Under the pieces are notes generated by a model that saw only the letters and a list, made by a program, of their open reading frames with translations, was not told where the DNA came from and did not search any database. The translations under genes and the position numbers were made by a program. A stretch of 64,000 bases of DNA from a virus (taxonomy: Duplodnaviria > Heunggongvirae > Uroviricota > Caudoviricetes): IMG/VR virus record IMGVR_UViG_2910596823_000004. One strand, 5' to 3'. Within the stretch, counting starts at the first letter, position 1. Each line of letters opens with the position of its first letter. Positions 1 through 64,000 of this stretch are shown here, one piece after another.

Positions 1-1172
1 TTTTGTCACCAGCAGACTGTTAACGCGCTGGAAGTCGTACATCTTCGCTGCGCCCGAAGAGTTATCGATGCCCTGTGCGTTATCCTGCTTGGTTCGCTCA
101 CCTGCCACACCAACGGAATGGTAGATCTCGTTAATCACCGTCTTAATCGTGGTGATAATCATCTGGGCCTGTTTCGGGTCCGGAGACAGGTAGAATGGCT
201 GATTACCGCTCTCAGAGTCGAAGGTGAAGACGCGCTTTGTCCCCATTTCAAGCACTTTGGTGTGGTTTTCATCGCCCGGCAGCAATGACTGAACCGGGAT
301 CGCCAGCTGGCTGAATGTCTGATCCTGAATAATCGCGTCAAGGTTCGACAGGTAGTTGGCCACGGCGCGATCAAGATAGGCAATATCGTCAATCAACGAC
401 GGGCTGAAATACGGAGACTCGCTTTCACCAATGCAATCCACCGGGAACACCGGCACCACGCCCAGATTATGCTGGCCGCTATCCTCCAGAACGACTTTGG
501 CCTGACGGCGACCGCTATTTCCGGAACCCTTCTTCACTTCTTCACGGAACAGATACCACTCGTTTTGCGTCCACAGACGGTAACGCTGGTATTCCTGCCC
601 GGTTGAAGTGAACGGATCTTCGTCGTCGCGCGCGATTTCAACAATCAGCGCCCACAACATATTGCCGTCTTCATCCCAGGCAACATCAAGCAGCTGCTGC
701 GGCGAAATCCAGTAAGCGTAGGCACGCGCATCATTTTTCTTCTCGTCTGCAACAGACTCAACATCGACGTTCATCGTGCTATCCACGACAACCCAGATAC
801 GGCCATAAATGGATGATTGCAGATCGATAGCCGCCATAAACGCATCGATGGAGGCGTTCTGGCGCGTGGCTCGCTTCCAGAAATTGCGGATCTGCTCCGG
901 TGCTTCATCAGTGTTGCGGTGAATGACCTCTTTGAAGAGGTATTTGTTGATGAGGTTTACCACTTCGCGCGTATGGTTGAAGCGATAAGCGCGTTCCAGG
1001 CGCTCTTTGAACTCCTGATCGCCCTCTTTGAAGTAACGGAAGATATTGTCGTTGAACCAGGCACGCCCGCCAGCGTAGGTGCTGGCGAGGAAGTCCCAAT
1101 GTTCTTTTTTCTTCTCATATTCAGGGTGGCGTCGTGCCACAAGGTCTTTGATTTGCTTGTCAGTCAATTCCA
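1..1172 (-). CDS. Portal protein, partial. The ORF runs off the window start, so the C-terminus is missing.
   Basis: I translated the minus strand by hand. An ATG at 1170-1172 opens an uninterrupted frame to position 1 (MELTDKQIKDLVARRHPEYEKK...). It lies directly downstream of terminase large subunit, the canonical portal position. It is not in the ORF track because it is truncated by the window edge. Confidence 0.5.
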
Positions 1173-1206
1173 TTTGATTTCCCTTTCCACTTAGGTAAGT
1201 ACTTAC

Positions 1207-2463
1207 CTATCTAGATCCACCAAGAATAACACGATTTTTCACCGGATACCTACGATGAACCGGATAACCCAACGCATCCGCACTGTGTTCGATGCCGCCA
1301 GTCTTATCCATATCGCGTGAGCCTGGCTTGTAGATCACCTTCTCCAGCGAGTCGATGAGGTGTTTGCACTTCGGATCGATGTACAACCGGGTTTCGCCCG
1401 AGGCACTCATCAACATGCGGTTCACTGCGTTAACACGGTCTGCGATCGGCGGGTGCTTCTTCGGATAATCGACTCGAAGGAAACCTTTTTCCTTGAAGAT
1501 ATCGACGTCCGATTCGCCGCGTGCGTGCTGGCGATACGCACCTGCCGGGTCAGGGAAGATAGTGACCTGAGACTTCCAACGCCAGAAACGGCGCTCCAGC
1601 TCATCACACACTTCAGCCGTGTTGGAAGAGAACAGCACAACCTCGTCCACGGCCCACAACTCGCCATTTGGCTGCGGCTGCAGGATGACCGATGACATAG
1701 GGTCGATGTTGAAGTCCTGACCAACCCAGATCGGCAGTTTCGGATTGAACTGGAGTGGCTTCACATGCACATTGCGGTCGAACGGGTAGTAAACGCGTCC
1801 GGACATGTTTTCGAAGCTGGCCAGGTATTCCTGTGCGAACGATTTAGGGTCCATATCGTTCTTCGCTGCTTCGATTTCCGCGCTCGGTACGAACGGAGAA
1901 TCGGCCGTAACGAACTGCCAGCTCTTCCACTGCCCCTTGCGTTGCAAATCTTTGTTCTGACCGATAGTCCACAGCTTGTGGAACTCGGAGAAGCCTTTTG
2001 GCGTACCGATGATCAGCGCACCGCCACGGGTGGAGGACAGTGTCGGACGCAGTACCTTGTACCAGGTGTCAGGCTTCATATCCTGAAATTCATCGAGCAC
2101 CACAAAGTGCAGTGCCACACCACGAAGCGTATCGGGCTTATCCGCACCTTTCAGCGCGATTTCAGAGCCGTTCTTCAGCACGATGGTCATCGTGGTGTCG
2201 TTTTTCTTACGAACCCATTTACGCGGCAGAACTTCCTGCAGGTCATCCCACAAGATCTGGCGAGCCATCTGGTAAGTCGGTGCGACGTACCAGACACGTT
2301 GCTTCTTCTCTTTGGCTGCCGCGCGGATGATGGTGGAGATCGACAACCGGGATTTACCCCAGCGTCGACCCGCACACACCACTTTGAAACGATGTGGCGA
2401 CTGGAAGACTTGCATCTGCCCAGAATGCAGCTGTACGAGACTCAGAGACGACGGGATGGCCAT
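1207..2463 (-). CDS. terL: Terminase large subunit (TerL)
   Basis: 418 aa. It has an N-terminal Walker A (VVCAGRRWGKS) typical of terminase ATPase, a packaging-module position between the putative TerS and portal, and a 3-nt gap to the upstream gene. Confidence 0.75.
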   Translation of the reverse strand: MAIPSSLSLVQLHSGQMQVFQSPHRFKVVCAGRRWGKSRLSISTIIRAAAKEKKQRVWYVAPTYQMARQILWDDLQEVLPRKWVRKKNDTTMTIVLKNGSEIALKGADKPDTLRGVALHFVVLDEFQDMKPDTWYKVLRPTLSSTRGGALIIGTPKGFSEFHKLWTIGQNKDLQRKGQWKSWQFVTADSPFVPSAEIEAAKNDMDPKSFAQEYLASFENMSGRVYYPFDRNVHVKPLQFNPKLPIWVGQDFNIDPMSSVILQPQPNGELWAVDEVVLFSSNTAEVCDELERRFWRWKSQVTIFPDPAGAYRQHARGESDVDIFKEKGFLRVDYPKKHPPIADRVNAVNRMLMSASGETRLYIDPKCKHLIDSLEKVIYKPGSRDMDKTGGIEHSADALGYPVHRRYPVKNRVILGGSR

Positions 2464-2465
2464 AG

Positions 2466-3107
2466 TTAGACGCTCCCATCACTTTCATCACCAGACGCGT
2501 CAGAATCGCCCTCAGCTTCGCTCAGTGCTTCCTCTTCGAGTGACTCAAGCAGATCGTCATCAATCAGATCCGGCTCATCATCTTCCTTACGCAGCTGCGC
2601 CACCTGGGAAGGCGTAAGTTCGCCAAATACCAGGTTCGGGATTTCGTCGTCCTCGTTCTCCACGCGATCCATACCGAGCGCTTTCGACGATATTTCGAAG
2701 CACTTAGCGAGTGTGCCGCTGGCACGCTGGAGACTCTTCAGGTCATCTTCGATGGCTGCCAGTGGCCTGCCGTCCTTCTTGGCTGTGGCCACCTCATGCA
2801 TCACCATACGACCGAGTGCGAACGCCCAATCGTCGTAACGAGTCCGGCGCTCTTCGATTTTCTCTGCACGCGCCTTCGCACGCAGCTCTGCGTCGGATTT
2901 GAGCGACTCGCGCACCATCTTCCCAACGGAGTCCGCGCCTTTCTCTAATCCACGCTTTTTGAAATGTCTGGAGAGCGTTTCACGACGAATGCCGTACTCT
3001 TCCTCCAGCTTGGAGAGTGTGTATTCGCCGGAAGTCCACTTCGCTTCGGCTTCTGCCCACTCAGCTGGTGTCAGGCGAGTTTTGCTCTCGTCTTTTTCTA
3101 CAGTCAT
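2466..3107 (-). CDS. Putative terminase small subunit / DNA-binding packaging protein
   Basis: 213 aa, immediately upstream of and coupled to TerL. It has an HTH-like N-terminus and a very acidic C-terminal tail. The assignment is by position only. Confidence 0.45.
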   Translation of the reverse strand: MTVEKDESKTRLTPAEWAEAEAKWTSGEYTLSKLEEEYGIRRETLSRHFKKRGLEKGADSVGKMVRESLKSDAELRAKARAEKIEERRTRYDDWAFALGRMVMHEVATAKKDGRPLAAIEDDLKSLQRASGTLAKCFEISSKALGMDRVENEDDEIPNLVFGELTPSQVAQLRKEDDEPDLIDDDLLESLEEEALSEAEGDSDASGDESDGSV

Positions 3108-3302
3108 AGATCCCTCTAAAACACTCAGAGCGCATCCTTGCGCTCCTAAACAACTTGTTTAATTCAGTGCCTAACCAATTTGTTTTCTGGGTGTTTAAAA
3201 CCGGGCTGGGAAGTATTCAGAACCTGCTTCCGTATATATTTAATAAGTCACTTAGTATTTATATATACGGAAGCAGGCTCTCAAACTGGCTCCCAGACCG
3301 AC

Positions 3303-3569
3303 TTACATCACCAGTAATTTGGCTCTGGCACGACCTAACGTGGTCAGTCCCAGCGTGCGACGGTGGTAGCCGGAATCACCGCGCTGGCGGCACATTCCTT
3401 TCTCCACCAGCCCCTTTTTCACCAGTGCGCGGATAGAGAACTGCATACTCTGTTTGGTCGTTTTGTACGGCAGCACTTCAAGCAGCTCGTCCAGATCGAG
3501 CAGATGCCCACGCTCATGGCCTAAATTGATGGTTTTGATGATGTCTTTTTGTTTGTCGGTCAACGTCAT
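3303..3569 (-). CDS. Hypothetical small protein (88 aa), possibly winged-helix
   Basis: ORF in the same operon direction. It is followed by an 80-bp hairpin element. Confidence 0.4.
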   Translation of the reverse strand: MTLTDKQKDIIKTINLGHERGHLLDLDELLEVLPYKTTKQSMQFSIRALVKKGLVEKGMCRQRGDSGYHRRTLGLTTLGRARAKLLVM

Positions 3570-3578
3570 GGCAAATCC

Positions 3579-4478
3579 TTATGCCGGTAATGCAATTTCA
3601 AGAGGTTTATTCAAAGGCTGTTTGTCGAATGCCAGCAGTGGCAGCGTGTCCGGCAGCTGACGACCAAAGTCCGGGTTTCGGTACACGCCATACAGCGGAG
3701 ACGTGAAGCTCAGGTTGTGAATGTCCTTGAGCAGCTTCACGATGCTGGCCTCGTCCACCAGGCTGTCGGCAATGTCCTGAATCGTCGTGCCACGATTACG
3801 CCCGGCTTTGGCCAGGGAACTGTTCTTGTGGTAGTCAGCGACCAGATCACGCAGCGCACGACGACGGCGAGACTCACTCATGGCGAACAGCTCTTTGACG
3901 ATCGCTTCGTTGTCGCCAGGGTCAGAACGGAAATGACGCTGGAAGACGCGCAACGCACTCTCATAGCTCTTCGGACGCTCCGGACGGATGAACTGGAACC
4001 CTGCTTTCATGGCGAACGGGTTGTATTTGCTCATCGACGACTGGATCTCGATGATTGGCCGGTCGTGCATCCTGCTAACCAGGTTAATCATTCGATAGGA
4101 GACGCCGACACCGCGGTACTGAGTGTCAACAACGGAACGGCTGATCACGGCAAAGTTGTTGTTCACGTACCGGCCCCAATACTGGTTGGCCACGGTGGTA
4201 TTGGTGGTTGGCTTCAGCTTAGGAAACATGCGATGGCGAGGCGCCAGCAGCAGTTTCGGGTAAGCCATAACCACGACGCCCACCAGCCGGTCGTCCAGTT
4301 CGCAGCGATAATACGTTGGCGCGAACGGCTTACCATCCGTCTTGTAGTGCAGCGACTTCAGCGCGTGCCAGTCTTCAACCGTGCCTTTGGTAACGGTCAT
4401 ACGCTCCAGAAAGTCCAGATGACGCGGGAACTCTTCCGGGCGGTAGCGTTTGATGATGATGCCTGTCATGTCGATCAC
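3579..4478 (-). CDS. Hypothetical protein (299 aa). The central segment VVDTQYRGVGVSYRMINLV looks like GNAT motif A.
   Basis: Long ORF, tightly packed with its neighbours. Confidence 0.45.
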   Translation of the reverse strand: MIDMTGIIIKRYRPEEFPRHLDFLERMTVTKGTVEDWHALKSLHYKTDGKPFAPTYYRCELDDRLVGVVVMAYPKLLLAPRHRMFPKLKPTTNTTVANQYWGRYVNNNFAVISRSVVDTQYRGVGVSYRMINLVSRMHDRPIIEIQSSMSKYNPFAMKAGFQFIRPERPKSYESALRVFQRHFRSDPGDNEAIVKELFAMSESRRRRALRDLVADYHKNSSLAKAGRNRGTTIQDIADSLVDEASIVKLLKDIHNLSFTSPLYGVYRNPDFGRQLPDTLPLLAFDKQPLNKPLEIALPA

Positions 4479-4729
4479 CTACGCTCGATATTGGCATTGA
4501 TGAAGTCCAGGCGAAGCGATTCCATCGCCCCAACCATGACGTATGGACGCCCACCGTTATGCCAGCAATCCAGCACACTGCCGTCGTTGTTGATCATCAG
4601 CAGTGCCAGGCTCTGGCTTTTGCCTTCTCTGGCGTACTGGAGTGCTTCTTCCAGCAGGCGGATGACTTCAACGTTGTTGTTGTCAGCCTCTTTCGATGGC
4701 TTCAGCTCTACGATCTTCAAATCAGGCAT
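4475..4729 (-). CDS. Hypothetical protein (84 aa)
   Basis: ORF overlapping its neighbours by 4 nt and 8 nt (operon coupling). Confidence 0.4.
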   Translation of the reverse strand: MPDLKIVELKPSKEADNNNVEVIRLLEEALQYAREGKSQSLALLMINNDGSVLDCWHNGGRPYVMVGAMESLRLDFINANIERR

Positions 4730-5360
4730 ATTCCACCTTCACGCGTTCTTTGTAGTGCTTGGTGATCTGCATATCCGGGCGCAGCGCGTTCTTCAGGTCT
4801 TCGTGGGTCGTCGCCACCATTACCGTCGCACCAACCTTACGGGCGGCACGCTGGAGGTTCGACGCCACAACCTGGGCGGTTACACGGTCGAGAACAGCGC
4901 CAAATTCGTCGGCAGCCCAGACTTTCGCGCCGGACTCGATCAGCTTGGCGATCTTGAGACGGTATTTCTGGCCGTCAGACATCTCGGATGGCTTACGCAC
5001 AAAGAGATAGGCGTCGTTCAATCCGGCCATAGACAGCAGCCCCAGCGCTTCGCTGGTGGTTTTGCCCAGCTGGTCAATGACGTTAACCTCATTGTCGAAG
5101 GCAAAGTCATCGATGGAGGCTACAGAAAGCCCTTCATCCTTCATCTGGCGTTGCAGCTCGCGCAGCACAACGGATTTACCGGAACCGGATTGGCCGGTGA
5201 TGTACACCACGTCGCCCTGCTTCACTTCCAGCTCCAGATTGTCGTAAAGCGTCCACTCTTTTTCGTCCAGACCAAGACCGAACGATTCGGCAATCTCCAG
5301 CGTGCGCGTGGTTTTGTTCACGCGGGTCTGAAACGATACGTTGATGGTGTATTTGCTCAT
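4722..5360 (-). CDS. Minimal ABC-type ATPase
   Basis: Walker A GQSGSGKS, ABC signature MSDGQKYRL, Walker B VWAADEF, H-loop TTHE. Its start overlaps the upstream ParB-like gene (ATGA). Confidence 0.6.
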   Translation of the reverse strand: MSKYTINVSFQTRVNKTTRTLEIAESFGLGLDEKEWTLYDNLELEVKQGDVVYITGQSGSGKSVVLRELQRQMKDEGLSVASIDDFAFDNEVNVIDQLGKTTSEALGLLSMAGLNDAYLFVRKPSEMSDGQKYRLKIAKLIESGAKVWAADEFGAVLDRVTAQVVASNLQRAARKVGATVMVATTHEDLKNALRPDMQITKHYKERVKVEYA

Positions 5361-6058
5361 GCGGCCAGCTCCCCAGAAGAAACTTTCTCCGCATACGCCA
5401 CGAAAGCGTCTACCCCGCTCTCTCCCGTGATTTCTTCCATGTGGGCAAGCAAATCCCCAACCACAATGGCAGAGCCAGCAGGGAGCGTTTTAAAACCCAA
5501 TACGTCGATGACGCGGACTTCTTCAGCGGCCACTTCGCGACTGATCTCGGTGTGCTCTTCTTTCTGGCGTTCCGTCTCTTCGCCCAGATCGAGCACCAGA
5601 GAGCCGGTTTCCATCTCTTCGGTCATGCTGCCGACAAGCACGTTCAGCTCGCGCTCTTCAAAACCGAAGACCTCGACGTCGCCCAGCACCAGGGATTCCA
5701 GTTCCTGCTGCAATTTGATGGCGTCGTAGTCAATACTGGCCAGGCGGTTGTCTTCCAGACGCTTCGCCTTCACTTCTTCTTCGCTCAGATCGTCGCGAAC
5801 GATGACCGGCACACGCTCCAGACCAGCCAGAAGTGCCGCCTCGCGACGACCGTGGCCAGTAATGATGACGTCGTGCTTGTCGACCGTGATCGGCTGGTCA
5901 AAACCGCGCTTTTTGATGGCGGCCGCCAGGTCGCGGATCTGCTGTTCGTCATGTTTTTTGGCGTTCATCTCATACGGGATAAGTTCTGCCGGGTTTCGAT
6001 AGACGATTTCAAAGTTTTTGGTCATTACATACGCTCCTTGTAGTAGTCGACCAGCCAC
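5357..6058 (-). CDS. ParB/Srx-like N-terminal domain protein
   Basis: ParB-NTD motifs (NPAELIPYEMNAK ... ITGHGRREAALLAG). The real start may be the internal ATG at 6025 (MTKNFEIV). Confidence 0.55.
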   Translation of the reverse strand: MAGRLLQGAYVMTKNFEIVYRNPAELIPYEMNAKKHDEQQIRDLAAAIKKRGFDQPITVDKHDVIITGHGRREAALLAGLERVPVIVRDDLSEEEVKAKRLEDNRLASIDYDAIKLQQELESLVLGDVEVFGFEERELNVLVGSMTEEMETGSLVLDLGEETERQKEEHTEISREVAAEEVRVIDVLGFKTLPAGSAIVVGDLLAHMEEITGESGVDAFVAYAEKVSSGELAA

Positions 6059-6723
6059 ACTAGGGCTTCCCCGGCGTTCTCAATTTCGTTACCGGTATTG
6101 ATCCCCTGCTCTTTGATGATGGTTTTGATGGTGTCGGCGACGCGATCTGACGCATCAAACGTCACCTTAAAGCGCATCGTCTGGTGTTCAGCGCCGACTC
6201 GCTCGGTTTTCTCGCGTTTGTCATCATCGACCGGCTCGTCATCGCCACGGGAGAGTGCTTCCAGCGCCTCAAGATCGATAACGGACGCTTTGGCGAGTGT
6301 TGCCGCCATCTCGTCGTCATACGGGGCGATATCGGACAACCGGTAGTCGATTTCAGACTGGATTTCTTCGATTAAGCGCTGCAAAGCGACCTGATCGTCT
6401 TCGCCGTAGCGCTCGTTATCGACGAGGGACATCTGCTTGGCCACCAGGTCGTTAATTTTGCCCACGGAGATGACGGGAACCGTTGAAATGCCCTGCTCCA
6501 TCGCGGCACGCCAGCGGTGTTCGCCACCGAGGATCTCAAAAATGCCCCCGTCCAGCTCCCGCGCCAGAATTGGCTTAAAAAAGCCCAATTTTTCGATAGA
6601 GCCTTTCAGTTTTTCGAAGTTTTGCGCTCCAACGGAGTTGGTATTCCAGGGATTCGGACGCAGGTTCGCGACTTCCACCTGCAGAATCGTAATTTTCACA
6701 TCCATAATTCTGATACAATCCAT
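6025..6723 (-). CDS. ParB/Srx-like N-terminal domain protein (second copy)
   Basis: LRPNPWNTNSV ... ILGGEHRWRAAMEQGISTVPVI, which resembles the ParB GERRxRA box. Confidence 0.55.
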   Translation of the reverse strand: MDCIRIMDVKITILQVEVANLRPNPWNTNSVGAQNFEKLKGSIEKLGFFKPILARELDGGIFEILGGEHRWRAAMEQGISTVPVISVGKINDLVAKQMSLVDNERYGEDDQVALQRLIEEIQSEIDYRLSDIAPYDDEMAATLAKASVIDLEALEALSRGDDEPVDDDKREKTERVGAEHQTMRFKVTFDASDRVADTIKTIIKEQGINTGNEIENAGEALVWLVDYYKERM

Positions 6724-6787
6724 TGTATAAGTACTTACTTACTATAATAGCCAATTACCATACAAAAGGCACGAAGGAAAGAGGTTT

Positions 6788-8347
6788 ATGACAGTTCGGA
6801 TTGTATCGAATGCAGTCAATGCGCTGATTTCTGGCGCTGATGACAACGTGAAACGGCTCGTTCAGGAGATGTTGAGCTATGAAGTGGAGGCTGGTGACTG
6901 GAAAGGAACCAGCACGATGTTCAACTGGAGCAAAAACGCGTTCCCGGCTGGGTTTGCGAAACCAGTTGCAGCCAACCTTCTGAAAGCTGGCATCAAATGC
7001 GTGCATGTGCGCAAGGAAAAAGCCCCCGCGCTGGGCAAGCCGAACCCGGTAGTTAACCCATTCCCGTATAACCCGGACTATGCGTATCAGGATCAGACAG
7101 TGGAAACACTGGTGCGCGAAGGGATGATGATTGCCCAGATTGCGACGGGTGGCGGTAAATCGAACGTAGCGTGTAAGGCAGCTGCTCGCATTGGTCGTAT
7201 GACGCTGTTTTTAACCACGCGATCGGTTCTGATGTTCCAGATGGCAGAGAACTTCCAGAAATCCATCGACTACCGCGCGGAGAATGGCGAGCCGTGGCTG
7301 AAAGGTCAGAAAGTTGGGGTGATTGGATCGGGTGAGTTCCAGGTCTCGCGCCATATCAACGTTGCCACGGTGCAGACCCTGGCCAGTTTTCTCGAAGAGC
7401 CACCGCGCGACGCATCACCGGAGAAAAAACAGTACCACCTGAAGCGCCGGGAACTGGTTAAGCGCTTTCTGTCCAGCGTTTCTCTGCTGATTCTGGAAGA
7501 GGCACACGAATCATCTGGTTCTAACTTCTACGACATCGCCCGGTTGTGCATCAATGCTGACTACCGTCTGGCGCTGACAGCAACGCCGTTCATGAAGGAC
7601 TCGACTGAAGCAAATATGCGTCTCATGGCCGTTGCTGGTCGCATTGAGATAAAGGTCACGGAGAAATATTTGATCGATCGAGGTATTTTAGCCAAACCCT
7701 ACTTTCTATATCATAAAATCGCGTACACTCCAGACGAGGTGCGGATTAGAGCCGAACTTGCTTCAAAACACCTGAATTTTCGGGTTGGAATGAGTACGGC
7801 TTACCAGAAAGCCTATCAGTTAGGCATCGTTTATAATCTGGGACGCAACGAAGCTATTGTGCGTGAAGCGTTAATGTACAAGAGCCACGGTCTGAACTGT
7901 ATGACGTTGGTTCGCCTGAAGCGTCATGGTCAGATCTTGATGGAAATGATGAAAGAGAGCGGCCTGAAGGTCGATTTCATCTACGGAGAATCAAACCAGA
8001 CTACCCGACAAGCAAAGCTCAACAGTCTGGCGGCAGGCAAGATAGATGTTCTGATTGGTTCAACCATTCTGGATGTTGGTGTCGACGTTCCAAGCGTAGG
8101 GGCGGTGATTCTGGGTGGCGGCGGCAAAGCCGAAGTTGAGATGCGCCAACGTGTTGGTCGCGGTCTTCGAGCCAAAAAGAATCAGGCTAACGTGTGCTTT
8201 ATTACCGACTTCATTGACGTGAGCAATAAATACCTCATGTCGCATTCATATGAGCGGAAGCACATTATCGACACGACGCCTGGATTTGCCGAGGGAGTAT
8301 TGCCGGTGGGTAGCACATTCGATTTCACTGTTTTGAATAGAGAGTAA
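6788..8347 (+). CDS. SF2 DEAD/DEAH-box helicase (UvsW-like role possible)
   Basis: Walker A IATGGGKS, DEAH box LILEEAHE, and a C-terminal helicase domain (GSTILDVGVDVP ... QRVGRGLR). Confidence 0.7.
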   Translation: MTVRIVSNAVNALISGADDNVKRLVQEMLSYEVEAGDWKGTSTMFNWSKNAFPAGFAKPVAANLLKAGIKCVHVRKEKAPALGKPNPVVNPFPYNPDYAYQDQTVETLVREGMMIAQIATGGGKSNVACKAAARIGRMTLFLTTRSVLMFQMAENFQKSIDYRAENGEPWLKGQKVGVIGSGEFQVSRHINVATVQTLASFLEEPPRDASPEKKQYHLKRRELVKRFLSSVSLLILEEAHESSGSNFYDIARLCINADYRLALTATPFMKDSTEANMRLMAVAGRIEIKVTEKYLIDRGILAKPYFLYHKIAYTPDEVRIRAELASKHLNFRVGMSTAYQKAYQLGIVYNLGRNEAIVREALMYKSHGLNCMTLVRLKRHGQILMEMMKESGLKVDFIYGESNQTTRQAKLNSLAAGKIDVLIGSTILDVGVDVPSVGAVILGGGGKAEVEMRQRVGRGLRAKKNQANVCFITDFIDVSNKYLMSHSYERKHIIDTTPGFAEGVLPVGSTFDFTVLNRE

Positions 8348-8349
8348 GC

Positions 8350-8628
8350 ATGAGCGAGAAACGCGCTATACACTGCCAGGTTCAGTTAACCGAAAAAGCA
8401 AACGACAAGCTGGAAACCTTTCAGAATCGACTGCGTGAACGCAACATAAAACTGTCAAAGGCAGACATCATTAATCTGGTGCTGTCCAACATGACGATGG
8501 CTGATTTTGATAAGGCAGCTACATCATTAGAGGCTTCAGCCAAAGCTCGCGAAAAGGTCATGAAGATTTACGAAAACTCGGGTATGACCAAAGAAGATCT
8601 GGCCGATATTCTAAAACGCCTCGATTGA
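8350..8628 (+). CDS. Hypothetical protein (92 aa)
   Basis: Coupled 3 nt after the helicase stop. Followed by the terminator at 8631-8660. Confidence 0.45.
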   Translation: MSEKRAIHCQVQLTEKANDKLETFQNRLRERNIKLSKADIINLVLSNMTMADFDKAATSLEASAKAREKVMKIYENSGMTKEDLADILKRLD

Positions 8629-8630
8629 GT

Positions 8631-8660
8631 ATCATGGCGCCTTGAGGCGCCATGATTTTT
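8631..8660 (+). terminator. Rho-independent terminator
   Basis: Hairpin atcatggcgcc-ttga-ggcgccatgat followed by TTTTT. Confidence 0.6.
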
Positions 8661-8676
8661 CGTAAAGATAAGGATT

Positions 8677-9111
8677 TTGTTCGGTACAATGAAACACGCA
8701 TTACTTCCTCTGATTGCTACCTCCGCGTTACTTATCACTGCATGTCAATCTCGTCCTGTTTCTGTCTCTGATGCAAAGCCAGCACCGCAGGCCAGAATAT
8801 TCAAATACCAATCTCCAGCGGCATCTACGCTGGTGGTACTGAGGGATAAAAGCATGGTGGGCGCAGGTTGCGACGCATCGATCTTCATCAATGGCGAAAC
8901 CGTTGCCAAACTTGAGACAGGTGAAAAAGTCACTTTTCATCTGGATGCCGGAGAATGGATTGTTGGCGCTTCACTGGAAGGCGCCGGGCTGTGCGCACTG
9001 AACCCTGCTCGTCAGGAACGCGAGACGATCACCAAAGCTGGCGAGACGAAAGTCTTCCGGGTGTTCACCAGCAACGCAGGTGACATCGATATCCTACCAA
9101 CGACACTGTGA
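8677..9111 (+). CDS. Putative lipoprotein
   Basis: Signal peptide with lipobox LITAC. Start may be 8689 (MKHALL). Confidence 0.5.
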   Translation: MFGTMKHALLPLIATSALLITACQSRPVSVSDAKPAPQARIFKYQSPAASTLVVLRDKSMVGAGCDASIFINGETVAKLETGEKVTFHLDAGEWIVGASLEGAGLCALNPARQERETITKAGETKVFRVFTSNAGDIDILPTTL

Positions 9112-9116
9112 CGATA

Positions 9117-9643
9117 TGACGAATATTACTGACATCACCTACGGGATTCCTGCAGAAGTCTGGCCGCGAGATTACACCAACGTGGAGAAGGCGCTGATGT
9201 TCTGGCGTAAGTCTCTCATTCCTGTAAGGGTCACGATGGAAGATGGTCAGGTGTTCTGCATGTACGTTCAGGGTCTCATGTCGTCGCGCAACAAAGTCGA
9301 CCTTTGCCCTGCCCCGTTCGACAAAGAAAATCGTATAAGGCTCCCACTTGAGCGAATCAGCACGATTGAATCAGGTGTGACAGAAGGCATTGCGCACGAT
9401 TTCACGGGTCGGACAACGGTACACCCAGACTATGTGGAGAATCGGCCATCTCGCCGTGATTTCTTCAAAATTTGTCGCCAGGCTCATGAGATGCAGAAGT
9501 CTATAAGGGTCTACATGGCGGATGGCCGTGAAATTGAGGGTGTGTCTTCAGGCGTAGACGCTTGCCAGGTCACGCTCAACATGGGGGACGGTCGGAAGAC
9601 AGTCGTCATGTTCGATTGGGTCGAACGGATTTTACCGTTTTAA
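9117..9643 (+). CDS. Hypothetical protein
   Basis: ORF (MTNITDITYG...). The track start at 9080 overlaps the previous gene, so the ATG at 9117 is preferred. Confidence 0.45.
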
Positions 9644-9654
9644 ATCAATAAGGG

Positions 9655-9686
9655 TAATAACCGGCTAAGTCCGGTTATTATTTTAT
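9655..9686 (+). terminator. Rho-independent terminator
   Basis: taataaccgg-ctaagt-ccggttatta followed by TTTT. Confidence 0.6.
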
Positions 9687-9861
9687 GTGTCACTTCCCGT
9701 TATATTTATTTCCCCTAATCCCGATTCCGTTTTAAATATATAAGGGTGATTGACCGAATAGGAAATTTATTTAGGCAACACCTTCGAGAAAACGCGTTTT
9801 ATTTCTAAGACTTTGATTTTTATTGAAGAAAAATTTTTTCGTTCCCGCGTAAAAAACTCTT

Positions 9862-9891
9862 GATTTTAATTTCTGTATATCGATAATTAGT
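9862..9891 (+). promoter_or_regulatory. Candidate sigma70-like promoter for the AT-rich moron
   Basis: TTGATT, a 17-nt spacer, then GATAAT-like -10, in an AT-rich UP-like context. Weak inference. Confidence 0.3.
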
Positions 9892-9965
9892 CACATCGAA
9901 AGCGAACACGCTAACGATAAACAAATAACAAATTAAGTTATCAATATTACATAAGGATTAATATC

Positions 9966-10616
9966 ATGTCTAACGTTGCTATCTCTAAAAAATCCATCAT
10001 CGACGCTGCTGTAGTTATCGCTAATGAATTACAAGTTGCAGCCAATAATGCTACTCAGACTTATAACAATCATTATCAGAATGGTACGCACACAAAAGCA
10101 GATAAAGCTAACATGCTTGCAGCGACTACCAAACTTGCATACTTCACCAACAACGTTTTAAACGCTGTTAATGATGAGAAATTAGCTGGTGTCTTTTACT
10201 ACGCGATTAAAGCAAGCAAACAAGCGCCAGAAGTGTTTTTCCGCGAAGCTATGACCAATAGCTATTCACTCGAAAAATTGGTTTATCTGGTTAAATCTAT
10301 CAAGTCTGGTAAATGCGTTTATTCCGTCGCTGATATGTCCGGATCTCGTGTATTCGCATTAATCGAAATGATTAATGATGAACTGGAAACATTCACAAAT
10401 GGCGCTGTTTTCGATTTGATGAATGAAGCCAAAAAAGAAAATGAAATTAAATTGGACGCTGGATATACGCAAGCCAACCAGCTGATCAATCTTTGTGAAC
10501 GTCTCGGACTGGTCGAAAAGATCAAAGGAATGGGCGCAGCGAAAAACGGATCGCAGCAATATCGCTTTATCAAGAATGATTTTTATAACTATCTGGCTGA
10601 TGCTTTCAAAGCGTAA
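9966..10616 (+). CDS. Hypothetical protein (216 aa) in a very AT-rich island
   Basis: Clear ORF whose A/T-rich codon usage differs from the backbone. Flanked by terminators. Confidence 0.55.
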   Translation: MSNVAISKKSIIDAAVVIANELQVAANNATQTYNNHYQNGTHTKADKANMLAATTKLAYFTNNVLNAVNDEKLAGVFYYAIKASKQAPEVFFREAMTNSYSLEKLVYLVKSIKSGKCVYSVADMSGSRVFALIEMINDELETFTNGAVFDLMNEAKKENEIKLDAGYTQANQLINLCERLGLVEKIKGMGAAKNGSQQYRFIKNDFYNYLADAFKA

Positions 10617-10626
10617 TTAGATGGAT

Positions 10627-10654
10627 ATAGCGCCCACTATGGGCGCTATTTTTA
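10627..10654 (+). terminator. Rho-independent terminator (copy 1)
   Basis: atagcgcccactatgggcgctat followed by TTTTT. Confidence 0.6.
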
Positions 10655-10666
10655 AGGATAAAAATC

Positions 10667-10822
10667 ATGATTAGTTATGACCAGATCCGCGCGGAATATC
10701 GCGCAAAATATCGCGCTTATAAACTTGAATTAATCGACGACTTAAAAGCGCAACGTGACAAATTAAATTTTACGTTTTCTGATTTGCTTAACAGCAAAAG
10801 AGACTGTAAACGCAAACGTTAA
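10667..10822 (+). CDS. Small basic hypothetical protein (51 aa; below the track cutoff)
   Basis: ATG 7 nt after an AAGGA RBS (MISYDQIRAEYRAKYR...). Ends before the second terminator copy. Confidence 0.35.
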   Translation: MISYDQIRAEYRAKYRAYKLELIDDLKAQRDKLNFTFSDLLNSKRDCKRKR

Positions 10823-10872
10823 TATTTGCGCTTGTCTGAAATGATCGGAAAACTGCAAAACAGCATTTAAGC

Positions 10873-10900
10873 AATAGCGCCCACTATGGGCGCTTTTTTC
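10873..10900 (+). terminator. Rho-independent terminator (copy 2; same stem as 10627)
   Basis: aatagcgcccactatgggcgct followed by TTTTTT. Confidence 0.6.
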
Positions 10901-10921
10901 GTTTCAAGATCCGCACATCAT

Positions 10922-10947
10922 AACGCGCCATTGTTGGCGCGTTTTTT
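10922..10947 (+). terminator. Terminator-like hairpin
   Basis: aacgcgcca-ttgtt-ggcgcgtt followed by TTTTTT. Confidence 0.45.
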
Positions 10948-10949
10948 AT

Positions 10950-11470
10950 TGTCTGAAGTCAGCCAAAACAGACCAAAAATAAGCGCCATAAACGCGCCAA
11001 TTTAACGCGTTTTTATGTGTGGTGGTACATACCCATTACCCACAATAAAAATCACGTTATAGCGCGTTTTACAGCGTTTTAGCGCGTGGATTATTTTGTC
11101 GTGTCGTGGGCGTGATCGTCTGGCGATAGCTGGCGACGTGATCCGCGCTATCCTTCGGGACGTGTCGGCAATGTTGGCGCTATCCGTGGGCGCTCGCGTA
11201 TCATTGGCACGTTGGCGCGACGTGTACGCGCTTGCAGTGGTTTACCCACGGATTCACATAATCACATAGCGAAAGCTATCTGGATGGCTCAGGGGCTGAA
11301 ACCCCACCAGCGCTACCCCAGCGCCGCTACGCAATTTCTGGCGCGATTCTGGGCTTCTCCCGCTCTGTTTTCTACATAAAGGCAAACCCAGCCGTTTCCC
11401 GAAAATTTCCTGACCGTTTCCCTTCGGTTCCCCGGACAGCTCTCTGGCCGTTTCTGAAATTCCCTGCGGC
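10950..11470. repeat. Repeat-dense non-coding region
   Basis: Contains GCGCG hairpins, three copies of GCGACGTG, two of GCGCTATCC, and three CCGTTTCCC copies (minus-sense GGGAAACGG). It holds no credible ORF. Confidence 0.5.
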
Positions 11471-11514
11471 AGCTGGTGGACGAAAAGAAAGGGGCGTTTC
11501 CGGCCCCTCCCCTC

Positions 11515-11997
11515 TTACTTGCCAGCCATGATGTGAATGCGGTTCTTTCCGTACACCTCTTTCACGTATTCCCCGCACGAGACACTCCACGAGTCGATTC
11601 CTGCTTCGTAGGTGACGTTTTTGCACTTGATGGCATTGTTGGCGATGCGCATCCCCTCCCCCACTGCTTCCTGTTCGCTGAAGTCGAACCCGGATTCTGT
11701 TTTAACCCATAGCGCGATCTGCGTGGCGAACTCGATGAGTTTTGACTGGCAGAAGCGACCGCTGCGTACCGGGAAGATGAATACGCCAAATCCCGAAGTG
11801 GAGACATACGCTTTCTCAAATACGCGCTTATGGCGACGGTTGCAGATTATGTCATTGGTGATCTGCTGTTTCTCTTTACCGGACAGTTCGATGGTTACAT
11901 TGTCACGCCAGGCGCCCAGCACGCTTTTCTCGTTATCAGAGAACGTCACAGAAATATGGCCATGCGCAGGGGTGTTAACAGTAGCGATAAAATTCAT
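11515..11997 (-). CDS. Hypothetical protein (160 aa)
   Basis: ORF directly preceded by a class-B motif at 12011-12045. Confidence 0.5.
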   Translation of the reverse strand: MNFIATVNTPAHGHISVTFSDNEKSVLGAWRDNVTIELSGKEKQQITNDIICNRRHKRVFEKAYVSTSGFGVFIFPVRSGRFCQSKLIEFATQIALWVKTESGFDFSEQEAVGEGMRIANNAIKCKNVTYEAGIDSWSVSCGEYVKEVYGKNRIHIMAGK

Positions 11998-12202
11998 GGT
12001 GATAATCCTTTAAACAACTTGTTTTCTTGTTTGTTTAATTATCGCTACGCGCATAAGGCGTCCAAGCGTTCTGTTTCGGCAACTGGTGGCCGGCAGGGAT
12101 TCGGAGGGTTGTTCGGTAGCCTGGCGGTAAGAGGTGGGTGTTTTTAGCCTGCGGGAAACAGGATGGTCATTTAAGGCCACCAGCATGGGTGGCCTCGTTT
12201 TC

Positions 12203-12499
12203 TTAGTGGAGCAGACCGACGTCGATGGTATCGCCGGAGCCATCCACGCGGATCATCAGCATGGCGAAAGCATTTAATGGGTATCCTGCGTGCCAGTCCG
12301 GGAAGCGGTCATCGCGCATGAAGTCGGCAATGTCATAAACGCTGTCCTCAAAGCGGAAGAAGCGGGCATCACATTGTTCGTCCTGTTCAATGTGATCCAT
12401 TTCCTGCTGCTCTTCCGGCGACAGGTCGAGCCAGGATTCCAGCCATACGTTTTCAGCTTTAGGGGAGATAGTGAAATCGGTCATGTGCATATCTTCCAT
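12203..12499 (-). CDS. Hypothetical acidic protein (98 aa)
   Basis: ORF preceded by a class-B motif at 12503-12537. Confidence 0.45.
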   Translation of the reverse strand: MEDMHMTDFTISPKAENVWLESWLDLSPEEQQEMDHIEQDEQCDARFFRFEDSVYDIADFMRDDRFPDWHAGYPLNAFAMLMIRVDGSGDTIDVGLLH

Positions 12500-12611
12500 G
12501 CGTAAACATCTTGTTTTCTAGTTGGTGTAATTATCGCAGTGTGGATAAGGCAAAAAACATTTTGTTATCGGGGATAAGAAAATGGCGCGGGGTACGCGCC
12601 ATTGGAAGGGA

Positions 12612-13007
12612 TTATTCAAACACGCTTTCGGGAATAAATTCGTCTACCATCGCGCTGGAAACGATGCGCAGACCGTATTGACCCATCCAGGTGCTGTTAG
12701 AGTTCAAATCAGAGGTAAACAGCGTGTCGACTCTGGTCATCAGCTTATCGAACATCGCCTTGTCCGCGGTGCGGAAGTACGCTTCCAGCTTTAGCAGCAG
12801 CGGGTCGGTTGCGTTGCTGATGTTCTGATAACCTACGGTGTATACCGCACTTTCACCTTCCCCCTCGCGCACTAAGGTGCTGGTGTGAACCTCCGTTCCG
12901 GTAGTGTTGTCACGCAGAACGACGGTCAGTTTGGCAACTTTCTCGCCGAAGGTGGTTTCGGACGCATAATGTAAATCCAGCACAAGATTTTCGCGTAAAA
13001 CAGTCAT
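12612..13007 (-). CDS. Hypothetical protein (131 aa)
   Basis: ORF with a palindromic element upstream (13046-13064). Confidence 0.45.
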   Translation of the reverse strand: MTVLRENLVLDLHYASETTFGEKVAKLTVVLRDNTTGTEVHTSTLVREGEGESAVYTVGYQNISNATDPLLLKLEAYFRTADKAMFDKLMTRVDTLFTSDLNSNSTWMGQYGLRIVSSAMVDEFIPESVFE

Positions 13008-13074
13008 CTTTATCTCCCTGTATTTGACTAACCTATATTATTGTCATAGGTATGTACTTACAATACAGGAGACT

Positions 13075-13101
13075 AAAAAAGCCCCGAAGGATGAACGGGG
13101 C
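13075..13101 (-). terminator. Rho-independent terminator (minus strand)
   Basis: Minus-sense hairpin agccccgttcatccttcggggct followed by TTTTTT. Confidence 0.55.
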
Positions 13102-13134
13102 TGTCGTAGGGTCGACTAATCGCTTTTGCACATG

Positions 13135-13446
13135 TCAGGCTGTCGCCAGGAGAGAGGCACGCTGGATTTCTTGCTGGGCTGCTTTGTTCGCCTCCAGTAG
13201 CGCCTGTTCCAGCTCTCCTTCCGGCCAGATAATCTGTTTTGCCATCCACCCTCTTCCACTCTGGCGACGCACACTCATGACGTAACGCGTGCGGGAACCA
13301 TTGTCGAATGAGACCAGCGTCTCTTTGAACAGGCGAATGGCAGTGCCGTTGGCGATGATATCGAGCAGGGTCAGCTGGCTCATTGCGGTTGGCTTTTCTT
13401 TACGTGGCTGGCCCGCACTCAGTTTGGTGATCATCGCGTTTTTCAT
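13135..13446 (-). CDS. Hypothetical protein (103 aa)
   Basis: ORF preceded by a class-B motif at 13458-13493. Confidence 0.45.
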   Translation of the reverse strand: MKNAMITKLSAGQPRKEKPTAMSQLTLLDIIANGTAIRLFKETLVSFDNGSRTRYVMSVRRQSGRGWMAKQIIWPEGELEQALLEANKAAQQEIQRASLLATA

Positions 13447-13586
13447 AATTCACTCCGTAAACAACTTGTTTTCTTGTTGGTGTAAATAATACCAGCGAGA
13501 AAACGGCTACAAAGCATAGCGTTACGGCGCTGCGCAGCCCCGGAGGTTGCAAACAGCAAAAAGCCACCGTGCTGGTGGCCTCACGC

Positions 13587-13803
13587 TTAATCTTCGTCGT
13601 CCGGGAACTCGATGTGTACCGCATCCACCAGCTCCCGCTGTTCATCTTCACTGAGCAGGTGCCAGATCTCCTTCCCTTTGGGTGATTCCCCTTCAGCTGG
13701 TACGAACGACCACAACTTGCGGTACAACTCCGGCCCCACTGCATCCAGGCATTCAGCCAGGGAATCCACGCTCCACACCTCAACCATCACAGGCATCTTA
13801 ATC
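13587..13803 (-). CDS. Hypothetical acidic protein (72 aa)
   Basis: ATG at 13801-13803 preceded by a GAGGG RBS (MIKMPVMVEVWSVDSL...). The longer track ORF, 13587..13997, overlaps the next gene. Confidence 0.4.
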
Positions 13804-13815
13804 ATCTCTTCACCC

Positions 13816-14031
13816 TCACTTCGTTTCTGACATCGTGCAGTTCCACGCGACGGACATTGGGTTGTCCTCGATATGGAAATCAAACGTCCCTTCTCTGTAT
13901 CCTTCAGAGATGAGCGTCGCCACGCGGCCAGCAACATCCAGGGAACGGATAACGTCATCGAGGGAGATCTCACACTCGGATGACGCTTCCTCGCCACAGA
14001 GGGTGATGCTGATATTCAGATGTTTGTACAT
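13816..14031 (-). CDS. Hypothetical protein (71 aa)
   Basis: ORF preceded by a class-B motif at 14047-14081. Confidence 0.4.
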   Translation of the reverse strand: MYKHLNISITLCGEEASSECEISLDDVIRSLDVAGRVATLISEGYREGTFDFHIEDNPMSVAWNCTMSETK

Positions 14032-14176
14032 GTGTTTCTCCTTTGTCTAAACACATTGTTTTCTTGTGTGTGTTATTATCGCAATAAGAAAACGGGGAAA
14101 AAGAATTCCTTAAAGGCTGATGTGCTTGTGCCGATTTATTGATATGTATGTATCTGGCTAACTCAGAGGGAATGTG

Positions 14177-14419
14177 ATGAGCACTAAAGACTACACAGAC
14201 GGGTACTTCAGCATCGACGCCGAGAGAGGCGAGTTGCTACATGGCGGCATCGCTGTCGGACGCGTCATTTTGGTTAACGGTCAGATTTACACAGAGCTGG
14301 ACGATACCAGTTCAAGCGCACCTGTCGTCTCCGGCCCCTTCGGGACAAGAGAAGAGGCGCTCGATGATTTGTGGGACAACAGAGACGATGCGAATCAGGG
14401 CAGTGAGATTTTCGAATAA
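14177..14419 (+). CDS. Hypothetical protein (80 aa)
   Basis: ORF transcribed divergently from the small-gene cluster. Confidence 0.4.
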   Translation: MSTKDYTDGYFSIDAERGELLHGGIAVGRVILVNGQIYTELDDTSSSAPVVSGPFGTREEALDDLWDNRDDANQGSEIFE

Positions 14420-14429
14420 ACGTCCTCGG

Positions 14430-15700
14430 CGATTTCACCACCAAAACCCGTAACCCTTTACACTAGATCTGGCTTCCCGACATGAGCGTGCGAAGCTGAT
14501 CTGGTCTCAACGCTCAACTGCGGGATTCACCAATTCCCGCACTCTTCAGGTGAATGAGGAAAAGGCATACTCCCGCAGCCGCCCCTCGCTCTGAACCGGG
14601 ATGTACCCGTTTCCCGACCGGCAGCCAGCCTTTTCTCGGTTCGTATAGCGGGATTCCCACCGTTTCCCTGAAAACCTCCAGCCTTTTCCCTACGGCGATG
14701 CCCCGTTCCTGAAAAGGGACATGGCCTTTTCCCTGGATGGCCCGAAGGTTGACCGAAGGGGTGGATAGGGACGTTACGGGGGATGAAAACTATGGCTTGA
14801 ATTTCTACGAAGAAAGTAGCGATACCCCTCTTCCCCTTCCCACTTATACCTCCAGTTAAATCTCTACGGATTTTCTCTCCTGTGGACGTGCAAACCTTCC
14901 CCCTGATAACACTCTATACGGCGAGTATTCCTTTGGGTGAAATGGGTGGTTTGTTCTCTCTACCGGCGTATGTGGTTTCGTTCTTTTTGAGGTGGTTCTT
15001 CTCTGTGTTTTCGTCTGGGGTGTTCTCGTCGTTTTGGGGAGTGTTCTTCTCCCTGTATGGAGTAATGGCAGGTGCGCTTTTCTCTTCGTTTACGTGAAAT
15101 TGTGGAAGTGTGGGTAATGGCAGTAGGGCGCTTTAGTTGTTCTCCGCATATGAAGTAATGGCGTTCCCTGCTATTCAGGGATTTGCGCTCTCTTTCGGGG
15201 TAATGGTGGGTAAAGGAGATTGCGACGGTTCCTGTTCTGGTCTGGGTTTGTCCGGGGTTTCGTTCTGGCTGTTCTTCTCCGTGTATTGGGTAATGGCATA
15301 TAGGGGTTTGCGTGCACGAGCTGCATTCACGGTTGCCTGGGGAGATTAGGTGGGTGCTCTGTAGCCTGGGGCAAAGAGGTGGGTCTTTTCGGTAGCCTGA
15401 CAGGAAGAGGTGGGTGTTTCCGGGATTGTGGGTAATGGCGTCTCTGGGTTTCCTGTGGGTGTGGTTAACTTGTTTTCTTGTGCCTGAAAACAACTTGTTT
15501 AGATGTCCAACATAACGCAACGGGAGCGCTTCTGAGCGTGTCTGCTTTTGGGTGGTATCACGAGTCGTTTTTGACGTTTTGGTCGCAGGGAGATGGATTC
15601 TGGTGCGCAGGAATTTGGGTATAAGAGATGGCGTGCGAAAACATCAATTTTTTAGACCAAATCAGGGGAAAGCGTTGACTTTTCGTTGACGTGTTATTTA
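14430..15700. repeat. Large non-coding repeat region, G+T-rich on the plus strand
   Basis: Six copies of GTAATGGC, roughly 44-50 bp apart or multiples of that. Further repeats of TAGCCTG..AAGAGGTGGGT and CCTTTTCCC/CCGTTTCCC. The only ORFs are compositional artefacts. Confidence 0.55.
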
Positions 15701-15853
15701 TTTGTTTTCTTATGGGGGTAATTGGCTTAAATGCCTTGTCACGCCTGGGTTGGGGTAGGTTGGAGAGGTGGGGAAAGTGGCGATCAACGGACTCTTATAG
15801 AAATCCTCAATTTGTGACCGCCAATGTCAACGGATTGATTAAGCTAGTTGTGC

Positions 15854-17044
15854 TCAAACATCTCCGTTCTTAATCCACTGCCTGATTTCCTCGTCTCGTG
15901 CGACTTCTTTCTCGTGTTGGGTAACATACAGGTCGGGTAAAAGAGGTGGAGCGAATTCTGGCTCTGTCGAACACCACTTTTCATATGCCTCACGCATAGA
16001 TTTTTCTACATCCCAATGTTCCAACTCTTGGTATTCAATCGGCCAGTTATCCTGCAATTTCTTCACAGCTTTAGCCACGTCGTACCGGAAGTAAGGGTTA
16101 AGACCAATGAAATTACCAGCCAGCATGTCATCAACCTCCTTCACTCTGGCAATCTTGGAAAACTTACCAATAGCAATGTTGAGATCCCAATCAGACACGA
16201 ATAACAGCAGTGCGGCAAATGCCAGAAACTTAGCCTCTCCATATGCTCTGTCGCTAACCGTTTTTGTCTTAAACTCAATGTAATTGCTCATCACAAACCC
16301 AGTAAGCTTGTAAGTCTTATTTATCTCATCTTCCAAAAGCGATGGGTCGAGAATTGCACGGCCACGATTATTATCTATGTGTTCTAAGATTGCCGAAATG
16401 TCTCTATGGGATACTGAAATTTTACGCAATTGCTGGAGAGTCTTGATGTGAACTCTTAGCACCTCTTTGTCAATTGCACGAGACCAAGAAAAACCAGGCA
16501 CAGTAGCCTGAATGGGTGAGAAAGGCATAATATCCGGGTTTGTCCATGCCAAATATGATTCACGTAACCCGCTAATATAGTCAAGCCAATCCAAATGACC
16601 CTTTTCCAGCCATATTTCAAATGTGGAGTCCTTACGCTTATTGAAGAACCATTCCCTCATCTGCCACATTTTTTCTTGCGTAAAAATCCCTTCCTGTATG
16701 CCGGCGCATACCAGTTTTCGTATTACCTGCGAATACTTTGTTCGATCTTTCGTGAATGTGACAAGGTGCTGCCTTACCTCAGATGTTAACCTATCTCCGT
16801 AGAAGTCACATGATGGATGGTGGCCTTGGCCAGCTTCACCAGTAAATCTGAAATGCGCCTTCTTGTGATAACCATCATTCCTAGAGGCTCTAACAAACGA
16901 GCCACCTCCGACTTTGCAAATTGGACAGATGATGTCTTCACGAGCGACAGCATGAACTGAGCTGTCATCTAAATTTTTAAGTGCCAAGTACTGCTCGGGG
17001 TCGACTTCCTTTTGTAACGATTTCGAAAAAGCTGTATCCGTCAT
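15854..17044 (-). CDS. Hypothetical protein (396 aa) with N-terminal Cys/His cluster (CPICK...HHPSC)
   Basis: Long ORF. GC looks lower than the backbone by eye. Similar ~30-bp motifs lie at 15693-15722 and 17128-17160. Confidence 0.55.
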   Translation of the reverse strand: MTDTAFSKSLQKEVDPEQYLALKNLDDSSVHAVAREDIICPICKVGGGSFVRASRNDGYHKKAHFRFTGEAGQGHHPSCDFYGDRLTSEVRQHLVTFTKDRTKYSQVIRKLVCAGIQEGIFTQEKMWQMREWFFNKRKDSTFEIWLEKGHLDWLDYISGLRESYLAWTNPDIMPFSPIQATVPGFSWSRAIDKEVLRVHIKTLQQLRKISVSHRDISAILEHIDNNRGRAILDPSLLEDEINKTYKLTGFVMSNYIEFKTKTVSDRAYGEAKFLAFAALLLFVSDWDLNIAIGKFSKIARVKEVDDMLAGNFIGLNPYFRYDVAKAVKKLQDNWPIEYQELEHWDVEKSMREAYEKWCSTEPEFAPPLLPDLYVTQHEKEVARDEEIRQWIKNGDV

Positions 17045-17185
17045 ATTGTCCTCTTAAATGTCTCGTTCCAGTAATCGGTTGACTAAGGGGGCCGATCAAC
17101 TACTTAGCCAAGATATTATAGCTCTTGTTATTTATTTGTTTTCTTATATGTGTAAACAAATAAACGCTACAATTTCGACAATAAC

Positions 17186-18151
17186 TCAATTCCTATTGTG
17201 TCCTACTGAACGAGAAAGCAGTATGCGTTTCCAGTGTGATTCTCGTCGGTTTATCTCGCAGGCGTCACTGTTAATGTCCATGATTTCCAGAATAGAGAAC
17301 GTGACATTCTTGAGCCTTTCCTCATCGCCGGTTCCAAACGCTTCAATCAGGCCAGCATTCCCGCCGTGACCCGTTTTAAAGTAGGTCTTCCATCTTCCCC
17401 ATATTCCGCCTTTGCCGTTTGCCTGGCCAACATACAACTTCTCGCCATCAACATCAGTCAGCAGGTAGATGCCTTTGACAATACTCAGTGCAGTTCTCCA
17501 CGACTTTAACTCCTGCCGAATGATGGTTCCGAGACTGGCTCTGTCCAGAACTACGTCTTTGTAGCCGGGAAACTCGCCAAATGATAGACAGGATGGCGCA
17601 ATCTCAACGACTCGCAGTTTTCCGGCAAGAGTTTCGCCGTTCAAAATAGATCTGCGAGGACGCTCCGCACTGACATACAAACGTCCACGATATTCATCCA
17701 GTTCAGGAACAGGTGTCAGTTGATAGAGATAGTAGTCTTCGTTCCGGCCAGGTACTGCATGTGATGCTGTCAGAGAACACCCAACGTTGAGATAGGTGCC
17801 AGCATAGAGAAATCGCGCCTTATCTTCAGTCTGAATAAGAGAGACAACGTAAGTACGATTGAAGCTTTTCAGCTTCTGCAGGCATTGCCAGTCGTCGAAC
17901 GTCTCTTTCACGAACTCCTGTATCGGGTTTTCTTTATATTCGTTGGTGCTGGCTAAATGAATTTTGCTGTTATTTGGGGTCAGCTGCGGGTATAGCGACT
18001 GAAGGTACTGGAATAGTTCCATGCAGAAAATGTCCCTTATGAGATCGGCTCTGATATCTGGTATCTCACATGGAGAGCCGATCTGTCCACGACAAAAAAA
18101 AAGGCTTACCAGTCCCAGCCAGGTAATCCGTCCACCAGCTCGGCGTCGCAA
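17186..18151 (-). CDS. Protein with C-terminal GIY-YIG nuclease domain
   Basis: C-terminus reads KGIYLLTDVDGEKLYVGQANGKGGIWGRWKTY...NRRESHWKRIL (GIY...YVG plus conserved R and E). The N-terminal ~200 aa are unassigned. The true start may be the ATG at 18022 (MELFQYL). Confidence 0.55.
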   Translation of the reverse strand: MRRRAGGRITWLGLVSLFFCRGQIGSPCEIPDIRADLIRDIFCMELFQYLQSLYPQLTPNNSKIHLASTNEYKENPIQEFVKETFDDWQCLQKLKSFNRTYVVSLIQTEDKARFLYAGTYLNVGCSLTASHAVPGRNEDYYLYQLTPVPELDEYRGRLYVSAERPRRSILNGETLAGKLRVVEIAPSCLSFGEFPGYKDVVLDRASLGTIIRQELKSWRTALSIVKGIYLLTDVDGEKLYVGQANGKGGIWGRWKTYFKTGHGGNAGLIEAFGTGDEERLKNVTFSILEIMDINSDACEINRRESHWKRILLSRSVGHNRN

Positions 18152-18426
18152 TCGAAGTGAACCGCGTCAAAGCCGGCATCCACTATGGTCTGTATGTTAG
18201 AGATCGTCTCTTCGGAAATGCCATACTCACGCAGCTCTTCTTTCCAGTCATTCCCTCGCATTCCAGCACGAACAATCCAGCCGTACTGTGTACCGTGTAC
18301 CCAATTCAACCCGCGATCAGAAAGTGGGTCGAAGCAGGCAATGGGTAGCCGTTCTGAATCCGCTGCCGTTACGTGGGCGGTGCTGATCACCGCCGTCTTA
18401 TACGATTCGGTGATTTTCAGCATCAT
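18106..18426 (-). CDS. Hypothetical protein (106 aa)
   Basis: ORF. Its stop is followed by a T9 run and an imperfect hairpin. Confidence 0.45.
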   Translation of the reverse strand: MMLKITESYKTAVISTAHVTAADSERLPIACFDPLSDRGLNWVHGTQYGWIVRAGMRGNDWKEELREYGISEETISNIQTIVDAGFDAVHFDCDAELVDGLPGWDW

Positions 18427-18677
18427 GCCTTCTCCTTTGGAAACAGAATGTCGGCCGTGTCAGAAATGACATCCCAATTCACGCCGACGCTGGCGTCATG
18501 GCACTCTTTGATTTTTCGCAAAACCTGAACGCACTGTTCGTCAGTCAGGTCTGGTCGCACTTCACCTACATCTTCCTTGTGCCACATCACCATCAGCAGC
18601 GGCTCGTCTTCTGGGTAGTTCTCCAGCTTTTCGATGATGTCTTTTGCGGTTCCGAGCATGATTAACCCCTTAAACAA
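18423..18677 (-). CDS. Hypothetical protein (84 aa)
   Basis: ORF preceded by a class-B motif at 18671-18703. Confidence 0.45.
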   Translation of the reverse strand: MFKGLIMLGTAKDIIEKLENYPEDEPLLMVMWHKEDVGEVRPDLTDEQCVQVLRKIKECHDASVGVNWDVISDTADILFPKEKA

Positions 18678-18864
18678 TTTGTCTTCTTGTTGGTGTTATT
18701 ATCTCAAATAACAAAAGGCAGAAAACAAGATGTTTAAGGGATGATTAGGTGAGTTTGAAGTCGTCTATGTCATCAACAAACTCCATATACCTGGCTTCGA
18801 CACTCGACAATCTGATCAGATACGCAAGCCCGTAACTAAGTGAAGTGGGTTGCTCCAGCACAAA

Positions 18865-19011
18865 TTAGAACCCATCATCATGCGTTTTACCAAGCCAGAA
18901 TCCCCCACCGTATTCTTTTTCACGTTGGAAGAAAACGAACTGTCCTGGTATCAGGTGTTTGAGTGCTTCGCCTCTATAGACGATCTCATATTTGGAATTT
19001 TTGATGCCCAT
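18865..19011 (-). CDS. Small hypothetical protein (48 aa; below the track cutoff)
   Basis: ATG at 19009-19011 after a GAGG RBS. Translates as MGIKNSKYEIVYRGEALKHLIPGQFVFFQREKEYGGGFWLGKTHDDGF. A class-B-like motif lies upstream. It competes with a plus-strand ORF at 18850..19041. Confidence 0.3.
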   Translation of the reverse strand: MGIKNSKYEIVYRGEALKHLIPGQFVFFQREKEYGGGFWLGKTHDDGF

Positions 19012-19200
19012 TTTTCCCGCCTCATAACACTGTATAAATAAACAGTAATAATTATTGCAGTACCGGTCAACTTTGCTGGTTAAGGGAATAACAAGGTGGT
19101 GAAAACAATTTGTTTCGGCACTTGAGATTTTGCAAATCGCACATACATGGAAAACGGCAATTATTGAAACCTGATTTGACCCATGTGAAAGGAGGAAACG

Positions 19201-19404
19201 ATGAAGACCTATGATCGCAACCGTAACGCTATCACTACCGGCAGCCGAGTGATGGTGGCAACGAATGGTGCAACGGGAGTCATCAAGGAAATCTGCGGAG
19301 AAGGCAAATCAGAAGAACAATTACGCCGTTCTGACTGCGTATCTATCGAAGGTGTGGAGGGTCTGTTCTGCCCAATGGATTTGGTTCGCTTAGGGTTCCA
19401 CTAA
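19201..19404 (+). CDS. Hypothetical protein (67 aa)
   Basis: Strong RBS, GGAGGAAACG then ATG. Confidence 0.45.
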   Translation: MKTYDRNRNAITTGSRVMVATNGATGVIKEICGEGKSEEQLRRSDCVSIEGVEGLFCPMDLVRLGFH

Positions 19405-19454
19405 TTTCACCAACCAGAAAACAAATTGTTAAAGGCCACAATAGTGGCCTTCAT

Positions 19455-19826
19455 TTACTCAGCGATAAGCGATCCAATCATCGCCTGTAGCTCTCGTTCT
19501 TTTTCTTTGGCTACGCGTAGTAATTCGGCATTTACATGACGTTGCAGCTTATCCATTACACGGAACGACGGACGGCGCATGACGCTCTCGTCGATGGCTT
19601 TGGTATTCAAGCTAATAAGATGCCCGAAGTGGTTGAAGCCAGCCCCGACGAACACTTCATATAGCTGGGCATCGCGCTCAAACAGAGCGATCCCATTTCG
19701 CACCTCAAGCAGCGTTCCTTCCTCAATAAGCGTATCCAGCGCCTTATCCCAGACCGGACAAAAGCGATAATTGAAACCTTCCAGTAATGCTGTAAAAAAC
19801 AGCGAAACGGCATTACCCAACTTCAT
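19455..19826 (-). CDS. Hypothetical protein (123 aa)
   Basis: ORF in a three-gene minus-strand operon. Confidence 0.45.
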   Translation of the reverse strand: MKLGNAVSLFFTALLEGFNYRFCPVWDKALDTLIEEGTLLEVRNGIALFERDAQLYEVFVGAGFNHFGHLISLNTKAIDESVMRRPSFRVMDKLQRHVNAELLRVAKEKERELQAMIGSLIAE

Positions 19827-19828
19827 AG

Positions 19829-20119
19829 TTACTCTTCCTTGCTCCTTGCTCTGTTAGCCTGCACTTCCTTAGCCAGCTCGTAGGTAATTTTGCACGGCAC
19901 AATCATCGCCCAGCCTTTTTCGTGGCTGTTAATCACCTGCTGAACATGGCCGTCTGTAATGGGCAGATCCGGCAACTGTTTAAAAACTTCCATCTGCTCA
20001 TGGATATGCAGAAACCACCTTGCCAGCTCCATCTGCTCACCGCGGGTGAGGGGATTATCCAGCGGGGACTTAACAAAAGCGGAGACGCGCTCGACAGGCA
20101 GATCATTCATGCCGCGCAC
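19829..20119 (-). CDS. Hypothetical protein (96 aa)
   Basis: ORF with a 3-nt gap from the downstream gene. Confidence 0.45.
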   Translation of the reverse strand: MRGMNDLPVERVSAFVKSPLDNPLTRGEQMELARWFLHIHEQMEVFKQLPDLPITDGHVQQVINSHEKGWAMIVPCKITYELAKEVQANRARSKEE

Positions 20120-20676
20120 CTCTCTGCTTTATCCTGCAATTCGCGGACATACTCGACCAAAGAGCCGCCTGGTGGGATCTGGCATTCCTCAACTAACTGG
20201 AAGTAGATGTCTGCGGCCGCGCGTGTGTTCGAGCCTTTGTTTAGCTGCTCTTCGCGCAGCGCATCACGTTCGTTGATCAAACGAACACACTCGCCGTTAC
20301 GCTGATCAACAACGGCCTCAAGTTCAGCGATACGTTCGCCTGGCGTCTTGCCTTCTTTGCGCTGGATGGTGACGGTAAACTCGCCCATTTCAGGAACGTT
20401 GTACCCCAGCTCTAGGTAGTTTCTGGCGCCGCTGCGGACGAACTCACCTGCGAACATGGTGGCGAACATCGCAGAGGCCATTTCTCCTTTGAAAAGCGAC
20501 TCCAGAGCTAACGGAGTGCCGGCAGACAGAGCCTCTTTTGCTGTGTCCATTGCGTCCATGAACCGGTCGAACTCATTGGCGCGTTTCTCAAGGTCTCTCC
20601 ACTGCTGGCTCCAACGGCGTGCCAGATGTTCGATAAAAACCTGCGCCGATTCATCAAAGTTACCTTCGAACGTCAC
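20107..20676 (-). CDS. Hypothetical protein (189 aa)
   Basis: ORF with a GTG start 5 nt after an AAGGAG RBS. Confidence 0.45.
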   Translation of the reverse strand: MTFEGNFDESAQVFIEHLARRWSQQWRDLEKRANEFDRFMDAMDTAKEALSAGTPLALESLFKGEMASAMFATMFAGEFVRSGARNYLELGYNVPEMGEFTVTIQRKEGKTPGERIAELEAVVDQRNGECVRLINERDALREEQLNKGSNTRAAADIYFQLVEECQIPPGGSLVEYVRELQDKAERCAA

Positions 20677-20853
20677 AAGCTCCTTGTCGATTTTATGGTT
20701 CCGGCAGGCGTTCCTTCGTTCCCCTGTAGCACTAAATTAAATGGCAGCTTCGCCTGATTAACGCTGGCGAATGTAATTCTCGATTTTTCGCTCATGTGTT
20801 TACCTCTGATAAAGTGGCTCTATTCTTACACAAATTAGGTAAGTATTTACCTA

Positions 20854-22557
20854 TCATTTTACACGCTTGAAAACGTATACGCTGACAGTGATTCCGGTGT
20901 CTTCAAACTCGTCAGTAAACGACTTCCCTTTGGCATAAACGTAATTATCCAGCGACATCCAGTTCAGAACTGGCGCATCACCCGGCAGTACAGCCACCAG
21001 TCGCCCGCCGACTTTAAGATGCTCCAGCGCGGCCAGCGTATGCTCTCTGTGACGGCCAAGAGAGTAGGGCGGGTTCATGACGATTTTGTCGAACTGATAG
21101 CCTGCGTTGTCCTCAGACCACTTCATGAAGTCACAGCAGACCGTATTTGTGTACCCCTTGCCAAGCAGGATATCAGCGAAGAGAGGTGCGACTTCTATGC
21201 AGGTAACGTCTTCCGGATTGGCGTCGATGCAGGCCAACAGATCTCCGCGCCCGGCTTCAGGCTCCAGCAGCTTCTCACCTAGCTTCAGCTCGATGGCTCT
21301 GGCAACGTACTCCGCTATCAAACGTGGGGTAGGGTAGAACTGGTGTGATTTTGTATCCGGTATTAAGCCGGTGGCCACAATCGTATTGAGCGTATGGCCG
21401 ATCTCATACGGGAACTGCCAGTGCTTTTTCTCCTGCACGCCGCCAATGAAGTTCAGTGTGCGCTCAAGCTCTTCCACCTGTGACTTCTGTAGGTTGGAAT
21501 CAGAGAAGTACCAGACGCCTTTGTCTTTGCTGAATCGCCCGTCGCGCAGCGCGGTACGAACCGGCTCGGAGATCGTCTTCTGGATTAACCCGAACTCTTT
21601 TGGTGCCCGTGTTTTGGGTGCAGTACGGCATGGCGCCGGGATTGCTGCAGGCATACTGTAAGCCAGCACCTCATTCAGCTTCCAGGCCACGTCAGGATGT
21701 ATTTCAAAGTGAACGTTGCCGTTCTTGAACATCTTCACGCGCATCAGGTTTCCGTCGACATTCATCCAGTCACCGGTCTGGCAGTCGTTTGCCCGGTACG
21801 CAGCTGATAGCATCTCAGTTGTGCGGTTGATGGTGATGAACTCTTTGTGTGCGAAGAAATGAAGCATGACGCGCAGGTCGTCGATGTAGTCCTCTTTCCG
21901 GTAGTTCACGCTGACGCTGTCCCGCCAGAACTCGGAAATGCAGTTGGCGATGATCAGACGCTCGCTAAAGCCGTTCGTCTTATTGGTCTTGTGGGCAGGA
22001 CTCAGCGCTTTAAACAAGCCATACACGCGCTCAGAGAGATATTTGTGCCTGTCATTCAGCAGATTGAGCATCGTGGGGATGACCGTTTCTGCTTTGAACT
22101 CCGGCACACCAACGAACTCCTTAACCTTCATCTGGTAGCCGGTTCTGTCAGTCCTGATGGTCTCCTGCTTGCCCTCGATGAACTGCTCCCGCCACTCGTC
22201 GCGGCGGGAAGCTGGCATGATCAGCAGAACGTTTGTCATATCCGTGACCTTCTTCCAGTACTCGGCCCAGATATTCTGTTTCACCCATTCAAGGTCGACC
22301 TTATCCAGCCAGGCTCTGTTAAAGCGTGTGCGCTCGTCATCCGGCCGGTGGTTGAGTCGCAGCAGGCGGTTAATCATGTTGTGGCGTTCGTCGCCATAAA
22401 CGAAGTCGTGAACCTGATGCATGAATGCGATCTCTTTCTCGCACTCGGCCACAATTTCGTGGATGACGTTCATTTCCTGCCGGTAGTCGATATCAGTGTT
22501 TGGGGTGATAGCGTCAATGATGGAAAGGGCTGTATTCATGATTGCACCATTAAACAA
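20854..22557 (-). CDS. DNA N6-adenine methyltransferase with a long N-terminal extension
   Basis: C-terminal class-I SAM MTase with NPPY (FDKIVMNPPYS). The real start is probably the ATG at 22539 (MNTALSIID), since the track start lies inside the upstream class-B motif. Confidence 0.6.
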   Translation of the reverse strand: MFNGAIMNTALSIIDAITPNTDIDYRQEMNVIHEIVAECEKEIAFMHQVHDFVYGDERHNMINRLLRLNHRPDDERTRFNRAWLDKVDLEWVKQNIWAEYWKKVTDMTNVLLIMPASRRDEWREQFIEGKQETIRTDRTGYQMKVKEFVGVPEFKAETVIPTMLNLLNDRHKYLSERVYGLFKALSPAHKTNKTNGFSERLIIANCISEFWRDSVSVNYRKEDYIDDLRVMLHFFAHKEFITINRTTEMLSAAYRANDCQTGDWMNVDGNLMRVKMFKNGNVHFEIHPDVAWKLNEVLAYSMPAAIPAPCRTAPKTRAPKEFGLIQKTISEPVRTALRDGRFSKDKGVWYFSDSNLQKSQVEELERTLNFIGGVQEKKHWQFPYEIGHTLNTIVATGLIPDTKSHQFYPTPRLIAEYVARAIELKLGEKLLEPEAGRGDLLACIDANPEDVTCIEVAPLFADILLGKGYTNTVCCDFMKWSEDNAGYQFDKIVMNPPYSLGRHREHTLAALEHLKVGGRLVAVLPGDAPVLNWMSLDNYVYAKGKSFTDEFEDTGITVSVYVFKRVK

Positions 22558-22641
22558 ATTGTTTTCTTGTTGGTGTTATTTTCCCAAAGTTGAAAAGGCG
22601 TAAAAGCAGCATTCACAGGCGTTGCAGCTGATTTAAGGCGT

Positions 22642-22663
22642 AAAAAAGGGGGCTTTCGCCCCC
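22642..22663 (-). terminator. Rho-independent terminator (minus strand)
   Basis: Minus-sense gggggcgaaagccccc followed by TTTTTT. Confidence 0.55.
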
Positions 22664-22680
22664 TGTCGGCAGGTGAGAAA

Positions 22681-23251
22681 TTAGTGGTGTACGTGCTGCG
22701 TTTTGTGCGGCTGTTTGTTCAGGTCGTGGCGATGGGTCAGCTCGCGCATCATGTCTTCAAGACGGCTCTTGGTGTCGTCAAGCTGGTCGGCCATTGCCCC
22801 CAGCAGCTGGCGAACGGCCATCGGATCGTCGCTGTTCAGATCAGGCATTTTGAACCCAGCCTGGGAAGACATCAGTTTGAAGGCGGCCAGCAACATCGCC
22901 AGAGAAGACTTCAGTCCGGCGATTTCGCGATCTTTGCTGGCGTTGGTTTCATCTGCCTTGACTGAATCCGGTGAGCACTTCGGCTTGCTTACCATTTCCA
23001 GCGTTGCCTGAAGTTTGTCGGCGCGTTCTTTCTCTTCCAGATACGCTTCGCCGAAATGACGCGCCAGCATCACAATTTCAATCGGATCATCAATCATGCT
23101 TGAGAACTTGAGAACGCTGAAAAGGCGGTCGATAGGGGAGGCGTCGTCTTCGTGACCAACCACAAGACCCATGATCTCAACCAGTTCGGCCGCACCAACT
23201 TTTTTAATCACGCTTTCAACTTTGGCATTAGTTTTTTTGCATTTTTCGCAC
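22681..23251 (-). CDS. Hypothetical protein (~190 aa)
   Basis: ORF. The preferred start is the ATG at 23251 (MCEKCKK...) after an AAGGAAAAAACAC RBS. Class-B motif upstream. Confidence 0.45.
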
Positions 23252-23361
23252 ATGTGTTTTTTCCTTATGTTTTTAAACAAGTTGTTTTCTAGATTGCGTT
23301 ATTGTGGCGTGACTGAAAAGGTGGGCAAACGCTACGTAAAGGCGGACACCCACACTGACGG

Positions 23362-24177
23362 TTAATGAAGACGTTTGGATTCCTTCATTTCACGTTCGAC
23401 ATGCTCACGACACGGCTCATACTCAATGGCGCTGGCGGTAATTTTCCCGGCAGAAATTAGCTTCACGGCAGCAAAGCAAAGTCCTTTAAAGGTGAACTTG
23501 GCCTGGTTGCGTCCGTTTCCGATGACAACGTTTTTGCCATATCCGCGGTCAATGAAGATCTTGAGGAACTGGCGGTTAACAGTGATGTATTTGCGCTTAA
23601 CGTACACATCACCCAGCGAGTCCATCAGCGCACCCAGAACAGCCCCGGACGTTCCGAGAATGCGACCAGCTTCATTCAGCCCATAAAGCTCATCAGCAGT
23701 GCCGCAAATGGTGTCCATGAGAATGGCTTTTGGTTTTGCGTTAGATAGTGCAACGCCTAACGCCTCGTTCTCTTTCTCCAGACGCTCGTTTTCCTCGACC
23801 TGGTGTAACAAATGAACCAGAGCTTCTTTATAGGTACGTGGAATAGCAGGCGTTCCGCGGTCGGCAAACATGGACTCAAGCTCTCTCCACCGATCAACAA
23901 GGCGTGCGGTAAATTCAGGAGAAAGCTGCGCCACGACAACGATGCTGTCGCGTTTACCCTGTTCGGCTTCGAACAAGTAAAACGTAGCCGGACGCCCGGC
24001 AGTGGGCTTTTCCACCAATGGTGGAAAAGTAATAACGCCGGATTTAGCGAGTCTTTCAATGGTGCGTTTTACGCTGTCATGGCGACTGCCGACCATTTCG
24101 GCGATCTCCTGACTGGTCATCGATGGTTTGGCGTGTAAGCCTGTAGTGGTGGGAGTGTGTGCAGTTGCCTCAAACAT
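23362..24177 (-). CDS. Phage regulatory protein Rha / antirepressor-like
   Basis: Rha-type N-terminus (TSQEIAEMVGSRHDSVKRTIERLAKSG). Confidence 0.5.
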   Translation of the reverse strand: MFEATAHTPTTTGLHAKPSMTSQEIAEMVGSRHDSVKRTIERLAKSGVITFPPLVEKPTAGRPATFYLFEAEQGKRDSIVVVAQLSPEFTARLVDRWRELESMFADRGTPAIPRTYKEALVHLLHQVEENERLEKENEALGVALSNAKPKAILMDTICGTADELYGLNEAGRILGTSGAVLGALMDSLGDVYVKRKYITVNRQFLKIFIDRGYGKNVVIGNGRNQAKFTFKGLCFAAVKLISAGKITASAIEYEPCREHVEREMKESKRLH

Positions 24178-24198
24178 ACATTCTCCATTCAGTGTAAA

Positions 24199-24225
24199 AA
24201 GGGCCGTCAGTGGCCCTTGTTGTTA
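24199..24225 (-). terminator. Terminator-like hairpin (minus strand)
   Basis: Minus-sense agggccactgacggccct followed by TTTTT. Confidence 0.45.
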
Positions 24226-24285
24226 ACTCTCATTGGTTGATTGGCTAAACAATTTGTTTTAACAGTGCCGAAAAGAGATTTGGCA

Positions 24286-24474
24286 TCAAAAGAACCAGAG
24301 AATGCTGCCCACCGGAACAACGAAAATGCCCACGACACGCGCAAGTGTCATTCCGGCATCAAACTGAAGATCGCCACTGTTCACGAGTTTCACCAGATTC
24401 ATGATCCAGCCGCCAATCAGAAAAATGGCGAGGCCAACAATCATCGCGGTGACTTTCTGGAAGCTCCATTTCAT
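24286..24474 (-). CDS. Small two-TM membrane protein (62 aa)
   Basis: Two hydrophobic helices. Confidence 0.4.
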   Translation of the reverse strand: MKWSFQKVTAMIVGLAIFLIGGWIMNLVKLVNSGDLQFDAGMTLARVVGIFVVPVGSILWFF

Positions 24475-24483
24475 GCAATAGCC

Positions 24484-24978
24484 TCAGTCACAGCAGAAGG
24501 AAGATCCGGAGTTGCAGGTCGAGCTGGAATCGTGTCCAGCAGCATCCCATCCAGAGAGACAGGAGGTCGTTCTGGCAGGGGTGTCGTCTGCAAGGTTGTG
24601 GTGGAAGTAGTTGTGTCCGTCATCAACAGACTCTGACCGGTTGGTACGGCTACCGCTGCCAGGGTTGCTAAAATTACTCCGTAGGCCATTGGCTTCAGTC
24701 GATTTCGTTGAAAATTTTCCATAAGAACTGTCCTTGTGTGCCTGGGATTCACGCAACACACGAGAGGCGACGGAATCACGCACCTTCCCCATGCCTACTG
24801 TCGCACCCAGATTTGCTATGGCGGTAGCTTGCGCATCAATGCGCTTCTCCAGCTCAAACACTCGTTCTTCCAGTTCCGCAAGGCGTGCAGAAACACGACC
24901 GCTAAACAGCTCGGCCAGAACCAGGCGAATTGAACGGGGACGTTTATTGAAAGAAGTGAAAGGCGTTTGACGTGCCAT
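24484..24978 (-). CDS. Hypothetical coiled-coil protein. The C-terminal third is compositionally odd, and a second frame (24471..24779) with a signal-anchor overlaps it.
   Basis: ORF. The N-terminal 85 aa look protein-like (LAELEERVFELEKRIDAQ). The overlapping frames are unresolved. Confidence 0.3.
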   Translation of the reverse strand: MARQTPFTSFNKRPRSIRLVLAELFSGRVSARLAELEERVFELEKRIDAQATAIANLGATVGMGKVRDSVASRVLRESQAHKDSSYGKFSTKSTEANGLRSNFSNPGSGSRTNRSESVDDGHNYFHHNLADDTPARTTSCLSGWDAAGHDSSSTCNSGSSFCCD

Positions 24979-25387
24979 TTGGATTCCATTCAGTGTCAGA
25001 AAGAGTTGCGGCTGGCTTGGCCAGCCGCCTTTTGGCGTTCCATCCTGGAACAGTACCTAACCGGTACTTCGTCATCCTGACGAACGGTAAGATACCTGAT
25101 TTAAAATGATAGGTAAATGCTTACTTATTACTTTGTGACAAAAATCCAATATCACGCTTGTGAGGCATATCAGATGCGGAGTAGACGGCGATCATAGTAG
25201 GCCGTTCATTAGATCGGCTTTGAGAGCGGATTGGACCAAACCCTAGATAGCGAGAGAGCACGGTGCTAATACCCGGTCACGTCACCAGCCAGGCGACAAC
25301 AGATGAGTTCATGGCAACATTTCGGAAGGTATCTTCGTATCATTATGTGGTTAAATATACATAATTTAACCCAATGGAATTTTAGCC

Positions 25388-25990
25388 ATGCTAGCCTTCT
25401 GGCACGAAAATTCAGACCTCATCTCCGCATTTTTAGCAGCTCTTTTAGGTGGCTTTTTCACGATGCTAGGAGTGACAACTCAGGTGAAACAGCAAGCAAA
25501 ACAGCAGGCAACAGCGGCCAGAGAGAAGCGTATAACAACGCTATTGGGTGTCAGAGAGGAAATAGACTCACTGATTAAACTGTATCAGGCCAGAATGGCA
25601 GAAGAACTCAAAAAATACGACCAGAACTCACCGTTCGATAACATTTTCCCCATTACTCAAAACTACTTCACGTTCTATGAAGCCAACTCGGCATCCCTAC
25701 CTGAAGTTCATAGAGAAACACTCTCAAAAATTGTGGCTTTTTATACAAGCGCAAGAAGCCTAATTGATTCCTATCGCGGTAATAATGCACTTATCGAACG
25801 GCTGGACTCCACGCAGGTTGCAAGTGACATTACTGGCAACAAAGAGCATCTTGCACACCTGAAAAGATACACCATCCTAGCCACAAAGTACGGCCGCGGA
25901 TTAATGATGATTCATGAAGAGGTCATGCTGCGCTATAAACAGGTTATAGAAGCCATCGATGGTGAAATCTCACAGTTACAATGCAGTTAG
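25388..25990 (+). CDS. Membrane-anchored hypothetical protein (200 aa; N-terminal TM)
   Basis: ORF on the opposite strand, inside an apparently lower-GC island. Confidence 0.45.
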   Translation: MLAFWHENSDLISAFLAALLGGFFTMLGVTTQVKQQAKQQATAAREKRITTLLGVREEIDSLIKLYQARMAEELKKYDQNSPFDNIFPITQNYFTFYEANSASLPEVHRETLSKIVAFYTSARSLIDSYRGNNALIERLDSTQVASDITGNKEHLAHLKRYTILATKYGRGLMMIHEEVMLRYKQVIEAIDGEISQLQCS

Positions 25991-26187
25991 CACTACAATC
26001 TGTCCGCATATTACTCGACGCGGTCGGGCTTAACGGGCTGAAGATCCACTGTGAGCGAGAAGATGACTGTTACGCGTTGAAGTTAATTGTATTACTTAGG
26101 TAAACATTATCATTTTCCAGACGTTAAGTTGTATCTTTGATAGGATTAAAAAAGGTATAGATAGCTTATGTTACTGAAGGAATAAAA

Positions 26188-26997
26188 ATGACAAAAATTA
26201 GTGAACGATGGAAGCACAATGGCATTACTAAAGGTTATTGCAATATTTGTGGAAAATTTGACTTGCTCACAAAGGATCATGTCCCTCCAAAGTGCGCCAT
26301 AACCTTAGGTCCTGTCCTTCAGAAAACAGTTAGCGAATTTTTTAATGCTCAGGAACCAGTTAAACCGTTAAATGCTAAAAACGGATCTTATTTCAGAACT
26401 ATTTGCAGTCACTGCAACAATAAGGTGTTAGGTGGGTTCGATGTTGCAATTGAAAATGTAGCAAACTCCTTTAAAGAACAGTTGAGTCAATATATGAATG
26501 GTACGAATGTATATCCATTCATTAGAATACCTTTTGATAGCATATCTTTCACTAAGGCTATGATTGGACACGTGCTATCAGCAACTTCAGTTGAAGATTG
26601 TAAAAAAGAACCCGTACACAGCCTCTTCTATACACCTTTAAAGGATTATGTTTTGGGTAATAATCCAAGTTTTGAGGAAACTCATGATATTTACTACTGG
26701 TTTTACCCACACAGAATGCACATATCCGCTCAAAGTGTAGCATTTATGAACGAAGGACATGTGGCATTTATTTGTGCTTTACATTTTTTCCCTATCGGGT
26801 TTATTATCACAATGAAAAATGAAGGAACATACCCTGCCCACTCAACAAAATTAGATCTTGAAGATAAATTCCTTACATTTAATATGACCTCTATAAATTA
26901 TGAGTATACGACATTTCCATTTGTAAATCTTAAGGGAAACCAAATGTATGCTATAAGCAACGGCCATACTTGTGTTAGTTATCCAATAATTAAGTGA
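26188..26997 (+). CDS. HNH-endonuclease-domain protein (269 aa)
   Basis: N-terminal CNICGKFDLLTKDHVPPK ... CSHCNN, i.e. a Cys pair, DH and a second Cys pair in an HNH-like arrangement. The C-terminal ~180 aa are unassigned. AT-rich codons. Confidence 0.5.
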   Translation: MTKISERWKHNGITKGYCNICGKFDLLTKDHVPPKCAITLGPVLQKTVSEFFNAQEPVKPLNAKNGSYFRTICSHCNNKVLGGFDVAIENVANSFKEQLSQYMNGTNVYPFIRIPFDSISFTKAMIGHVLSATSVEDCKKEPVHSLFYTPLKDYVLGNNPSFEETHDIYYWFYPHRMHISAQSVAFMNEGHVAFICALHFFPIGFIITMKNEGTYPAHSTKLDLEDKFLTFNMTSINYEYTTFPFVNLKGNQMYAISNGHTCVSYPIIK

Positions 26998-27656
26998 CAG
27001 CTAAATTATACAATCAACGCATGTTCACGTTTTACATATACCATCGATAATGTCCGCTCTTGGCACATTGAAGACATTACGATGCGCGATTTTTTCCCTC
27101 GCGCGTGTGCGCACGCGTGCGTGTAAATATTAAAAATTTTTATTAGAAAAGAAAAACTTACTTCCCAGAACAGGTTTTAATAAAACCTGAACTGAACGAA
27201 CGAAGTGAGTGAAGTTCACCTCGAACGAAGTGAGAGGTTGTCTTTTCAGGTAATACTCTCCCAGGGAGGTGAGTACAAAATCTCCTCACCAACCTGGTCG
27301 TTACATAACCTGAAAAGTTATGACCTAAGTCTACTGCCAGCTTAGGCTTGGGAAGTTATGGATGACAGCACCCCAGAACCGAGATCTTCCCACACTTTAT
27401 GAAGGGGAGTACTGGATTCAACCTCTCGAAATACTCCAGACTCGACAATCATAAAGTGACCCTTCTCTCCGCTCACTTTGGTTCCCCCTTCCCCAACCCC
27501 TAAGCGGTGCCGGTTCTACGCTGGTAGTGAGCTTTTTTAAACCTGACGCCAGTGACGCTATCCCCCACCCATCAGGTCGAGCTGCCGGAATCAATCCGGA
27601 AAGCGAGTGGATTTTATCACTGGCGATCTGCGTTTTAAATGGTAAGTACTTACCGA

Positions 27657-27887
27657 TTATTTCGATTGATTATTTTCTCGACCATGAAGCTGGACGTTCA
27701 GGGCAAACACCTCATTGATGAGTTCCCCTAACAGCTGCTCCACCAGCTCTTTGTGCTCGCCTGAATGAAGACATTTGAGCGACCATTCGTAGAGACTGAA
27801 AGCCTTATCGCGATCTTTCATCATGTCGCGCACTTTGGCCAGAAAATCGCTCTCAACGAGCGCTACGACGTTCGTCGGGTATACCAT
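27657..27887 (-). CDS. Hypothetical protein (76 aa)
   Basis: ATG after an AAGGAAAAC RBS. Confidence 0.45.
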   Translation of the reverse strand: MVYPTNVVALVESDFLAKVRDMMKDRDKAFSLYEWSLKCLHSGEHKELVEQLLGELINEVFALNVQLHGRENNQSK

Positions 27888-28089
27888 GATAGTTTTCCTT
27901 ACTGTGGTTCATAAAATCGATTCTAGAGCGTCTGAAGAGGGGTTCCAGTGGGTTCTGGAGGTGTAAAACGGTCTGGGAGTTGTTTGGAAATCACGTCTTA
28001 AAAAGCCTGCGTCTGTATATATTAATAATTAGTACTTAGTTATTTATATATACGGAAGCAGGTTCTCAAACTAACTCCCAGACTGGTGT

Positions 28090-28707
28090 TTACGCTGCCT
28101 TTTTACGTGGTCTCTTCTTCCTGACAACATTGGCAGGATCATAACCACCCAGCTTTTTCATCACCGCCAGCGGTATCTTGCTGATGGTGTGCCCAGCTTC
28201 CTGACAGTAGCCACGGAAGATAAGCAACATGCTGCCACCAGGGTTGATGTTCACCTCCACCAGCCCAAGTTCAACATCCGGCTCAACGAACGCAACACGG
28301 CCGCCAGACAAGATGACGGTTTCGTTGGCGCATTCAGCCGCACGCTCGTACCACTGCGTATCGAGGGATTGTGGTATCAACATGACCGTCGTCACTCCAC
28401 GCGCCTGCTCGCGGATGGCTGCGTCTATCCAGGGGGTGATTTTGGAGTAGGGCGGGTTAAGGAACGCCACAGTGCCAGGTTCTCCCCAGCTGCACTTGAG
28501 CGCATCACGCTCAACACCGATAAAGTTCGGCAGGAGAGCATTATCTTTGTTGCAGGCGACGTCCACATCGAACTTTACGCCTATGTAACGTTGGATGGCG
28601 ACAAACAACCACTGCGGTGTGCGCCAAAGGTCGCGAAGAGAGGCATCACGCTCTCGCTTTTTGATTTTTTCGGCTGCGATCATTACTTTGCTTTGATAGG
28701 TAAACAC
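28090..28707 (-). CDS. dam: Phage Dam-type N6-adenine DNA methyltransferase
   Basis: LNPPYS motif and RDLWRTPQW as in the phage Dam MTase family. The real start is probably the ATG at 28683 (MIAAEK). Confidence 0.65.
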   Translation of the reverse strand: MFTYQSKVMIAAEKIKKRERDASLRDLWRTPQWLFVAIQRYIGVKFDVDVACNKDNALLPNFIGVERDALKCSWGEPGTVAFLNPPYSKITPWIDAAIREQARGVTTVMLIPQSLDTQWYERAAECANETVILSGGRVAFVEPDVELGLVEVNINPGGSMLLIFRGYCQEAGHTISKIPLAVMKKLGGYDPANVVRKKRPRKKAA

Positions 28708-28867
28708 TTACCTATTTTTTCATTTAATCCAACGAATAGCAAACAAAGAAGAACGCGCCAGATCCGCAAACGGGAAGCTCTCTGGCGCGTTTTATCGATG
28801 CTGGGTATGCGATTAGCTTACCCAGCGTCCTAAAGCTCTCAGGGGCTTTAGATCGGGTAGGGGAACA

Positions 28868-29710
28868 TCATCCAATGGAATACTCCGCTATGAATTTTTT
28901 GACGATCGGCGACTCTTTATTAAGGGTTAGATTTCCACCTTCCCTGGTGGCAATGCCAGTAGCTGGAAACACAGCCATCATCTGGCCAGCCTGAGTCGAA
29001 GCGGTGTTGAGCGGATATGGTTTCTCCGGGTTGCTCATTAGCGCCAGTTTAATGCTATTGCTGGTCGCCGTGTTCGCGTCAAGGATATGGCGCATTGCGA
29101 TTACCGTGTAGACGCTGATTTCCGGCCCACCACTAAACCAGTTCAAAAGGTTTAAGATCTTGTCTTTCGCTTTGACTGGCGCCCCTTCGAATGCGGCAGT
29201 AAAGCTCTCACTTTCCAGACCGGCTGTCGCATAGAACGATTCGTCCTTACCTTCCAGCGTGAAGCGAGGTTTGGCCGTGGTACGCTCTGATTTTGCCTTC
29301 TGGCGTTTTGGCTGCTCTTCTTCAGGTTTAGGCTCTGACGCCACTGAAGGTAAAGGGGTTGGATCTGTACCGGTAGTCTCAGTACTTCGAGCGTCAAGTT
29401 CAGGCGCTGGCTCGTTCACTATCTCCGCAACAAGGTCACGCTCTGGTTCCTCGACCTTCACCGATTCGTGCTCAATCTCAAGCTCTTCCAGAATGCTACT
29501 CAGATCGCCGGTAGAGCTGGCATTCATGACTTCATCCGCCACCGCCTCGACTGGTTTTGCGATTGCATCATCCAGACCAGAGAGAAGATCGTCGATCTCG
29601 TCGACACCGCTCGTTTTCGCAGCTTTCTGCACTGGTTCGTCGAGAGATTGCAACATTGCAGTCAGTTCGTCCAGGTCATCGTTTTTAACAGTGTTTGTAA
29701 CTGCGCTCAT
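28868..29710 (-). CDS. Hypothetical protein with an acidic, low-complexity N-terminal half (280 aa)
   Basis: ORF. Confidence 0.45.
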   Translation of the reverse strand: MSAVTNTVKNDDLDELTAMLQSLDEPVQKAAKTSGVDEIDDLLSGLDDAIAKPVEAVADEVMNASSTGDLSSILEELEIEHESVKVEEPERDLVAEIVNEPAPELDARSTETTGTDPTPLPSVASEPKPEEEQPKRQKAKSERTTAKPRFTLEGKDESFYATAGLESESFTAAFEGAPVKAKDKILNLLNWFSGGPEISVYTVIAMRHILDANTATSNSIKLALMSNPEKPYPLNTASTQAGQMMAVFPATGIATREGGNLTLNKESPIVKKFIAEYSIG

Positions 29711-29838
29711 TTTTAACTCCTTATGTTTTTGTTGGTGCGTTTCCGCGTTTTGGTTGAGCGTATTTTGTCAAAACCTATCAGGCGGAAAAGTCATAATTAC
29801 AGGCAGTTAGAAGAACTGAAGGCAAAGAAAAAGCGCCA

Positions 29839-30396
29839 TCAGGCGCTTTCGAATGGGAGTTTGAAGAAGCCGTATTTCTCTCGGGCTTTGAAGAAACACT
29901 GCATCATCAGATCAGTATCGTAGAGAGCACTATGGGCCTTCTCACGGTCGTAAGTGAACCCAAGTGAGAACGCCAGCTCTTCCAGGCGTGGGCGCTTCCC
30001 ATCCTCGGTAGCCCACAAGCCATCCAGCATGGAGTCAACCAGAGGGATATCTGGCAATTTCACCCCATAGCTACCGAACTCGTGGCGAATGAACGGAAGG
30101 TCAAAAGCCTCTCCGTTATGGGCGACTAACGCGCTACATGCGCCCATGTACGCAGCAATCTTGCCTGCGTGGTCAGCCAGTAGCGGTTCCGTCGCCAGAT
30201 CTTCCAGTGAAATGCCATGCACTGCCTGAGCCTTCGGATCGATACTGCGACGCGGGTTGAAGCGCATCTCAAGGCTGTCGATGTGCTTCTGGGTTTCCAG
30301 TTCATAACGGGTTATCGCGATTTCGATAATTTTGTGGCCGGATGTGAAGTCCAGCCCTGTGGACTCAATATCGACGCCACCGACAATCGTGGTCAT
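29839..30396 (-). CDS. DnaQ-like 3'-5' exonuclease (DEDD family)
   Basis: Exo I VDIESTGLD, Exo III HSALYDTD. It sits in the same replication cluster as the DnaE-like polymerase. Confidence 0.65.
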   Translation of the reverse strand: MTTIVGGVDIESTGLDFTSGHKIIEIAITRYELETQKHIDSLEMRFNPRRSIDPKAQAVHGISLEDLATEPLLADHAGKIAAYMGACSALVAHNGEAFDLPFIRHEFGSYGVKLPDIPLVDSMLDGLWATEDGKRPRLEELAFSLGFTYDREKAHSALYDTDLMMQCFFKAREKYGFFKLPFESA

Positions 30397-30405
30397 TGGT
30401 ACTCC

Positions 30406-30825
30406 TTACAGCTTCTTCGCGCCTTTCAGCAGTGCGCCACGCACAAACTGAGCAGCCTTTTTCAGTGCGTCCTCGCCACTTTCGCAGACGACCGGCTCGC
30501 GCCATTCGCCCGTTGATGTGTTGAGGATCTGGATTTGGTTGGTCTCCAGGCAGACGGACACGTACAAAACCGTACCGCCTGAGAGTTTGAGGTGCATAGG
30601 AAACAGAGGGCGCTTGGTGCCGCCATTGAACTGCGACATCGCCACATTGATGGCTTCGCCAACCTCTTCCCCAACAAGCCCTTGAACGGACTCAAACACT
30701 GCGCGGATAGCCAGACGTGCTTCACGTTCACTCATCAAAGAGCGGGATTGTTCGTCAGCAATGCGGATCAGTGCTTCAATCGCTTTACGATCTAATTCAT
30801 CCGAGAGGGGAAGTTCATCTATCAT
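30406..30825 (-). CDS. Hypothetical protein (139 aa)
   Basis: ORF. Confidence 0.4.
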   Translation of the reverse strand: MIDELPLSDELDRKAIEALIRIADEQSRSLMSEREARLAIRAVFESVQGLVGEEVGEAINVAMSQFNGGTKRPLFPMHLKLSGGTVLYVSVCLETNQIQILNTSTGEWREPVVCESGEDALKKAAQFVRGALLKGAKKL

Positions 30826-30888
30826 TCTGTTTTTCCTCGATTCATTTCGCGTGTCTTATTGTCACACTGCCCAACAGGGGAGCAATAT

Positions 30889-31533
30889 TCAGTGGAAGGT
30901 CACTCGTCCTGTTATACGGCGCTCGATGTTTTCAGCGGCTCTGTCCAGCACTCGCAATACCGATCTGGCTCGCGCTTCAACCGTGCGGCACTTTTCAGAG
31001 ATAACGAACACCTGCAGATCGCCGGTTTGGGGAAGCGTGTTGATTTTCGTCAGCTCACCGCACATAAGTGCATCGATGCGAGCAACATAGAGACGGTCAA
31101 GCGATCCTCGCTGGGGACGCGCGAGATCTTTGCTGGAAAGCTCAACGCCCGGGCGAAGACCCGCGATAGCATTGAAGTTGGAAATGGCCGCTTTGTGGCA
31201 AAACTGCTCAATGTCGAGAGCCAGCTCGATGCAGCGGTCTTCGTTGGTCTGGCCGACCAGGTCAAGCGTATAAGCCATGACATCGGCTGGCGTGCGGTCG
31301 ATAACAAAACCTTCAACGCCGCGGGTGATCATCTCGATATGTCTGGCAATCTCCATCTGAACCTGAAGACGTTCGTAAAGGGGCAAACGCTCGCCAACCT
31401 TCACCCCCAGACTGCCCATCAGCTTGCCAACGCCGGCATCCACATACGGAATGCCATAATGCGCATCGATGTACCTTGCCAGGGTTGTTTTTCCACTGCC
31501 CTGTGCGCCAGTGATTCCAATCCGGTAATCCAT
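30889..31533 (-). CDS. P-loop nucleotide (dNMP/thymidylate-like) kinase
   Basis: P-loop GITGAQGSGKTT. Overlaps folA (ATGA). Confidence 0.5.
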   Translation of the reverse strand: MDYRIGITGAQGSGKTTLARYIDAHYGIPYVDAGVGKLMGSLGVKVGERLPLYERLQVQMEIARHIEMITRGVEGFVIDRTPADVMAYTLDLVGQTNEDRCIELALDIEQFCHKAAISNFNAIAGLRPGVELSSKDLARPQRGSLDRLYVARIDALMCGELTKINTLPQTGDLQVFVISEKCRTVEARARSVLRVLDRAAENIERRITGRVTFH

Positions 31534-32009
31534 TACGACCTTCTGTATACGATCTGCAAAAAGCCAGGCTCATCCTCATTTGCACGTTGGGTATAAGCCG
31601 TTTCGACTGGTACGAACCCTAAAGAACGCATCATTGGCGCCGGGAAGAACGCATCCGCGCCCGGCACATCCACGCCAATATGCGACAGCCAGATCTCTTC
31701 TACGTGTGGCATAAAGAGCGAGTAAATCTGCCCGCCACCAATCACCCAGACCGGATCTGGCAGTCTCAAAACGTCATCGATGCCAGCGGGGTAGAACCCA
31801 TTGGGGATATACCCACGAGAGCGCGTCAAAACGAGGTTATGGCGCTCTGGCAGCGGGCGCTTGAGACTTTCCATCGTCTTGCGTCCCATCACGACAGTGG
31901 CGTTTTTGGTGAGTTGTTTGAACAGTTTCAGATCGGTCGGGCAACACCAGGGAAGTTCGTTGCCAATGCCGATTTCATAGTTGCGGCCGACAGCTGCAAT
32001 CATCTTCAT
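31533..32009 (-). CDS. folA: Dihydrofolate reductase
   Basis: MKMIAAVGRNYEIGIGNELPW...DLKLFKQLT is alignable by eye to the E. coli FolA N-terminus. 158 aa. Confidence 0.8.
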   Translation of the reverse strand: MKMIAAVGRNYEIGIGNELPWCCPTDLKLFKQLTKNATVVMGRKTMESLKRPLPERHNLVLTRSRGYIPNGFYPAGIDDVLRLPDPVWVIGGGQIYSLFMPHVEEIWLSHIGVDVPGADAFFPAPMMRSLGFVPVETAYTQRANEDEPGFLQIVYRRS

Positions 32010-32363
32010 TGGCTTACCTCATAGATGGTTGGTCGCTGGTGAGAATCTGCCAGCGCAGAACGCAGACGCGGATCATGAACCAGTGCGGCGATAAGTAAGT
32101 CGCCTTTGTGCTCTGCCAGCGTGCGCTTGATATGGGTTTCAAAACTGACACCGCGCGGAACAAGGTGGAGCCAGTCATAATCAATGCCGAAGTCCTTCAG
32201 CCAGCGTTTGGTTGGGCCTTCGAGCGCTTCCGGACGACTACTGATAAGCACCACTTCAGCACCGGAGCGAGCAAAACCACGCAACATGCGGCTGGTGTCA
32301 ACAACGGGTAAAAAGTGATCCACTTACCGCCACCACCAACGGTTTAATATTGATCCACCTTGT

Positions 32364-34193
<1,830 letters not shown>

Positions 34194-34381
34194 TAACCCC
34201 TGGATCAATTTTCAACCGCTGGGGTGGATCAGTTTTGCACCGTTGGTAACAGCTGGTGGGAAAGATGAGTTCATCACCGGCAATGAGAGCGCCTGCATCC
34301 GCATCAGACACTGCTTTGCGATGGCTGGCTCTCGCCAGCACACCTTCAATTTCACACAACACATACATCCCTCTGGCCATA

Positions 34382-35497
34382 TCACACCGCCACTGGAACC
34401 TTGATCCACGGAAGAGGGCTGTAGCCGCACACCTGCACACCTTCCCATTTGAAGTCGTCCAGTTCGGCCCATTCATGCGGGAAGATGACAACCGGGTCGG
34501 ACTCATTGGGCGGCTCGCGCTTCATCAGTTCCTCAACGCCTTCCATGTGGTTGTCGTAGAGATGAACGTCAAAGCCAAAATGCACGAATGCGCCAGCCAT
34601 GTGGCCGGTGATCTTCGCGAGGAAGTGGGTGAGAATGCCGTAACCGGCGATGTTGAACGGCATACCAACAAAGGTATCGACGCTGCGCTGCACCAGGCAT
34701 GAGTTCAGAATGCGTTTCGGGATGCCCAGCTCGTCCAGCATGTTCTCAGTAATGCCGCCATCTCTTTCCAGAAGACACAGCATCTGGGTGTAAATAGACT
34801 CGTGGCCGTGGCGGTTGTGCTGAATGCCAATGTCGGTGGCCATAGTCAGTCGGGTCTCAAAGTCCAGCTCGCGACTCCACAGTGAAAACACGAAATGGCA
34901 TGGCGGCAGCTTCATATCTTCCAGTTCGCCAACATTCCAGGCATTCAGCAGGATGCGACGATCTGTAGGGTTGGTGCGAAGCGTGTCAACGATACGCTGT
35001 AGCTGATCAATTTCACGGGACAACACAACGCGATCTTCACTTACGCCCAGATACCCCTCGACCTTGTACCCGCGCTCACGGAACGTGTCGATTTTGCTCA
35101 AATACTCGCTATGGCTCACGATGCGGGTATCTTCCCACCGACGCCATTGTTTGCCATAGACCGGGCCTAAATCGCCATTTTCATCAGCCCAGGCATCCCA
35201 GATTTTGACGCCATTGTCTTTCAGGAACTGGATGTTGCCCGTTCCTTTGAGATACCACTCCAGCTCAACCAGTAACGGCTTCAGGTTGACGGCTTTTCCG
35301 GAGATAAGTGGAACAGAGCCTCCCGTCAGCATGTAGTAGGAAGGGACATATGAAACGCTTTTTGTGCCGGTTCCGGTGCGATCACCCGCGTGAACGCCAG
35401 TGTTGAGCACCGTTTCAACCACTTTGGCATACGAACCACTGGCAAACTGACCGTTCGTAAAGTCTCGATTCAGTAGGATAGACAAAATCAACCTCAC
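34382..35497 (-). CDS. thyA: Thymidylate synthase (ThyA family)
   Basis: DRTGTGT, DLGPVYGKQWRRW, KLPPCH catalytic-Cys motif. Longer than E. coli ThyA, so it has inserts or an N-terminal extension. Confidence 0.7.
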   Translation of the reverse strand: MRLILSILLNRDFTNGQFASGSYAKVVETVLNTGVHAGDRTGTGTKSVSYVPSYYMLTGGSVPLISGKAVNLKPLLVELEWYLKGTGNIQFLKDNGVKIWDAWADENGDLGPVYGKQWRRWEDTRIVSHSEYLSKIDTFRERGYKVEGYLGVSEDRVVLSREIDQLQRIVDTLRTNPTDRRILLNAWNVGELEDMKLPPCHFVFSLWSRELDFETRLTMATDIGIQHNRHGHESIYTQMLCLLERDGGITENMLDELGIPKRILNSCLVQRSVDTFVGMPFNIAGYGILTHFLAKITGHMAGAFVHFGFDVHLYDNHMEGVEELMKREPPNESDPVVIFPHEWAELDDFKWEGVQVCGYSPLPWIKVPVAV

Positions 35498-35577
35498 ACA
35501 AGATAGGTAAGTACATACATATTATTTTATACAAGTTTATCTGTCAGAAGTGTGTAAGGCTAGGAGGGGAGTAAAAA

Positions 35578-35605
35578 AATGGTGGCTCTTAGGCCACCAT
35601 TGCAA
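35578..35605 (-). terminator. Rho-independent terminator (minus strand)
   Basis: Minus-sense atggtggcctaagagccaccat followed by TTTTTTT. Confidence 0.55.
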
Positions 35606-35673
35606 TGAGCAATTAAGAACTTGGACAATAAAACACGCCCAGGCAATATATAATGATAAGTAGATACTTACAA

Positions 35674-36543
35674 TTATTTTTTTACCATCTCGTAAAGAGA
35701 TGAGGCTTTCGCCTTCTCAACAAAGCGAGTCAGATCCACATCGCTGTAGGTTGGGGATTTGAGGATCTTGCCATCAGAAACTCTGAAGCCAATCATCATG
35801 TCAGTCCCTTCAGCGTGGCGGAAGCCCAGATCTTCCTTGTCGTATTTGCAATTCTCTACCGCCACACGACGCTCTTCGGCGTCAGCCGGCCACAGCTTGG
35901 TCATGTTGGAACGATGGATTTCTGCCACCAGCTCAACAATATCGATACCGAGAAAATCAGCCAGGCGGTAGGTCATCATGCAGGCAACGTAGATTTTATT
36001 CATCACGCGGCGCAGCTCCTGCACCAATTCGGAATCGCTAATCGGCTTCGCTTCGAGTTTGTCAGCCAGCGCATTCAGCATTAATGCAGCTTCTTTTGCT
36101 TCTTCAAACGGGATGGCCATGTCGTCAAAGACCGTGTTGCCTGGAACCATGATGGTGTGGATGAAGCGATCAACACTCTGCTCTTGGGTGTAGTAGCTCA
36201 TGCCTGTAGAGATACCGCCTTTGATGGCCACCATTGTGCCGACGCCCACGTAAAGGAAGTCAGCCATCGCATCCAGCAGCGCCGTCATGTCCCCGTTTTT
36301 AGCTGCCGGGATGCCCTCGGTAACAGCTTCTTCGTGGATCAGCTTGGCACGCAGACGCAGTAGTGCCGGATCTGAAATGGCACGGCGTGGGTGCTGAAAC
36401 AGTGTGTGGAACTGGTCAACCATCAGGTAGATGCTTTCCGTTGCCTTGCCAAAACCGGGATTCAACTCGTAAGGCTCTGGCTTAAATCCCACGAGTTTGT
36501 CTGCGGCAAGTTTCAGATGATCGGTCAGTTTCGTAAATTTCAT
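35674..36543 (-). CDS. Possible MazG-like nucleotide pyrophosphohydrolase (290 aa)
   Basis: LIHEEAVTEG ... DMTALLDAMADFLYVG resembles MazG EExxE/D motifs. Start chosen at the ATG after the AAGGAAAGAAAGAAGAC RBS. Low confidence on function. Confidence 0.4.
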   Translation of the reverse strand: MKFTKLTDHLKLAADKLVGFKPEPYELNPGFGKATESIYLMVDQFHTLFQHPRRAISDPALLRLRAKLIHEEAVTEGIPAAKNGDMTALLDAMADFLYVGVGTMVAIKGGISTGMSYYTQEQSVDRFIHTIMVPGNTVFDDMAIPFEEAKEAALMLNALADKLEAKPISDSELVQELRRVMNKIYVACMMTYRLADFLGIDIVELVAEIHRSNMTKLWPADAEERRVAVENCKYDKEDLGFRHAEGTDMMIGFRVSDGKILKSPTYSDVDLTRFVEKAKASSLYEMVKK

Positions 36544-36625
36544 GTCTTCTTTCTTTCCTTTGGACTTCATTTGATACGTCAATTGTGACCCAGCAGCGCC
36601 AGGCCACAAAGTGGTTAAACTCGGC

Positions 36626-37792
36626 TTAAAGGTCTGCGAACTGGCTCAGGCCGGAGCGATCGACAGCGGAGTCAATCTGGCCAACGAGGTAGTTGCTTTG
36701 TTCAGCTTCCTGCGGAGCGATCTGCAGGGTGTCTGACAGCAGCCATTTGTTCATCCATACCAGTGGATCGTCTTTGATTTCCGGGAACAGCGGTCGCAGC
36801 CCAAGACGACGCATTGCCAGGTTGGTGCGGTATTTCACATAGCTTTTGAGGATGTCGGCATTCAAGCCAATCATTGAGCCGTCTTTAAACAGATAGTCAG
36901 CCCAGCGCATTTCCTGCCCGGCCACATCCATCATGGTCTGATAGATGAAGCTCTCTTCTTCTGCGGCAATCATCTTCCACATCAGACCTTCACGACCGGT
37001 ACGCATAAAGCGGATCATGCGTTCAGTACCTTCGCAATGCAGAGTCTCGTCGCGCGCGATAAAGCGCATGATCTTCGTGTTGCCCTCCAGCAGCTTCCGC
37101 TCACCAAAGGCGAACGTACACGCAAAGCTCACGTAGAAGCGAATCGCCTCCAGTGCATTCACCGACACCAGTGTTCGGAACAGCTGGCGCTGGAGAGGGT
37201 AGGGCTTGCCATCAAACTCGCTGACATAAAGCCGTTCAAATTCGTCTTCGCCAAGATGCTGGCGAGCGCAGGTCATTTCGTACAGTCTGTCATATTCGCT
37301 TGAGATGCTTACAGCCCGGCTGATGATCTCTTCGTCCGTGACGATGCCGTCGAAAACGATGCTCGGGTCATCCACCATACCGCGGATAATGTGCGTATAG
37401 CTGCGGCTGTGAATCGTCTCGGAGAACGACCAGGTCTCGACCCATGTCTCCAGCTCAGGAATGGAGATCAGCGGCAGCAGTGTTGCGTTAGGACTGCGAC
37501 CCTGAACGGAATCCAACAGCGTCTGGTAACGCAGGTTGCTCAGGAAAATATGGCGCTCGTGCTCTTGCAGCTTGGTATTGAAGTCGATGCGGTCAGTGGT
37601 AATGTCGACTTCTTCAGGGCGCCAGAAGAACGAAAGTTGTTTCTCAATCAGCTTTTCGAAGTCACGGTACTTTTGCTGATCGTAGCGTGCTACGTTGACA
37701 GACTGGCCGAGGAACATAGGTTCCTTCGTTGCGTCGTTAGCGCCCAAACGGAAAGTAGAATAAGTCATGTGTTTCCCTCTGAATGTTATCAA
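36626..37792 (-). CDS. nrdB: Ribonucleotide reductase small subunit (class Ia NrdB)
   Basis: Di-iron/tyrosyl radical protein motifs ([12 protein letters not shown] ... EGxxH). The start may be 37768 (MTYSTF). Confidence 0.75.
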
Positions 37793-37875
37793 ATGGCTTT
37801 AAACAAATTGTTATCTTATTGGTTTAAACAAGGTGCTCAACTCAATGAAAAGGTGGGGATTTCTCCCCACGCTCA

Positions 37876-40191
37876 TCAGATTTTGCACGCGCCATCGCAC
37901 TCATCTTCTGGCTCAACAACCTCCGCAGCGGAAGGGTCTGACACCTGATCGTCGTCATCACGCTTACCAGCGCCATCACGCGTGTTGTGGTAATAAAGCG
38001 TCTTCACACCTTGCTGATACGCAAACAGCAGATCTTCCAGCAGCTTCATCATTGGAACCTTGTCGCCAGGGAAGCGAGTCGGGTCGTAGTTGGTGTTCGC
38101 AGAGATGGCCTGATCGAAGAACTTCTGAATGATGGCCACCTTAGTCAGATAGCCGCGGTTATCCGGCATATCCCACAGGTACTCGTACTGGTCTTTCAGT
38201 TGAGCGAAGTCCGGAACGACCATCTTCACGATGCCGTCTTTGGAAGACTTCACGGACACCGGGCCGCGGGGCGGCTCAATACCATTGGTGGAGTTGGTGA
38301 TCTGGCTGGACGTCTCACACGGCATTTGAGCGGTCAGAGTTGAGTTACGCAGACCATGCTCACGGATACGGCCACGCAGCTCTTCCCACGGCATTTTCAG
38401 CTCGAAAGAGGTCTCCGGGTTGGTATCCAGCGTTTTGCGATAGTGGTCGACTGGCAGCTGGCCCTGTGCGTATTTGGTGTGGGAGAACCAGTCACATGCA
38501 CCTTTCGCTTCGGCCAGTCGGCAGCTCGCATCGAGCAGGTAGTACTGAATGGCTTCGAAGGTCTCATGAACCAGCTGGTTGCCCGCAGCGTCAGAGTAGT
38601 TAAAGCCGTTCTTCGCCAGATAGTAAGCAAAGTTGGTCACGCCAATACCCAGACTACGACGAGCTTTAGCCGGGATTTCTGCAGCAGCCATCGGGTAGTC
38701 CTGATAGTCGAGCAGAGAGTCCAGTGCCGCCACAGCGTAAAACGCCACGTCTTTCAGTGAGTCCAGCGTGCGGATCGCACCCAGGTTGAACGCAGACAGG
38801 GTGCAAAGCGCGATTTCCCCGTTCGGATCGTCAGTGAACGCCAGTGGCTTGGTCGGTAGCGTGATCTCCATACAGAGATTGGACTGGTGTACCGGTGCAA
38901 TTTCCGGAACGAATGCGCCGTGATCGTTCATGTGGTCGACGTTGGCAATATAAACACGACCAGTGGAGGCACGCTCCTGCATCAGCGTAGAGAACAGGTC
39001 GACGGCCGGGATAGATTTCTTACGGATGCTCTCGTCGGCTTCGTACTTCAGGTACAGCTCTTCGAACTTGTCCTGATCAACAAAGAACGCGTCGTACAGG
39101 CCCGGCACATCGTGTGGGCTGAACAGCGTAATGTTTTCGTTGCGCACCAGGCGGCGATACATCAGACGGTTGATCATCACGCCATAGTCGAGATGACGAA
39201 CGCGGTTCTCTTCAATGCCACGGTTGTTTTTCAGCACCAGCAGACTTTCAACTTCCAAGTGCCAGATCGGATAGAACGCTGTAGCAGCGCCGCCGCGAAC
39301 ACCGCCCTGAGAGCAGGATTTCACCGCCGTCTGGAAGTGTTTCAGGAATGGAATAACGCCAGTGTGGGTGGCCTCGCCATTGCGGATCTCACTGCCCAGC
39401 GCACGCAGACGCCCAAAACCAATACCAATGCCCGCGCGACGTGACACGTAGTCGATGATTGCGGAAGACGCAGCGCTAATCCCTTTCAGACTATCAGCAG
39501 CTTCAATCAGCACGCAGCTGGAGAACTGGCGAGTAGGGGTGCGCACGCCGGCCATAATTGGCGTTGGCAGAGACAGCTTGAATGTACTGGTCACATCGTA
39601 GAAGCCCTTAACCATCTCCAGACGCGTCTTACCGGCGCAGCCATCTTCCCAATTCTGGAACAGGCACATGCCGACCAGCATGTAGAGTTGCTGTGGCCCT
39701 TCGTAGATAGCGCCAGTTACACGGTTTTGAACGAGATACTTGCTCGCCAGCTGCACGGTGGCGGCATAGCCGAAGTATTCGTCGCGCTTAGGCTTGATGT
39801 ACACGCCCAGCTCGGCAATTTCTTCCTGAGAGTAGTACTTGAGAAGGTCTTCATCGTAAACGCCACGACTGACGTTGCTGACGATGTGATTGTAGAAATT
39901 CGGGTAGTCATACTGGCCGAAGGCGTCCTTGCGGATCTTGAACAGGCTCAGTCGCGCGGCAACCTGCGAGTAGTTCGGGGTTTCCGGAGAGATCAGATCG
40001 GCAGCGGACTTCACCAGCGCCTCATGCAGCTGGCAGGTGGTCATTCCGTCGAAAATGCTGGCAGCAGCGCCCATAGCGACAGCAGACGCGCTAACGTTGC
40101 GAATGTTTTCGACTCCCCACATCACAACGCGGTTGTATTTTTCCTCTGACAACGGCTCAGTGGAACCGTTACGTTTTACGATGCTTATCAT
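37876..40191 (-). CDS. nrdA: Ribonucleotide reductase large subunit (class Ia NrdA)
   Basis: 771 aa with an N-terminal ATP-cone (VKRNGSTEPLSEEKYNRV) and a C-terminal CxxC tail. Confidence 0.8.
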   Translation of the reverse strand: MISIVKRNGSTEPLSEEKYNRVVMWGVENIRNVSASAVAMGAAASIFDGMTTCQLHEALVKSAADLISPETPNYSQVAARLSLFKIRKDAFGQYDYPNFYNHIVSNVSRGVYDEDLLKYYSQEEIAELGVYIKPKRDEYFGYAATVQLASKYLVQNRVTGAIYEGPQQLYMLVGMCLFQNWEDGCAGKTRLEMVKGFYDVTSTFKLSLPTPIMAGVRTPTRQFSSCVLIEAADSLKGISAASSAIIDYVSRRAGIGIGFGRLRALGSEIRNGEATHTGVIPFLKHFQTAVKSCSQGGVRGGAATAFYPIWHLEVESLLVLKNNRGIEENRVRHLDYGVMINRLMYRRLVRNENITLFSPHDVPGLYDAFFVDQDKFEELYLKYEADESIRKKSIPAVDLFSTLMQERASTGRVYIANVDHMNDHGAFVPEIAPVHQSNLCMEITLPTKPLAFTDDPNGEIALCTLSAFNLGAIRTLDSLKDVAFYAVAALDSLLDYQDYPMAAAEIPAKARRSLGIGVTNFAYYLAKNGFNYSDAAGNQLVHETFEAIQYYLLDASCRLAEAKGACDWFSHTKYAQGQLPVDHYRKTLDTNPETSFELKMPWEELRGRIREHGLRNSTLTAQMPCETSSQITNSTNGIEPPRGPVSVKSSKDGIVKMVVPDFAQLKDQYEYLWDMPDNRGYLTKVAIIQKFFDQAISANTNYDPTRFPGDKVPMMKLLEDLLFAYQQGVKTLYYHNTRDGAGKRDDDDQVSDPSAAEVVEPEDECDGACKI

Positions 40192-40206
40192 GTATCACCC
40201 AATAAA

Positions 40207-40232
40207 AAAGGCCACTAAATATAGTGGCCTCA
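40207..40232 (-). terminator. Rho-independent terminator (minus strand)
   Basis: Minus-sense aggccactatatttagtggcct followed by TTTTTT. Confidence 0.55.
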
Positions 40233-40268
40233 TGTTAATAGATAAGTACTTACCTATCAATTACCGAC

Positions 40269-40874
40269 TTATAAAATTCCTGCAAGAACATCGCGAACCT
40301 GACGGAATTGATCAGTTTGCATACCGGTGTAAATCGACGCGACAGCGTCCGCAAGGTGCTCGTTTTTATTCACCAGCACTTCCTTACCAGATTGCTTCCG
40401 GCGCAACCACGGGGCGTTTGGCTGCTTCTGCGTAGCCCACTGAATGATCTCTTCCTTCGACGTGGTCAGCTTATTCCCGACATAGTGCTTAATCTCGTTT
40501 GGCGTGACCTGTATCAGTGGCTTATCCACGCACGCCAGTACGCCAATGCAGATGCCGTATGAGGTTTGTGCGCGACTGGACTGGCTACCAACCGGAAGTT
40601 CACAAAACACCATATGGGCCTGTTCGATTATGGGCTTGGCGGTGCGCCAGATTTCGTTAGCGCGGCGCAGATCGTCGCTGTTTACGCGAACCGTCTTCTT
40701 GTTGCCGCCAGCTTTGGTTTCCACCAATGTCAGGCCATGAATGTCCAGCTTATCCGTTTCCAGATCCAGCGTGCCAATCGCCAGGCCAAAGTTGCTCATT
40801 GAAGGGTCGACGCCGACCACACGAATGGTTTTACTCACTTTTGGTCTCCTTACCACGTAGCCCAGGTTGGGCAT
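40269..40874 (-). CDS. RuvC-like Holliday-junction resolvase
   Basis: VVGVDPSMSNFGLAIG at the N-terminus, with acidic catalytic residues later (NEHLADAVA). Confidence 0.55.
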   Translation of the reverse strand: MPNLGYVVRRPKVSKTIRVVGVDPSMSNFGLAIGTLDLETDKLDIHGLTLVETKAGGNKKTVRVNSDDLRRANEIWRTAKPIIEQAHMVFCELPVGSQSSRAQTSYGICIGVLACVDKPLIQVTPNEIKHYVGNKLTTSKEEIIQWATQKQPNAPWLRRKQSGKEVLVNKNEHLADAVASIYTGMQTDQFRQVRDVLAGIL

Positions 40875-41596
40875 TCCATTAGTTTCTGTTCAAGTGTCTT
40901 TTCCGGCTCGCGATCTGGCGGCTTCGGAATGTCGCTAACAACGTGAATGCTATCGTTGGTTAGAACGCCTGCAGCAATGTCTGCATCGATCATGCTCTGG
41001 CCGATGAAATGCCGCATGATGTCGATCAGATGGTGTGCAGCCGTTTCATTCGCGCTGAATACATGGGGGAGAAGAACTTCAATAATCGCTACTTCACATC
41101 CCTCCTCGTAAAAGCAGAGTTTCGCCCGCTTTGAAATTGGCGCGTGCCGGTCATAGTCAACAGAGAAGCTGGCGAAGGCAGCACCCGGCATTGCAACGTG
41201 ATCCGCGCGTGCGTTAGCGTGTCGAATCAGATTAGTGAATGCGGTGCTGATGTGCGTCTCCATTGCATTGAAGAGTGCATTTTCTTGGATGTTCAGCGTT
41301 CCGGTTTCAGGAATCACAACGAACCCCGGCCCAGAATGTGGGAGATATCCACCTTCCGTAAATGGATTAATAAGGATCGGCGCAGTGCTTCCTGACGGCA
41401 GCATAGACAAACTCGGCATCAACGGAGTCGATGACAACAGACTGGTTAATACCGCGAACTGGTCGTCATTGATGTTTTCGTTTTTCCACAAAAGTGCAGG
41501 CGCAGCTGCTTTTGCCGTATGGTGGTTTATCAGCTTTATAGACTGCATCACGGCAAACATTTGCAAAAACTGCGTGCGGCTCAAGTTAAACGACAT
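40850..41596 (-). CDS. Hypothetical protein (248 aa)
   Basis: ORF. Confidence 0.4.
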   Translation of the reverse strand: MSFNLSRTQFLQMFAVMQSIKLINHHTAKAAAPALLWKNENINDDQFAVLTSLLSSTPLMPSLSMLPSGSTAPILINPFTEGGYLPHSGPGFVVIPETGTLNIQENALFNAMETHISTAFTNLIRHANARADHVAMPGAAFASFSVDYDRHAPISKRAKLCFYEEGCEVAIIEVLLPHVFSANETAAHHLIDIMRHFIGQSMIDADIAAGVLTNDSIHVVSDIPKPPDREPEKTLEQKLMECPTWATW

Positions 41597-43502
41597 AGCT
41601 GCGACCCTCTTTGACTTCGACTGTGATGGTTTCCCGGAACCATGATTTCATCTCTTTGTGGGAGATGATCATCACTGTGCCGCGTTCACGCGCTTTGGCT
41701 TCCAGAATCCCCATGAGACGCTCCAGACCGGCAGTGTCGAGCGCGTCATCAATTTCATCGCCGATAAACAACTCAATATTCTTACTGGCACGACTGGCAA
41801 CCAGATCCTGCAAGGCAAGAGAGCACGCAATGCGCACCTTACGCTTCTCGCCACCAGACAACGTCTGGAAGGATTTGCTGGAGCCTGTTTTGGTCACGCT
41901 GATATTGAATTTGTCGCGATACTCGCCTTTCTTCGTTGTCTCCATTGTCGACCATTCGGCAACGATGTTGCCGTCCGACAGCGTGTTGAGATACTCCGCA
42001 GTTCTGATGTTCAGGAAAGGCGTAACGGAGGTCAGGATGTGTGAACGCACACCAGCTGGGGAGTAAACCTGGCGAGCTTTCTCCAGCAACAGAGCCTGTT
42101 CCTGAATACTCTTTAACTCATTTTTAAGTACTGCATGATTAGATTTATTGGCAGCCAGGTTGTCTTCATGACGCTTAATAACGGCCAGAAATGGGTTTAC
42201 CTCTGCCATAATGCGATTCATGTCGGTACGCGCCCGCGCCACCATCGCTTCGACGGCCACAACTTCACGTTCGCGATGACGCAGCGCACTTAGCTCATTG
42301 GTCAGGCGTTCGATTCTGGCGATGATTTCTGAGACGTCGGGTGTGGCTGAGACCAGTGCAGACTCGATGCCGAGCGCTTTCTCAAGACGAGCTTTGTGTT
42401 GAGCCACTGCCGCTGCTGATGCCTGCGCCTGGCCGATCTCATTACGCGCTTGTTCAATGAAACTCTCCTTCACGGTGGACAAATCTTCTTCGCAGTAGGG
42501 CTTTCCGCACGTAACACAAGGTGCTCCGACCTTTGTGCTGACCTCTTCTGCTTTGGTTTTAAACGAGCGAGCACGGTTCATCGACTCGTTCTGTGCCGCT
42601 TCTGAAGTGCGGATGCTTGAGCGGATCCCCGTAATCGCACCGCGCACCTTCAGCAGTTTGGCATCATGCTCTTCTTTGGAGGCCAGCTTGCTGCGTTCGC
42701 CAGCAATCGCGTTTTCCGTATCCCGGATCTGTTCCGGCAGCGAGCGAATTTCCATCACGACTTCAGACAGCGTTACCTCCGCGCCAGCCAAATCGACACG
42801 GGCCTTGTCCAGACGTTCGCCGCGATCGCGTTCCCAACTATCAGAGGACGCTTTGGCCGCCTCAATCTCTGACTGCGCGGTCTCGATAAGCGTGAGACAG
42901 GCGTCCATTTTGGATTTTGTAACATCCATGCGTGCGGCAGCTGCATTAGCACGCTCGCGAGCAATGGCATAGGCTCGCGTTAACCGGTCGACGCCAGCGG
43001 CTTCTTCAACGATGGTTTTGAGGTTCTTGTCAGACATACCCGGCAGATCTGGCATTGCTTCCTGACTGGCGTAGATGGACGCCATGAACACCTCTTTGGA
43101 TGCACCAATCAGGCGTTCAACGAACTCCTGCGTCAGTGTGTCTTTGCCTTTGGTCATGTCACCGTCTTCGCCACGGACGATCAGCCGGTTCTTGAACTCT
43201 TTGTGTTTGCGGTGGCGAATGATGGCGTAACGCTTTCCTTCATCCTCAACAGTCACCATCACACGACAGTTTTTCTCGTGACCGGTAGACAGCACGTCAT
43301 CACCTTTGACGCCATGCGCAGTTTCGCCATACAGACACCACATCAGGCTGTTCATCAAAGTCGATTTGCCCGCGCCATTGCTGGCAGCAGAAGAATCTCC
43401 ACTATTAACACCCTGAATGAGCACCAGACCGCGTTGGTCTAACTCAACTTCGGCGCTGGCTAACGCCATGAAGTTCTCAACCTGGAGCTTTAGAAATTTC
43501 AT
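41586..43502 (-). CDS. SbcC/Rad50-like ATPase (T4 gp46-like)
   Basis: N-terminal Walker A GVNSGDSSAASNGAGKST. A long coiled-coil with a CxxC hook (CVTCGKPYC). C-terminal signature and Walker B (LSGGEKRKV ... FIGDEID). Confidence 0.7.
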   Translation of the reverse strand: MKFLKLQVENFMALASAEVELDQRGLVLIQGVNSGDSSAASNGAGKSTLMNSLMWCLYGETAHGVKGDDVLSTGHEKNCRVMVTVEDEGKRYAIIRHRKHKEFKNRLIVRGEDGDMTKGKDTLTQEFVERLIGASKEVFMASIYASQEAMPDLPGMSDKNLKTIVEEAAGVDRLTRAYAIARERANAAAARMDVTKSKMDACLTLIETAQSEIEAAKASSDSWERDRGERLDKARVDLAGAEVTLSEVVMEIRSLPEQIRDTENAIAGERSKLASKEEHDAKLLKVRGAITGIRSSIRTSEAAQNESMNRARSFKTKAEEVSTKVGAPCVTCGKPYCEEDLSTVKESFIEQARNEIGQAQASAAAVAQHKARLEKALGIESALVSATPDVSEIIARIERLTNELSALRHREREVVAVEAMVARARTDMNRIMAEVNPFLAVIKRHEDNLAANKSNHAVLKNELKSIQEQALLLEKARQVYSPAGVRSHILTSVTPFLNIRTAEYLNTLSDGNIVAEWSTMETTKKGEYRDKFNISVTKTGSSKSFQTLSGGEKRKVRIACSLALQDLVASRASKNIELFIGDEIDDALDTAGLERLMGILEAKARERGTVMIISHKEMKSWFRETITVEVKEGRSYVV

Positions 43503-43690
43503 ACTTTGCCTCTAACTTTTTGATTCAAATGCTGGCCTTTTCGCAGTTGAAACTCTGTGTGGGCCGGGAAAGACCTGCGTTTCAGTACGCCTTGTTTGCT
43601 CAGTCTCCCCAGGTAAAACGCCACAGGGTTTCCGTTGGGTGGGTAGGGCTTGTGGAACATCACCGTCTGGCCTCGTTCAAGTCTTTTCAT
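43499..43690 (-). CDS. Small hypothetical protein (63 aa) between sbcD and sbcC
   Basis: Internal ATG (MKRLERGQTV...). Its stop overlaps the sbcC start (ATGA). The longer track ORF overlaps sbcD. Confidence 0.35.
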   Translation of the reverse strand: MKRLERGQTVMFHKPYPPNGNPVAFYLGRLSKQGVLKRRSFPAHTEFQLRKGQHLNQKVRGKV

Positions 43691-43731
43691 CGTGGAGATG
43701 AAGTCCCGAAAGCTCCCAGAATGGCTCGTTC

Positions 43732-44817
43732 TCACACTGCCTCCGCACTCTCCGCTTCGGTCAGGATCTCCTGACACAGCATGTCCAGCTTGCTCAGGTC
43801 GAAGCCGCCGTCAGTGTCGTGAACGATCTTGCAGTACGCCGCGACGGACTCGCCCAGGCTGTCTATTTTGCTGGTCTCCGCAGTACTGGCAGTGCCTTCC
43901 ATCATCGATGCCTTGCGGATGAAGTTGCAGACGACCCCCTTCGCGCCCATTGTCTTCAGGACGTTCTGGAGTTTGATGCCTTCTTCATCGCTCTCAACAA
44001 CGGCACGGAAGCGCACGTAGTTACCGCGGATTTGGTCGTCTTCCACATCGTCCTCAAGGTTCACGAACTTTGGCGCAGAAGTTTCGTGGTGGGTGAATGT
44101 GCCGTCAGGGTTGACGATCATGAAGCCAGCCAGCGAACCAACATCGCCCCAATTCTGGTGCGTCAGCGCCCCGATGCTGACCACTCCAGGCAGCACTTCT
44201 TTGTGGTTGTGGTAGTGTCCGGACAGCAACAAACGGAAGCCGATATCTTTCAGTTCCTGTGCGTCGATGCCGACATCAGGCATGGTGGGGATCGCTTTGT
44301 TGATCGAGGTATGCACAACGACATCATGGTTGTCGCCATCCAGCCCGGAACGCAGTGTTTTGAGGTCGCTGATAAGCTCTGCGTGGTTATTGCGCCAGCT
44401 AATCAGGTGGACGGTAACGTCGCCCATTTTGATGGAGTGAGGACGTTTGCCGCAGACGATTTCCACACCGATTGAGCGCAGAGAGGCCGCTGCATTGGCG
44501 CTGTATACGGAATCGTTGGTTTCGAGGTCGTGGTTGCCGGCCAGCATAACCACTTCGAGGCCCAACTCTTTGATGATCCACTCGTAAGTTTCTGTCACGA
44601 AATGCAGGACGGAAGGCGAGATAGCACCACGAACATGGAAAGTATCACCAGCCACCAGCATGTGTTTGCAGCCCGCAGCTTTCATGGCTTTGGCAGCTTC
44701 TTTCGTGGCGTCCAGTTGGATCTCCAGTCGAGAGTTCAGCCCGTCAGCGTTTGTTGTCGCAAAAGCATCCCAACGATGATAATGGGGGTCTGATATCACC
44801 CCGTATGGCAATGTCAT
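43732..44817 (-). CDS. SbcD/Mre11-like nuclease (T4 gp47-like)
   Basis: Calcineurin-like phosphoesterase motifs (ISDPHYH, GDTFH, GNHD). Confidence 0.7.
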   Translation of the reverse strand: MTLPYGVISDPHYHRWDAFATTNADGLNSRLEIQLDATKEAAKAMKAAGCKHMLVAGDTFHVRGAISPSVLHFVTETYEWIIKELGLEVVMLAGNHDLETNDSVYSANAAASLRSIGVEIVCGKRPHSIKMGDVTVHLISWRNNHAELISDLKTLRSGLDGDNHDVVVHTSINKAIPTMPDVGIDAQELKDIGFRLLLSGHYHNHKEVLPGVVSIGALTHQNWGDVGSLAGFMIVNPDGTFTHHETSAPKFVNLEDDVEDDQIRGNYVRFRAVVESDEEGIKLQNVLKTMGAKGVVCNFIRKASMMEGTASTAETSKIDSLGESVAAYCKIVHDTDGGFDLSKLDMLCQEILTEAESAEAV

Positions 44818-45045
44818 GTGTCTTTTCCTTTGTGGTTATTTTGATACAGATATTAAGCGTGTTTAAGAGGCGATCAACCCAGACAACACGGCACATTAGA
44901 AAATCTACAGGCACATGATTATGACAAAATATATAAGTAAGTGAATACCTATTTTATGGAGCGGTAAAGATTTCTAAATGTTACAAGCCACTCTATAATC
45001 GCAGTCACTCAATGATGACAACCAAACGAAAAAGGAGAACGGACG

Positions 45046-45549
45046 GTGAAACGCGTAATTATTGGGACGATGGCCATTGCTCTGATCGGATGCGTGCCAA
45101 AACCGCCTCAAGATGAAAAGTCAGCTGGCGGGTACGTTGATATTTACTCCACTTCAAGCGTAGCTATTGCCCAGGACAGAGCCGACAAATTGTGTGGAAG
45201 CCATGCCTATTATGTCTCCAACGACAATGATTTAACCAAAGTCATGGGTAGATACGCGCCTTCATTCCCAAAAATCCGTTTCAACTGTGATCTTGAAATG
45301 GCCGCTTATCTCGGTAGCAAAGAGGCAAAGGAGATCAAGATGAAGCGCATAGAGGAAGCCTACAAGGAGATGTACAAGGCCCAATATGAGCTGAAAGAAG
45401 TGCGCCGTAAGAACGCTGATCCGAAGAAGCTGGAGTCCTACACAGAACGCGATCCGGACGGCACTATTCGCAGCTACAGCTTCTTGGACGGCAAGTCGTG
45501 CGAATCCATCGTATACCCAGACGGCACTGGCAAAACAACTTGCGATTAA
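45046..45549 (+). CDS. Putative lipoprotein (167 aa)
   Basis: GTG start after AAGGAGAA. Lipobox LIGC. Confidence 0.5.
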   Translation: MKRVIIGTMAIALIGCVPKPPQDEKSAGGYVDIYSTSSVAIAQDRADKLCGSHAYYVSNDNDLTKVMGRYAPSFPKIRFNCDLEMAAYLGSKEAKEIKMKRIEEAYKEMYKAQYELKEVRRKNADPKKLESYTERDPDGTIRSYSFLDGKSCESIVYPDGTGKTTCD

Positions 45550-45559
45550 TTCTTCAGAA

Positions 45560-45582
45560 GCACCTCATATGGGGTGCTTTTT
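45560..45582 (+). terminator. Rho-independent terminator
   Basis: gcacctcatatggggtgc followed by TTTTT. Confidence 0.55.
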
Positions 45583-46075
45583 ACTTTGGATCGCGAAACA
45601 GCATCTGCGTGCCTTTGGGGGACGTGTCGAAAAGGTGAAAACCTCTGCGTTTTAGCATGTCGGCCATTTGCGAGGATTTGACGTAGCACTTCGCCATCAT
45701 CGGCTGGTTCGGGTTTGAATCGATCATGTCGGACACCAGCATTGACCCATAGCCTTTCCCGCGTAGTTCTTTGACGATACTGACGGCACGGAGTTCAAGT
45801 CGTGGCGCACCGGTTGGATCGAGTGCGGCACAGAACCAGATTAGCCCTGCTTTTTTGTCATCAGAACGGCGCAGCAGGATGTAGATATAATGCCCGGAGT
45901 ATTGACCCTGCTCGTTCGTCTTGATTGCCAGCCTGGTCTGCTTCTCAAAGGTTTTACCCCCCTTTGATGTGAGGATCTCTTCGTAGAAGTGACCCTTGCG
46001 TGCGCCGTCTTCGAACTCCCCCATGATAAATGGCATGTCTGCCTCAGTCGCTGCCCTTGAATAAAATTCACTCAT
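45581..46075 (-). CDS. GNAT-family acetyltransferase
   Basis: Motif A VKELRGKGYGSMLV. Confidence 0.5.
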   Translation of the reverse strand: MSEFYSRAATEADMPFIMGEFEDGARKGHFYEEILTSKGGKTFEKQTRLAIKTNEQGQYSGHYIYILLRRSDDKKAGLIWFCAALDPTGAPRLELRAVSIVKELRGKGYGSMLVSDMIDSNPNQPMMAKCYVKSSQMADMLKRRGFHLFDTSPKGTQMLFRDPK

Positions 46076-46150
46076 GTATTAATCCCTAAAGCTCTCAGTG
46101 TCTTTCTAAGACACCATATTTTATGCCCCGGTAAAACCATGAGTTTACGT

Positions 46151-46795
46151 TTAAAACGTCTCAGAGGGATTCTGACGCGCAACGCTGATGTCGATTACCC
46201 CAGCTTTTGGACGAGGGTCGACAAGATTCAACTCTTCAGCACTGTGATACTCCGTATCGAACTCCCGATCGACATGGCGAATGTAGATGGCCGTGAGAAG
46301 GCTGTCGTCGTTCAGGAAGTGTCCGTAGGATTTGCGGATCACTTCGCCAACCTTCTCGATCTTCTCTCCGCCCATACAGAGATGGTTAAACCGGCTGTGT
46401 TTTCGCAGCATCTCATCCACCGGGCCGGAGTAGACCTTATCGACTCTCCCGAATCGGATGATATTTCCAGTATCAGCCTCAACCAGACAAACGAGTTTGC
46501 CAGGCTCGACCCGGTCCCGCCATGTTACACCAGAGCGGAGTGTGTTGAAGTAGGGAGCGTCCAATCCGATGATCGGTTTACGAAATGCCAGCAGTGGCAC
46601 GTAACGTATGCAGCTGTTCAGGTGGAAGTGCGCACCGGCGTCGTGGAGTTTGAGCCGGGTTTCGTTAATCGGGCACTTCGACGCAATGCCGCACAGGTCG
46701 CAGAGCAACTTCTGTTTGTTCAGGCTAGTGTTCGATTCAATGGTGTAGGAGCCATCTTCAAGACGGCGAACCCAGCGCGTGCGTTTGAGATCCAT
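46151..46795 (-). CDS. Hypothetical protein (214 aa) with a CxxC cluster
   Basis: ORF. Confidence 0.4.
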   Translation of the reverse strand: MDLKRTRWVRRLEDGSYTIESNTSLNKQKLLCDLCGIASKCPINETRLKLHDAGAHFHLNSCIRYVPLLAFRKPIIGLDAPYFNTLRSGVTWRDRVEPGKLVCLVEADTGNIIRFGRVDKVYSGPVDEMLRKHSRFNHLCMGGEKIEKVGEVIRKSYGHFLNDDSLLTAIYIRHVDREFDTEYHSAEELNLVDPRPKAGVIDISVARQNPSETF

Positions 46796-46879
46796 AGTTC
46801 TTATTCAAATAGTTTTGTCCGGGGCAACGATAACTGACAAGGCGCACCGATGTTTGCAAATGCCTGTTTTACTTATACC

Positions 46880-47000
46880 CATTATTCACAGGCCCGATCC
46901 AATAATTAGATCCCCAGAGAGATCCTACAGAAGATCAAAAGAGATCCCCGATCGTCTCCAGCCGTTGCGGTTACTGGCCTGAGAGGGGGTTACTATCCAC
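46880..47000. repeat. GATC-rich origin-like segment (copy 1). A ~120-bp direct repeat of it lies at 47262-47350.
   Basis: Six GATC sites within ~90 bp. The second copy conserves CACAGGCCCGATCCA.TAATT.AGATCCC. Confidence 0.5.
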
Positions 47001-47525
47001 TATGGGGAGGAAAGTAACCTCTGTAGAGAGCATAATAACCGCTATGAAGAGCAAAACAACCTCTCTGGAGAGTGGTCGGTATCCACTGTAGTGAGTAGGA
47101 GACATTGTCTTAACTGGATAACTCAGTGCCTGTTTTTCTACGTCAGGTGGCTGATATTCATAGAGATGTTGGAAGTTTTGCGTTCAGGCGTGTTTGTTTC
47201 GACCACACATTATCCCCAGAAGGGGAGTGATGGCTGGTTTTGCAATTACCTGATTTTTATACACAGGCCCGATCCAGTAATTCAGATCCCAAAGAGAACC
47301 AAAGAGGCCCACAAAGACCCAAAAAGATCCCCGCACCCCGCAAACCGTTGTGCCACATGGCCTTAGAGGTGATCGATATCCACTATAGAGAGAAGATCAG
47401 CCACTATGAAGAGTAAACCAACCACTGTAGAGAGTAGAAAAACCACTATAGGCGGTAGGATAACCGCTGCGATGAGTGCTACTATCCACTGTAATCAGTA
47501 AAGGCCACCAAAGCGGTCGAATAAA
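46990..47525. repeat. Iteron array upstream of repA (about 10 copies in two clusters)
   Basis: Repeats of ~19 bp, consensus (T/C)ATCCACTGTAGTGAGTA, with variants CCACTATGGGGAGG, CCACTGTAGAGAGTAG, CCACTATAGGCGGTAGG. Confidence 0.65.
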
Positions 47526-47539
47526 AAGAGACACTTGGA

Positions 47540-48604
47540 ATGAGCGAAAACGGCAATAAAAACATAGCGATCGTTGAAGCATTCTCAGAAACAGACAAAA
47601 AGACCGGTGAAGTTGTTACGTTAGTTCCTAACACCAACAACACAGTTCAGCCTGTTGCTCTGATGCGTCTTGGTCTCTTCGTTCCGACGCTGAAATCGAC
47701 CGCCAGGGGCAGAAAGGGGCAAATGGTCTCTATGGACGCCTCTGCTGAACTCAAACAGCTGTCTCTGGCCAAAGCCGAAGGGTACGAGGACATAAGGATC
47801 TCCGGCGTTCGTCTGGATATGGATAACGACTTCAAAACGTGGGTAGGCATCATCCATGCGTTCGCCAAGCACAAGGTTGTTGGCGATACTGTCACGTTAC
47901 CGTTCGTCGAGTTCGTCAGGCTCTGTGGCATACCAACGGCCAGATCGTCCGCGAAGTTACGCAAGCGCCTGGACAGTTCTCTAACTCGTATTGCCACAAA
48001 CACTATCTCATTCCGCAGTAAAGGCTCTGATGAGTATTACGTGACGCACCTTGTGCAGACAGCAAAGTACAGCACAAAGAACGACACGGTCTCGCTGCAG
48101 GCTGATCCTAAGATTTTCGAACTCTACCAGTTCGACAAAAAGGTTCTTCTGCAACTCCGGGCAATTAACGAACTCTCCAGAAAAGAATCCGCGCAGGCGC
48201 TCTACACCTTCATCGAAAGTTTGCCACCTGACCCGGCACCAATCTCGTTGGCTCGCTTACGCGCCAGACTTAACTTAACCAGCCGCACCATTACCCAGAA
48301 CGCGACAGTCAGGAAGGCGATGGAGCAACTTCGGGAGATCGGCTATCTCGATTACACCGAAGTGAAGCGCGGCAGCTCGGTCTACTTCATCATCCACTAT
48401 AGGCGGCCGAAGTTACGCCCGGCATTGCCACCAGCTAAAGCTGCGCCGGAAGAACCAGAAGAGCAGGAAGATAGCTTGCCTGGTGATGATCAGGAGGACA
48501 TCATCGATGTTGTTCCTGAAGAAAAAGACGGTGAGATGGTCATGTTGAGCAAGGAAGAACTGGCGATTCTCGAAGAGCTACGCAAGGCAAAAGCTCGCAA
48601 ATAG
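47540..48604 (+). CDS. repA: Plasmid replication initiator RepA (iteron-binding, P1/F-RepE type)
   Basis: 354 aa bracketed by iteron arrays on both sides. Resembles Rep_3-type initiators by eye. Acidic C-terminus. Confidence 0.65.
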
Positions 48605-49165
48605 CTCAACCACTGTAGAGAGTAGAAAGGCTCACTATCCACTGTAGTGAGCCTTTTGTTTATCTGAAATCCGCTATCCACTGTAGTGAGTAACAACAAC
48701 CTAAGAGTAACCACTGTAGGCAGTGGCGCTCAAATAACGAAATAAATGTTAGTGGTTACAAACCCAGATGAAACAAGGGCTGCGAGGTTAGTGGTCACTG
48801 GGTATCTTGTTAAATCCACTCTCTATAGTGGTTATCGTTGTTCCCGTCGTTATTGGCTATCCACTATGGAGAGCAGAATCGGTTGGCCGGATTTGCTAAC
48901 CACTGTAGTGAGTAGATATCCGCTGAAAACAGTGACGGTTTACTCTCCATAGTGGATACCCGCTGGAGAACGCATTCCATCACTCTCTATAGTGGTTGTT
49001 GGCTGCTGATGAACGCCTGTTTACTCCCTACAGTGGATAGCGACGTCGATAATCGCCACTTTACTCACTACAGTGGATACCGGATGTCACGGCAGGCGTT
49101 TTACTCAATACAGTGGTTATTGGTCGGATACGCACGCGGTGAGCTGGCTACTCACCGCAGTGGTT
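48605..49165. repeat. Iteron array downstream of repA (about 13 copies, both orientations; incA-like)
   Basis: CCACTGTAGAGAGTAG, ATCCACTGTAGTGAG (twice), CCACTGTAGGCAGTGG, reverse-orientation TCTCCATAGTGGATACC / CTCTATAGTGGTTG / TACAGTGGATA, and others. Confidence 0.65.
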
Positions 49166-49172
49166 AGTGTTA

Positions 49173-49388
49173 TCAATGGATTTTCTTCAGCAGACCCCAG
49201 AGTGTCCCGGCCTTCGTCGTGAGCTTACCTGTTTCCGGATCATACATGCGCCATTCGCGACGCTGGTGGACAATGACACCGTCCTCACGTTCCAGACGCT
49301 CCAGCACGCCGGGTTGCTTAAACCCTTTGGCACGCCAGTAGCCGCTTGTTTTTTCGATTTCCAGACCTGCCAGTGTAACCGCCATCAA
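49173..49388 (-). CDS. Hypothetical protein (71 aa)
   Basis: ORF. Confidence 0.35.
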   Translation of the reverse strand: MMAVTLAGLEIEKTSGYWRAKGFKQPGVLERLEREDGVIVHQRREWRMYDPETGKLTTKAGTLWGLLKKIH

Positions 49389-49720
49389 CCAACCTCCTTG
49401 CAGTCATCGAAAAGGTAGCTGGCGTTCTTCGCGTGAACGCCGTAGACATCACTTGATTTGTTGTAAACGAACTTATCTTCACCCACGCCAGACAGTTTGC
49501 CGTTACGTTTGGTGAGATAGGGGGAAGACAGGACGCGATCATCGCGCACAACATAAAACTGTTCGCCGCTGTCCACAACCATCGCACCGTAGCTGGCTTT
49601 GACGACATTGCGGATCACGTCGTTTTTCACTTCGGCCACTGACATCTCACACTCATAGACGTGCGTGTCCGCGTAGACAGGGAGGGAGAGCAGCGCCAGA
49701 GTCAGGGCTATTTTCTTCAT
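49385..49720 (-). CDS. Secreted/periplasmic hypothetical protein (111 aa; signal peptide)
   Basis: MKKIALTLALLSLPVYA signal. Confidence 0.45.
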   Translation of the reverse strand: MKKIALTLALLSLPVYADTHVYECEMSVAEVKNDVIRNVVKASYGAMVVDSGEQFYVVRDDRVLSSPYLTKRNGKLSGVGEDKFVYNKSSDVYGVHAKNASYLFDDCKEVG

Positions 49721-49896
49721 GCCACGACTCCTTTGATAACGCCGAATGCTGAGTCGAATACCAGCACTACGGCCAGCGAATTAACCATCGCGCCATTAAC
49801 AGGCGCCAGCGCTTTACGGATTGATCCGGTGAAGATGCAATCGAGCACAAAAGCTATCGAGACAATAAGTAACAAGGTGTCTAATACAGTGTTCAT
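49717..49896 (-). CDS. Small membrane protein (59 aa; below the track cutoff)
   Basis: Hand translation gives MNTVLDTLLLIVSIAFVLDCIFTG... It overlaps the downstream gene (ATGA). Confidence 0.3.
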   Translation of the reverse strand: MNTVLDTLLLIVSIAFVLDCIFTGSIRKALAPVNGAMVNSLAVVLVFDSAFGVIKGVVA

Positions 49897-49936
49897 GATA
49901 GGTAAATACTAACTTATATATTTTTTGCTGTAAATA

Positions 49937-50213
49937 TCACTCAAAAGTGCTGATGCCTAAGATACGCTCAAGATGAGCCGCGTCTTCATCGCTTACCGGC
50001 ATCGTGTCGTCGACGTACCAGCAACTACCGTTGTGCCAACAAACACCGTCATCATCGACATACACAGAATCTGCATCAATGCCTGTGTACTCAACGAGAT
50101 TGCGCTCAATTGCCGCTTGAATTTCTTCATCGTTCAGCCCATCACACTTGACCATGAACAACGGGTAAACGTCATAGTCGGTGCTGGCTGAAATGCGAAC
50201 CAAAATCTTCATG
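49937..50213 (-). CDS. Hypothetical protein (~92 aa)
   Basis: ORF. Start chosen at the ATG after a GGAGAAAACAC RBS (MKILVRIS). Confidence 0.4.
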
Positions 50214-50280
50214 TGTTTTCTCCTTGTTGGTAAGTACTTATTTATATTAATGTGCGCCATGCGGCGCACAATCATTGTGT

Positions 50281-50691
50281 TTAGGCTGGTGGAAAGAACT
50301 TCTCCAGCGTGCGGTCGACAGCCTTATCAATGTGCATCAGATGCCAGACGACCATATCTTTGTTTCCCAGACCGCGGGTGTAGATCACGTCGAACTTACG
50401 CCAGGCGGCGTGAAACCAGTGCGGTGTATCATCAACCGGCAGATTCTCTCCAGCCTCCTTGAAGTACTTGAGCAGCATGGCCTGTTCAGCGGTGGGCGTC
50501 GGGCCAATCTCTTCCGCATACATTCTGATGAAACGCTGCCAGTCGGCTTCATCTTCTGAAGGTTCCGGTGAGTTCATCTCTGCAATCGCCTCACGCAGCT
50601 GCGTCGCCCATTCTGGCTCCGGGAAGCCCTGGGCAATTTCGGTATCCACTACATCCAGCGCAGCGTTGGCCGCGTCATACAGTTTCTTCAC
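50281..50691 (-). CDS. Hypothetical protein (136 aa)
   Basis: ORF. Confidence 0.4.
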   Translation of the reverse strand: MKKLYDAANAALDVVDTEIAQGFPEPEWATQLREAIAEMNSPEPSEDEADWQRFIRMYAEEIGPTPTAEQAMLLKYFKEAGENLPVDDTPHWFHAAWRKFDVIYTRGLGNKDMVVWHLMHIDKAVDRTLEKFFPPA

Positions 50692-51064
50692 TCTTTTTCT
50701 CCTGCATTAAAAGGAACACGGTCATTGCCGCTCTGAAAGGGTTAGGGTTCTGGATCAGATGTTGTGGAGTTGAACTATCCACCGTTCTGTGGGCCGCTCT
50801 CCACTCACCGGGCTGTCTTGCAGGGACTACACCAATTCTGTGTCGGTAAATAATGTCCCACGCATCCTCCGGATCGTTACACCAGTCGAAGGTTCCGGCT
50901 CCGTTCGGACCGATGGCGACCACTGCTGTGTAATCACCTTCCTGTGAGCCTTTCCAGCCGTATTGTGAGATGAGCGGTCGATGGCCGGTGGCTTCCGCGA
51001 CCAGACAGTTGATTTCAAAGTCCGTCATCTCGCTGTAATTTTTCATTCCCGATCTCCTTCTCAT
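50675..51064 (-). CDS. Hypothetical protein (129 aa)
   Basis: ORF preceded by a class-B motif at 51130-51162. Confidence 0.4.
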   Translation of the reverse strand: MRRRSGMKNYSEMTDFEINCLVAEATGHRPLISQYGWKGSQEGDYTAVVAIGPNGAGTFDWCNDPEDAWDIIYRHRIGVVPARQPGEWRAAHRTVDSSTPQHLIQNPNPFRAAMTVFLLMQEKKSEETV

Positions 51065-51162
51065 CCGTTGCCGAACAACTATGTGGCGTTGTCACTTTGT
51101 ACTTCTACGGATGGTAATTCCGTATTAGTAACCAATTTGTTTTCTTGTTGGTGATAATACGG

Positions 51163-51190
51163 AAATAAAAAAGGCGTCCAAGTGGACGCC
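51163..51190 (-). terminator. Rho-independent terminator (minus strand)
   Basis: Minus-sense ggcgtccacttggacgcc followed by TTTTTT. Confidence 0.55.
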
Positions 51191-51208
51191 GTATCTTTGA
51201 AAAGGCTG

Positions 51209-52039
51209 TTACTTCAACGCGATAAACGGAGTATTAGCCCCTTCAGTCATGTACTGAGGCAACTGACCATTCCATTTGTTGATGGCTTCCAGCTCCATGA
51301 CGTTCGGGTTCTGACGTAATGCTTCACCGCGCAACTTGATGGCATCAGCTTCTGCTTGAGCACGCTTGCGGATAGCGTCGGCTTCACCTTCGGCTTGTTC
51401 ACGCAGCATGTTCGCTTCTGCCTTGCGCTGCTCAACTTCCTGCTGGCGCTGGAGCGTTTTCTGGTTCGCGGTCACTTTGGCATTGATAGATTCGATGACA
51501 GTGTCCGGGTAGTCTGGTTTGCCCACCCATGACAGGCTAATAACCTCAATACCTACCGGTGACATTTCTGCCTGAATGTCTTTCAGCGCATTGTCGAGCA
51601 GAGACGCCTTGCCACCGTCGATGAACGTGTCGGTAGTCATGCGGCTGGCCAGACGGTTCAGTGAGTCCGCAATCTTCTGGCGCAGATCAGTGTCGGTAAT
51701 GTCATCAACACCTTTGCGATAGGTCTGGAATACGGTAGTTACTTTGTCGCGATTAACCAGATATGCCACACCAATTTTGTGGCCGATGGCTGTACCGTCG
51801 CTCATCTGAAATGTGAACGGCTCATCGTAGGTTTTCATCTGTTTGAAAGTGGGGAAGGTGTACAGCTCGGTATTCAGACCAGTCCACTGACGGCCAACGC
51901 CGACAACTTCACCGATACCTTTGTCTTCACCCAATTTGTTTACCTTAATGCCAACGTATCCCGGTTCCACGCGATCGCAGCCGGTCAGACCCATTGTGCA
52001 AATAGCAGCCAAAGCCACCGCCAGTAAACCTTTCTTCAT
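51209..52039 (-). CDS. SPFH/band-7 domain lipoprotein
   Basis: Lipobox LTGC. The SPFH core is followed by an Ala/Glu-rich coiled coil (AEANMLREQAEGEADAIRKRAQAEADAIKL). Confidence 0.55.
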   Translation of the reverse strand: MKKGLLAVALAAICTMGLTGCDRVEPGYVGIKVNKLGEDKGIGEVVGVGRQWTGLNTELYTFPTFKQMKTYDEPFTFQMSDGTAIGHKIGVAYLVNRDKVTTVFQTYRKGVDDITDTDLRQKIADSLNRLASRMTTDTFIDGGKASLLDNALKDIQAEMSPVGIEVISLSWVGKPDYPDTVIESINAKVTANQKTLQRQQEVEQRKAEANMLREQAEGEADAIRKRAQAEADAIKLRGEALRQNPNVMELEAINKWNGQLPQYMTEGANTPFIALK

Positions 52040-52042
52040 TAC

Positions 52043-52243
52043 TTACTTCTCCTTAGTTTTATTGAGTGAGTTGATATACCTGCGGCCAGCTTTTAACAAG
52101 GCAACCGGGAAGACTACAGCGATGGCAAGTCCGATAAATAAGGCCAGATCGCTTTTAGCTGATATAAGCGATGGAACCAGTAAACCGTAGATAAAGCAGA
52201 CTGATATCACCGCTGAAACAGCCATGAGATAACCCTTGATCAT
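52043..52243 (-). CDS. Small two-TM membrane protein (66 aa), partner of the SPFH protein
   Basis: Hydrophobic ORF 3 nt upstream of the SPFH gene. Confidence 0.4.
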   Translation of the reverse strand: MIKGYLMAVSAVISVCFIYGLLVPSLISAKSDLALFIGLAIAVVFPVALLKAGRRYINSLNKTKEK

Positions 52244-52304
52244 GTGTTTCCTTTTGTCGTTTTGGTGTAGAAATGATAAGTAAGTACTTATATATTTTCA
52301 AGTA

Positions 52305-52329
52305 TAAAAAAGGCGTCCAATGGACGCCT
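52305..52329 (-). terminator. Rho-independent terminator (minus strand)
   Basis: Minus-sense aggcgtccattggacgcct followed by TTTTTT. Confidence 0.55.
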
Positions 52330-52334
52330 TGTGA

Positions 52335-53411
52335 TTACGCTTCTTCTGTCTCTGCTGGGGACGACTCTTTCGCTCGCCGTTCGTCTATCGCCTGGAGTGC
52401 TGCGATGATTTCCGGGAGTGGCTTCTCGCGGTACATCTCGACGATCTGCGATTTGGTGTATTTCTTATCGCCAATTTCCACACGCCCGCTGGCGTTCTTG
52501 GGCAGGTATCCTTCCTCCAGCATGTACTCAACCAGAGATTCGATGACGTCCAGCCCGCGAGTCGGGTCGAAGTAGAATTTCCATGAGCATTTGCCAAACG
52601 GAGGTGCGACTTTGTTTTTAATGCACTCGGCGCCAACGTCCTGTCCGATCTTCTCTTTACCATCCTTCATGACGGATGCACCCAGACGGATGCGCACCGA
52701 CGCGTAGAACTTCGGAGAGTCGCCACCCGGAGACGTAGTCGGATCGCCAAACATCACGCCAATTTTGGTACGCACCTGGTTCAAGAAGATGATGCACGCG
52801 TTGTACTTACGCGCCCAAAGCGCCAGAGTAGGGAAGTTCGCACTCGTCGCGCGAGCCAGCGCCGTGTTGTCGTTCATGTTCAGCTGATCTTTGTCCTTCG
52901 CAGTGCCTTCTGCCATCTTGTCGAACTTCTCAGCCTTCGAGTTCGGAACCATCGACGCCAGAGAGTCGGCAACGATGCAGATAGGGGCTGTTTCCGGGAT
53001 AAGCTCTTCGTCGCGAACCAGCTTGAGGATTGTGCCGATCAGCTCAACGGAGTCTTCGAAGGTATCCGGCTGTTTGTAGACCCACTGACCATCGTCTTCG
53101 TCGGCGTTCAGACCGTTCGCCACCGCAAGACCAACGTCGAAGCTGTTTTCGTGGTCGAGGAACACGGCCAGACCATCCTGCTTTTGTGCTGACACCATCG
53201 CAGCCGTTGCCAAAAAGGTTTTACCGGCGCTTGGCGGCCCGAAGACTTCAACGATACGCCCACACGGAAAACCACCGTCGTAACGTCCGGAAATGGCTTT
53301 GTTCAGTGGAGGGAAACCGGAGTCAATCCAGTGGGAGACCTTCTGGATCTCGTCATTGCTGCCGATTTTCTTTTTCAGCGCCAGTGCCAGTGCGGATTTG
53401 CCTTTTGCCAT
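52335..53411 (-). CDS. RecA/UvsX-like recombinase
   Basis: Walker A GPPSAGKT in a RecA-like context (GRIVEVFGPPSAGKTFLA) and Walker B-like CIVADSLASM. 358 aa. Confidence 0.65.
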   Translation of the reverse strand: MAKGKSALALALKKKIGSNDEIQKVSHWIDSGFPPLNKAISGRYDGGFPCGRIVEVFGPPSAGKTFLATAAMVSAQKQDGLAVFLDHENSFDVGLAVANGLNADEDDGQWVYKQPDTFEDSVELIGTILKLVRDEELIPETAPICIVADSLASMVPNSKAEKFDKMAEGTAKDKDQLNMNDNTALARATSANFPTLALWARKYNACIIFLNQVRTKIGVMFGDPTTSPGGDSPKFYASVRIRLGASVMKDGKEKIGQDVGAECIKNKVAPPFGKCSWKFYFDPTRGLDVIESLVEYMLEEGYLPKNASGRVEIGDKKYTKSQIVEMYREKPLPEIIAALQAIDERRAKESSPAETEEA

Positions 53412-53413
53412 GA

Positions 53414-53680
53414 TTAGGCTCCTTTTGATTCGTTGATTCGCTTCGAAGCAGCGGCTTCGTCAAACTTGATTGCGTCGTGGTTCAGGTGTTTGGCGACGCG
53501 AGCGATGATCTTCACGACCTGCTCGCTGACCAGCGCGAACTCACGCTCAGTAGCAGAAATGCCAGCAGCGCCCAGAATGTTCGGCAGCGCCACCACAGCG
53601 TGCTCGCCGTGGCAGAAGACAATCTCTTTAGCCAGCATGGTTGGCGTAGTTGCCCCGCCATTAATGATGGATTTCAGCAT
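53414..53680 (-). CDS. Hypothetical protein (88 aa)
   Basis: ORF coupled between the recombinase and the FEN. Confidence 0.4.
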   Translation of the reverse strand: MLKSIINGGATTPTMLAKEIVFCHGEHAVVALPNILGAAGISATEREFALVSEQVVKIIARVAKHLNHDAIKFDEAAASKRINESKGA

Positions 53681-54624
53681 CAGCAGTACCTCTCAAACGG
53701 CAGAACAAACACTTCCAGATCTTCCAGAAACGACCGGAAGTTCAGCTCGTAACACATCTGTTCGAAGGCATTCATGTCGCGTGCGCCTTTAATCGACTCG
53801 ATTTCGCTGGGTGGGAATTTTGTGTCGATAAGGTTCATCAGCATCATGTTGCGCTTAAAGGCTTCGAGCATCCGGCAGCCCGTCTTCTCGTTGAAGGCGT
53901 TCTTTGCCAGCTTGTTGAATGCCGTCTTATAGCGACCTTTGTTGATGACAATGGAGCCGTCGTTAATGCCGCGTACCATTGCGGCCACGCTTCCCCATTC
54001 ATGAAGTAACTCTTTCGCGCCACCGTCACCAATGCCACCGACGCCTTTGATGTTGTCCGAGTTATCGCCCTGCAACGCTTTCGCTTCCAGAAACGCGCGT
54101 GGCGTTGGCAGACCGGTCAGCTCTGCGAACTGTTCGAAGTTCACCTGCTTGTGCTTGGCATCTTCACGCAGGCTTACCCAGCTCACATTCTCGCGAACCA
54201 GCTGGAGCCAGTCGCCATCGCCAGTCAGCAGGTAGATGTGATCGACGGTCGGCTGCGGAGCCAGGCGAGAGACCAGCATTCCAGCCAGGTCGTCCGCTTC
54301 TGCGTCCTTTGCAATGAGTTGGTTAACGCCCAGCGCGGTCATCATTTTCAAGATGTACGGCTTCTGGATGGCAAAGCCTTCTTTCATCTTCTTCATATCC
54401 GGGTCGTCATCGCGATTCGCTTTGTACTCCGGGTAGAAGTCGCGACGTTTGTCGCTGAATCCATCCCACAAGATCATTGGGCGGGCATGGAGAATTGAGG
54501 CGTAACGACGAACGTTCTTCACGAAGCCAAAAGCCGCCTGAACTTCCATCTCGCCGTTGTGTAATTTGTCGGATTGCTGGTGGTAATAGCCAAGGCTGTT
54601 ACCGTCCACAAAGAGATAATTCAC
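53680..54624 (-). CDS. 5'-3' exonuclease / flap endonuclease (T4 RNase H / T5 D15-like)
   Basis: FEN acidic clusters (EADD, TGDGD) and helix-hairpin-helix GDNSDNIKGVGGIG. GTG start after GGAAGGAG. Confidence 0.7.
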   Translation of the reverse strand: MNYLFVDGNSLGYYHQQSDKLHNGEMEVQAAFGFVKNVRRYASILHARPMILWDGFSDKRRDFYPEYKANRDDDPDMKKMKEGFAIQKPYILKMMTALGVNQLIAKDAEADDLAGMLVSRLAPQPTVDHIYLLTGDGDWLQLVRENVSWVSLREDAKHKQVNFEQFAELTGLPTPRAFLEAKALQGDNSDNIKGVGGIGDGGAKELLHEWGSVAAMVRGINDGSIVINKGRYKTAFNKLAKNAFNEKTGCRMLEAFKRNMMLMNLIDTKFPPSEIESIKGARDMNAFEQMCYELNFRSFLEDLEVFVLPFERYC

Positions 54625-54639
54625 CGGTACACTCCTTCC

Positions 54640-54669
54640 AAAAAAGTAAGGCGTCCGTAGACGCCTTAC
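54640..54669 (-). terminator. Rho-independent terminator (minus strand)
   Basis: Minus-sense gtaaggcgtctacggacgccttac followed by TTTTTT. Confidence 0.55.
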
Positions 54670-54685
54670 TGGTCACGTTATGGGA

Positions 54686-55714
54686 TTACAGAGCGTCCAG
54701 TTCAGCCAGCAGGTCGTCGAGACCTTCGTCAGCTGGTGCAGATGCAGTGGCAGCAGATGCTGAAGCACTTGCAGCTGCGGCGGCTTCCGGAGCTTTAACT
54801 TCTTCCGGTTTAGTTTCCGGCTTGAACTCAGCTTCAGCGGCACGCAGGATCTCTTCATCAACCAGGCTGGTGGACTCTGGAGCCGGAGTGTGTGCTGTAG
54901 CGACAGCAGCTGCACCTTCCGTATGACCAGTGATAGAGCCAAAGCCTGGCAGTTCAGCAGCAGCTGATTTTGCAGCGGAAGAAATGGCCGGAGAGGACAT
55001 TGTTGCTGCCGGAGCCGCGATACCAATCAGACGACCCATAGTGCGAGCCGTAGACAGCAGACGGGTTTCGTCAGCCTGGTTCGCGTATGCGATCAGATCG
55101 TGTTGGGTAGTCCAGAGCTTCTCAGGAATGTCGCCTTTGTAGACTTTACGTTTCGGGGATACGTCGTACTTGGTGTCACGACCGGAACCGGTACGCTTAA
55201 TCAGGAACGCATAGCCTTCTTCTTTGCTCAGTGGGTTGCCGATATCATCCGCAATATCTTCGGACATCACTTTGCAGATATCGTCGAAGACCGTAGACGG
55301 CAGCTCAATCAGCTGGCATTTCTCTGCGTCCGCAAAGTCTTCACGCGCAGACAGAACACCGTTGACCAGATAACGAGGTGTAGCACGCATACTGTTAATG
55401 CGCTCTTCCATCGCTTTGTTGCCCTTAAAGCGAGCACGACCTTCCATAACCATCTCACACAGCTGGCAAGCGTGGCCGTGGGTGTGTTGTTCGCAGATGT
55501 AGGCGGTGGTTACATCTTTGCCTTCCTCATTCTGATGCTTAACGTAGTGCATACCGAAAGTCTGGAAGAACACGCCATTCGGGTCGTCCTTGTTCGGAAA
55601 AATGCGCAGATAGTTATTGCCGTCTTTCAGACGGGTCAAATCAACGTTATTGCCACGTTTAGAAGCAATATCGCCACGGGTCTTGTTAAGCAGATCAAGT
55701 AATGACTTAGACAT
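54686..55714 (-). CDS. gp32-like single-stranded DNA-binding protein
   Basis: Zn-ligand cluster CEQHTHGHACQLC and an acidic C-terminal tail (ADEGLDDLLAELDAL). Confidence 0.5.
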   Translation of the reverse strand: MSKSLLDLLNKTRGDIASKRGNNVDLTRLKDGNNYLRIFPNKDDPNGVFFQTFGMHYVKHQNEEGKDVTTAYICEQHTHGHACQLCEMVMEGRARFKGNKAMEERINSMRATPRYLVNGVLSAREDFADAEKCQLIELPSTVFDDICKVMSEDIADDIGNPLSKEEGYAFLIKRTGSGRDTKYDVSPKRKVYKGDIPEKLWTTQHDLIAYANQADETRLLSTARTMGRLIGIAAPAATMSSPAISSAAKSAAAELPGFGSITGHTEGAAAVATAHTPAPESTSLVDEEILRAAEAEFKPETKPEEVKAPEAAAAASASASAATASAPADEGLDDLLAELDAL

Positions 55715-55833
55715 GTATTTCTCCTTGTTGTGATTGTGGCCATTGGCGCTATGCGCGTTGGGCGTTCGTTTATTCGTGGCTCTTTCGAGCGAGAAGGATG
55801 ATAGATCAGTGCTTACTTATGATCTAGCATAAA

Positions 55834-56265
55834 TTAACGGGGAGAGTGGAAACGTTCGGCGCCCAAACGTTCAATCTCCACGATAGCCATTTTGGACGCC
55901 TGGACAATCATGTCGCGGCGGTGGGAGAAGGCGGCTACAGCGTGCTTGTACAGATCTGCAATGTGCCGGGCATCGTCGAGTTTCTGGCGCTTTGCGAGGT
56001 ATTGCGGGTTGGTTCTTACCTTCGCCTCCAGTACGGATTCATTGAACTTAATACCGTTCATACTCAGGTTCTTACGCTCATTGTCGTAGATTTTCGCCTC
56101 AATCGCATCGAGGGAGAGTTTTGCATCTGCGACTTCGCGTTCTGCCCGCGCCAGCTTAGAGCCGTACTCCATCAACAGGCGCGGTTGCTGACGCCAGACT
56201 TCCTCCAGATTGTCGCGGTCGAACTCCAGATCGGACATGATTTTTTCGTAGATATCGGTGCTCAT
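55834..56265 (-). CDS. Hypothetical protein (~144 aa; possible recombination-mediator role by position)
   Basis: ORF. Start chosen at MSTDIYEK. Confidence 0.35.
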   Translation of the reverse strand: MSTDIYEKIMSDLEFDRDNLEEVWRQQPRLLMEYGSKLARAEREVADAKLSLDAIEAKIYDNERKNLSMNGIKFNESVLEAKVRTNPQYLAKRQKLDDARHIADLYKHAVAAFSHRRDMIVQASKMAIVEIERLGAERFHSPR

Positions 56266-56473
56266 GGTGTTAATTACCTGCTTATTTATGTATATCAATT
56301 TTATCATGGAGGAATCAGGCGGAGGAGATTATGACATGATGAAATGGAGGTTATGAGATAGGTAAGCCAGTGAAAAATCAGGTGGTTCTGGTACTCTATG
56401 CCCCGTTAAAAGCTGGCCGTAGACAGCGTACGACAATGTGGTGGAGACACGGACGGATGGAATTCACTCGCCG

Positions 56474-56502
56474 TTGACAGTTGTCAACATCGAACATATA
56501 AT
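56474..56502 (+). promoter_or_regulatory. Near-consensus sigma70 promoter with a palindrome across the -35
   Basis: TTGACA (56474-56479), a 17-nt spacer, TATAAT (56497-56502). The palindrome GTTGACAGTTGTCAAC spans the -35. Confidence 0.55.
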
Positions 56503-56516
56503 ATGCCGGAGATAAA

Positions 56517-56747
56517 TTGTATCTGAAGAAACATACTAATAAGCACATTCAAGCGGCCATTGAATATGCTGTAACTCAAGGCTGGGTTTGGGTTCCACCA
56601 GGCGATTCTGCACACTGTTTTTGCAAATTGCGCTGCGGCAGTCCAGAAGGTGAACACCGAGATCACCAGATGAGCGTATGGTCGACACCGAGAAGTGCTG
56701 AAAACCATGCCAAGCAAATCATTCGTATGGTTGATCGCTGCGATTGA
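56517..56747 (+). CDS. Small protein (76 aa), possibly HicA-like toxin. Weak call.
   Basis: TTG start ~15 nt after the -10. Only loose GW...GS.H pattern similarity. Confidence 0.3.
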   Translation: MYLKKHTNKHIQAAIEYAVTQGWVWVPPGDSAHCFCKLRCGSPEGEHRDHQMSVWSTPRSAENHAKQIIRMVDRCD

Positions 56748-56828
56748 TTTTGCCCGGTAAGGAGTTGCTACAACAACTCCTTACCGAATCAACAAGAGAA
56801 TACTCTGAATACTAAACGAAGAGGTACT

Positions 56829-57386
56829 ATGGCGCTTTATAACTTCACTCTGACACTCTCAGGCGTAACGTATGAGACCGAAGGACTGGAAGACGCGCTG
56901 TACGGAAGCGGCTGTGACGATGCGCTGATTTGCGCATATGGAAACTCCGTATATGTTGAGTTCGACCGCGAAGCTGAATCGCTCGATGCAGCAATTGAAT
57001 CAGCGGTCGACAATATCGAATCAGCCGGAATCGGCGCTATTGTTGAATCTGTCGACTCTGCTCTTGTAGGCTTGAGCGACATTGCGGAAATTACTGAAAT
57101 GTCCCGACAGGCGATTGCAATGCTGAAAGATGGCACTCGCGGTAGCGGTGACTTCCCTTGCCCTGTCCAACGCATTAAAGGTCAGTCTCCACTCTGGGAT
57201 TGGGCTGATGTGGCCGAATGGTTACTAAAGAACGGTAGATTGAAAGATAATAGCGACCTGGTAATTAACGCTCGTGTGCTGAGTAAATGGAACCTTGCCT
57301 TACGTGCGAGCGCTTCAAAAGATTTTCAAGAAGTTGAGTCAATAGCGGCAGCACTAATCGAACGTCGACGTAAAACTATTTCATAG
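56829..57386 (+). CDS. Hypothetical protein with an HTH (EITEMSRQAIAML), possibly HicB-like antitoxin. Weak call.
   Basis: ORF downstream of the small protein. Confidence 0.4.
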   Translation: MALYNFTLTLSGVTYETEGLEDALYGSGCDDALICAYGNSVYVEFDREAESLDAAIESAVDNIESAGIGAIVESVDSALVGLSDIAEITEMSRQAIAMLKDGTRGSGDFPCPVQRIKGQSPLWDWADVAEWLLKNGRLKDNSDLVINARVLSKWNLALRASASKDFQEVESIAAALIERRRKTIS

Positions 57387-57451
57387 TCCTTACGCGTTTG
57401 GTCTTACTGCCCCTCCATTTAATATTAATAACGATGTGCAATTGAGGAATT

Positions 57452-58096
57452 ATGGCCCAAGACTCCAAACGTGGTAGTGCATTGGTTGAGGTTATAAAAT
57501 CTGATGATGTAACCGATCTGTTCAAGGATTACGGTGAGCTAGTTATTGACTCTGCCCTTGAATCGGGAACGCTTGAGTCGATTCCTTTACTCAATACTCT
57601 CGTAGGAATTTTCAAGACAGCCAGCTCAGTGCATGATCGTCGGTTCACGGAAAAGTTAATTCGTTTCATCTCTGGCTTCGCCGATCTAGACGATGCTACA
57701 CGAATAAATATGGCCAATCGGTTGAACGAAAATGACAAATTTGCGGGTAAGGCTGGCGACAGACTGATTGAAATCATTGACCGCATGGAGAGTGAAAATA
57801 AGCCAGAAATTGCAGCAGCATTCTTGAAAGCGTTTGCGTTTGAATACATTGATTTTATTACATTACGTCGCTTAATGGTTGCGCTTGAGCGTATCCCTTC
57901 CTTTGAGATTGATGAGTTAGATACTTTTTCCAAATACGATGAAAACAACCATCATCAAATATCAGATGAAGCGCTTTTACTCTCATTTGTTAATGCTGGG
58001 TTGGGGAAAAACAATGGCGGGTTTGACGGCGGTATTATTTTGCCGACAGATTTGTGCACAGCATTCGTTCGGTTCAAAGGCTTCAAACCGGAATAA
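57452..58096 (+). CDS. Hypothetical protein (214 aa)
   Basis: ATG after a GAGG RBS. Confidence 0.45.
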   Translation: MAQDSKRGSALVEVIKSDDVTDLFKDYGELVIDSALESGTLESIPLLNTLVGIFKTASSVHDRRFTEKLIRFISGFADLDDATRINMANRLNENDKFAGKAGDRLIEIIDRMESENKPEIAAAFLKAFAFEYIDFITLRRLMVALERIPSFEIDELDTFSKYDENNHHQISDEALLLSFVNAGLGKNNGGFDGGIILPTDLCTAFVRFKGFKPE

Positions 58097-58134
58097 TTTA
58101 GATCATATAACCCGCCGTTCGGCGGGCTTCTCTA

Positions 58135-58560
58135 TTATGCGACTTTCTTACCAAAAATTCTCGATAGCGTGACTCTGGTCTGGCGCTTCAGTCTGTACTG
58201 TCTCACATCGCCAATCTTGTTCACTTCCATAAACTCTTTGGCCACCTTCAGTACCAACCGATTGCGGAACAATTTGAACGCCTCCAGATGTTCCTCTGGG
58301 TTATCCGATTCGTAGATCTCCAGCAGATACTGGCACGCCTTCGGATCTTGCGTTTTGAGCGCCAGCGCTCTGGCACATTTACGCAAACGACTGACTTTAT
58401 CGGCACCATCCAGCCCGGCGAACGCCAGCGCCAGATCTAACGTGACCGGGCAGTCGATGATTTCCCAGAACTGCGACCGCATGGTGGCCGCAACTGCTTT
58501 ATCCTGAAAATCCGCTGGGATAGCCGCCAGCGCTTGTGCAATCTTCTGTGCCTCGTTCAT
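58135..58560 (-). CDS. Hypothetical protein (~141 aa)
   Basis: ORF just upstream of dnaE. Confidence 0.4.
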   Translation of the reverse strand: MNEAQKIAQALAAIPADFQDKAVAATMRSQFWEIIDCPVTLDLALAFAGLDGADKVSRLRKCARALALKTQDPKACQYLLEIYESDNPEEHLEAFKLFRNRLVLKVAKEFMEVNKIGDVRQYRLKRQTRVTLSRIFGKKVA

Positions 58561-58574
58561 GGTGTTCTCTTTAT

Positions 58575-61500
58575 TCATTTGCTAATAGTCTCCGCTACCT
58601 CTGCCAGAATTGCTTCCAGCTTTTCGCCTTCCTCTGGGCGAAAGTACAAAATGTTCGGGTTAAATCCGTAGAAAACGGTCACATCCAGCTCTGGCAGATA
58701 CTCTTTGCGTCCAACCAGGTCGGATGGTTTGCTCTTGTTGTTGAAGAGTGACGTCGCCCGGCTGCCACACGTCAGCACATAGGTCGGACGCACCAGATTG
58801 ATCTCTTCACGCATAAAGTCGGTGAACTGGCCGATCTCGTCTTTGGTGTAGTCCTTCTCTTTGTCCTTCACCTTTTTGCACACGCCTGTGACGTAGAGAT
58901 CGCCCATGCGCAGATCGCCTGCAGTAAGCAACTTCGCCTTAAAGTCGTCGTAGCCGTTCTCCATGAAGTAGCCGGTACGCCCATCATTGCCGTTCGCGTT
59001 GTCCAGAATGACCATGATTTTCGGCTTAATGCCAATGCTTGGGCGGATCAGGTCGTCTCCCAGACCCATTTCGGCCGCCATGCGAGTCATCAGTACATTC
59101 ACCTCGGCAGAGCGCTTAGGGTTCATCTCGAACGGTCGAGAGGCTTTTACAGCGTCGATCACCAGATTGCCCATCAACTCTGCCTGGTCGCGCAGTCGTT
59201 CCGGATCTGTCGCTGGCAGACTGCCAGGCTCAATCGATGCGAACGCACCTACTTTTTGCAGTGATTCGCGTACCCGGCTGTTACATGCACGCTTCTCGAC
59301 CGCTTCCTCAAATTGCTCAAGTGACTCGAATTTGCCGCCAACTTTCTCTCGCGCTCTCATGATGGCCTGGCAACCATTCTCAGAGCAGCCTTTCACAGCA
59401 GAGAATGGCGCATACAGAACCTGGCTGCCGTCTTCCAGCGTGCGGATCTCAATTCGGTTAGATGACACGTTAACGTCTGGTGGCAATACGCGAATGCCAT
59501 AGGTCAGCGCATCCTTAACCAGCCCCTGGTGCTTATCCTCGCCCAGAATGGTGAGCGCAGCAGCGAAGAACTCAGCAGGGTAATGTGTCTTTAACCACAT
59601 AGACTGATAGCTGATTAAAGAATAAGCAACACTGTGTGATTTGTTGAATTGGTACGCACCGTTCTTCTCGAAGGCATCCCAGATCTCCTTCGCTTTCGTC
59701 TCAGACAATCCCGGTTGTGACCCTGTAACGCGTACAGCAGCCATAGGTAATTTCACACCAGCCTCCAGCGCTTCTTCAACCGTCCGCAGTGCGCCGTCCT
59801 CACATTTGAAGTGTTCCGCGCGGTGAATACGCTGCGTGGTGCCGTCTTCCATCTCAACGTCGATCCAACCAGCTTGAGCCTGAACGACGAACTTTTCGCC
59901 CATGCTCTTCATCTTTTCCATATCCTTTTTACCGATCGCTTTACGCACACCATCAGCTTCGGCCATCGTGAAGCCAGCCAGCAATCGTGTCGCGTTCATC
60001 GTCTGTTCCTGATACAGAATCACGCCGTTGGTTTCCGCGGTAAGTTCGTCCAGTACCGGGTGCAGCGACTGTGGGGCCATGAAGCCTTTGGCCACGGAGA
60101 CATAGTCGTCCAACATGCCGGATTGGATCGGGCCAGGTCGGAAGAGCGCGGTCGTGGCGACAACGGTTTTGAAGCTCATTGGCTCAATGCCACCGCCCAG
60201 ATCTTTAAGCAGCTTGCGCATGGGGCCGGACTCCAGCTGGAATACGCCCTGCGTGTACCCTGCAGCGAACCCATCCAGAACCTTGCGATCGTCCAGTGGG
60301 ATAGCATCGAGATTGATGTCTTCACCGGTGCTCTCTTTGATGTAGCGTTTCGCGCTATCCAGCAGATCGAGCGTTGCCAGACCGAGAACGTCCAGCTTAA
60401 TCAGCCCCATTGCCTCGCAGTAACGTTTATCGAATGCAATACAGCGAGCGTTGCCACGCAGCTCGACGGGCGTGCGCTCTACCAGTGGAACGCCAGCGAC
60501 GATCATCCCCGCTGCATGACGGCCAAAACCACGCATCAGGCTTTGCAGTTTACACGCCGCTTTGAACGCTTCCGGGTTTTTCGTGGCGTATTTGTCCAGG
60601 CTGGCCAGTTGCTCGCGCAGCTCTTCCAGCGACAGGCTATCGTCCTCCAGATTCTTGAACTCTTTGGATACCGCCATATCCGCAGCGTCGACACCGTAAA
60701 TACGCGCAGTGTCACGCAGCGCAGAAGCGGCGCCCAGATAGGTGAAGTTCGGAATACCGGCAACGTAATCTTCGCCATAGCGTTCATTCAGATACTCGAT
60801 CACCTCATGACGACGTGCCTGGCTGAAGTCCAGATCCGCATCCGGTAAGTCGAGACGTTCAGGGTTGATGAAACGCTCAAACAGAAGACCGTGACGGATA
60901 GGATCGACGTTGGTTATGCCTATGCACCACGCCACCAGAGAACCGGCAGAGGAACCACGACCTGGCCCGACAGGAATGCCAGTTTCACGGCTGTGATTCA
61001 TCAGGTCGCGCACCATCAGGAAGTAGCCACAGAAGCCCAGACGGGTCAGCGTGTCCATTTCGTACTTCAGGCGATCAACATACACACGGTGCTCAGAAGC
61101 CGGTGGTGTGTAGCCAAACTCTTTGGTAGTAAGACGCTTGCGCAGCCCCGCGACAGCCAGCTTCATCAGCGTTGCAGGCTCGTCGTCTGCCATCTTGGGC
61201 AGTGCTGGTGGCAATTCATGCCAGCGCCATGTGCAGGCTTCAATAATGGTGTCCTGCGTTGTTGAGGCCATTGCAGCTGTTACCGGCACATCCATTCGAA
61301 CGGAGAAGGCTTTCAGCGCTTCAAGAAGATGGCGGCGACCATTAACGGCGTTATCTCGCTGGTGGGGAATACGCAGACGATGCGGCTGGTCGATTTTGAT
61401 GTTGTTCGTAACCATGTGCGCAATGTCTTTAATGTCAGCGTCGTCGACCGCTTCGTAATAAGCGGGATAGAACGCCACTGGCTCTATTTTCAGTGCGCTC

Positions 61501-62093
61501 GCCACTTTCATCGCCCGGACGTTAATCTGGTCGTAGAATGGGGTAGGGTGCGGATAAACCACGCTGTAGAAGTTATCGCGTCCTCCAGCTGTCACCAGCG
61601 TCCCGATAATCTTTGCGAAGTCCCGGCGCTGGAATACACTGCCAATGTCGGACGTCAGCAGGATGATGTTGCCTTTGGCATATGCGGCCGCCAGCTGGTC
61701 AAGTGCCAGACGCGGGACAAAGTAGAATTGCTCGCGCTTGTTGGCTAAGGTCATCAGTTCGCACACGTCGCGATAACCTTGCTCATTCTTTATCAGTGCC
61801 GTGAAGCAGTAGCTGCGATCACGCACCAATGATTCCATACATCCTCCTGACTCTTTCGCCAGGCGGGCGCGGTGCTCGTATGTCGGATCGTCGACCACAT
61901 TCAGCTTAACACCACAAATAACCGCCATGTCGTCGCCAGCGGCACGCTGCAGGGGGATCACACTGGCAATGTTCATGCTGTCAGCGGAAATGACAGCGGT
62001 GTAGCCAGCGTCTCTCGCGATTTTCACCGCGTTTTCTGCTTTTAGAGCCGACTCTCCCAGGGAGAAGTCAGTTCTGACCATCAGAGCCTTCAT
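58575..62093 (-). CDS. dnaE: DNA polymerase III alpha subunit (DnaE-type, N-terminal PHP domain)
   Basis: 1172 aa. Conserved C-family polymerase segments such as FERFINPERLDLPDADLDF and GxxLYQEQ. Confidence 0.8.
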   Translation of the reverse strand: MKALMVRTDFSLGESALKAENAVKIARDAGYTAVISADSMNIASVIPLQRAAGDDMAVICGVKLNVVDDPTYEHRARLAKESGGCMESLVRDRSYCFTALIKNEQGYRDVCELMTLANKREQFYFVPRLALDQLAAAYAKGNIILLTSDIGSVFQRRDFAKIIGTLVTAGGRDNFYSVVYPHPTPFYDQINVRAMKVASALKIEPVAFYPAYYEAVDDADIKDIAHMVTNNIKIDQPHRLRIPHQRDNAVNGRRHLLEALKAFSVRMDVPVTAAMASTTQDTIIEACTWRWHELPPALPKMADDEPATLMKLAVAGLRKRLTTKEFGYTPPASEHRVYVDRLKYEMDTLTRLGFCGYFLMVRDLMNHSRETGIPVGPGRGSSAGSLVAWCIGITNVDPIRHGLLFERFINPERLDLPDADLDFSQARRHEVIEYLNERYGEDYVAGIPNFTYLGAASALRDTARIYGVDAADMAVSKEFKNLEDDSLSLEELREQLASLDKYATKNPEAFKAACKLQSLMRGFGRHAAGMIVAGVPLVERTPVELRGNARCIAFDKRYCEAMGLIKLDVLGLATLDLLDSAKRYIKESTGEDINLDAIPLDDRKVLDGFAAGYTQGVFQLESGPMRKLLKDLGGGIEPMSFKTVVATTALFRPGPIQSGMLDDYVSVAKGFMAPQSLHPVLDELTAETNGVILYQEQTMNATRLLAGFTMAEADGVRKAIGKKDMEKMKSMGEKFVVQAQAGWIDVEMEDGTTQRIHRAEHFKCEDGALRTVEEALEAGVKLPMAAVRVTGSQPGLSETKAKEIWDAFEKNGAYQFNKSHSVAYSLISYQSMWLKTHYPAEFFAAALTILGEDKHQGLVKDALTYGIRVLPPDVNVSSNRIEIRTLEDGSQVLYAPFSAVKGCSENGCQAIMRAREKVGGKFESLEQFEEAVEKRACNSRVRESLQKVGAFASIEPGSLPATDPERLRDQAELMGNLVIDAVKASRPFEMNPKRSAEVNVLMTRMAAEMGLGDDLIRPSIGIKPKIMVILDNANGNDGRTGYFMENGYDDFKAKLLTAGDLRMGDLYVTGVCKKVKDKEKDYTKDEIGQFTDFMREEINLVRPTYVLTCGSRATSLFNNKSKPSDLVGRKEYLPELDVTVFYGFNPNILYFRPEEGEKLEAILAEVAETISK

Positions 62094-62273
62094 GTGTTTT
62101 TACCTTTCTGGTTTTCTTGATTTTGTCATTGGGGAAGCCAACGAACTTCCCATACATCGAAATCGCAACCTCTTTGGCTGACTGGTGGCACTCGGACCTA
62201 TCCGGACACGCCAGACAAGCCCGGCCAGTTTCAGACGCTGCGATAAGAGAGCCGAAACATCCTTTACGCACGA

Positions 62274-63509
62274 TTAACCGAAGATCTTCTGAACCACTTC
62301 ACGCGCTGCCTGTGCAGACGTGGATGGAAGTTTATTGATAAACGACTTTTCGATGCCGGCAGAGAAATCACCGCGCATCATTCCGATTTTTGCGGACAGC
62401 AGCAGCTCGCGAGGGCCGATTGGCTGGCTGATCAGATGCTGTTCATAACCTTCACGGACAAGGTTCGCGAACTTCACCATCTTCTCGGCGTATTCGCGGA
62501 TGACGCCAGCCTCAGCCAGCATGTTGACTTCAGCCTTAGTGCTCATGTACTTCACGTTCGAAACAATGCCGAAGCGCGAGAAGTTCGCCGCGTTTTGGAT
62601 GTTCGTACCTTGATAGAGACCCGTTTCGTCGCCAGAGCCGTTAGTGTTGCCAGTGCCAATGAAGGCAAAGCGTTTATGCGGAGTGATACGGCGCCAGTCC
62701 GGAGTTGCCTCTTTGATGATCAGCGGCTCTCCTTCAAGAACTGGCTGGTACACACCCAGAATCTGCGGGAACGCGAAGTCATATTCATCAGCGAGGTACA
62801 CCCAGCCATTTTTCATCGCCAGCGCCAGCAAACCAGGCTCGAAGTAGGTGGAGCCATCGCGAGCGAGGATCTGACCTGTAACGTGTGCTTCTTCCATAGA
62901 TGCCGTATGCTGGGCGCGGATCAGTGGTCGATTCAGCAGGGCGCATAGCTGCGTAGGAAGAGAAGATTTACCGGTTCCTGCATGACCCCAGAGATAGCCT
63001 GGGATTCCGATTTCCAGCATCATGAAGATGTCTTTAATTAGGTCGAAGTCGCCATACACATAGTTCTTCTTCGCTTCCGGTACGAACTCCGGATATGGCG
63101 TGTTGACGTTGACTGTCACCTGTAGTGGTTTTCCGCGTGGCGTTCCCAGCTCTTTGATCGTTACGCCAAGCAGCTCGTGCGCGGCCACCAGTTCAGTCTT
63201 GTATTCGACCGTTCCTACGTAGCCCGGATGTGCGCTAATCTCCGCTACTTTTCCTTCGCCTGAATGCTTTTCGGCACGCTTCTCATTGAGTTTGGCCAGT
63301 GCCGTGCGAGAGATCGTTGGTTCATCCGGAAACGCAGAGGTGTACATTTTCACCACTTCGTCCACGTCCAGACCCTTCGCGGACTCAGGAATGTTTTCGC
63401 AACGGCCCATAGAGATATGGGATTTCAGGTAATGAAAGGATTTGCCACACCACTTGCAGACGATGGCTTCCGGCAAATGTTCTTCTTGCTGTAGTGCAGT
63501 AGCGGTCAT
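62274..63509 (-). CDS. AAA+ ATPase (MoxR/CobS-like, AAA_5 type)
   Basis: Walker A GHAGTGKSSL, Walker B VYLADEYD. Confidence 0.55.
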   Translation of the reverse strand: MTATALQQEEHLPEAIVCKWCGKSFHYLKSHISMGRCENIPESAKGLDVDEVVKMYTSAFPDEPTISRTALAKLNEKRAEKHSGEGKVAEISAHPGYVGTVEYKTELVAAHELLGVTIKELGTPRGKPLQVTVNVNTPYPEFVPEAKKNYVYGDFDLIKDIFMMLEIGIPGYLWGHAGTGKSSLPTQLCALLNRPLIRAQHTASMEEAHVTGQILARDGSTYFEPGLLALAMKNGWVYLADEYDFAFPQILGVYQPVLEGEPLIIKEATPDWRRITPHKRFAFIGTGNTNGSGDETGLYQGTNIQNAANFSRFGIVSNVKYMSTKAEVNMLAEAGVIREYAEKMVKFANLVREGYEQHLISQPIGPRELLLSAKIGMMRGDFSAGIEKSFINKLPSTSAQAAREVVQKIFG

Positions 63510-63605
63510 GTGTTTTTCCTTACTGTTTGTCGTTCGTGGGGTATATCTTATATAAATATATTAGGCTGTATAGTAAGTGATTACTTATTTTTACAGGTAA
63601 AGCCA

Positions 63606-63935
63606 TTACCCAAGAATGATACGAGATAGCTCAGTGACAACTGACGGCCCTAACTCTTCTACGCTGTTTACCAATGCGTAATTTTTGTAGTAACGCCGTG
63701 GTGCGTCGGTCAAAACGCCGATAGCCATCAAATCGATGTCACTCAACGTCTCAATTTCTTTGGTGACGGTTCGCAAATGCTGATGGAACCCATCGCCTGC
63801 AGCACATGGCGCCCCGTCGCTCATAACCAGCATGATCTTCTTGTCCTCCATTCGCCCCGCAAACAGAGTCGCCAGCTGCGCGACGCTCTCACCATCGACG
63901 TTATTGGAGAGCATGAAAAACCTCGGGGCAGCCAT
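63606..63935 (-). CDS. Small vWA-like (CobT-like) protein fragment (109 aa)
   Basis: vWA beta-strand signature KIMLVMSDGAP. An in-frame TGA lies a few codons upstream of the ATG. Confidence 0.35.
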   Translation of the reverse strand: MAAPRFFMLSNNVDGESVAQLATLFAGRMEDKKIMLVMSDGAPCAAGDGFHQHLRTVTKEIETLSDIDLMAIGVLTDAPRRYYKNYALVNSVEELGPSVVTELSRIILG

Positions 63936-64000
63936 CGAATGATGCCATCTACAGGGGTTAAAATAACCACCATCATTTCATAACAATACCTGCTGACTAT

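Follow-up and report, generated by a model that had tools for sequence, protein, structure and literature searches.

The window covers 64,000 nucleotides of an SSU5-type phage-plasmid and shares 98.5% identity with Salmonella phage SSU5. Between its genes a palindrome of 22-26 bp recurs (Table 1), and SSU5 has about 30 copies. Each of the 16 places listed in a preliminary description holds one and the same motif, with the common consensus a-w-RATARGTAAGT|ACTTACYTATY-a-t and the 8-bp core AAGTACTT. The sites are real and some of their limits have been revised: 35512-35528 becomes 35502-35523, 40241-40258 becomes 40237-40258, and 6728-6737 is only the core of 6722-6743. Two extra, degenerate copies occupy long-hairpin loops. 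The element is clearly asymmetric in one respect alone, an A-rich tract on its upstream side in gene orientation, and the plus-strand TATATTTTTT formerly reported beside several copies is present and corresponds to this tract. The copy number lies above chance, as had been expected of so long a palindrome. A symmetric matrix scan gave 17 matches against 0.9 expected in the window and 35 against 2.6 in SSU5. Allowing up to three mismatches to the 22-mer, five matches were found in the window and none in 100 dinucleotide shuffles; the 16-mer core gave six against zero, and 13 places matched at 16 or more of the 22 positions against 0.34 expected.

Table 1. Copies of the palindrome in the window, long hairpins with a related loop, and genes of candidate binding proteins.
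Feature	Position	Strand	Context
Motif copy	1190-1211	.	32-bp junction of terminase large subunit and portal genes; terminase stop codon inside motif, portal ATG 16 nt after it
Long hairpin, 17-bp arms (CCTGCTTCCGTATATAT)	3223-3277	-	Between winged-helix gene and terS
Winged-helix protein gene, 88 aa	3303-3569	-	Next to terS; top binder candidate
Motif copy	6722-6743	.	64-bp divergent gap, helicase operon (+) and parB-like to terS operon (-); overlaps annotated ATG of parB-like gene; -10 hexamer abuts upstream edge
Gene of 92-aa protein, ribbon-helix-helix-like pattern	8350-8628	+	Leftward helicase operon; second binder candidate
Motif copy	13045-13066	.	Order: terminator, motif, -10-like hexamer, gene 12615-13007 (-)
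Motif copy	20834-20855	.	Begins at stop codon of DUF4942 methyltransferase gene
Motif copy	25108-25129	.	Edge of low-GC cargo island; top score in SSU5
Motif copy	27637-27658	.	Overlaps stop codon of gene 27660-27887 (-)
Second copy of long hairpin	28006-28062	-	T-run after; degenerate motif in loop at 28023-28044
Motif copy	28695-28716	.	Immediately upstream of Dam-type methyltransferase gene
Motif copy	35502-35523	.	16 nt upstream of thymidylate synthase start; right member of motif-terminator-motif gap
Motif copy	35655-35676	.	Overlaps MazG-like stop codon; left member of the same gap
Motif copy	40237-40258	.	10 nt past a stop codon
Motif copy	44932-44953	.	Divergent gap upstream of sbcD-like gene (-)
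Motif copy	49897-49918	.	Abuts ATG at 49896
Motif copy	50225-50246	.	Order: hairpin, motif, Shine-Dalgarno, ATG (13 nt after motif)
Motif copy	52275-52296	.	Within near-consensus sigma-70 promoter TTGAAA-17-TATCAT (52301-52273, - strand)
Motif copy	55800-55821	.	Between UvsY-like and gp32-like genes
Weaker motif copy	63568-63589	.	Between two cobalamin/porphyrin-type genes

The placement of the copies is strict. In SSU5, 29 of 31 sites fall in non-coding DNA, which makes up 11.6% of the genome, and the copies always precede rightward (lytic) genes. They occupy 22 of 57 tandem (++) gaps, 4 of 9 divergent gaps and none of the 7 convergent ones, so that the earlier assignment to gaps between convergent or tandem genes holds for the tandem class and fails for the convergent class. 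Likewise, the order stop, terminator, palindrome, start does occur (52330 to 52275) but is not a rule: the copy at 40237-40258 is followed by an intrinsic terminator (40231-40208) and then by the nrdA start at 40191. Start or stop codons directly border several copies. The distance from motif to start codon is 0-17 nt at about 7 of 25 sites, and 1 nt at the conserved terL-portal junction of a Vibrio relative. Two copies do flank the low-GC island at 25.1-27.6 kb, but the island does not break at the motifs: its left breakpoint falls inside a truncated RNase H gene. Five copies have a terminator within 1-10 nt after the motif, at a spacing that differs between relatives; copies directly before terminators are poorly explained by any transcriptional model.

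The motif is shared with the related phage-plasmids. Cyrano has 26 matches against 0.3 expected, and both there and in a Klebsiella phage the copies occupy orthologous positions; the junction at 1190-1211 bears a copy in Cyrano, Klebsiella, Xenorhabdus and the Vibrio relative. Between relatives that are about 76% identical, motif identity is 85% compared with 39-64% in the non-coding flanks. The more distant relatives L168, Xenorhabdus and Vibrio carry lineage-specific variants; in L168 the motif centre is GGTTAAC. Among 5,426 complete E. coli genomes, 218 of which contain SSU5-like plasmids, 840 motif places were found on these plasmids and none on chromosomes. The comparison of sequences supports selection on the motif and, because of this plasmid-only distribution and the lineage-specific variants, a reader encoded by the element itself.

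The motif overlaps sigma-70-like promoter elements at many registers. At two sites it occupies the spacer and -10 of TTGAAA-17-TATSAT; of these two, the one within the portal 3' end is conserved across SSU5, Klebsiella, Cyrano, L168 and Xenorhabdus, and the position of 52275-52296 downstream of a terminator (52330-52310) is kept in Cyrano. At 49897-49918 the pair TTTACA-17-TAGTAT has its -10 within the motif centre. The -10 that abuts the left edge of the motif at the head of the parB-like/terS operon is kept across lineages with differing letters (TATTAT, TAGAAT, TATGAT, TATACT), and the -10-like hexamer 5-6 nt past 13045-13066 reads TAATAT, TAGTAT or TAGAAT in three genomes. Extended -10 elements stand 4-9 nt downstream of the motif at some sites, such as the conserved TGTGTAAGAAT (extended -10-like) 4 nt from 20834-20855 and the conserved TGTCATAAT 7-9 nt from 44932-44953. 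A further one (TGaTAAAAT) lies 21 nt downstream of 27637-27658, and the region orthologous to that downstream of this copy is expressed in the Cyrano lysogen. Overall, the position of -10-like elements varies between upstream of the motif and 21 nt past it, and the hexamers revealed no side bias between the gene side and the mirrored side (p=0.82). Most copies have no -35 yet carry TAnnnT at motif positions 19-24. Many are without a recognisable promoter, e.g. 1190, where no promoter-like element is present, 25108, after which about 70 nt of non-coding sequence are conserved across relatives, 40237 and 55800.

Expression was taken from RNA-seq of a Cyrano lysogen under the conditions LB, B6 and MB6 (S1 table of PMC9928086). 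The genes behind the two near-consensus motif promoters are at background in LB and B6 and rise in MB6; that downstream of the promoter at 52275-52296 is silent in LB and B6 and goes up by 3.6 log2 units in MB6. The gap orthologous to 49897-49918 displays a step-up of 3.65 log2 units in MB6, and several conditionally expressed units begin at motif gaps. Step-ups of at least 2 log2 units were found at 6 of 18 motif gaps and 8 of 76 other gaps (Fisher p=0.025), a weak association that falls to p=0.096 when the comparison is limited to gaps of at least 25 bp, and that rests on counts near background in a lysogen population in which a few cells may have been induced.

Two gene products stand out as candidate binders, the favoured one being the 88-aa winged-helix protein. 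Its gene is kept beside terS with a motif-bearing element between them, the Vibrio relative included. In the window this element is the first long hairpin, whose loop bears a one-base-expanded core, TAAGTGACTTA, and at 3244-3254 reads exactly AAGTGACTT; in L168 the hairpin loop follows that lineage's own motif variant. All lineages that retain the outer half-site ATAGGTA share one unchanged recognition helix, and Vibrio departs in both helix and half-site, a link drawn from just five lineages. In the Cyrano lysogen the winged-helix gene stands 2.6-3 log2 units above the preceding gene. It belongs to a rightward operon beside the late genes, and its RNA tracks partial induction and is highest in MB6; an activator role would therefore suit this protein as well. 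The 92-aa protein is the second candidate.

We give about an even chance to the palindrome being a dispersed operator for a symmetric repressor, encoded by the phage, that keeps most lytic blocks off. A regulator from the phage-plasmid itself, symmetric and probably dimeric, would bind the palindrome in duplex DNA, and the roughly 30 copies would mark the upstream edge of most rightward lytic blocks (DNA metabolism, recombination, lysis and structural genes). In the plasmid-prophage state, these blocks would be silenced by the bound protein. Binding over the -35, spacer, -10 or +1 would occlude the sigma-70 promoter, and at tight gene junctions without a promoter the protein would act as a roadblock. 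This second mode must be assumed because many copies have no recognisable promoter. Upon induction, binding would be lost and many promoters freed at once. Near-consensus promoters that contain the motif and yet stay at background in the lysogen point to a need for repression. The analysis establishes the motif, its symmetry, its restriction to the element, its conservation, its co-evolution with the lineages and its variable overlap with promoter-like elements. That binding represses is inferred, and so is the choice of the winged-helix protein as the favoured candidate. A more speculative extension, which we consider doubtful, is that this one protein reads all of the palindromes and thereby controls early (DNA metabolism) and late (structural, lysis) genes together, through one switch for the whole genome, giving a flat architecture without a temporal cascade; copies before terminators or at promoterless junctions would then be protein-dependent insulators or terminator modulators and not classical operators.

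The main rival to repression is unlikely but deserves weight: the palindrome could be the specificity element of an activator-dependent phage promoter, at which a phage activator, e.g. the winged-helix protein, recruits host RNA polymerase and replaces -35 recognition, as Lpa does at P1 late promoters and MotA at T4 middle promoters. In its favour, each copy precedes rightward genes, four divergent gaps among them being places where transcription must start, and the rarity of -35 elements beside a TAnnnT within the motif would fit such a promoter, as would the conditionally expressed Cyrano units that start at motif gaps and the peak of winged-helix RNA when late genes are partly on. The core is also similar to the P1 -22 box AAGTNACTT, and the order of small regulator gene (lpa in P1), late promoter and terminase gene is found in P1 as well. 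An activator would, however, call for a fixed geometry, and here the register varies, -10-like elements are no commoner on the gene side and the flanks are nearly mirror-symmetric. The start codons so close to the motif, down to 1 nt in Vibrio, and the five terminators at variable spacing also argue against it. Moreover, the two copies in near-consensus promoters with an optimal 17-bp spacer need no activator, and no Lpa homologue was found.

Action at the RNA level was likewise considered. A hairpin in polycistronic transcripts might control translation, stability or processing and might be read by the FljA-family protein, a predicted tandem Hfq-like (Hfq/Sm-fold) RNA binder that is encoded by all relatives examined and expressed in the lysogen. 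In support, all copies would be part of transcripts, several directly border start or stop codons, and FljA itself reportedly binds fliC mRNA and prevents its translation (PMC4122451). However, the fliC leader showed no similarity to the motif, which also gave no match to Rfam 15 at the gathering score, and the stems are short and AU-rich. Conservation is mirror-symmetric with both arms equally conserved, which a hairpin does not require; arm pairing (9.08 pairs observed against 9.25 +/- 0.13 in column shuffles) reveals no excess, and G-T mismatches (50) are about as frequent as A-C mismatches (47). Since the arms vary independently and wobble-compatible mismatches are not favoured, the alignments indicate that the target of selection is a duplex DNA site recognised by a symmetric protein and not an RNA hairpin, which we regard as quite improbable. 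Of the three readings offered in the preliminary description the operator is thus favoured, and its two RNA readings, without covariation or an Rfam match, are unsupported; convergent gaps, where a 3'-end RNA element would also be expected, hold no copy, and divergent gaps do. A hairpin sequestering AGGU is disfavoured as the left-arm AGGT lies at least 17 nt from the motif end, too far for the next start, and an RNase III site is disfavoured as the enzyme needs a longer stem than 9-10 bp. A DNA role outside transcription, as dispersed centromere or loading sites for two ParB-N-domain proteins or as boundary sequences promoting cassette exchange, is improbable too. Genes for both proteins lie shortly downstream of a copy, the variable cargo island has a copy on either side, gene-block edges also carry copies, and dispersed palindromic sites are typical of the ParB, Noc and KorB families. 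Against this, the ParB-like proteins align convincingly with Spo0J/ParB over the N-terminal domain only, their helix-turn-helix region aligning poorly, the island breakpoints miss the motifs, and neither role would predict strict placement upstream of rightward genes or overlap with promoter elements. Reading by a host transcription factor is very improbable: all hosts belong to Enterobacterales or Vibrio, and AT-rich host operators are loosely similar to the outer GATA..TATC, but the chromosomes of the 5,426 E. coli genomes lack the motif and it changes between plasmid lineages that share hosts.

A phage-encoded repressor acting through dispersed sites, as favoured here, would matter for a clinically common family. 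Phage-plasmids of the SSU5/pHCM2 type are common in Salmonella, E. coli, Klebsiella, Enterobacter and Yersinia and are reported to carry resistance genes (PMC9600943). Our literature search found no description of how this type is silenced or switches to lytic growth, and dispersed-site regulation, known from other phages, seems undescribed for it. With the operator defined and few candidate binders to examine, the lytic switch would become directly testable; the motif also provides a sequence signature for annotating transcription units in the family and might offer a way to induce or cure these elements.

Among known systems, the KorB OB sites of RK2 and the dispersed SopB sites of N15 are likewise palindromic sites scattered through the intergenic DNA of a plasmid or phage-plasmid, and they tie gene silencing to maintenance proteins. 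Those sites are read by full-length ParB-family proteins, whereas the ParB-like proteins here have a clear N-terminal domain only and no link to the motif. The Lpa late promoters of P1 share the core half-sites AAGT/ACTT and a small regulator gene directly upstream of the motif-bearing element and terminase gene. However, their 9-bp box near -22 is held at 4 nt from a TAnnAT -10, whereas spacing here is even and the register variable, the odd 9-bp form of the core occurring in the window only in the long-hairpin loops. Searches for Lpa yielded a best E-value of 0.72 by tblastn, and BLASTP against the winged-helix protein gave E=8. The resemblance of the cores is probably coincidental, given the different motif centre of L168.

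In its proposed function, the motif is similar to the P1 C1 operators, L5 stoperators and phiC31 CIRs, and it is not homologous to them. P1 is also a plasmid prophage, with many scattered operators that overlap sigma-70 promoters of lytic functions in varied registers (P1 annotation) and a single repressor, a resemblance of function only. Its operators are asymmetric 17-mers, ATTGCTCTAATAAATTT, unlike the palindrome here; none was matched in the window with up to three mismatches, and tblastn with C1 against SSU5 and the window revealed no homologue (best E-value 2.7). The late structural operons of P1 are under Lpa and not C1, whereas the motif here extends throughout the structural genes. 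The stoperators of L5, reportedly 13-bp asymmetric sites bound by monomers of the repressor gp71 and oriented with transcription, also number about 30 and lie in short intergenic gaps of early and late operons at orthologous positions. Their blocked elongation is a model for the promoterless copies here, although the present motif is a 22-26 bp palindrome without orientation in an unrelated phage and host. The CIRs of the Streptomyces phage phiC31, said to be 17 bp long and mainly in the early region, are palindromic repressor sites repeated between genes, often by promoters and terminators, but differ in sequence and repressor family and share no homology. With the SSU5-type motif, the small group of phages whose whole genome is controlled via dozens of dispersed sites would gain a palindromic example of the dimer type.

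The palindrome is a real, strongly selected and element-specific site, predicted to be bound by a protein. Over the 20 kb compared, the window shares 98.5% identity with Salmonella phage SSU5 (NC_018843). Many plasmids of ~106-115 kb found in Salmonella, Enterobacter and other Enterobacterales are 98-99% identical to the window. Its orientation is the reverse of that of SSU5, which places nearly all lytic genes on the window minus strand. It contains the portal gene start, the terminase, a parB-like/ATPase operon, a leftward helicase operon and a small-gene region, followed by DNA-metabolism, recombination and replication modules. A motif copy was present at every coordinate listed in the preliminary description, although several of the exact ends were off by a few bases. 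The claim that the copies exceed chance also stood: a 22-mer with up to 3 mismatches gave 5 matches versus 0 in 100 dinucleotide shuffles, and the motif core gave 6 versus 0 in shuffles. At least 16 of 22 positions matched at 13 sites in the window (0.34 expected), and an iterated symmetric matrix found 17 (0.9 expected). The complete SSU5 genome carries ~30 copies, seven of them in the structural-gene region outside the window. Non-coding DNA makes up 11.6% of this genome, yet it houses 29 of the 31 motif sites. The motif occupies 22 of 57 tandem gaps in SSU5 and 0 of 7 convergent ones, contrary to the placement between convergent genes described before.

Alignment of 25 SSU5 sites in gene orientation gave the consensus a-w-RATARGTAAGT/ACTTACYTATY-a-t, a near-perfect 22-bp palindrome with a weak extension to 26 bp. 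The two arms are nearly equal in information content at these sites, and apart from an A-rich tract upstream there is no clear asymmetry. The plus-strand TATATTTTTT noted earlier is present, but it corresponds to this upstream tract in gene orientation. Over 49 SSU5 and Cyrano sites, 9.08 of 13 arm positions are able to pair, compared with 9.25 ± 0.13 when the right-arm columns are shuffled among sites. The observed pairing is not above the shuffles, indicating that deviations from the consensus are uncompensated between the arms. In the seven arm pairs tabulated, RNA-pairable G-T mismatches (50) are about as frequent as non-pairable A-C mismatches (47), and Rfam returned zero family matches for the motif. 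These results speak against the RNA hairpin proposed in the preliminary description. Together with the empty convergent gaps, they point to selection on the sequence of each half-site, as would be expected of duplex DNA read by a two-fold symmetric protein.

The palindrome is also kept at orthologous junctions in related phage-plasmids, where it had been suggested to look. Escherichia phage Cyrano, whose DNA is ~76% identical, has 26 strong matches versus 0.3 expected, and a Klebsiella phage gives the same picture. SSU5 and Cyrano share 85% identity in the motif, compared with 39-64% in the neighbouring 10-20 nt of non-coding DNA, and alignments of IMG/VR fragments revealed an identical conservation footprint over the motif. 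In a scan of IMG/VR with the 18-mer core, multi-copy loci were nearly confined to SSU5-like contigs, and nearly all matches in a related-locus search were close relatives. Two IMG/VR contigs not related to SSU5, L071 and L020, contain palindromes of the form AGTAAGTAAGTACTTACTTACT, with two copies 55 nt apart in L020; these could represent an independent element, or else chance matches of the low-complexity (GTAA)n type. A 32-nt consensus found 840 places in 5,426 complete E. coli genomes, all on SSU5-size plasmids and 0 on the chromosomes. This plasmid-only occurrence makes it very probable that the element itself encodes the protein reading the site. More distant relatives have a 22-bp palindrome of altered sequence at the same junctions (see the table), and such lineage-specific variants are the pattern expected if the site co-evolves with its protein.

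Downstream of every copy lies a rightward gene. Copies may touch the stop codon before them or the start codon after them, or be placed before or after a terminator; the order of terminator and then palindrome, previously described as usual, was found but does not hold as a general rule. Sigma-70-like promoters are not enriched window-wide (16 versus 16.3 expected; 13 versus 17.0), consensus sigma-70-like matches overlap motif copies in 8 of 29 cases, and the promoter-motif register varies between sites (see the table). The layout of promoter and palindrome at the portal 3' end is kept in SSU5, Klebsiella, Cyrano, L168 and Xenorhabdus, each with its own variant. At the 6722 copy the hexamer reads TATTAT, TAGAAT, TATGAT or TATACT across lineages, and its position implies that transcription would begin within the motif. 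The sequence TGTAAGAAT occurs 4-6 nt past two unrelated copies, is conserved in Cyrano and Klebsiella, and resembles an extended -10. In SSU5 the Dam-type methyltransferase is annotated to start at a GTG inside the motif. Neither this GTG nor the post-motif ATG of SSU5 is conserved, the window having AAA there, and translation probably begins at the ATG 12 nt downstream.

Coordinates and layout of the palindrome-associated and neighbouring features (window positions unless SSU5 is named)
Feature	Position	Detail
Near-consensus promoter TTGAAA-17-TATSAT	52301-52273 and portal 3' end	Palindrome forms spacer and -10
Promoter TTTACA-17-TAGTAT	49934-49906	-10 at motif centre
-10 hexamer	6722 copy	Abuts motif left edge; head of parB-like to terS operon
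Conserved -10 or extended -10 (TGTAAGAAT, TGTCATAAT, TAnnAT)	20834, 44932, 13045, SSU5 38177	4-9 nt downstream
TGTAAGAAT	20822-20833, SSU5 38203-38211	
Extended -10, strong (TGaTAAAAT)	27637 copy	21 nt downstream
Motif variant, L168 lineage		GATAGGTGGTT/AACTACCTATC
Motif variant, Xenorhabdus		ATAGGTA-N6-TACCTAT
Motif variant, Vibrio parahaemolyticus-type element		CTTAAGTAAGT/ACTTACTTAAG
Motif at Dam-type methyltransferase	28695-28716, SSU5 77650-77672	
Winged-helix protein	3303-3569 (-)	88 aa
Ribbon-helix-helix-like protein	8350-8628	92 aa
FljA-like protein	9116-9643 (+)	End also given as 9640
Rha-family winged-helix protein	23362-24177	
Long hairpin	3223-3277, 28006-28062, SSU5 near 33472	17-bp arms (CCTGCTTCCGTATATAT)
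parB-like operon	3579-6723 (-)	
Stretch after 25108 copy	~25030-25107 (-)	~70 nt, hairpin CGTCAGGATGACG
Low-GC island	~25130-27630	+ strand ORFs 25388-25990 and 26188-26997, no Pfam match
CYRAN_81 stretch	~27200-27636 (-)	44-aa ORF, after 27637 copy
Segment absent from SSU5	32305-34385	~2 kb; ORFs of 260 aa (32364-33146) and 340 aa (33143-34165)

A fixed downstream -10 element was ruled out, as the best -10-like hexamer is no better towards the gene than in the mirrored position, over 69 sites in three genomes (p=0.82). The distance from motif to start codon is 0-17 nt at about 7 of 25 sites, and the Vibrio relative has an ATG one base after the motif at its terL-portal junction. A terminator follows 1-10 nt after the motif at five copies, with a spacing that differs among relatives; its variation from 6 to 10 nt excludes a strict promoter/terminator overlap, in which the start would lie inside the terminator arm. 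Given the variable register, the lack of side bias and the short start distances, a promoter element of fixed geometry does not fit. An operator placeable anywhere across the core promoter does fit the positional facts, but for the promoterless copies a further mode of action is needed. The main rival reading, an activator-dependent promoter, we regard as less likely. We propose instead, with roughly even confidence, that the motif is a dispersed operator of a phage-encoded repressor.

The expression of the Cyrano lysogen bears on this choice. RNA-seq values per gene under five conditions were taken from the S1 table of the published LF82 study (PMC9928086). The genes behind both near-consensus motif promoters are at background in the overnight LB and B6 samples, and in MB6 CYRAN_56 rises by 3.6 log2 units and CYRAN_4 and CYRAN_5 by about 1.2-2.8 (PMC9928086). 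Clear expression steps were found at the motif gaps preceding CYRAN_12, 34, 60 and 81, and expression steps down at gaps where the motif is followed by a terminator. A step of 2 log2 units or more in B1 or MB6 is seen at 6 of 18 motif gaps versus 8 of 76 others (Fisher p=0.025), and the difference weakens to p=0.096 when the motif gaps are set against gaps of at least 25 bp. As these population data are near background and possibly reflect few induced cells, the expression evidence is supportive only. The silence of the sequence-strong promoters is the best indication of repression in the prophage state.

The best candidate for the binder is the 88-aa winged-helix protein. The profile matches it has are weak, and every one is to a winged-helix DNA-binding domain (LexA_DNA_bind, E=0.14; RctB, RosR and Lrs14, E about 0.2). 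The gene is conserved directly upstream of terS in every relative, and a motif-bearing element lies between the two genes, in the Vibrio relative as well. The putative recognition helix TKQSMQFSIRAL is essentially invariant, with M/I and I/L changes only, in four lineages with the outer half-site ATAGGTA, and becomes TKPAIQFTLRRM in the lineage with the half-site TTAAGTA. In addition, the wing varies in step with the motif centre, and the RNA in the lysogen is 2.6-3 log2 units over that of the preceding gene (PMC9928086). The 92-aa protein, with a ribbon-helix-helix-like sequence pattern, is a second candidate. It is much more strongly expressed in the lysogen and is encoded in the operon diverging from the 6722 copy, and its putative DNA-facing strand residues differ between genomes of identical motif. 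Several other candidates were rejected. P1 Lpa has no homologue, and both homologue and operator of P1 C1 immunity are absent. The Rha-family winged-helix protein and the helix-turn-helix protein SSU5_116 are missing from the Cyrano and Klebsiella relatives, which keep the motif, and no convincing DNA-reading domain was seen in the ParB_N proteins. Scanning 30 small conserved proteins against PHROGs and Pfam returned almost only 'unknown function'.

The protein annotated 'transcriptional regulator' belongs to the FljA family (Pfam Flag1_repress). All SSU5-like elements keep it, even those of Klebsiella, which has no flagella; in a Klebsiella phage-plasmid it is 83-85% identical. Its clade is found on contigs of ~105-115 kb from many Enterobacterales, and it is expressed in the Cyrano lysogen. 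The AlphaFold model (pLDDT 84) reveals two tandem Hfq/Sm domains, with a Foldseek rmsd of 1.1-1.2 Å to Hfq, suggesting an RNA binder, in agreement with the reported binding of FljA to mRNA (PMC4122451). The fliC leader shows no resemblance to the motif. On the basis of the model and the leader, this protein is unlikely to read the DNA palindrome and is probably a post-transcriptional regulator of the phage-plasmid.

The long hairpin is probably the first recurrent element of the preliminary description. Its AT-rich loop carries a degenerate or one-base-expanded palindrome, a T-run follows two of the three SSU5 copies, and the gap between the winged-helix gene and terS holds one copy of the hairpin. 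The low-GC island stands in place of most of the SSU5 RNase H gene. An IS110 transposase occupies its position in the relative CP074286, which suggests a cargo hot spot between two motif copies. The stretch after the 25108 copy is non-coding, almost invariant in SSU5, Cyrano and Klebsiella-type relatives, and may be a structured leader or small RNA. The CYRAN_81 stretch reaches log2 7-10 in the lysogen, among the highest-expressed rightward (+ strand) features, and may encode a small protein or a non-coding RNA. The parB-like operon, directly upstream of the winged-helix gene and terS, encodes two ParB_N-domain proteins, an ABC-type ATPase, a small ORF and an ATPase/acetyltransferase-like protein; conservation extends to the Vibrio relative for the four larger proteins but not for the small ORF. 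The segment absent from SSU5 lies between the PNK-like and thymidylate synthase genes.

A literature search for the motif sequence and for SSU5-like regulation found no paper describing it. The functionally closest systems each have a single repressor serving tens of intergenic sites: P1 with its dispersed C1 operators, mycobacteriophage L5 with its stoperators, and phiC31 with its conserved inverted repeats. None of the three is homologous to the system described here. Tests for the sequence and protein features that define P1 C1 and P1 Lpa were negative, and the L5 stoperators are asymmetric whereas this motif is palindromic. The P1 -22 box AAGTNACTT resembles the motif core, and the gene order lpa-LPpac-pacA is also shared; both likenesses are probably coincidental, because the L168 centre differs. 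The motif adds to a known kind of regulatory system, in a medically relevant plasmid family.

Follow-up and report, generated by a model that had tools for sequence, protein, structure and literature searches.

A repeated promoter and dyad cassette of SSU5-like phage-plasmids as a candidate operator for a phage-encoded repressor

The 64,000-nucleotide stretch of DNA analysed here (the window) is that of an SSU5-like siphovirus phage-plasmid and carries a repeated cassette that is present throughout the SSU5-like family and restricted to that family. In full form, the cassette consists of a weak -35, the spacer GCCTTTT, an extended -10 (TGn-GATAAT), a C/A-rich stretch and the 17-bp element AGAAAACAAnTTGTTTA. 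We give about an even chance to a reading in which the cassette would be a sigma-70 promoter fused to a DNA operator, or operator pair, for a putative phage-encoded repressor. About ten small genes would most likely be controlled by one such putative phage-made regulator.

Searching the window for AAACAAnTTGTTT, or for the palindrome AAACAANTTGTTT, with at most one mismatch yielded 16 matches, compared with a mean of 0.34 and a maximum of three in shuffled sequences. Full cassettes (n = 8, all on the minus strand) score 55–72 bits with a 50-nt weight matrix that gives values below zero for shuffles, and a 27-nt leader matrix returned 17 matches above 10 bits in the window and none in 10 shuffles. 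The motif is real and its enrichment is far beyond chance. The consensus proposed in the first-pass annotation is correct, and all 15 places listed there contain motif-like sequence by the 27-nt matrix, including the diverged copies at 15694–15720 and 17128–17154; the list omitted a plus-strand copy at 19406–19432 and two upstream inverted copies (18723–18735 and 12556–12566). The 13-bp palindrome, described as perfect, is so in eight of the 16 matches and imperfect in the other eight. The full cassettes and their associated features are as follows.

22551–22600, minus strand: full cassette with GCCTTTT, TGG-GAAAAT and AACACCAACA-AGAAAACAATTTGTTTA, 71.8 bits; terminator upstream (22664–22647); ATG of a DUF4942/methylase-like gene 11 nt on.
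18671–18720, minus strand: full cassette, 69.4 bits; the gene 18424–18660 begins 10 nt past the motif.
18723–18735, minus strand: upstream inverted dyad of the 18671 cassette, AAACATCTTGTTT, at the fixed 51-bp spacing.
12503–12552, minus strand: full cassette, 68.4 bits, preceding the gene 12204–12485; terminator upstream (12603–12581).
12556–12566, minus strand: upstream inverted dyad of the 12503 cassette, AACAAAATGTT.
12540–12548: DnaA-box-like TTATCCACA in the spacer of the 12503 cassette.
14048–14097, minus strand: full cassette with TGC-GATAAT and a varied central triplet (AAACAATGTGTTT), 67.9 bits; 71-aa ORF 13816–14031, ATG 16 nt on.
12011–12060, minus strand: full cassette, 67.7 bits, in which a -35-like TTGGAC stands 16 nt from GATAAT; gene 11515–11997, ATG 13 nt on.
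13458–13507, minus strand: full cassette with TGG-TATTAT, 60.3 bits; terminator upstream (13582–13560); gene 13135–13446, ATG 11 nt on.
23274–23323, minus strand: full cassette whose -10, CACAAT, is weaker and lacks TG, 58.5 bits; 190-aa ORF, ATG 20 nt on.
51129–51178, minus strand: full cassette with right arm TTGGTT, 55.3 bits, directly behind a hairpin GGCGTCCA..TGGACGCC with a T run; long leader, the ATG of the target 50675–51064 being at least 64 nt away.

The remaining copies are partial or variant.

37800–37826, minus strand: leader module alone in the nrdA/nrdB gap, TAAACCAATAAGATAACAATTTGTTTA, 32.3 bits, no convincing -10; ATG 31 nt on.
3128–3198, minus strand: element before TerS with two tandem dyads (3172–3198, 22.7 bits; 3147–3173, 17.1 bits) and no GATAAT -10; below the dyads, the leader holds a GC hairpin (3128–3145) and a T-tract, with the ATG at 3107.
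24246–24272, minus strand: dyad before Rha, 10.1 bits, with a GGCACTG flank resembling the TerS-proximal site.
19085–19115, plus strand: diverged copy, GGAATAACAAGGTGGTGAAAACAATTTGTTT; ydfZ 86 nt downstream.
19406–19432, plus strand: leader module, 32.6 bits, adjoining the ydfZ stop and continuing into a hairpin GGCCACAATAGTGGCC.
17128–17154, minus strand: left-half-only variant, AAGAAAACAAATAAATAA, 14.3 bits, 83 nt before the ATG of a 396-aa gene.
15694–15720, minus strand: left-half-only variant, 12.4 bits, no ORF behind; faces a 1.4-kb ORF-free stretch.
15462–15500, minus strand: perfect dyad AAACAAGTTGTTT (15488–15500), then another left half, CAAGAAAACAAGTT; no ORF follows.

The two left-half-only copies are the same variant when aligned together, the copy at 19406–19432 is conserved in SSU5 and IMG/VR contigs, and the GC hairpin before TerS is preserved in pJN2-26 and L073. 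The dyad at 24246 is flanked by the stop of a 62-aa gene on one side and a terminator-like hairpin on the other. Terminator-like hairpins are also found upstream of 12552, 13507, 22600, 51178 and 37826, and none before other copies. The first-pass annotation placed the motif immediately 5' of at least 14 genes with the ATG 10–20 nt later, which is true of seven copies (12011, 12503, 13458, 14047, 18671, 22551 and 23274). Longer distances to the ATG are seen at nrdB (31 nt), TerS (39 nt), the 'Rha' copy at 24246 (68 nt), 17128 (83 nt) and 51130 (at least 64 nt), and the two copies at 15462–15500 and 15694–15720 have no gene behind them at all. The minus-strand orientation given for the class holds for all eight full copies and fails for 19085–19115, which points to ydfZ on the plus strand. 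Finally, the copies before TerS, Rha and nrdB, earlier counted in the same promoter class, have no convincing -10 and are not simply the same promoter.

The upstream part of the cassette is predicted to act as an extended -10 sigma-70 promoter. When unique copies are compared, GATAAT, TATTAT or GAAAAT is found at a fixed offset, and 150 of 183 unique copies, like five of the eight full window copies, have the extended -10 TG, in line with the earlier proposal that GATAAT could serve as a -10. Candidate -35 hexamers are weak, with TTGGAC at 16 bp in one family and CTTTTA or GTTTTT in others, and a consensus -35/-10 scan of the window did not call the motif sites, which is consistent with a weak -35. 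Extended -10 promoters are able to work without a -35. A T7-like single-subunit RNA polymerase promoter was rejected given that no phage RNA polymerase gene is annotated in SSU5, Cyrano or pCFSAN006211 and that the motif contains a sigma-70 extended -10.

The downstream element keeps a nearly constant distance from the promoter: of 142 unique sites, 90 have 13 nt and another 22 have 14 nt between -10 and dyad, while the distance from dyad to start codon is scattered between 10 and 20 nt. The dyad arms AAACA and TGTTT are conserved, the central three bases are free to vary, and variation within the arms is mostly one-sided. A second copy, AACANNNTGTT, was found in 40 of 130 unique promoter contexts, which represent about 10 of 24 families; its offset is always -47 or -46, with no occurrence elsewhere within 90 bp. 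This upstream copy is inverted, lies 51 bp away centre to centre and keeps the asymmetric AGA flank. At TerS and 24246, dyads stand without the C/A-rich leader or a -10. The conservation of both arms, the single fixed distance of the inverted copy and the restriction of the motif to one family all agree with the earlier suggestion of a site for a dimeric regulator, which the dyad is predicted to be. The alternative offered alongside it, a 5'-UTR hairpin, fared badly: folding of the dyad alone yields -0.7 kcal/mol, and leader z-scores range from -0.56 to +1.62, no better than shuffles. A structured RNA element such as a hairpin or riboswitch was rejected for lack of a stable fold and of any match in an Rfam search of the window.

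Comparison with SSU5-like genomes, as had been suggested, found the cassette family-wide. Among 5426 complete E. coli genomes, 246 carry the motif, at 883 places that are in every case on plasmids and never on a chromosome. With an FljA-like gene serving as family marker, each of the 45 IMG/VR loci surrounding such a gene (at least 20 kb long) contains 3–10 dyads. In relatives with proteins 54–58% identical, and in a Klebsiella phage-plasmid, the core is retained; spacer sequences drift between relatives, whereas the -10 and core are unchanged. Being private to the element, the motif argues for a phage-encoded binder.

The proposal of a co-regulated class, in its repressed form, is consistent with RNA-seq of a lysogen of Cyrano, a relative of the window element, where 13 motif genes have values of 5.7–25.5 against a background of 9.8 (PMC9928086, S1 Table). 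The exception is parA, which is motif-bearing yet reaches 50 (PMC9928086, S1 Table). Low mRNA levels in the lysogen fit transcriptional repression, or translational repression with decay, alike.

Based on this anatomy, the following model is the most likely one. Host sigma-70 would read the extended -10 across a weak -35, the GCCTTTT spacer and TGn-GATAAT, and transcription would start about 7 nt past the -10, inside AACACCA. The 17-bp AGAAAACAAnTTGTTTA would then lie at about +5 to +21 with the dyad centre at about +14, between start site and Shine-Dalgarno sequence; the second inverted copy, which about 30% of promoters have exactly 51 bp upstream or about five helical turns away, would cover the -35 region. 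The dyad, or both dyads cooperatively or by a loop, would be bound by a dimeric DNA-binding repressor encoded by the phage, and about ten transcription units, early or accessory, would thereby be kept off while the element persists as a plasmid-prophage. In front of TerS, Rha and nrdB, the copies without a promoter would serve as roadblocks or as additional control points. The cassettes also double as homologous joints for swapping gene cassettes, given the recurrence of the same roughly 50–65 bp between short genes and in line with the excess of homology-block ends near motifs given below.

As candidate DNA-level trans factor, the 92-aa core protein encoded at 8350–8628 (plus strand) is weakly supported: it appears ribbon-helix-helix-like by eye, shares an operon with the FljA-like gene and gave no significant match in fold or profile searches. 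CYRAN_117, its counterpart by position, size and operon, has a value of 114 against the background of 9.8. In Cyrano and pCFSAN006211, the control region of the XRE-type 'putative repressor' gene itself lacks a dyad of this kind, and the SSU5 record shows only a tRNA gene at that position. An 88-aa protein adjoins TerS and is winged-helix-like by eye; it has no family or PDB match. The two regulators named in the first-pass annotation, this 88-aa protein and Rha, are unsupported: the Cyrano homologue of the former is silent in the lysogen, and Cyrano and pJN2-26 carry other genes at the place of the latter.

The main rival, which we regard as unlikely, is an RNA operator: an FljA-family protein would bind the mRNA leader at the A-rich AGAAAACAA and the U-rich UUGUUUA, block ribosome loading and speed decay of 15–20 transcripts, as FljA of Salmonella is reported to do to fliC mRNA. 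The candidate RNA-level trans factor is encoded at 9116–9643 (plus strand) in an opposite-strand operon, matches PF03614 (FljA) over its full length (E 1e-96) and is modelled with two Sm/Hfq-like domains. Its gene belongs to the family core, being 54–97% identical on contigs of about 105–115 kb, and its Cyrano homologue (CYRAN_114) is expressed in the lysogen, with a value of 18 in an operon of 46–114 over a background of 9.8. An intact copy is also found in the Klebsiella phage-plasmid; Klebsiella is classically non-flagellate, and host fliC is thus unlikely to be the sole target of the FljA-like protein. The leader itself is unstructured and ends 10–20 nt ahead of the start codon, and the element is always on the sense strand just ahead of the ribosome site, a position expected of an RNA operator too. 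In addition, the left half AGAAAACAA is retained where the right arm is replaced by the Shine-Dalgarno sequence or AAATAAATAA, and this survival of the left half without the right arm is unexplained by a pure dyad operator.

However, the inverted copies at the fixed 51 bp fall outside the inferred transcript, and since the upstream copy lies before the predicted start, DNA recognition is the simpler reading. A single-stranded RNA site would also not need exact dyad symmetry, the C/G position included, and the motif's spacing to the start codon is looser than its spacing to the -10. Local alignment of the leader with the fliC 5'UTR gave no significant similarity (no better than shuffles), the FljA-like gene itself has no motif nearby, and no covariation was seen between protein divergence and motif sequence. 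Co-occurrence of FljA-like gene and motif is uninformative because both are confined to one lineage. As far as PMC2652032 describes the Salmonella system, FljA binds fliC mRNA and blocks its translation (Yamamoto and Kutsukake 2006; Bonifield and Hughes 2003, both via PMC2652032). Set against that account, the same Pfam family is encoded here and a conserved element likewise occupies the 5' leader near the ribosome site, but the phage protein shares only about 35% identity with chromosomal FljA-type proteins, its gene is not linked to a flagellin gene and there would be 15–20 targets instead of one.

A second rival, which appears quite improbable, needs no dedicated regulator: a good constitutive early promoter with an unstructured, C/A-rich, translation-friendly leader would have spread by duplication and recombination, the dyad being incidental. 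Cassettes do sit between short genes in a variable region, often behind terminators, and their leaders are less structured than shuffles. They are also found at homology breakpoints, as 16 of 40 homology-block ends in window positions 11–25 kb are no more than 60 bp from a motif, where about 14% would be expected; intergenic position may explain part of this. Established precedent exists in T4-like phages, whose PeSL (promoter-early stem-loop) cassettes join a terminator stem-loop to a sigma-70 early promoter behind it (PMC4122927, PMC2839356). Like the cassettes described here, PeSLs are repeated composites that lie beside small, variable ORFs and at the joints left by insertions, deletions and replacements. 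However, the two have no sequence relation, a terminator precedes only about half of SSU5-type copies, and a conserved transcribed leader with a dyad is an addition of the SSU5-type cassette. No operator within the PeSL cassette is described (PMC4122927, PMC2839356). Membership in the T4-type PeSL was rejected, as the element is an SSU5-like siphovirus phage-plasmid and the motif is limited to that lineage. Against an incidental dyad, the 17-nt core is nearly unchanged at 54–58% protein identity while neighbouring spacer bases drift, an inverted second copy at a single distance would be difficult to account for if nothing bound it, and strong-looking promoters nevertheless give background-level mRNA in the lysogen.

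Positive control, the least probable of the rivals and very unlikely in our view, would have a phage activator, antiterminator or host protein act on the dyad and switch the class on after infection or induction. The weak -35 would fit, and so would the 88-aa protein, since the lysogen does not express its Cyrano homologue. Terminator-like hairpins come after the copies at TerS and Rha, an arrangement known from antitermination-controlled late operons. However, a site centred at +14 would be unusual for an activator, an extended -10 promoter needs no activation, a host regulon is unlikely with zero chromosomal copies in 5426 E. coli genomes, and SSU5 has no annotated sigma factor or RNA polymerase.

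Repression through a DNA operator, the preferred reading, resembles two known systems. The P1 genome (Lobocka et al. 2004) reportedly carries dispersed asymmetric 17-mer operators for a known repressor, C1. P1 is likewise a phage-plasmid with a short operator at many scattered promoters before replication, methylase and accessory genes, and with P1-like dispersal one repressor could silence many separate units in the plasmid-prophage state. Here, however, the operator would be a dyad of different sequence, fused to a near-identical promoter and leader and often paired 51 bp apart, and no C1 homologue is annotated (judged by annotation only). Mycobacteriophage L5 is said to have about 30 asymmetric 13-bp stoperators at which bound repressor blocks elongation (Brown et al. 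1997). Like these, the motif occurs in many copies downstream of promoters, in transcribed regions and in one orientation relative to transcription. Stoperators are mostly promoter-free, whereas most copies of the present motif lie at a fixed distance from a -10.

The 11-25-kb region of the window shares 95.6% identity with Salmonella phage SSU5 and 98.8% with pCFSAN006211, an S. Senftenberg plasmid; the plasmid records that match it number 775 and come from Klebsiella, Escherichia, Enterobacter, Yersinia and Salmonella. The window thus belongs to an SSU5-like phage-plasmid. Such elements occur widely among Salmonella, E. coli, Klebsiella and Enterobacter, and phage-plasmids are published carriers of resistance genes (PMC9600943, PMC12217456). 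Genes are oriented on the minus strand nearly throughout, with one plus-strand operon at 6789-10871. A low-GC segment (0.41) at 25300-28100, with plus-strand genes at 25388-25990 and 26188-26997, is probably a cargo insertion site; pCFSAN006211, the closest plasmid, encodes an IS110 transposase and another gene at this place.

The sequence AAACAANTTGTTT, allowing up to one mismatch, occurs 16 times in the window, compared with a mean of 0.34 and a maximum of 3 in shuffled sequence. Eight copies, taken in gene orientation, align without gaps over about 50 nt, and a weight matrix built from them scores these copies at 55-72 bits and shuffled sequence below 0. A 27-nt leader matrix yields 17 sites above 10 bits versus none in ten shuffles. 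It recovers every place at which the first-pass annotation had located a promoter/operator motif, as well as an unlisted plus-strand leader copy at 19406-19432. Matrix scores, shuffles and this full recovery thus confirm the motif and its coordinates. The accompanying statement that an ATG follows 10-20 nt after the motif applies to seven copies only and fails for the others:

Motif copies departing from the 10-20-nt spacing
nrdB copy, minus strand: ATG 31 nt on
51130 copy, minus strand: ATG at least 64 nt on
TerS and Rha copies, minus strand: GC hairpins between copy and ATG
17128 copy, minus strand: ATG 83 nt on
Two copies: no ORF behind
One copy: faces ydfZ on the other strand

Read 5' to 3', a full cassette consists of a weak -35, GCCTTTT, a spacer, a -10, a C/A stretch, AGAAAACAAnTTGTTTA, a Shine-Dalgarno sequence and the ATG:

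Elements of the full cassette
The -35: weak; TTGGAC in one family, CTTTTA or GTTTTT in others
GCCTTTT: conserved, 3' of the -35
Spacer: sequence drifts among orthologues
The -10: TGn-GATAAT (or TGG-TATTAT)
C/A stretch: about 10 bases, mostly C/A, between the -10 and AGAAAACAAnTTGTTTA
Gap from AGAAAACAAnTTGTTTA to the Shine-Dalgarno: 1-8 nt; the ATG then follows

A TG at the extended -10 position is found in 150 of 183 unique copies from related genomes. Judged by these elements, the promoter part is very probably a sigma-70 extended -10 promoter. A scan for consensus -35/-10 pairs did not call the cassette sites, as expected when a poor -35 goes with an extended -10. Of 142 unique sites, 90 have the dyad, a short palindrome in the leader, beginning 13 nt downstream of the -10 and 22 have it beginning at 14 nt, and its distance to the start codon is spread over 10-20 nt. 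Transcription would start about 7 nt past the -10, placing the dyad centre near +14. In the spacer of the 12503 promoter lies a perfect DnaA-box-like TTATCCACA (12540-12548, minus strand), kept or nearly so in most orthologous promoters.

The same annotation had offered a weak 5'-UTR hairpin as an alternative role for the palindrome. An RNA hairpin or known RNA family was rejected: the dyad alone has a folding energy of -0.7 kcal/mol, z-scores of seven leaders against their own shuffles (-0.56 to +1.62) show no better folding, and an Rfam search of the window returned no match. Arm variation is mostly one-sided and the three central dyad bases vary freely.

Comparison with SSU5-like genomes, which the first-pass annotation had proposed, showed the same core kept across relatives, including Klebsiella phage pJN2-26, E. 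coli phage Cyrano and relatives whose marker protein is merely 54-58% identical. The complete SSU5 genome contains 20 matches; its 29-kb structural/lysis block is free of copies except for a tandem pair before TerS, and two additional copies stand ahead of parA and a cobT-like gene. Scanning IMG/VR for the exact pattern gave 64 loci, most of them on contigs in the range of about 100-110 kb; the 144 unique 64-mers taken from these keep the -10 and core, and their spacers diverge. All 45 IMG/VR loci with at least 20 kb around a gene for a FljA-like protein (9116-9643, plus strand, in the window) carry 3-10 dyads each. The 42-nt consensus occurs at 883 places in 246 of 5426 complete E. coli genomes, all on plasmids, with no chromosomal copy among the 5426; in the 25 records listed, all matches but one lie outside any annotated feature.

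Of 130 unique promoter contexts, 40 (from about 10 of 24 families) have an upstream dyad, AACANNNTGTT, placed only at -47 or -46 relative to the A of AGAAAACAA and nowhere else within 90 bp. It is an inverted copy with the asymmetric flank kept, reading TAAACAnnTTGTTTTCT on the sense strand, and lies over the -35 region, 51 bp or about five helical turns from the leader dyad, centre to centre. In the window it is found at two places:

18723-18735: upstream inverted dyad
12556-12566: upstream inverted dyad

Since the upstream copy precedes the presumed start at one fixed phase, a second DNA operator is its simplest reading. The best explanation of the operator part of the cassette, with chances that we consider about even, is DNA binding by a putative phage repressor, often at two sites in phase.

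The one transcriptome found is that of a Cyrano lysogen of E. coli LF82 (PMC9928086, S1 Table); motif-bearing genes were assigned by mapping motif copies on the Cyrano genome. Genes behind a copy range from 5.7 to 25.5 normalised counts against a background of 9.8, and parA is the only motif gene reaching 50 (PMC9928086):

Normalised counts of motif-bearing genes in the Cyrano lysogen
TerS 7.1; CYRAN_47 7.8; CYRAN_58 5.7; nrdB 12.9; CYRAN_85 7.0; CYRAN_87 7.1
CYRAN_101 7.5; CYRAN_105 12.8; CYRAN_106 12.2; CYRAN_110 6.7; CYRAN_111 25.5; dnaB 21

Strong-looking promoters with almost no mRNA in the prophage state fit repression, be it by transcriptional control or by translational control with mRNA decay. 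The opposite-strand operon is expressed in this lysogen (helicase 46, 92-aa protein 114, FljA-like protein 18; PMC9928086).

Several candidate DNA binders were considered. The 88-aa protein suggested by the first-pass annotation has a winged-helix look by eye, and its Cyrano homologue is silent in the lysogen. The 92-aa protein (8350-8628, plus strand), a core gene product of the SSU5-like family, has an N-terminus that looks ribbon-helix-helix-like by eye and gave no significant match in any fold or profile test; CYRAN_117, which corresponds to it in position, size and operon, has the highest expression within the opposite-strand operon of the lysogen. For the 88-aa, 92-aa and 216-aa proteins, searches of Pfam, PHROG and PDB returned nothing usable. 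An XRE-type "putative repressor" of Cyrano and pCFSAN006211 is encoded outside the window, and no dyad was found in its control region. At 9623-10485 of pCFSAN006211, outside the window, lie genes for an integrase and a 128-aa protein together with a divergent 70-aa gene just upstream of the cobT-like gene, an arrangement shared by close relatives; the 128-aa protein, "putative repressor" in Cyrano, weakly matches HTH_31 (E 0.003, under the Pfam cut-off). SSU5 may lack this likely immunity switch, because its record annotates just a tRNA gene there. In the window, two plus-strand ORFs of 76 and 185 aa lie just beyond the DNA polymerase gene (56517-57386), the latter matching the PHROG "excisionase and transcriptional regulator"; CYRAN_50/51, corresponding by position and size only, are annotated HicB/HicA and well expressed in the lysogen. 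A palindrome at 6712-6727 was dropped as an autoregulatory site, not being conserved.

The Hfq-like FljA-family protein could instead use the leader as an RNA operator. Annotated as "transcriptional regulator/repressor", the FljA-like protein is a full-length PF03614 member, and its model shows two tandem Sm/Hfq-like domains and no HTH. Its gene is a core gene of SSU5-like phage-plasmids, Klebsiella ones included, and the proteins, encoded on contigs of roughly 105-115 kb, form their own clade, with 54-97% identity inside it and just about 35% to chromosomal FljA-type proteins. FljA blocks fliC mRNA translation, as cited (PMC2652032). An intact FljA-like gene is present in the Klebsiella element. 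Klebsiella is classically non-flagellate, and a target inside the phage is therefore suggested. Family, absent HTH, cited fliC repression and the Klebsiella copy make this a serious rival, albeit an unlikely one. However, the leader has no significant similarity to the fliC 5'UTR, no motif copy lies near the FljA-like gene or the helicase operon promoter, and FljA-like divergence does not covary with the motif, whose core is unchanged in relatives at 54-58% identity. The 80 IMG/VR loci listed include no FljA-like gene from non-SSU5 phages, all belonging to the SSU5-like clade, so co-occurrence of motif and FljA-like gene cannot separate the readings.

In a fuller version, which we regard as distinctly unlikely, the leader would serve as RNA operator in an immunity system acting post-transcriptionally across the whole phage-plasmid, in which the tandem-Sm protein binds 15-20 phage mRNAs. 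Made in the plasmid-prophage state, it would bind the A-rich/U-rich leaders, blocking translation and triggering mRNA decay. Prophage control would then take a post-transcriptional form, and the view of FljA itself could change. DNA dyad and RNA site might also both be used, giving two control layers in one sequence. At 19406-19451 (plus strand), a leader copy directly 3' of ydfZ runs without a gap into the hairpin GGCCACAATAGTGGCC, an arrangement conserved in SSU5 and IMG/VR relatives. If this copy is a promoter, its product would be a leader-only RNA of about 45 nt, which could serve as a decoy titrating the FljA-family protein at induction.

The motif is private to the SSU5-like lineage, and this points to a partner encoded by the phage. 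That promoter and leader are merely shared, with no dedicated regulator, is improbable. Positive control or a host factor is very improbable. In spacing or sequence the motif does not appear to fit the sites of IHF, KdgR and PurR or the 434 operator.

Homology blocks were compared between window 1-26 kb and SSU5, Cyrano, pJN2-26 and two more distant loci. Within 11-25 kb, 16 of 40 block ends lie at most 60 bp from a motif copy, against about 14% expected from the space motifs occupy; some of the excess may simply reflect intergenic position. About half of the copies have terminator-like hairpins upstream, an arrangement resembling the promoter-terminator cassettes (promoter-early stem-loops, PeSLs) of T4-like phages, which mediate small-ORF shuffling (PMC4122927, PMC2839356). 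Similar in kind are the dispersed C1 operators of P1 and the stoperators of mycobacteriophage L5. The cassette is a real, lineage-wide regulatory element that defines a regulon of about 15-20 units, predicts transcription start sites, offers a bait sequence for the regulator and explains sites of gene-cassette exchange. We found no literature on SSU5 or pHCM2 promoters or operators, and no prior description of the cassette or of gene-expression control in SSU5-like phage-plasmids.

Further features were observed. Directly 5' of the TerS ATG, a conserved GC hairpin (3128-3145) and a T-tract suggest a terminator or attenuator heading the late operon. A 17-bp inverted repeat, CCTGCTTCCGTATATAT ... 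ATATATACGGAAGCAGG, sits near 3212-3268, the point at which the linear SSU5 record starts and stops, and is a possible cos or pac site. The 645 bp at 10871-11516 lack an ORF and contain several GC hairpins followed by T runs, with repeated GCGCGTTTT-type units. Another ORF-free stretch of 1.4 kb (14450-15850, minus sense), C/A-rich with strong GC skew and with motif variants upstream, could be a non-coding RNA or an origin; its iteron-like repeats are of the GCCATTACCCA type, with 29-31-nt direct repeats at 15042-15298 and 15329-15419.

What the first reader, a model, noticed from the sequence alone, without database searches (positions are those of the whole stretch)
3209..3300. ~80-bp element with a 17-bp-stem hairpin, present twice (second copy 28005-28085)
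Copy 1 is ...AACCTGCTTCCGTATATATTTAATAAGTCACTTAGTATTTATATATACGGAAGCAGGCTCTCAAACTGGCTCCCAGACCG. It has a perfect 17-bp inverted repeat, CCTGCTTCCGTATATAT / ATATATACGGAAGCAGG, around a 21-nt loop. The loop contains a TAAGT.ACTTAG half-palindrome related to the class-A element. Copy 2 is ~85% identical with a degenerate left arm. Both lie immediately 3' of a minus-strand gene. One is just upstream of TerS, where a pac/cos-proximal signal would be expected. The other is just after the Dam MTase gene. Candidates are a packaging or recombination signal, an RNA processing or stability element, or a remnant of a small mobile repeat.
Basis: seen in the sequence. Interest (0 to 1): 0.5.

Follow-up and report, generated by a model that had tools for sequence, protein, structure and literature searches.

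The report
Conserved long-hairpin punctuation element in phage-plasmid
The hairpin is real and is one of three position-fixed copies of a roughly 110-bp nested palindrome that closes each large gene block of SSU5/pHCM2/pMT1-type phage-plasmids, most likely as a transcript-end hairpin (terminator or processing site) rather than a packaging signal or mobile-repeat remnant.

Summary
Copy 1 has perfect 17-bp arms (3223-3239 / 3261-3277) around a 21-nt loop. Copy 2 (28006-28062) has 2 mismatches.

The window is an SSU5/pHCM2/pMT1-type phage-plasmid. The unit is larger than reported: a nested quasi-palindrome of about 110-125 bp with outer arms GGTCTGGGAG / CTCCCAGACC. SSU5 holds a third copy outside the window.

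All three copies point the same way and start 4-7 nt after a stop codon. They are occupied at the same sites in about 90% of relatives' loci.

- **Pairing is maintained.** Diverged lineages show compensatory changes, and non-Watson-Crick positions are mostly G·U on the coding strand (45 versus 11 cells).
- **T-runs are one-sided.** A T-run follows the inner stem at sites 2 and 3 (33/39 and 34/39 variants). A mirrored A-run is rare (0/39 and 5/39).
- **A canonical terminator replaces it.** One distant lineage keeps only the right arm at site 2, followed by an ordinary terminator.

Best reading (about 0.45): a coding-strand RNA hairpin that ends the gene blocks. Copy 2 looks like an intrinsic terminator nested in a longer, RNase III-type duplex, as in lambda tI/sib. 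Copy 1 lacks the T-run and looks like a barrier or processing hairpin ahead of the terminase operon.

DNA-level roles (origin, pac/cos, operator) are not excluded. The SSU5 GenBank record ends inside copy 1's loop.

The parts
3197..3305 (-). Copy 1 (site 1): the whole nested quasi-palindrome, from the stop codon of the 88-aa gene to the right outer arm.
   Evidence: The coding-strand RNA fold is -52.5 kcal/mol with z -8.7. The element is conserved upstream of the TerS-like gene in 74 of 76 related loci.
3223..3239 (.). Copy 1 inner arm, CCTGCTTCCGTATATAT on the + strand.
   Evidence: It is perfectly complementary to 3261-3277.
3240..3260 (.). Copy 1 AT-rich centre or loop, 21 nt, containing TAAGTCACTTA.
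   Evidence: Sequence. The SSU5 GenBank record starts and ends at window 3240/3241.
3261..3277 (.). Copy 1 inner arm, ATATATACGGAAGCAGG on the + strand.
3290..3298 (.). Copy 1 outer arm, CTCCCAGAC on the + strand (GTCTGGGAG on the coding strand). It starts 4 nt after the stop codon.
   Evidence: It pairs with the degenerate partner at 3203-3213 in the fold. Compensatory changes occur in outer-stem pairs in relatives.
3203..3213 (.). Copy 1 degenerate outer arm, GGGCTGGGAAG on the + strand.
27967..28090 (-). Copy 2 (site 2): the whole nested quasi-palindrome directly after the Dam stop codon.
   Evidence: Folds are -42.8 kcal/mol on the coding strand and -56.1 on the + strand, z -7.1 and -10.3. 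The element is present downstream of Dam in 69 of 80 related loci.
28006..28022 (.). Copy 2 inner arm, CCTGCGTCTGTATATAT on the + strand. It differs from copy 1 at 2 positions.
   Evidence: The same GTCT/AGAC variant occurs on both arms, fully complementary, in relative L087.
28046..28062 (.). Copy 2 inner arm, ATATATACGGAAGCAGG on the + strand.
28000..28004 (-). U-run (UUUUU on the coding strand) one base after the inner stem of copy 2. It lies in a 14-15-nt stretch that has no counterpart on the left side of the palindrome (read by eye).
   Evidence: Sequence. A run of at least 4 T follows the arm in 33 of 39 site-2 variants, and a mirrored A-run in 0 of 39.
27971..27979 (.). Copy 2 outer arm, GTCTGGGAG on the + strand.
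28075..28083 (.). Copy 2 outer arm, CTCCCAGAC on the + strand. On the coding strand it starts 7 nt after the Dam stop codon.
3303..3569 (-). 88-aa gene (SSU5_130 homologue, PHROG 900, function unknown) whose stop codon abuts copy 1.
   Evidence: A gene of 83-104 aa followed by a palindrome and then TerS is also seen in distant relatives.
2466..3107 (-). 213-aa gene just upstream of TerL. It is a putative small terminase by position (PHROG 867, 'DNA binding domain').
28090..28707 (-). Dam-type N6-adenine methyltransferase gene, immediately upstream of copy 2.
   Evidence: PF05869, E 5e-37.
27657..27887 (-). 76-aa gene (PHROG 5343), the first gene after copy 2.
3117..3146 (-). Small GC hairpin plus U-run in the leader of the TerS-like gene. 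This is context, not part of the element.
   Evidence: Equivalent hairpin plus T-run structures precede TerS in L292, L293 and L294.
3149..3200 (-). Two copies of the genome-wide promoter/leader-like motif (ACACC)CAGAAAACAAnTTGKTTA, lying between copy 1 and the TerS-like gene.
   Evidence: Repeat families D1, D3 and D6.

Best explanation
The element is a conserved nested palindrome that acts on the coding-strand RNA as the end mark of a large block of co-directional genes. There are three paralogous copies per SSU5-type genome, and two lie in this window.

Each copy begins 4-7 nt after the stop codon of the last gene of a block, so it is transcribed as that block's 3' end (inferred). It can fold into a 17-20-bp inner stem with a GC-rich base and an AU-rich top. 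An 8-9-bp outer stem can add to this (shown in silico).

At copy 2, and at the third copy outside the window, a U-run directly follows the inner stem. There the element most likely works as a Rho-independent terminator (inferred). If RNA polymerase reads through, the right outer arm is also transcribed. The hairpin then lengthens to an interrupted duplex of roughly 30-40 bp (about 27 consensus pairs), which is the kind of substrate RNase III cuts. This is the logic of lambda tI/sib (inferred by analogy).

Copy 1, the one in the finding's coordinates, has no U-run in the Salmonella, E. coli and Klebsiella lineages. There the same hairpin more likely serves as a 3'-end barrier or processing site. 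It would separate the upstream genes from the terminase/late operon, which has its own promoter-like motif and leader terminator just downstream (inferred).

The near-identity of the three copies is explained by recombination and gene conversion between them. These plasmids encode a recombinase and an exonuclease (as annotated in the SSU5 record).
For: 1. **Position and orientation.** All three copies have the same orientation and start 4-7 nt after a stop codon. In distant relatives, the unrelated palindromes in L292 and L293 overlap the upstream gene's stop codon, L297's begins right at it, and L295's begins about 25 nt after it.

2. **One-sided T-runs.** A run of at least 4 T within 12 nt after the right inner arm occurs in 33/39 site-2 and 34/39 site-3 variants. 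A mirrored A-run before the left arm occurs in 0/39 and 5/39. At site 1, other lineages do carry T-runs: CTTTTT, TCTCTTTTTT, TCTGTTTTTTTT.

3. **Replacement by ordinary terminators.**
- In the L148-L158 lineage the left arm at site 2 is gone. The right arm remains and a canonical GC hairpin plus T5 follows it.
- In L576 the right arm itself forms CAGAGC-ACG-GCTCTG followed by a run of 9 T.

4. **Pairing is maintained while the sequence changes.**
- Xenorhabdus site 2 has GCCTTGCTCCCATA / TATGGGAGCAAGGC, with two double changes and a paired insertion relative to Salmonella.
- L136 has TTTCG / CGAAA and L087 has GTCT / AGAC.
- Outer-stem pairs change from GC to AU and from UA to AU in L023-L026.
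- Relatives with 59-65% TerL identity carry palindromes of unrelated sequence at the same place.

5. **Strand bias of non-Watson-Crick positions.** In the 10 core pairs, 45 cells are G.U on the coding strand, 11 are of the antisense type and 12 are other. Site 3 shows only coding-strand wobble types, apart from one A·A mismatch. In my reading of the sequences, mismatches in the distant palindromes are 5 of 6 coding-strand G.U.

6. **Stability.** Fold z-scores are -7 to -10.
Against: - Copy 1 has no U-run in the enterobacterial lineages (0/36 variants). The palindromes of the most distant relatives have none either. Termination therefore cannot be the universal function.
- The loop is 21-23 nt, longer than in typical intrinsic terminators, and the terminator scan did not flag either copy.
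- The AT-rich centre and the right arm are conserved more than a simple hairpin needs.
- The right-arm sequence co-varies between sites 1 and 2 within a genome: TACGGAAGCAGGC, TATGGGAGCAAGGC or TATAGGAGCCAGGC. That could reflect a sequence-specific DNA-binding factor rather than gene conversion.
- In some lineages the left arm decays while the right arm persists.
- Covariation within the close relatives is weak. Paired cells are 89.8% against 88.9% in shuffles (14/500 shuffles reach the observed value), and the RNAalifold covariation term is only -0.04.
- No transcript data were available. A Y. pestis small-RNA survey lists two pMT1 RNAs, and neither lies at the element.
Confidence: 0.45

Rival explanations
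1. The elements are DNA-level origins of lytic replication. Each has an AT-rich unwinding centre flanked by inverted binding motifs for a phage initiator, can extrude as a cruciform, and is spread around the genome as in herpesvirus oriS/oriL.
For: - Every lineage has an AT-rich centre flanked by GC-rich inverted repeats, including distant ones with 45-100-bp AT-rich centres.
- The three copies lie about 25, 33 and 45 kb apart on the circle.
- The third copy lies just upstream of the helicase-primase genes.
- Arm sequences co-vary between sites within a genome, as expected for one trans-acting binding protein.
- CTTCC and CTCCAGA-like motifs repeat downstream of sites 2 and 3.
- The plasmid encodes its own helicase, primase, polymerase and SSB (as annotated in the SSU5 record), and its lytic origin is unassigned.
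Against: - A symmetric DNA site does not predict T-runs on the coding-strand side only.
- It does not predict the coding-strand G.U bias.
- It does not predict replacement by an ordinary terminator.
- GC skew is dominated by transcription direction and shows no inflection at the sites.
- No initiator protein has been identified.
Confidence: 0.15
2. Copy 1 is the packaging recognition or cleavage site (pac or cos) of the phage, and the other copies are non-functional or auxiliary duplicates.
For: - A palindrome lies between a conserved 83-104-aa gene and TerS-TerL in most lineages examined, down to about 60% TerL identity (no clear one in L294).
- The SSU5 GenBank record is linear. It starts and ends inside copy 1's loop, with no missing or duplicated base relative to circular relatives.
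Against: - There are three near-identical copies per genome, and two are far from the terminase genes. Cutting at all three would give pieces of 25-45 kb.
- Contig ends at the element are also seen in ordinary bacterial or metagenome assemblies (L289, L140, L141). The element therefore breaks assemblies.
- The Cyrano record shares the SSU5 start, probably through re-orientation rather than independent mapping (PMC9928086 gives no termini).
- TerL is of the Terminase_6N type. Its relatives include both T5-like phages and phages I recall as headful packagers, so the packaging type cannot be inferred.
Confidence: 0.1
3. The element is a protein-binding regulatory or partition site on DNA. It would be a large operator or centromere-like palindrome bound by a phage-plasmid repressor, activator or ParB-like protein, in the way N15 has dispersed centromere palindromes.
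For: - The arm sequences are conserved and evolve in concert across sites.
- The right half persists alone in some lineages.
- Two ParB-like genes lie about 2 kb upstream of copy 1, and a ParA-like gene lies about 2.3 kb upstream of the third copy.
- The loop has a loose resemblance to the 11-copy AGGTAAGTACTTACCT palindrome.
Against: - The spacing between the inner palindrome and the downstream promoter-like motif varies by 14 nt or more between sites and lineages.
- The strand-asymmetric features remain unexplained.
- The distant palindromes share no sequence, so any binding protein would have had to change completely.
Confidence: 0.1
4. The element is a selfish or neutral palindromic repeat (MITE- or REP-like), or simply a conserved linker that serves as a crossover point for module exchange, with no function of its own.
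For: - Recombination junctions fall in or at the element in two of three relatives examined closely. L156 switches from about 85% to 100% identity inside the hairpin, and L090 drops at its left edge.
- Mismatched arm combinations, including this window's copy 2, look like crossovers between two internally complementary alleles.
Against: - The same three sites are occupied across deep divergence, with no empty sites.
- There are only three copies. I noticed no target-site duplication, though I did not search for one.
- Matches in other plasmids are fragments of SSU5-type plasmids.
- Breakpoints relative to the window are not concentrated at the element: 16 of 242 fall there.
- Compensatory changes and one-sided T-runs indicate selection.
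Confidence: 0.07

Closest known systems
Lambda tI terminator nested in the sib RNase III site (retroregulation of int). Described from established knowledge, not tested here.
   Same: - A terminator hairpin lies directly after a gene.
- Sequence beyond the U-run is complementary to sequence before the hairpin, so read-through transcripts can form a longer duplex.
- Copy 2 has this layout: outer arm, inner hairpin, U-run, outer arm.
   Different: - No RNase III cleavage, antitermination or effect on the upstream gene has been shown.
- The loop is much longer and AT-rich.
- There are three paralogous copies per genome.
- Copy 1 lacks the U-run.
Phage T7 intercistronic RNase III processing sites (R0.3 to R18.5). 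Described from established knowledge.
   Same: - Several related hairpins per genome lie between co-directional genes.
- Each is long enough to be double-stranded RNA substrate.
- They are thought to leave a protective 3' hairpin on the upstream message.
   Different: - As I recall, T7 sites are about 60 nt with a defined internal loop. These elements are 110-125 nt and nested, with a perfect 17-bp core.
- No cleavage data exist for them.
- No Rfam family matched, only sub-threshold matches to generic long-hairpin models.
Canonical Rho-independent terminators
   Same: - The stem has a GC-rich base.
- A U-run starts 1-2 nt after the stem at copy 2 and the third copy.
- The element sits at the end of a gene block.
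- A canonical terminator occupies the equivalent place in a distant lineage.
   Different: - The stem is 17-20 bp and the loop 21-23 nt, against the usual 5-14 bp and 3-8 nt.
- The pattern scan did not detect either copy.
- Copy 1 has no U-run.
Herpes simplex virus oriS/oriL palindromic origins. Described from established knowledge.
   Same: - There are three palindromes per genome.
- Each has an AT-rich centre flanked by inverted conserved motifs.
- The total length is about 100 bp or more, and the location is intergenic.
   Different: - No initiator protein is known and no replication data exist.
- The strand-asymmetric T-runs and G.U bias point to RNA.
REP/BIME extragenic palindromes of enterobacteria. 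Described from established knowledge.
   Same: - They are palindromes just downstream of stop codons.
- They can stabilise upstream mRNA.
   Different: - As I recall, REPs are about 35 bp and number in the hundreds per genome, with variable site occupancy.
- Here there are three fixed copies of about 110 bp, with no sequence similarity to REP that I could see.

Membership tests
Rho-independent (intrinsic) terminator | GC-rich stem-loop at the 3' end of a transcription unit. | tested here: met
   The inner stem is 17-20 bp with a GC-rich base, 22-24 nt after the stop codon, at both copies. That it is transcribed is inferred from gene orientation.
Rho-independent (intrinsic) terminator | Run of U directly after the stem, on the transcribed strand. 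| tested here: inconclusive
   Copy 2 has C-UUUUU (window 28000-28004), and 33/39 site-2 and 34/39 site-3 variants have at least 4 T. Copy 1 has none, and neither do any of 36 site-1 variants of the close lineages. Other lineages do have T-runs at site 1.
Rho-independent (intrinsic) terminator | Short loop (about 3-8 nt). | tested here: not met
   The loops are 21 and 23 nt and only partly self-paired. The consensus scan did not report either copy.
Rho-independent (intrinsic) terminator | Demonstrated termination of transcription. | not testable with these tools
   No transcript-end data were found.
RNase III processing site (T7 R-site / lambda sib type) | About two helical turns or more of (interrupted) double-stranded RNA in an intercistronic position. 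| tested here: met
   The predicted coding-strand folds pair 3197-3305 and 27967-28090 into an inner stem plus an outer stem. The consensus structure has 27 pairs in 15 relatives.
RNase III processing site (T7 R-site / lambda sib type) | Cleavage by RNase III. | not testable with these tools
   This needs in vitro cleavage assays or comparison with an rnc mutant.
cos/pac packaging site | Adjacent to the terminase genes and unique in the genome. | tested here: not met
   Copy 1 is 115 nt upstream of the TerS-like gene, but equivalent copies lie after Dam and before the helicase region.
cos/pac packaging site | Coincides with the ends of packaged DNA. | tested here: inconclusive
   The SSU5 record ends fall in copy 1's loop. 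However, contigs of unrelated assemblies also break at the element, and no terminus mapping was found in the literature.
Mobile palindromic repeat (MITE / REP-like) | Variable site occupancy, many copies, target-site duplications. | tested here: not met
   Occupancy is 74/76, 69/80 and 69/80 loci at the three fixed sites. Misses at site 2 that I inspected are diverged forms or truncated contigs; misses at sites 1 and 3 were not inspected. There are three copies per genome. Hits in other plasmids are SSU5-type fragments.
Protelomerase target (telRL of N15-type linear plasmid prophages) | Palindrome that is perfect through its centre, together with a linear plasmid with hairpin ends. | tested here: not met
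   The centre is not palindromic base for base. The related plasmid records I inspected are circular.
Integron attC site | Imperfect palindrome after a gene, with outer core sites RYYYAAC / GTTRRRY. | tested here: not met
   The outer arms are GGTCTGGGAG / CTCCCAGACC, with no GTTRRRY core.
Any Rfam RNA family | Match above the gathering score. | tested here: not met
   Only sub-threshold matches to microRNA-precursor models, that is, generic long hairpins.

The most novel reading that the evidence does not exclude
The three nested palindromes are DNA-level sites used in the lytic cycle. They could be herpesvirus-like palindromic replication origins. Alternatively they could be cleavage or recombination sites whose centre is cut, which would explain the SSU5 record ends and the crossovers inside the loop. 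In either case the RNA-level terminator features at sites 2 and 3 would be secondary.
Probability: 0.2. Interest if true: 0.7.

Novelty: new variant of a known kind. Interest (0 to 1): 0.42.

Why it matters
SSU5/pHCM2/pMT1-type phage-plasmids are common in clinical Enterobacteriaceae, with 799 PLSDB records matching the copy-1 region, and they include the Y. pestis pMT1 backbone. As far as I know, and from the papers I could search, their transcription units, lytic origin and packaging site are all unassigned.

A conserved element that marks the three module boundaries gives concrete coordinates for mapping transcript ends, replication starts and virion ends.

It also has a practical consequence. 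The element breaks assemblies and is a crossover point between diverged modules, which matters for plasmid typing and reconstruction.

If it is only a terminator or processing hairpin, it is an ordinary kind of signal in an unusual, nested and concertedly evolving form.

Tried and rejected
- **Rfam search of both regions.** Only generic long-hairpin sub-threshold matches were returned.
- **Exact 14-16-mer scans of the viral collection.** They showed only that paired (palindromic) hits came from contigs that, where checked, are SSU5-type.
- **Breakpoint histogram around site 2 against the window.** It was dominated by inherited conservation steps and showed no hotspot at the element, 16 of 242 breakpoints.
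- **GC and AT skew of the whole SSU5 genome.** The profile is monotonic with transcription direction and says nothing about origins.
- **Literature search for SSU5 termini, packaging mode, transcriptome or palindromes.** Nothing relevant was found. The SSU5 genome announcement, the Gilcrease and Casjens D6 paper and a 2026 preprint were not held in the library.
- **Y. pestis small-RNA survey.** The two pMT1 sRNAs lie elsewhere.
- **Sigma-70 promoter inside the palindrome.** The scan found none in 2900-3700, and the best hand-fitted hexamers have wrong spacing or lack the final T.
- **Four-fold repeated binding motif.** An exact 7-mer analysis did not support the idea that the inner and outer arms are copies of one motif, beyond the main inverted repeats.
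- **Pfam and PHROG annotation of the genes next to each copy.** No function emerged that could link a protein to the element.

Full report
**What the window is.**
The regions around both copies match Salmonella phage SSU5 at 98-99% identity. They match E. coli and Klebsiella SSU5-like phage-plasmids at about 80%. A 151-bp query around copy 1 hits 799 PLSDB plasmids, including Yersinia pestis pMT1 and Salmonella pHCM2-size plasmids. Genes around both copies run on the minus strand, so "coding strand" below means the window's minus strand.

**Checking the observation.**
Copy 1 has perfectly complementary 17-bp arms at 3223-3239 and 3261-3277, around a 21-nt loop. Copy 2 has arms at 28006-28022 and 28046-28062, with two mismatches.

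The 16-nt arm with up to three mismatches occurs four times in the window against 0.26 expected. Folding energies are 7-10 standard deviations below shuffled controls on either strand.

Each copy starts just after a minus-strand stop codon. For copy 1 this is the 88-aa gene at 3303-3569, and for copy 2 it is the Dam methylase gene at 28090-28707 (PF05869, E 5e-37). Copy 1 lies 115 nt upstream of the 213-aa gene that precedes the large terminase gene.

**The unit is larger than reported, and there is a third copy.**
Outer inverted repeats GGTCTGGGAG / CTCCCAGACC flank the inner hairpin at both copies. The whole of 3197-3305 and of 27967-28090 folds as a nested hairpin.

A profile built from relatives finds a third copy in SSU5 at 33,434-33,538. 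It lies right after the stop codon of SSU5_037 and upstream of the helicase-primase genes, outside this window.

The three copies share one orientation. They divide the 103-kb genome into three blocks (as annotated in the record): structural and lysis genes, replication and nucleotide-metabolism genes, and a regulatory and miscellaneous block.

**Conservation.**
In IMG/VR contigs fetched through the neighbouring genes, the element was recognised at site 1 in 74 of 76 loci. It was recognised at site 2 in 69 of 80 and at site 3 in 69 of 80. Matches in an IncF plasmid and a Klebsiella co-integrate plasmid are fragments of SSU5-type plasmids. A 62-kb E. albertii plasmid carries the element in a context I could not assign. 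This rules out a recently mobile repeat.

**Is the pairing selected?**
Among close relatives the arms are so conserved that covariation is weak:
- 89.8% of cells are paired against 88.9% in shuffles, and 14 of 500 shuffles reach the observed value.
- The RNAalifold covariation term is -0.04, with four pairs showing compensatory change, including two in the outer stem.

Diverged lineages are more telling:
- Xenorhabdus site 2 has GCCTTGCTCCCATA / TATGGGAGCAAGGC. Relative to Salmonella, that is two double substitutions and a paired insertion.
- L136 has TTTCG / CGAAA and L087 has GTCT / AGAC, each fully complementary.
- Contigs with only 59-65% TerL identity (Piscirickettsiaceae, Chitinibacter, Roseospira, Faunimonas) carry long palindromes of unrelated sequence at the same place. 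Each has an AT-rich centre and sits between a small gene and TerS. The Faunimonas palindrome has arms of about 42 bp.

**RNA or DNA?**
Four observations point to the coding-strand RNA.
1. In the ten core pairs of 63 distinct variants, non-Watson-Crick cells are G.U on the coding strand 45 times. They are of the opposite-strand type 11 times and other 12 times. Site 3 shows only coding-strand wobble types, apart from one A·A mismatch.
2. A run of at least four T follows the right inner arm in 33/39 site-2 and 34/39 site-3 variants. A mirrored A-run before the left arm is seen in 0/39 and 5/39. At copy 2 the U-run lies in a 14-15-nt stretch between the inner arm and the outer arm that the left side lacks.
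3. In the L148-L158 lineage the left arm at site 2 is lost. The right arm persists and a canonical terminator follows. In L576 the right arm has itself become a 6-bp hairpin followed by a run of 9 T.
4. Each copy abuts a stop codon.

Other observations point to DNA or to sequence-specific recognition:
- The AT-rich centre is conserved.
- The right-arm sequence co-varies between sites 1 and 2 within genomes.
- The right half outlives the left half in some lineages.
- Copy 1, and the palindromes of the most distant relatives, lack a T-run.

Concerted evolution could equally come from gene conversion. These plasmids encode an annotated recombinase and exonuclease. Crossovers inside the element are also visible. 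L156 switches from about 85% to 100% identity to the window inside the hairpin. The mismatched arms of this window's copy 2 look like a cross between a TTCC/GGAA allele and a GTCT/AGAC allele.

**The packaging idea.**
The SSU5 GenBank record is linear. It ends ...CTTATTA and begins AATATATACGG..., which places the break inside copy 1's loop at window 3240/3241. No base is lost or duplicated relative to circular relatives.

This is the one lead in favour of a terminus. It is weakened by three points:
- Contigs from ordinary assemblies also break at the element: the Photobacterium contig L289, and IMG/VR contigs L140 and L141.
- The Cyrano record shares the SSU5 start, and its paper gives no termini.
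- Three copies per genome do not fit a unique packaging site.

TerL is of the Terminase_6N type. Its nearest solved relative is PDB 4ZNI, which I recall as Thermus phage P74-26 TerL. Its database relatives range from T5-like to Jersey-like phages, so the packaging mode cannot be inferred.

**Context downstream of copy 1.**
Two copies of a genome-wide motif follow (at least 9 copies just upstream of minus-strand start codons). Then comes a small GC hairpin with a U-run (window 3146-3117) and then the TerS-like start codon. Three of the distant relatives (L292-L294) have an equivalent leader hairpin plus T-run before TerS. This suggests the late operon is controlled by antitermination. It also fits a boundary between transcription units at copy 1.

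**Conclusion.**
The best-supported reading, at about 0.45, is a coding-strand RNA hairpin that closes the three gene blocks.
- At copy 2 and the third copy it has the features of an intrinsic terminator nested in a longer duplex, an arrangement like lambda tI/sib.
- At copy 1 it lacks the U-run and more likely acts as a barrier or processing hairpin ahead of the terminase operon.

DNA-level roles keep a combined probability of about 0.35. These are a lytic origin, pac/cos at copy 1, and an operator or centromere. A neutral or mobile repeat is unlikely.

Nothing describing this element was found in Rfam or in the searchable literature.

Noticed in passing
window 1193, 13048, 20837, 25111, 27640, 28698, 35505, 40240, 49900, 50228, 52278 (each 16 bp): There are eleven copies of the palindrome AGGTAAGTACTTACCT (up to 3 mismatches) against 0.11 expected. 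Of the copies I placed, 28698 overlaps the start of Dam and 27640 lies at the end of the 76-aa ORF. They look like dispersed operators for one repressor, as in P1.
   Followed up: partly
window 3172, 12011, 12503, 13458, 14048, 18671, 22551, 23274, 24246, 37800, 51129 (+ strand listing; the functional strand is minus): A shared motif appears in at least 9 copies. On the coding strand it reads (GATAAT)-ACACCAACAAGAAAACAAnTTGTTTA, followed in the copies I read by a ribosome-binding site and a start codon. It looks like a common promoter and 5' leader for many genes.
   Followed up: partly
window 3117-3146 (minus strand); L292, L293 and L294 upstream of TerS: A small GC hairpin plus U-run sits in the leader just before the TerS-like start codon. 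Equivalent hairpin plus T-run structures precede TerS in relatives with about 60% TerL identity. This suggests the late operon is controlled by antitermination.
   Followed up: partly
window 12112-12143 and 15328-15419; window 47482-49089: Two further repeat sets look like iterons. TTCGGTAGCCTGG..GAGGTGGGTGTTT has four copies, three of them in tandem at 29-31-bp spacing. CTATCCACTGTAGTGAGTAA-type repeats occur in direct and inverted orientation near the plasmid replication gene.
   Followed up: no
window 10627-10652 and 10874-10899: Two nearly identical small palindromes, ATAGCGCCCACTATGGGCGCTATTTT, lie 247 bp apart. They have the form of ordinary intrinsic terminators, so this genome also uses conventional terminators.
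   Followed up: no
L156, L090 and L145 against window 27100-29300: Relatives are mosaics of about 100% and about 80% identity blocks around Dam. In L156 the switch falls inside the hairpin and in L090 at its left edge. In L145 it falls inside Dam and at the start of the next gene.
   Followed up: partly
L289 (Photobacterium ganghwense contig end); L140 and L141 (IMG/VR contig ends): Assemblies break at or inside the element. L289 starts in the AT-rich centre, and L140 and L141 end at its left edge. The element is therefore an assembly breakpoint, which matters when reading the SSU5 record ends.
   Followed up: partly
L583 (Y. pestis 91001 pMT1, 98,104-98,193 and 105,828-105,915): The two pMT1 small RNAs reported by RNA-seq (sR082 and sR083, PMC3770706 Table S1) lie near the murine toxin gene and a DUF4145 gene, not at the hairpin elements.
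   Followed up: yes
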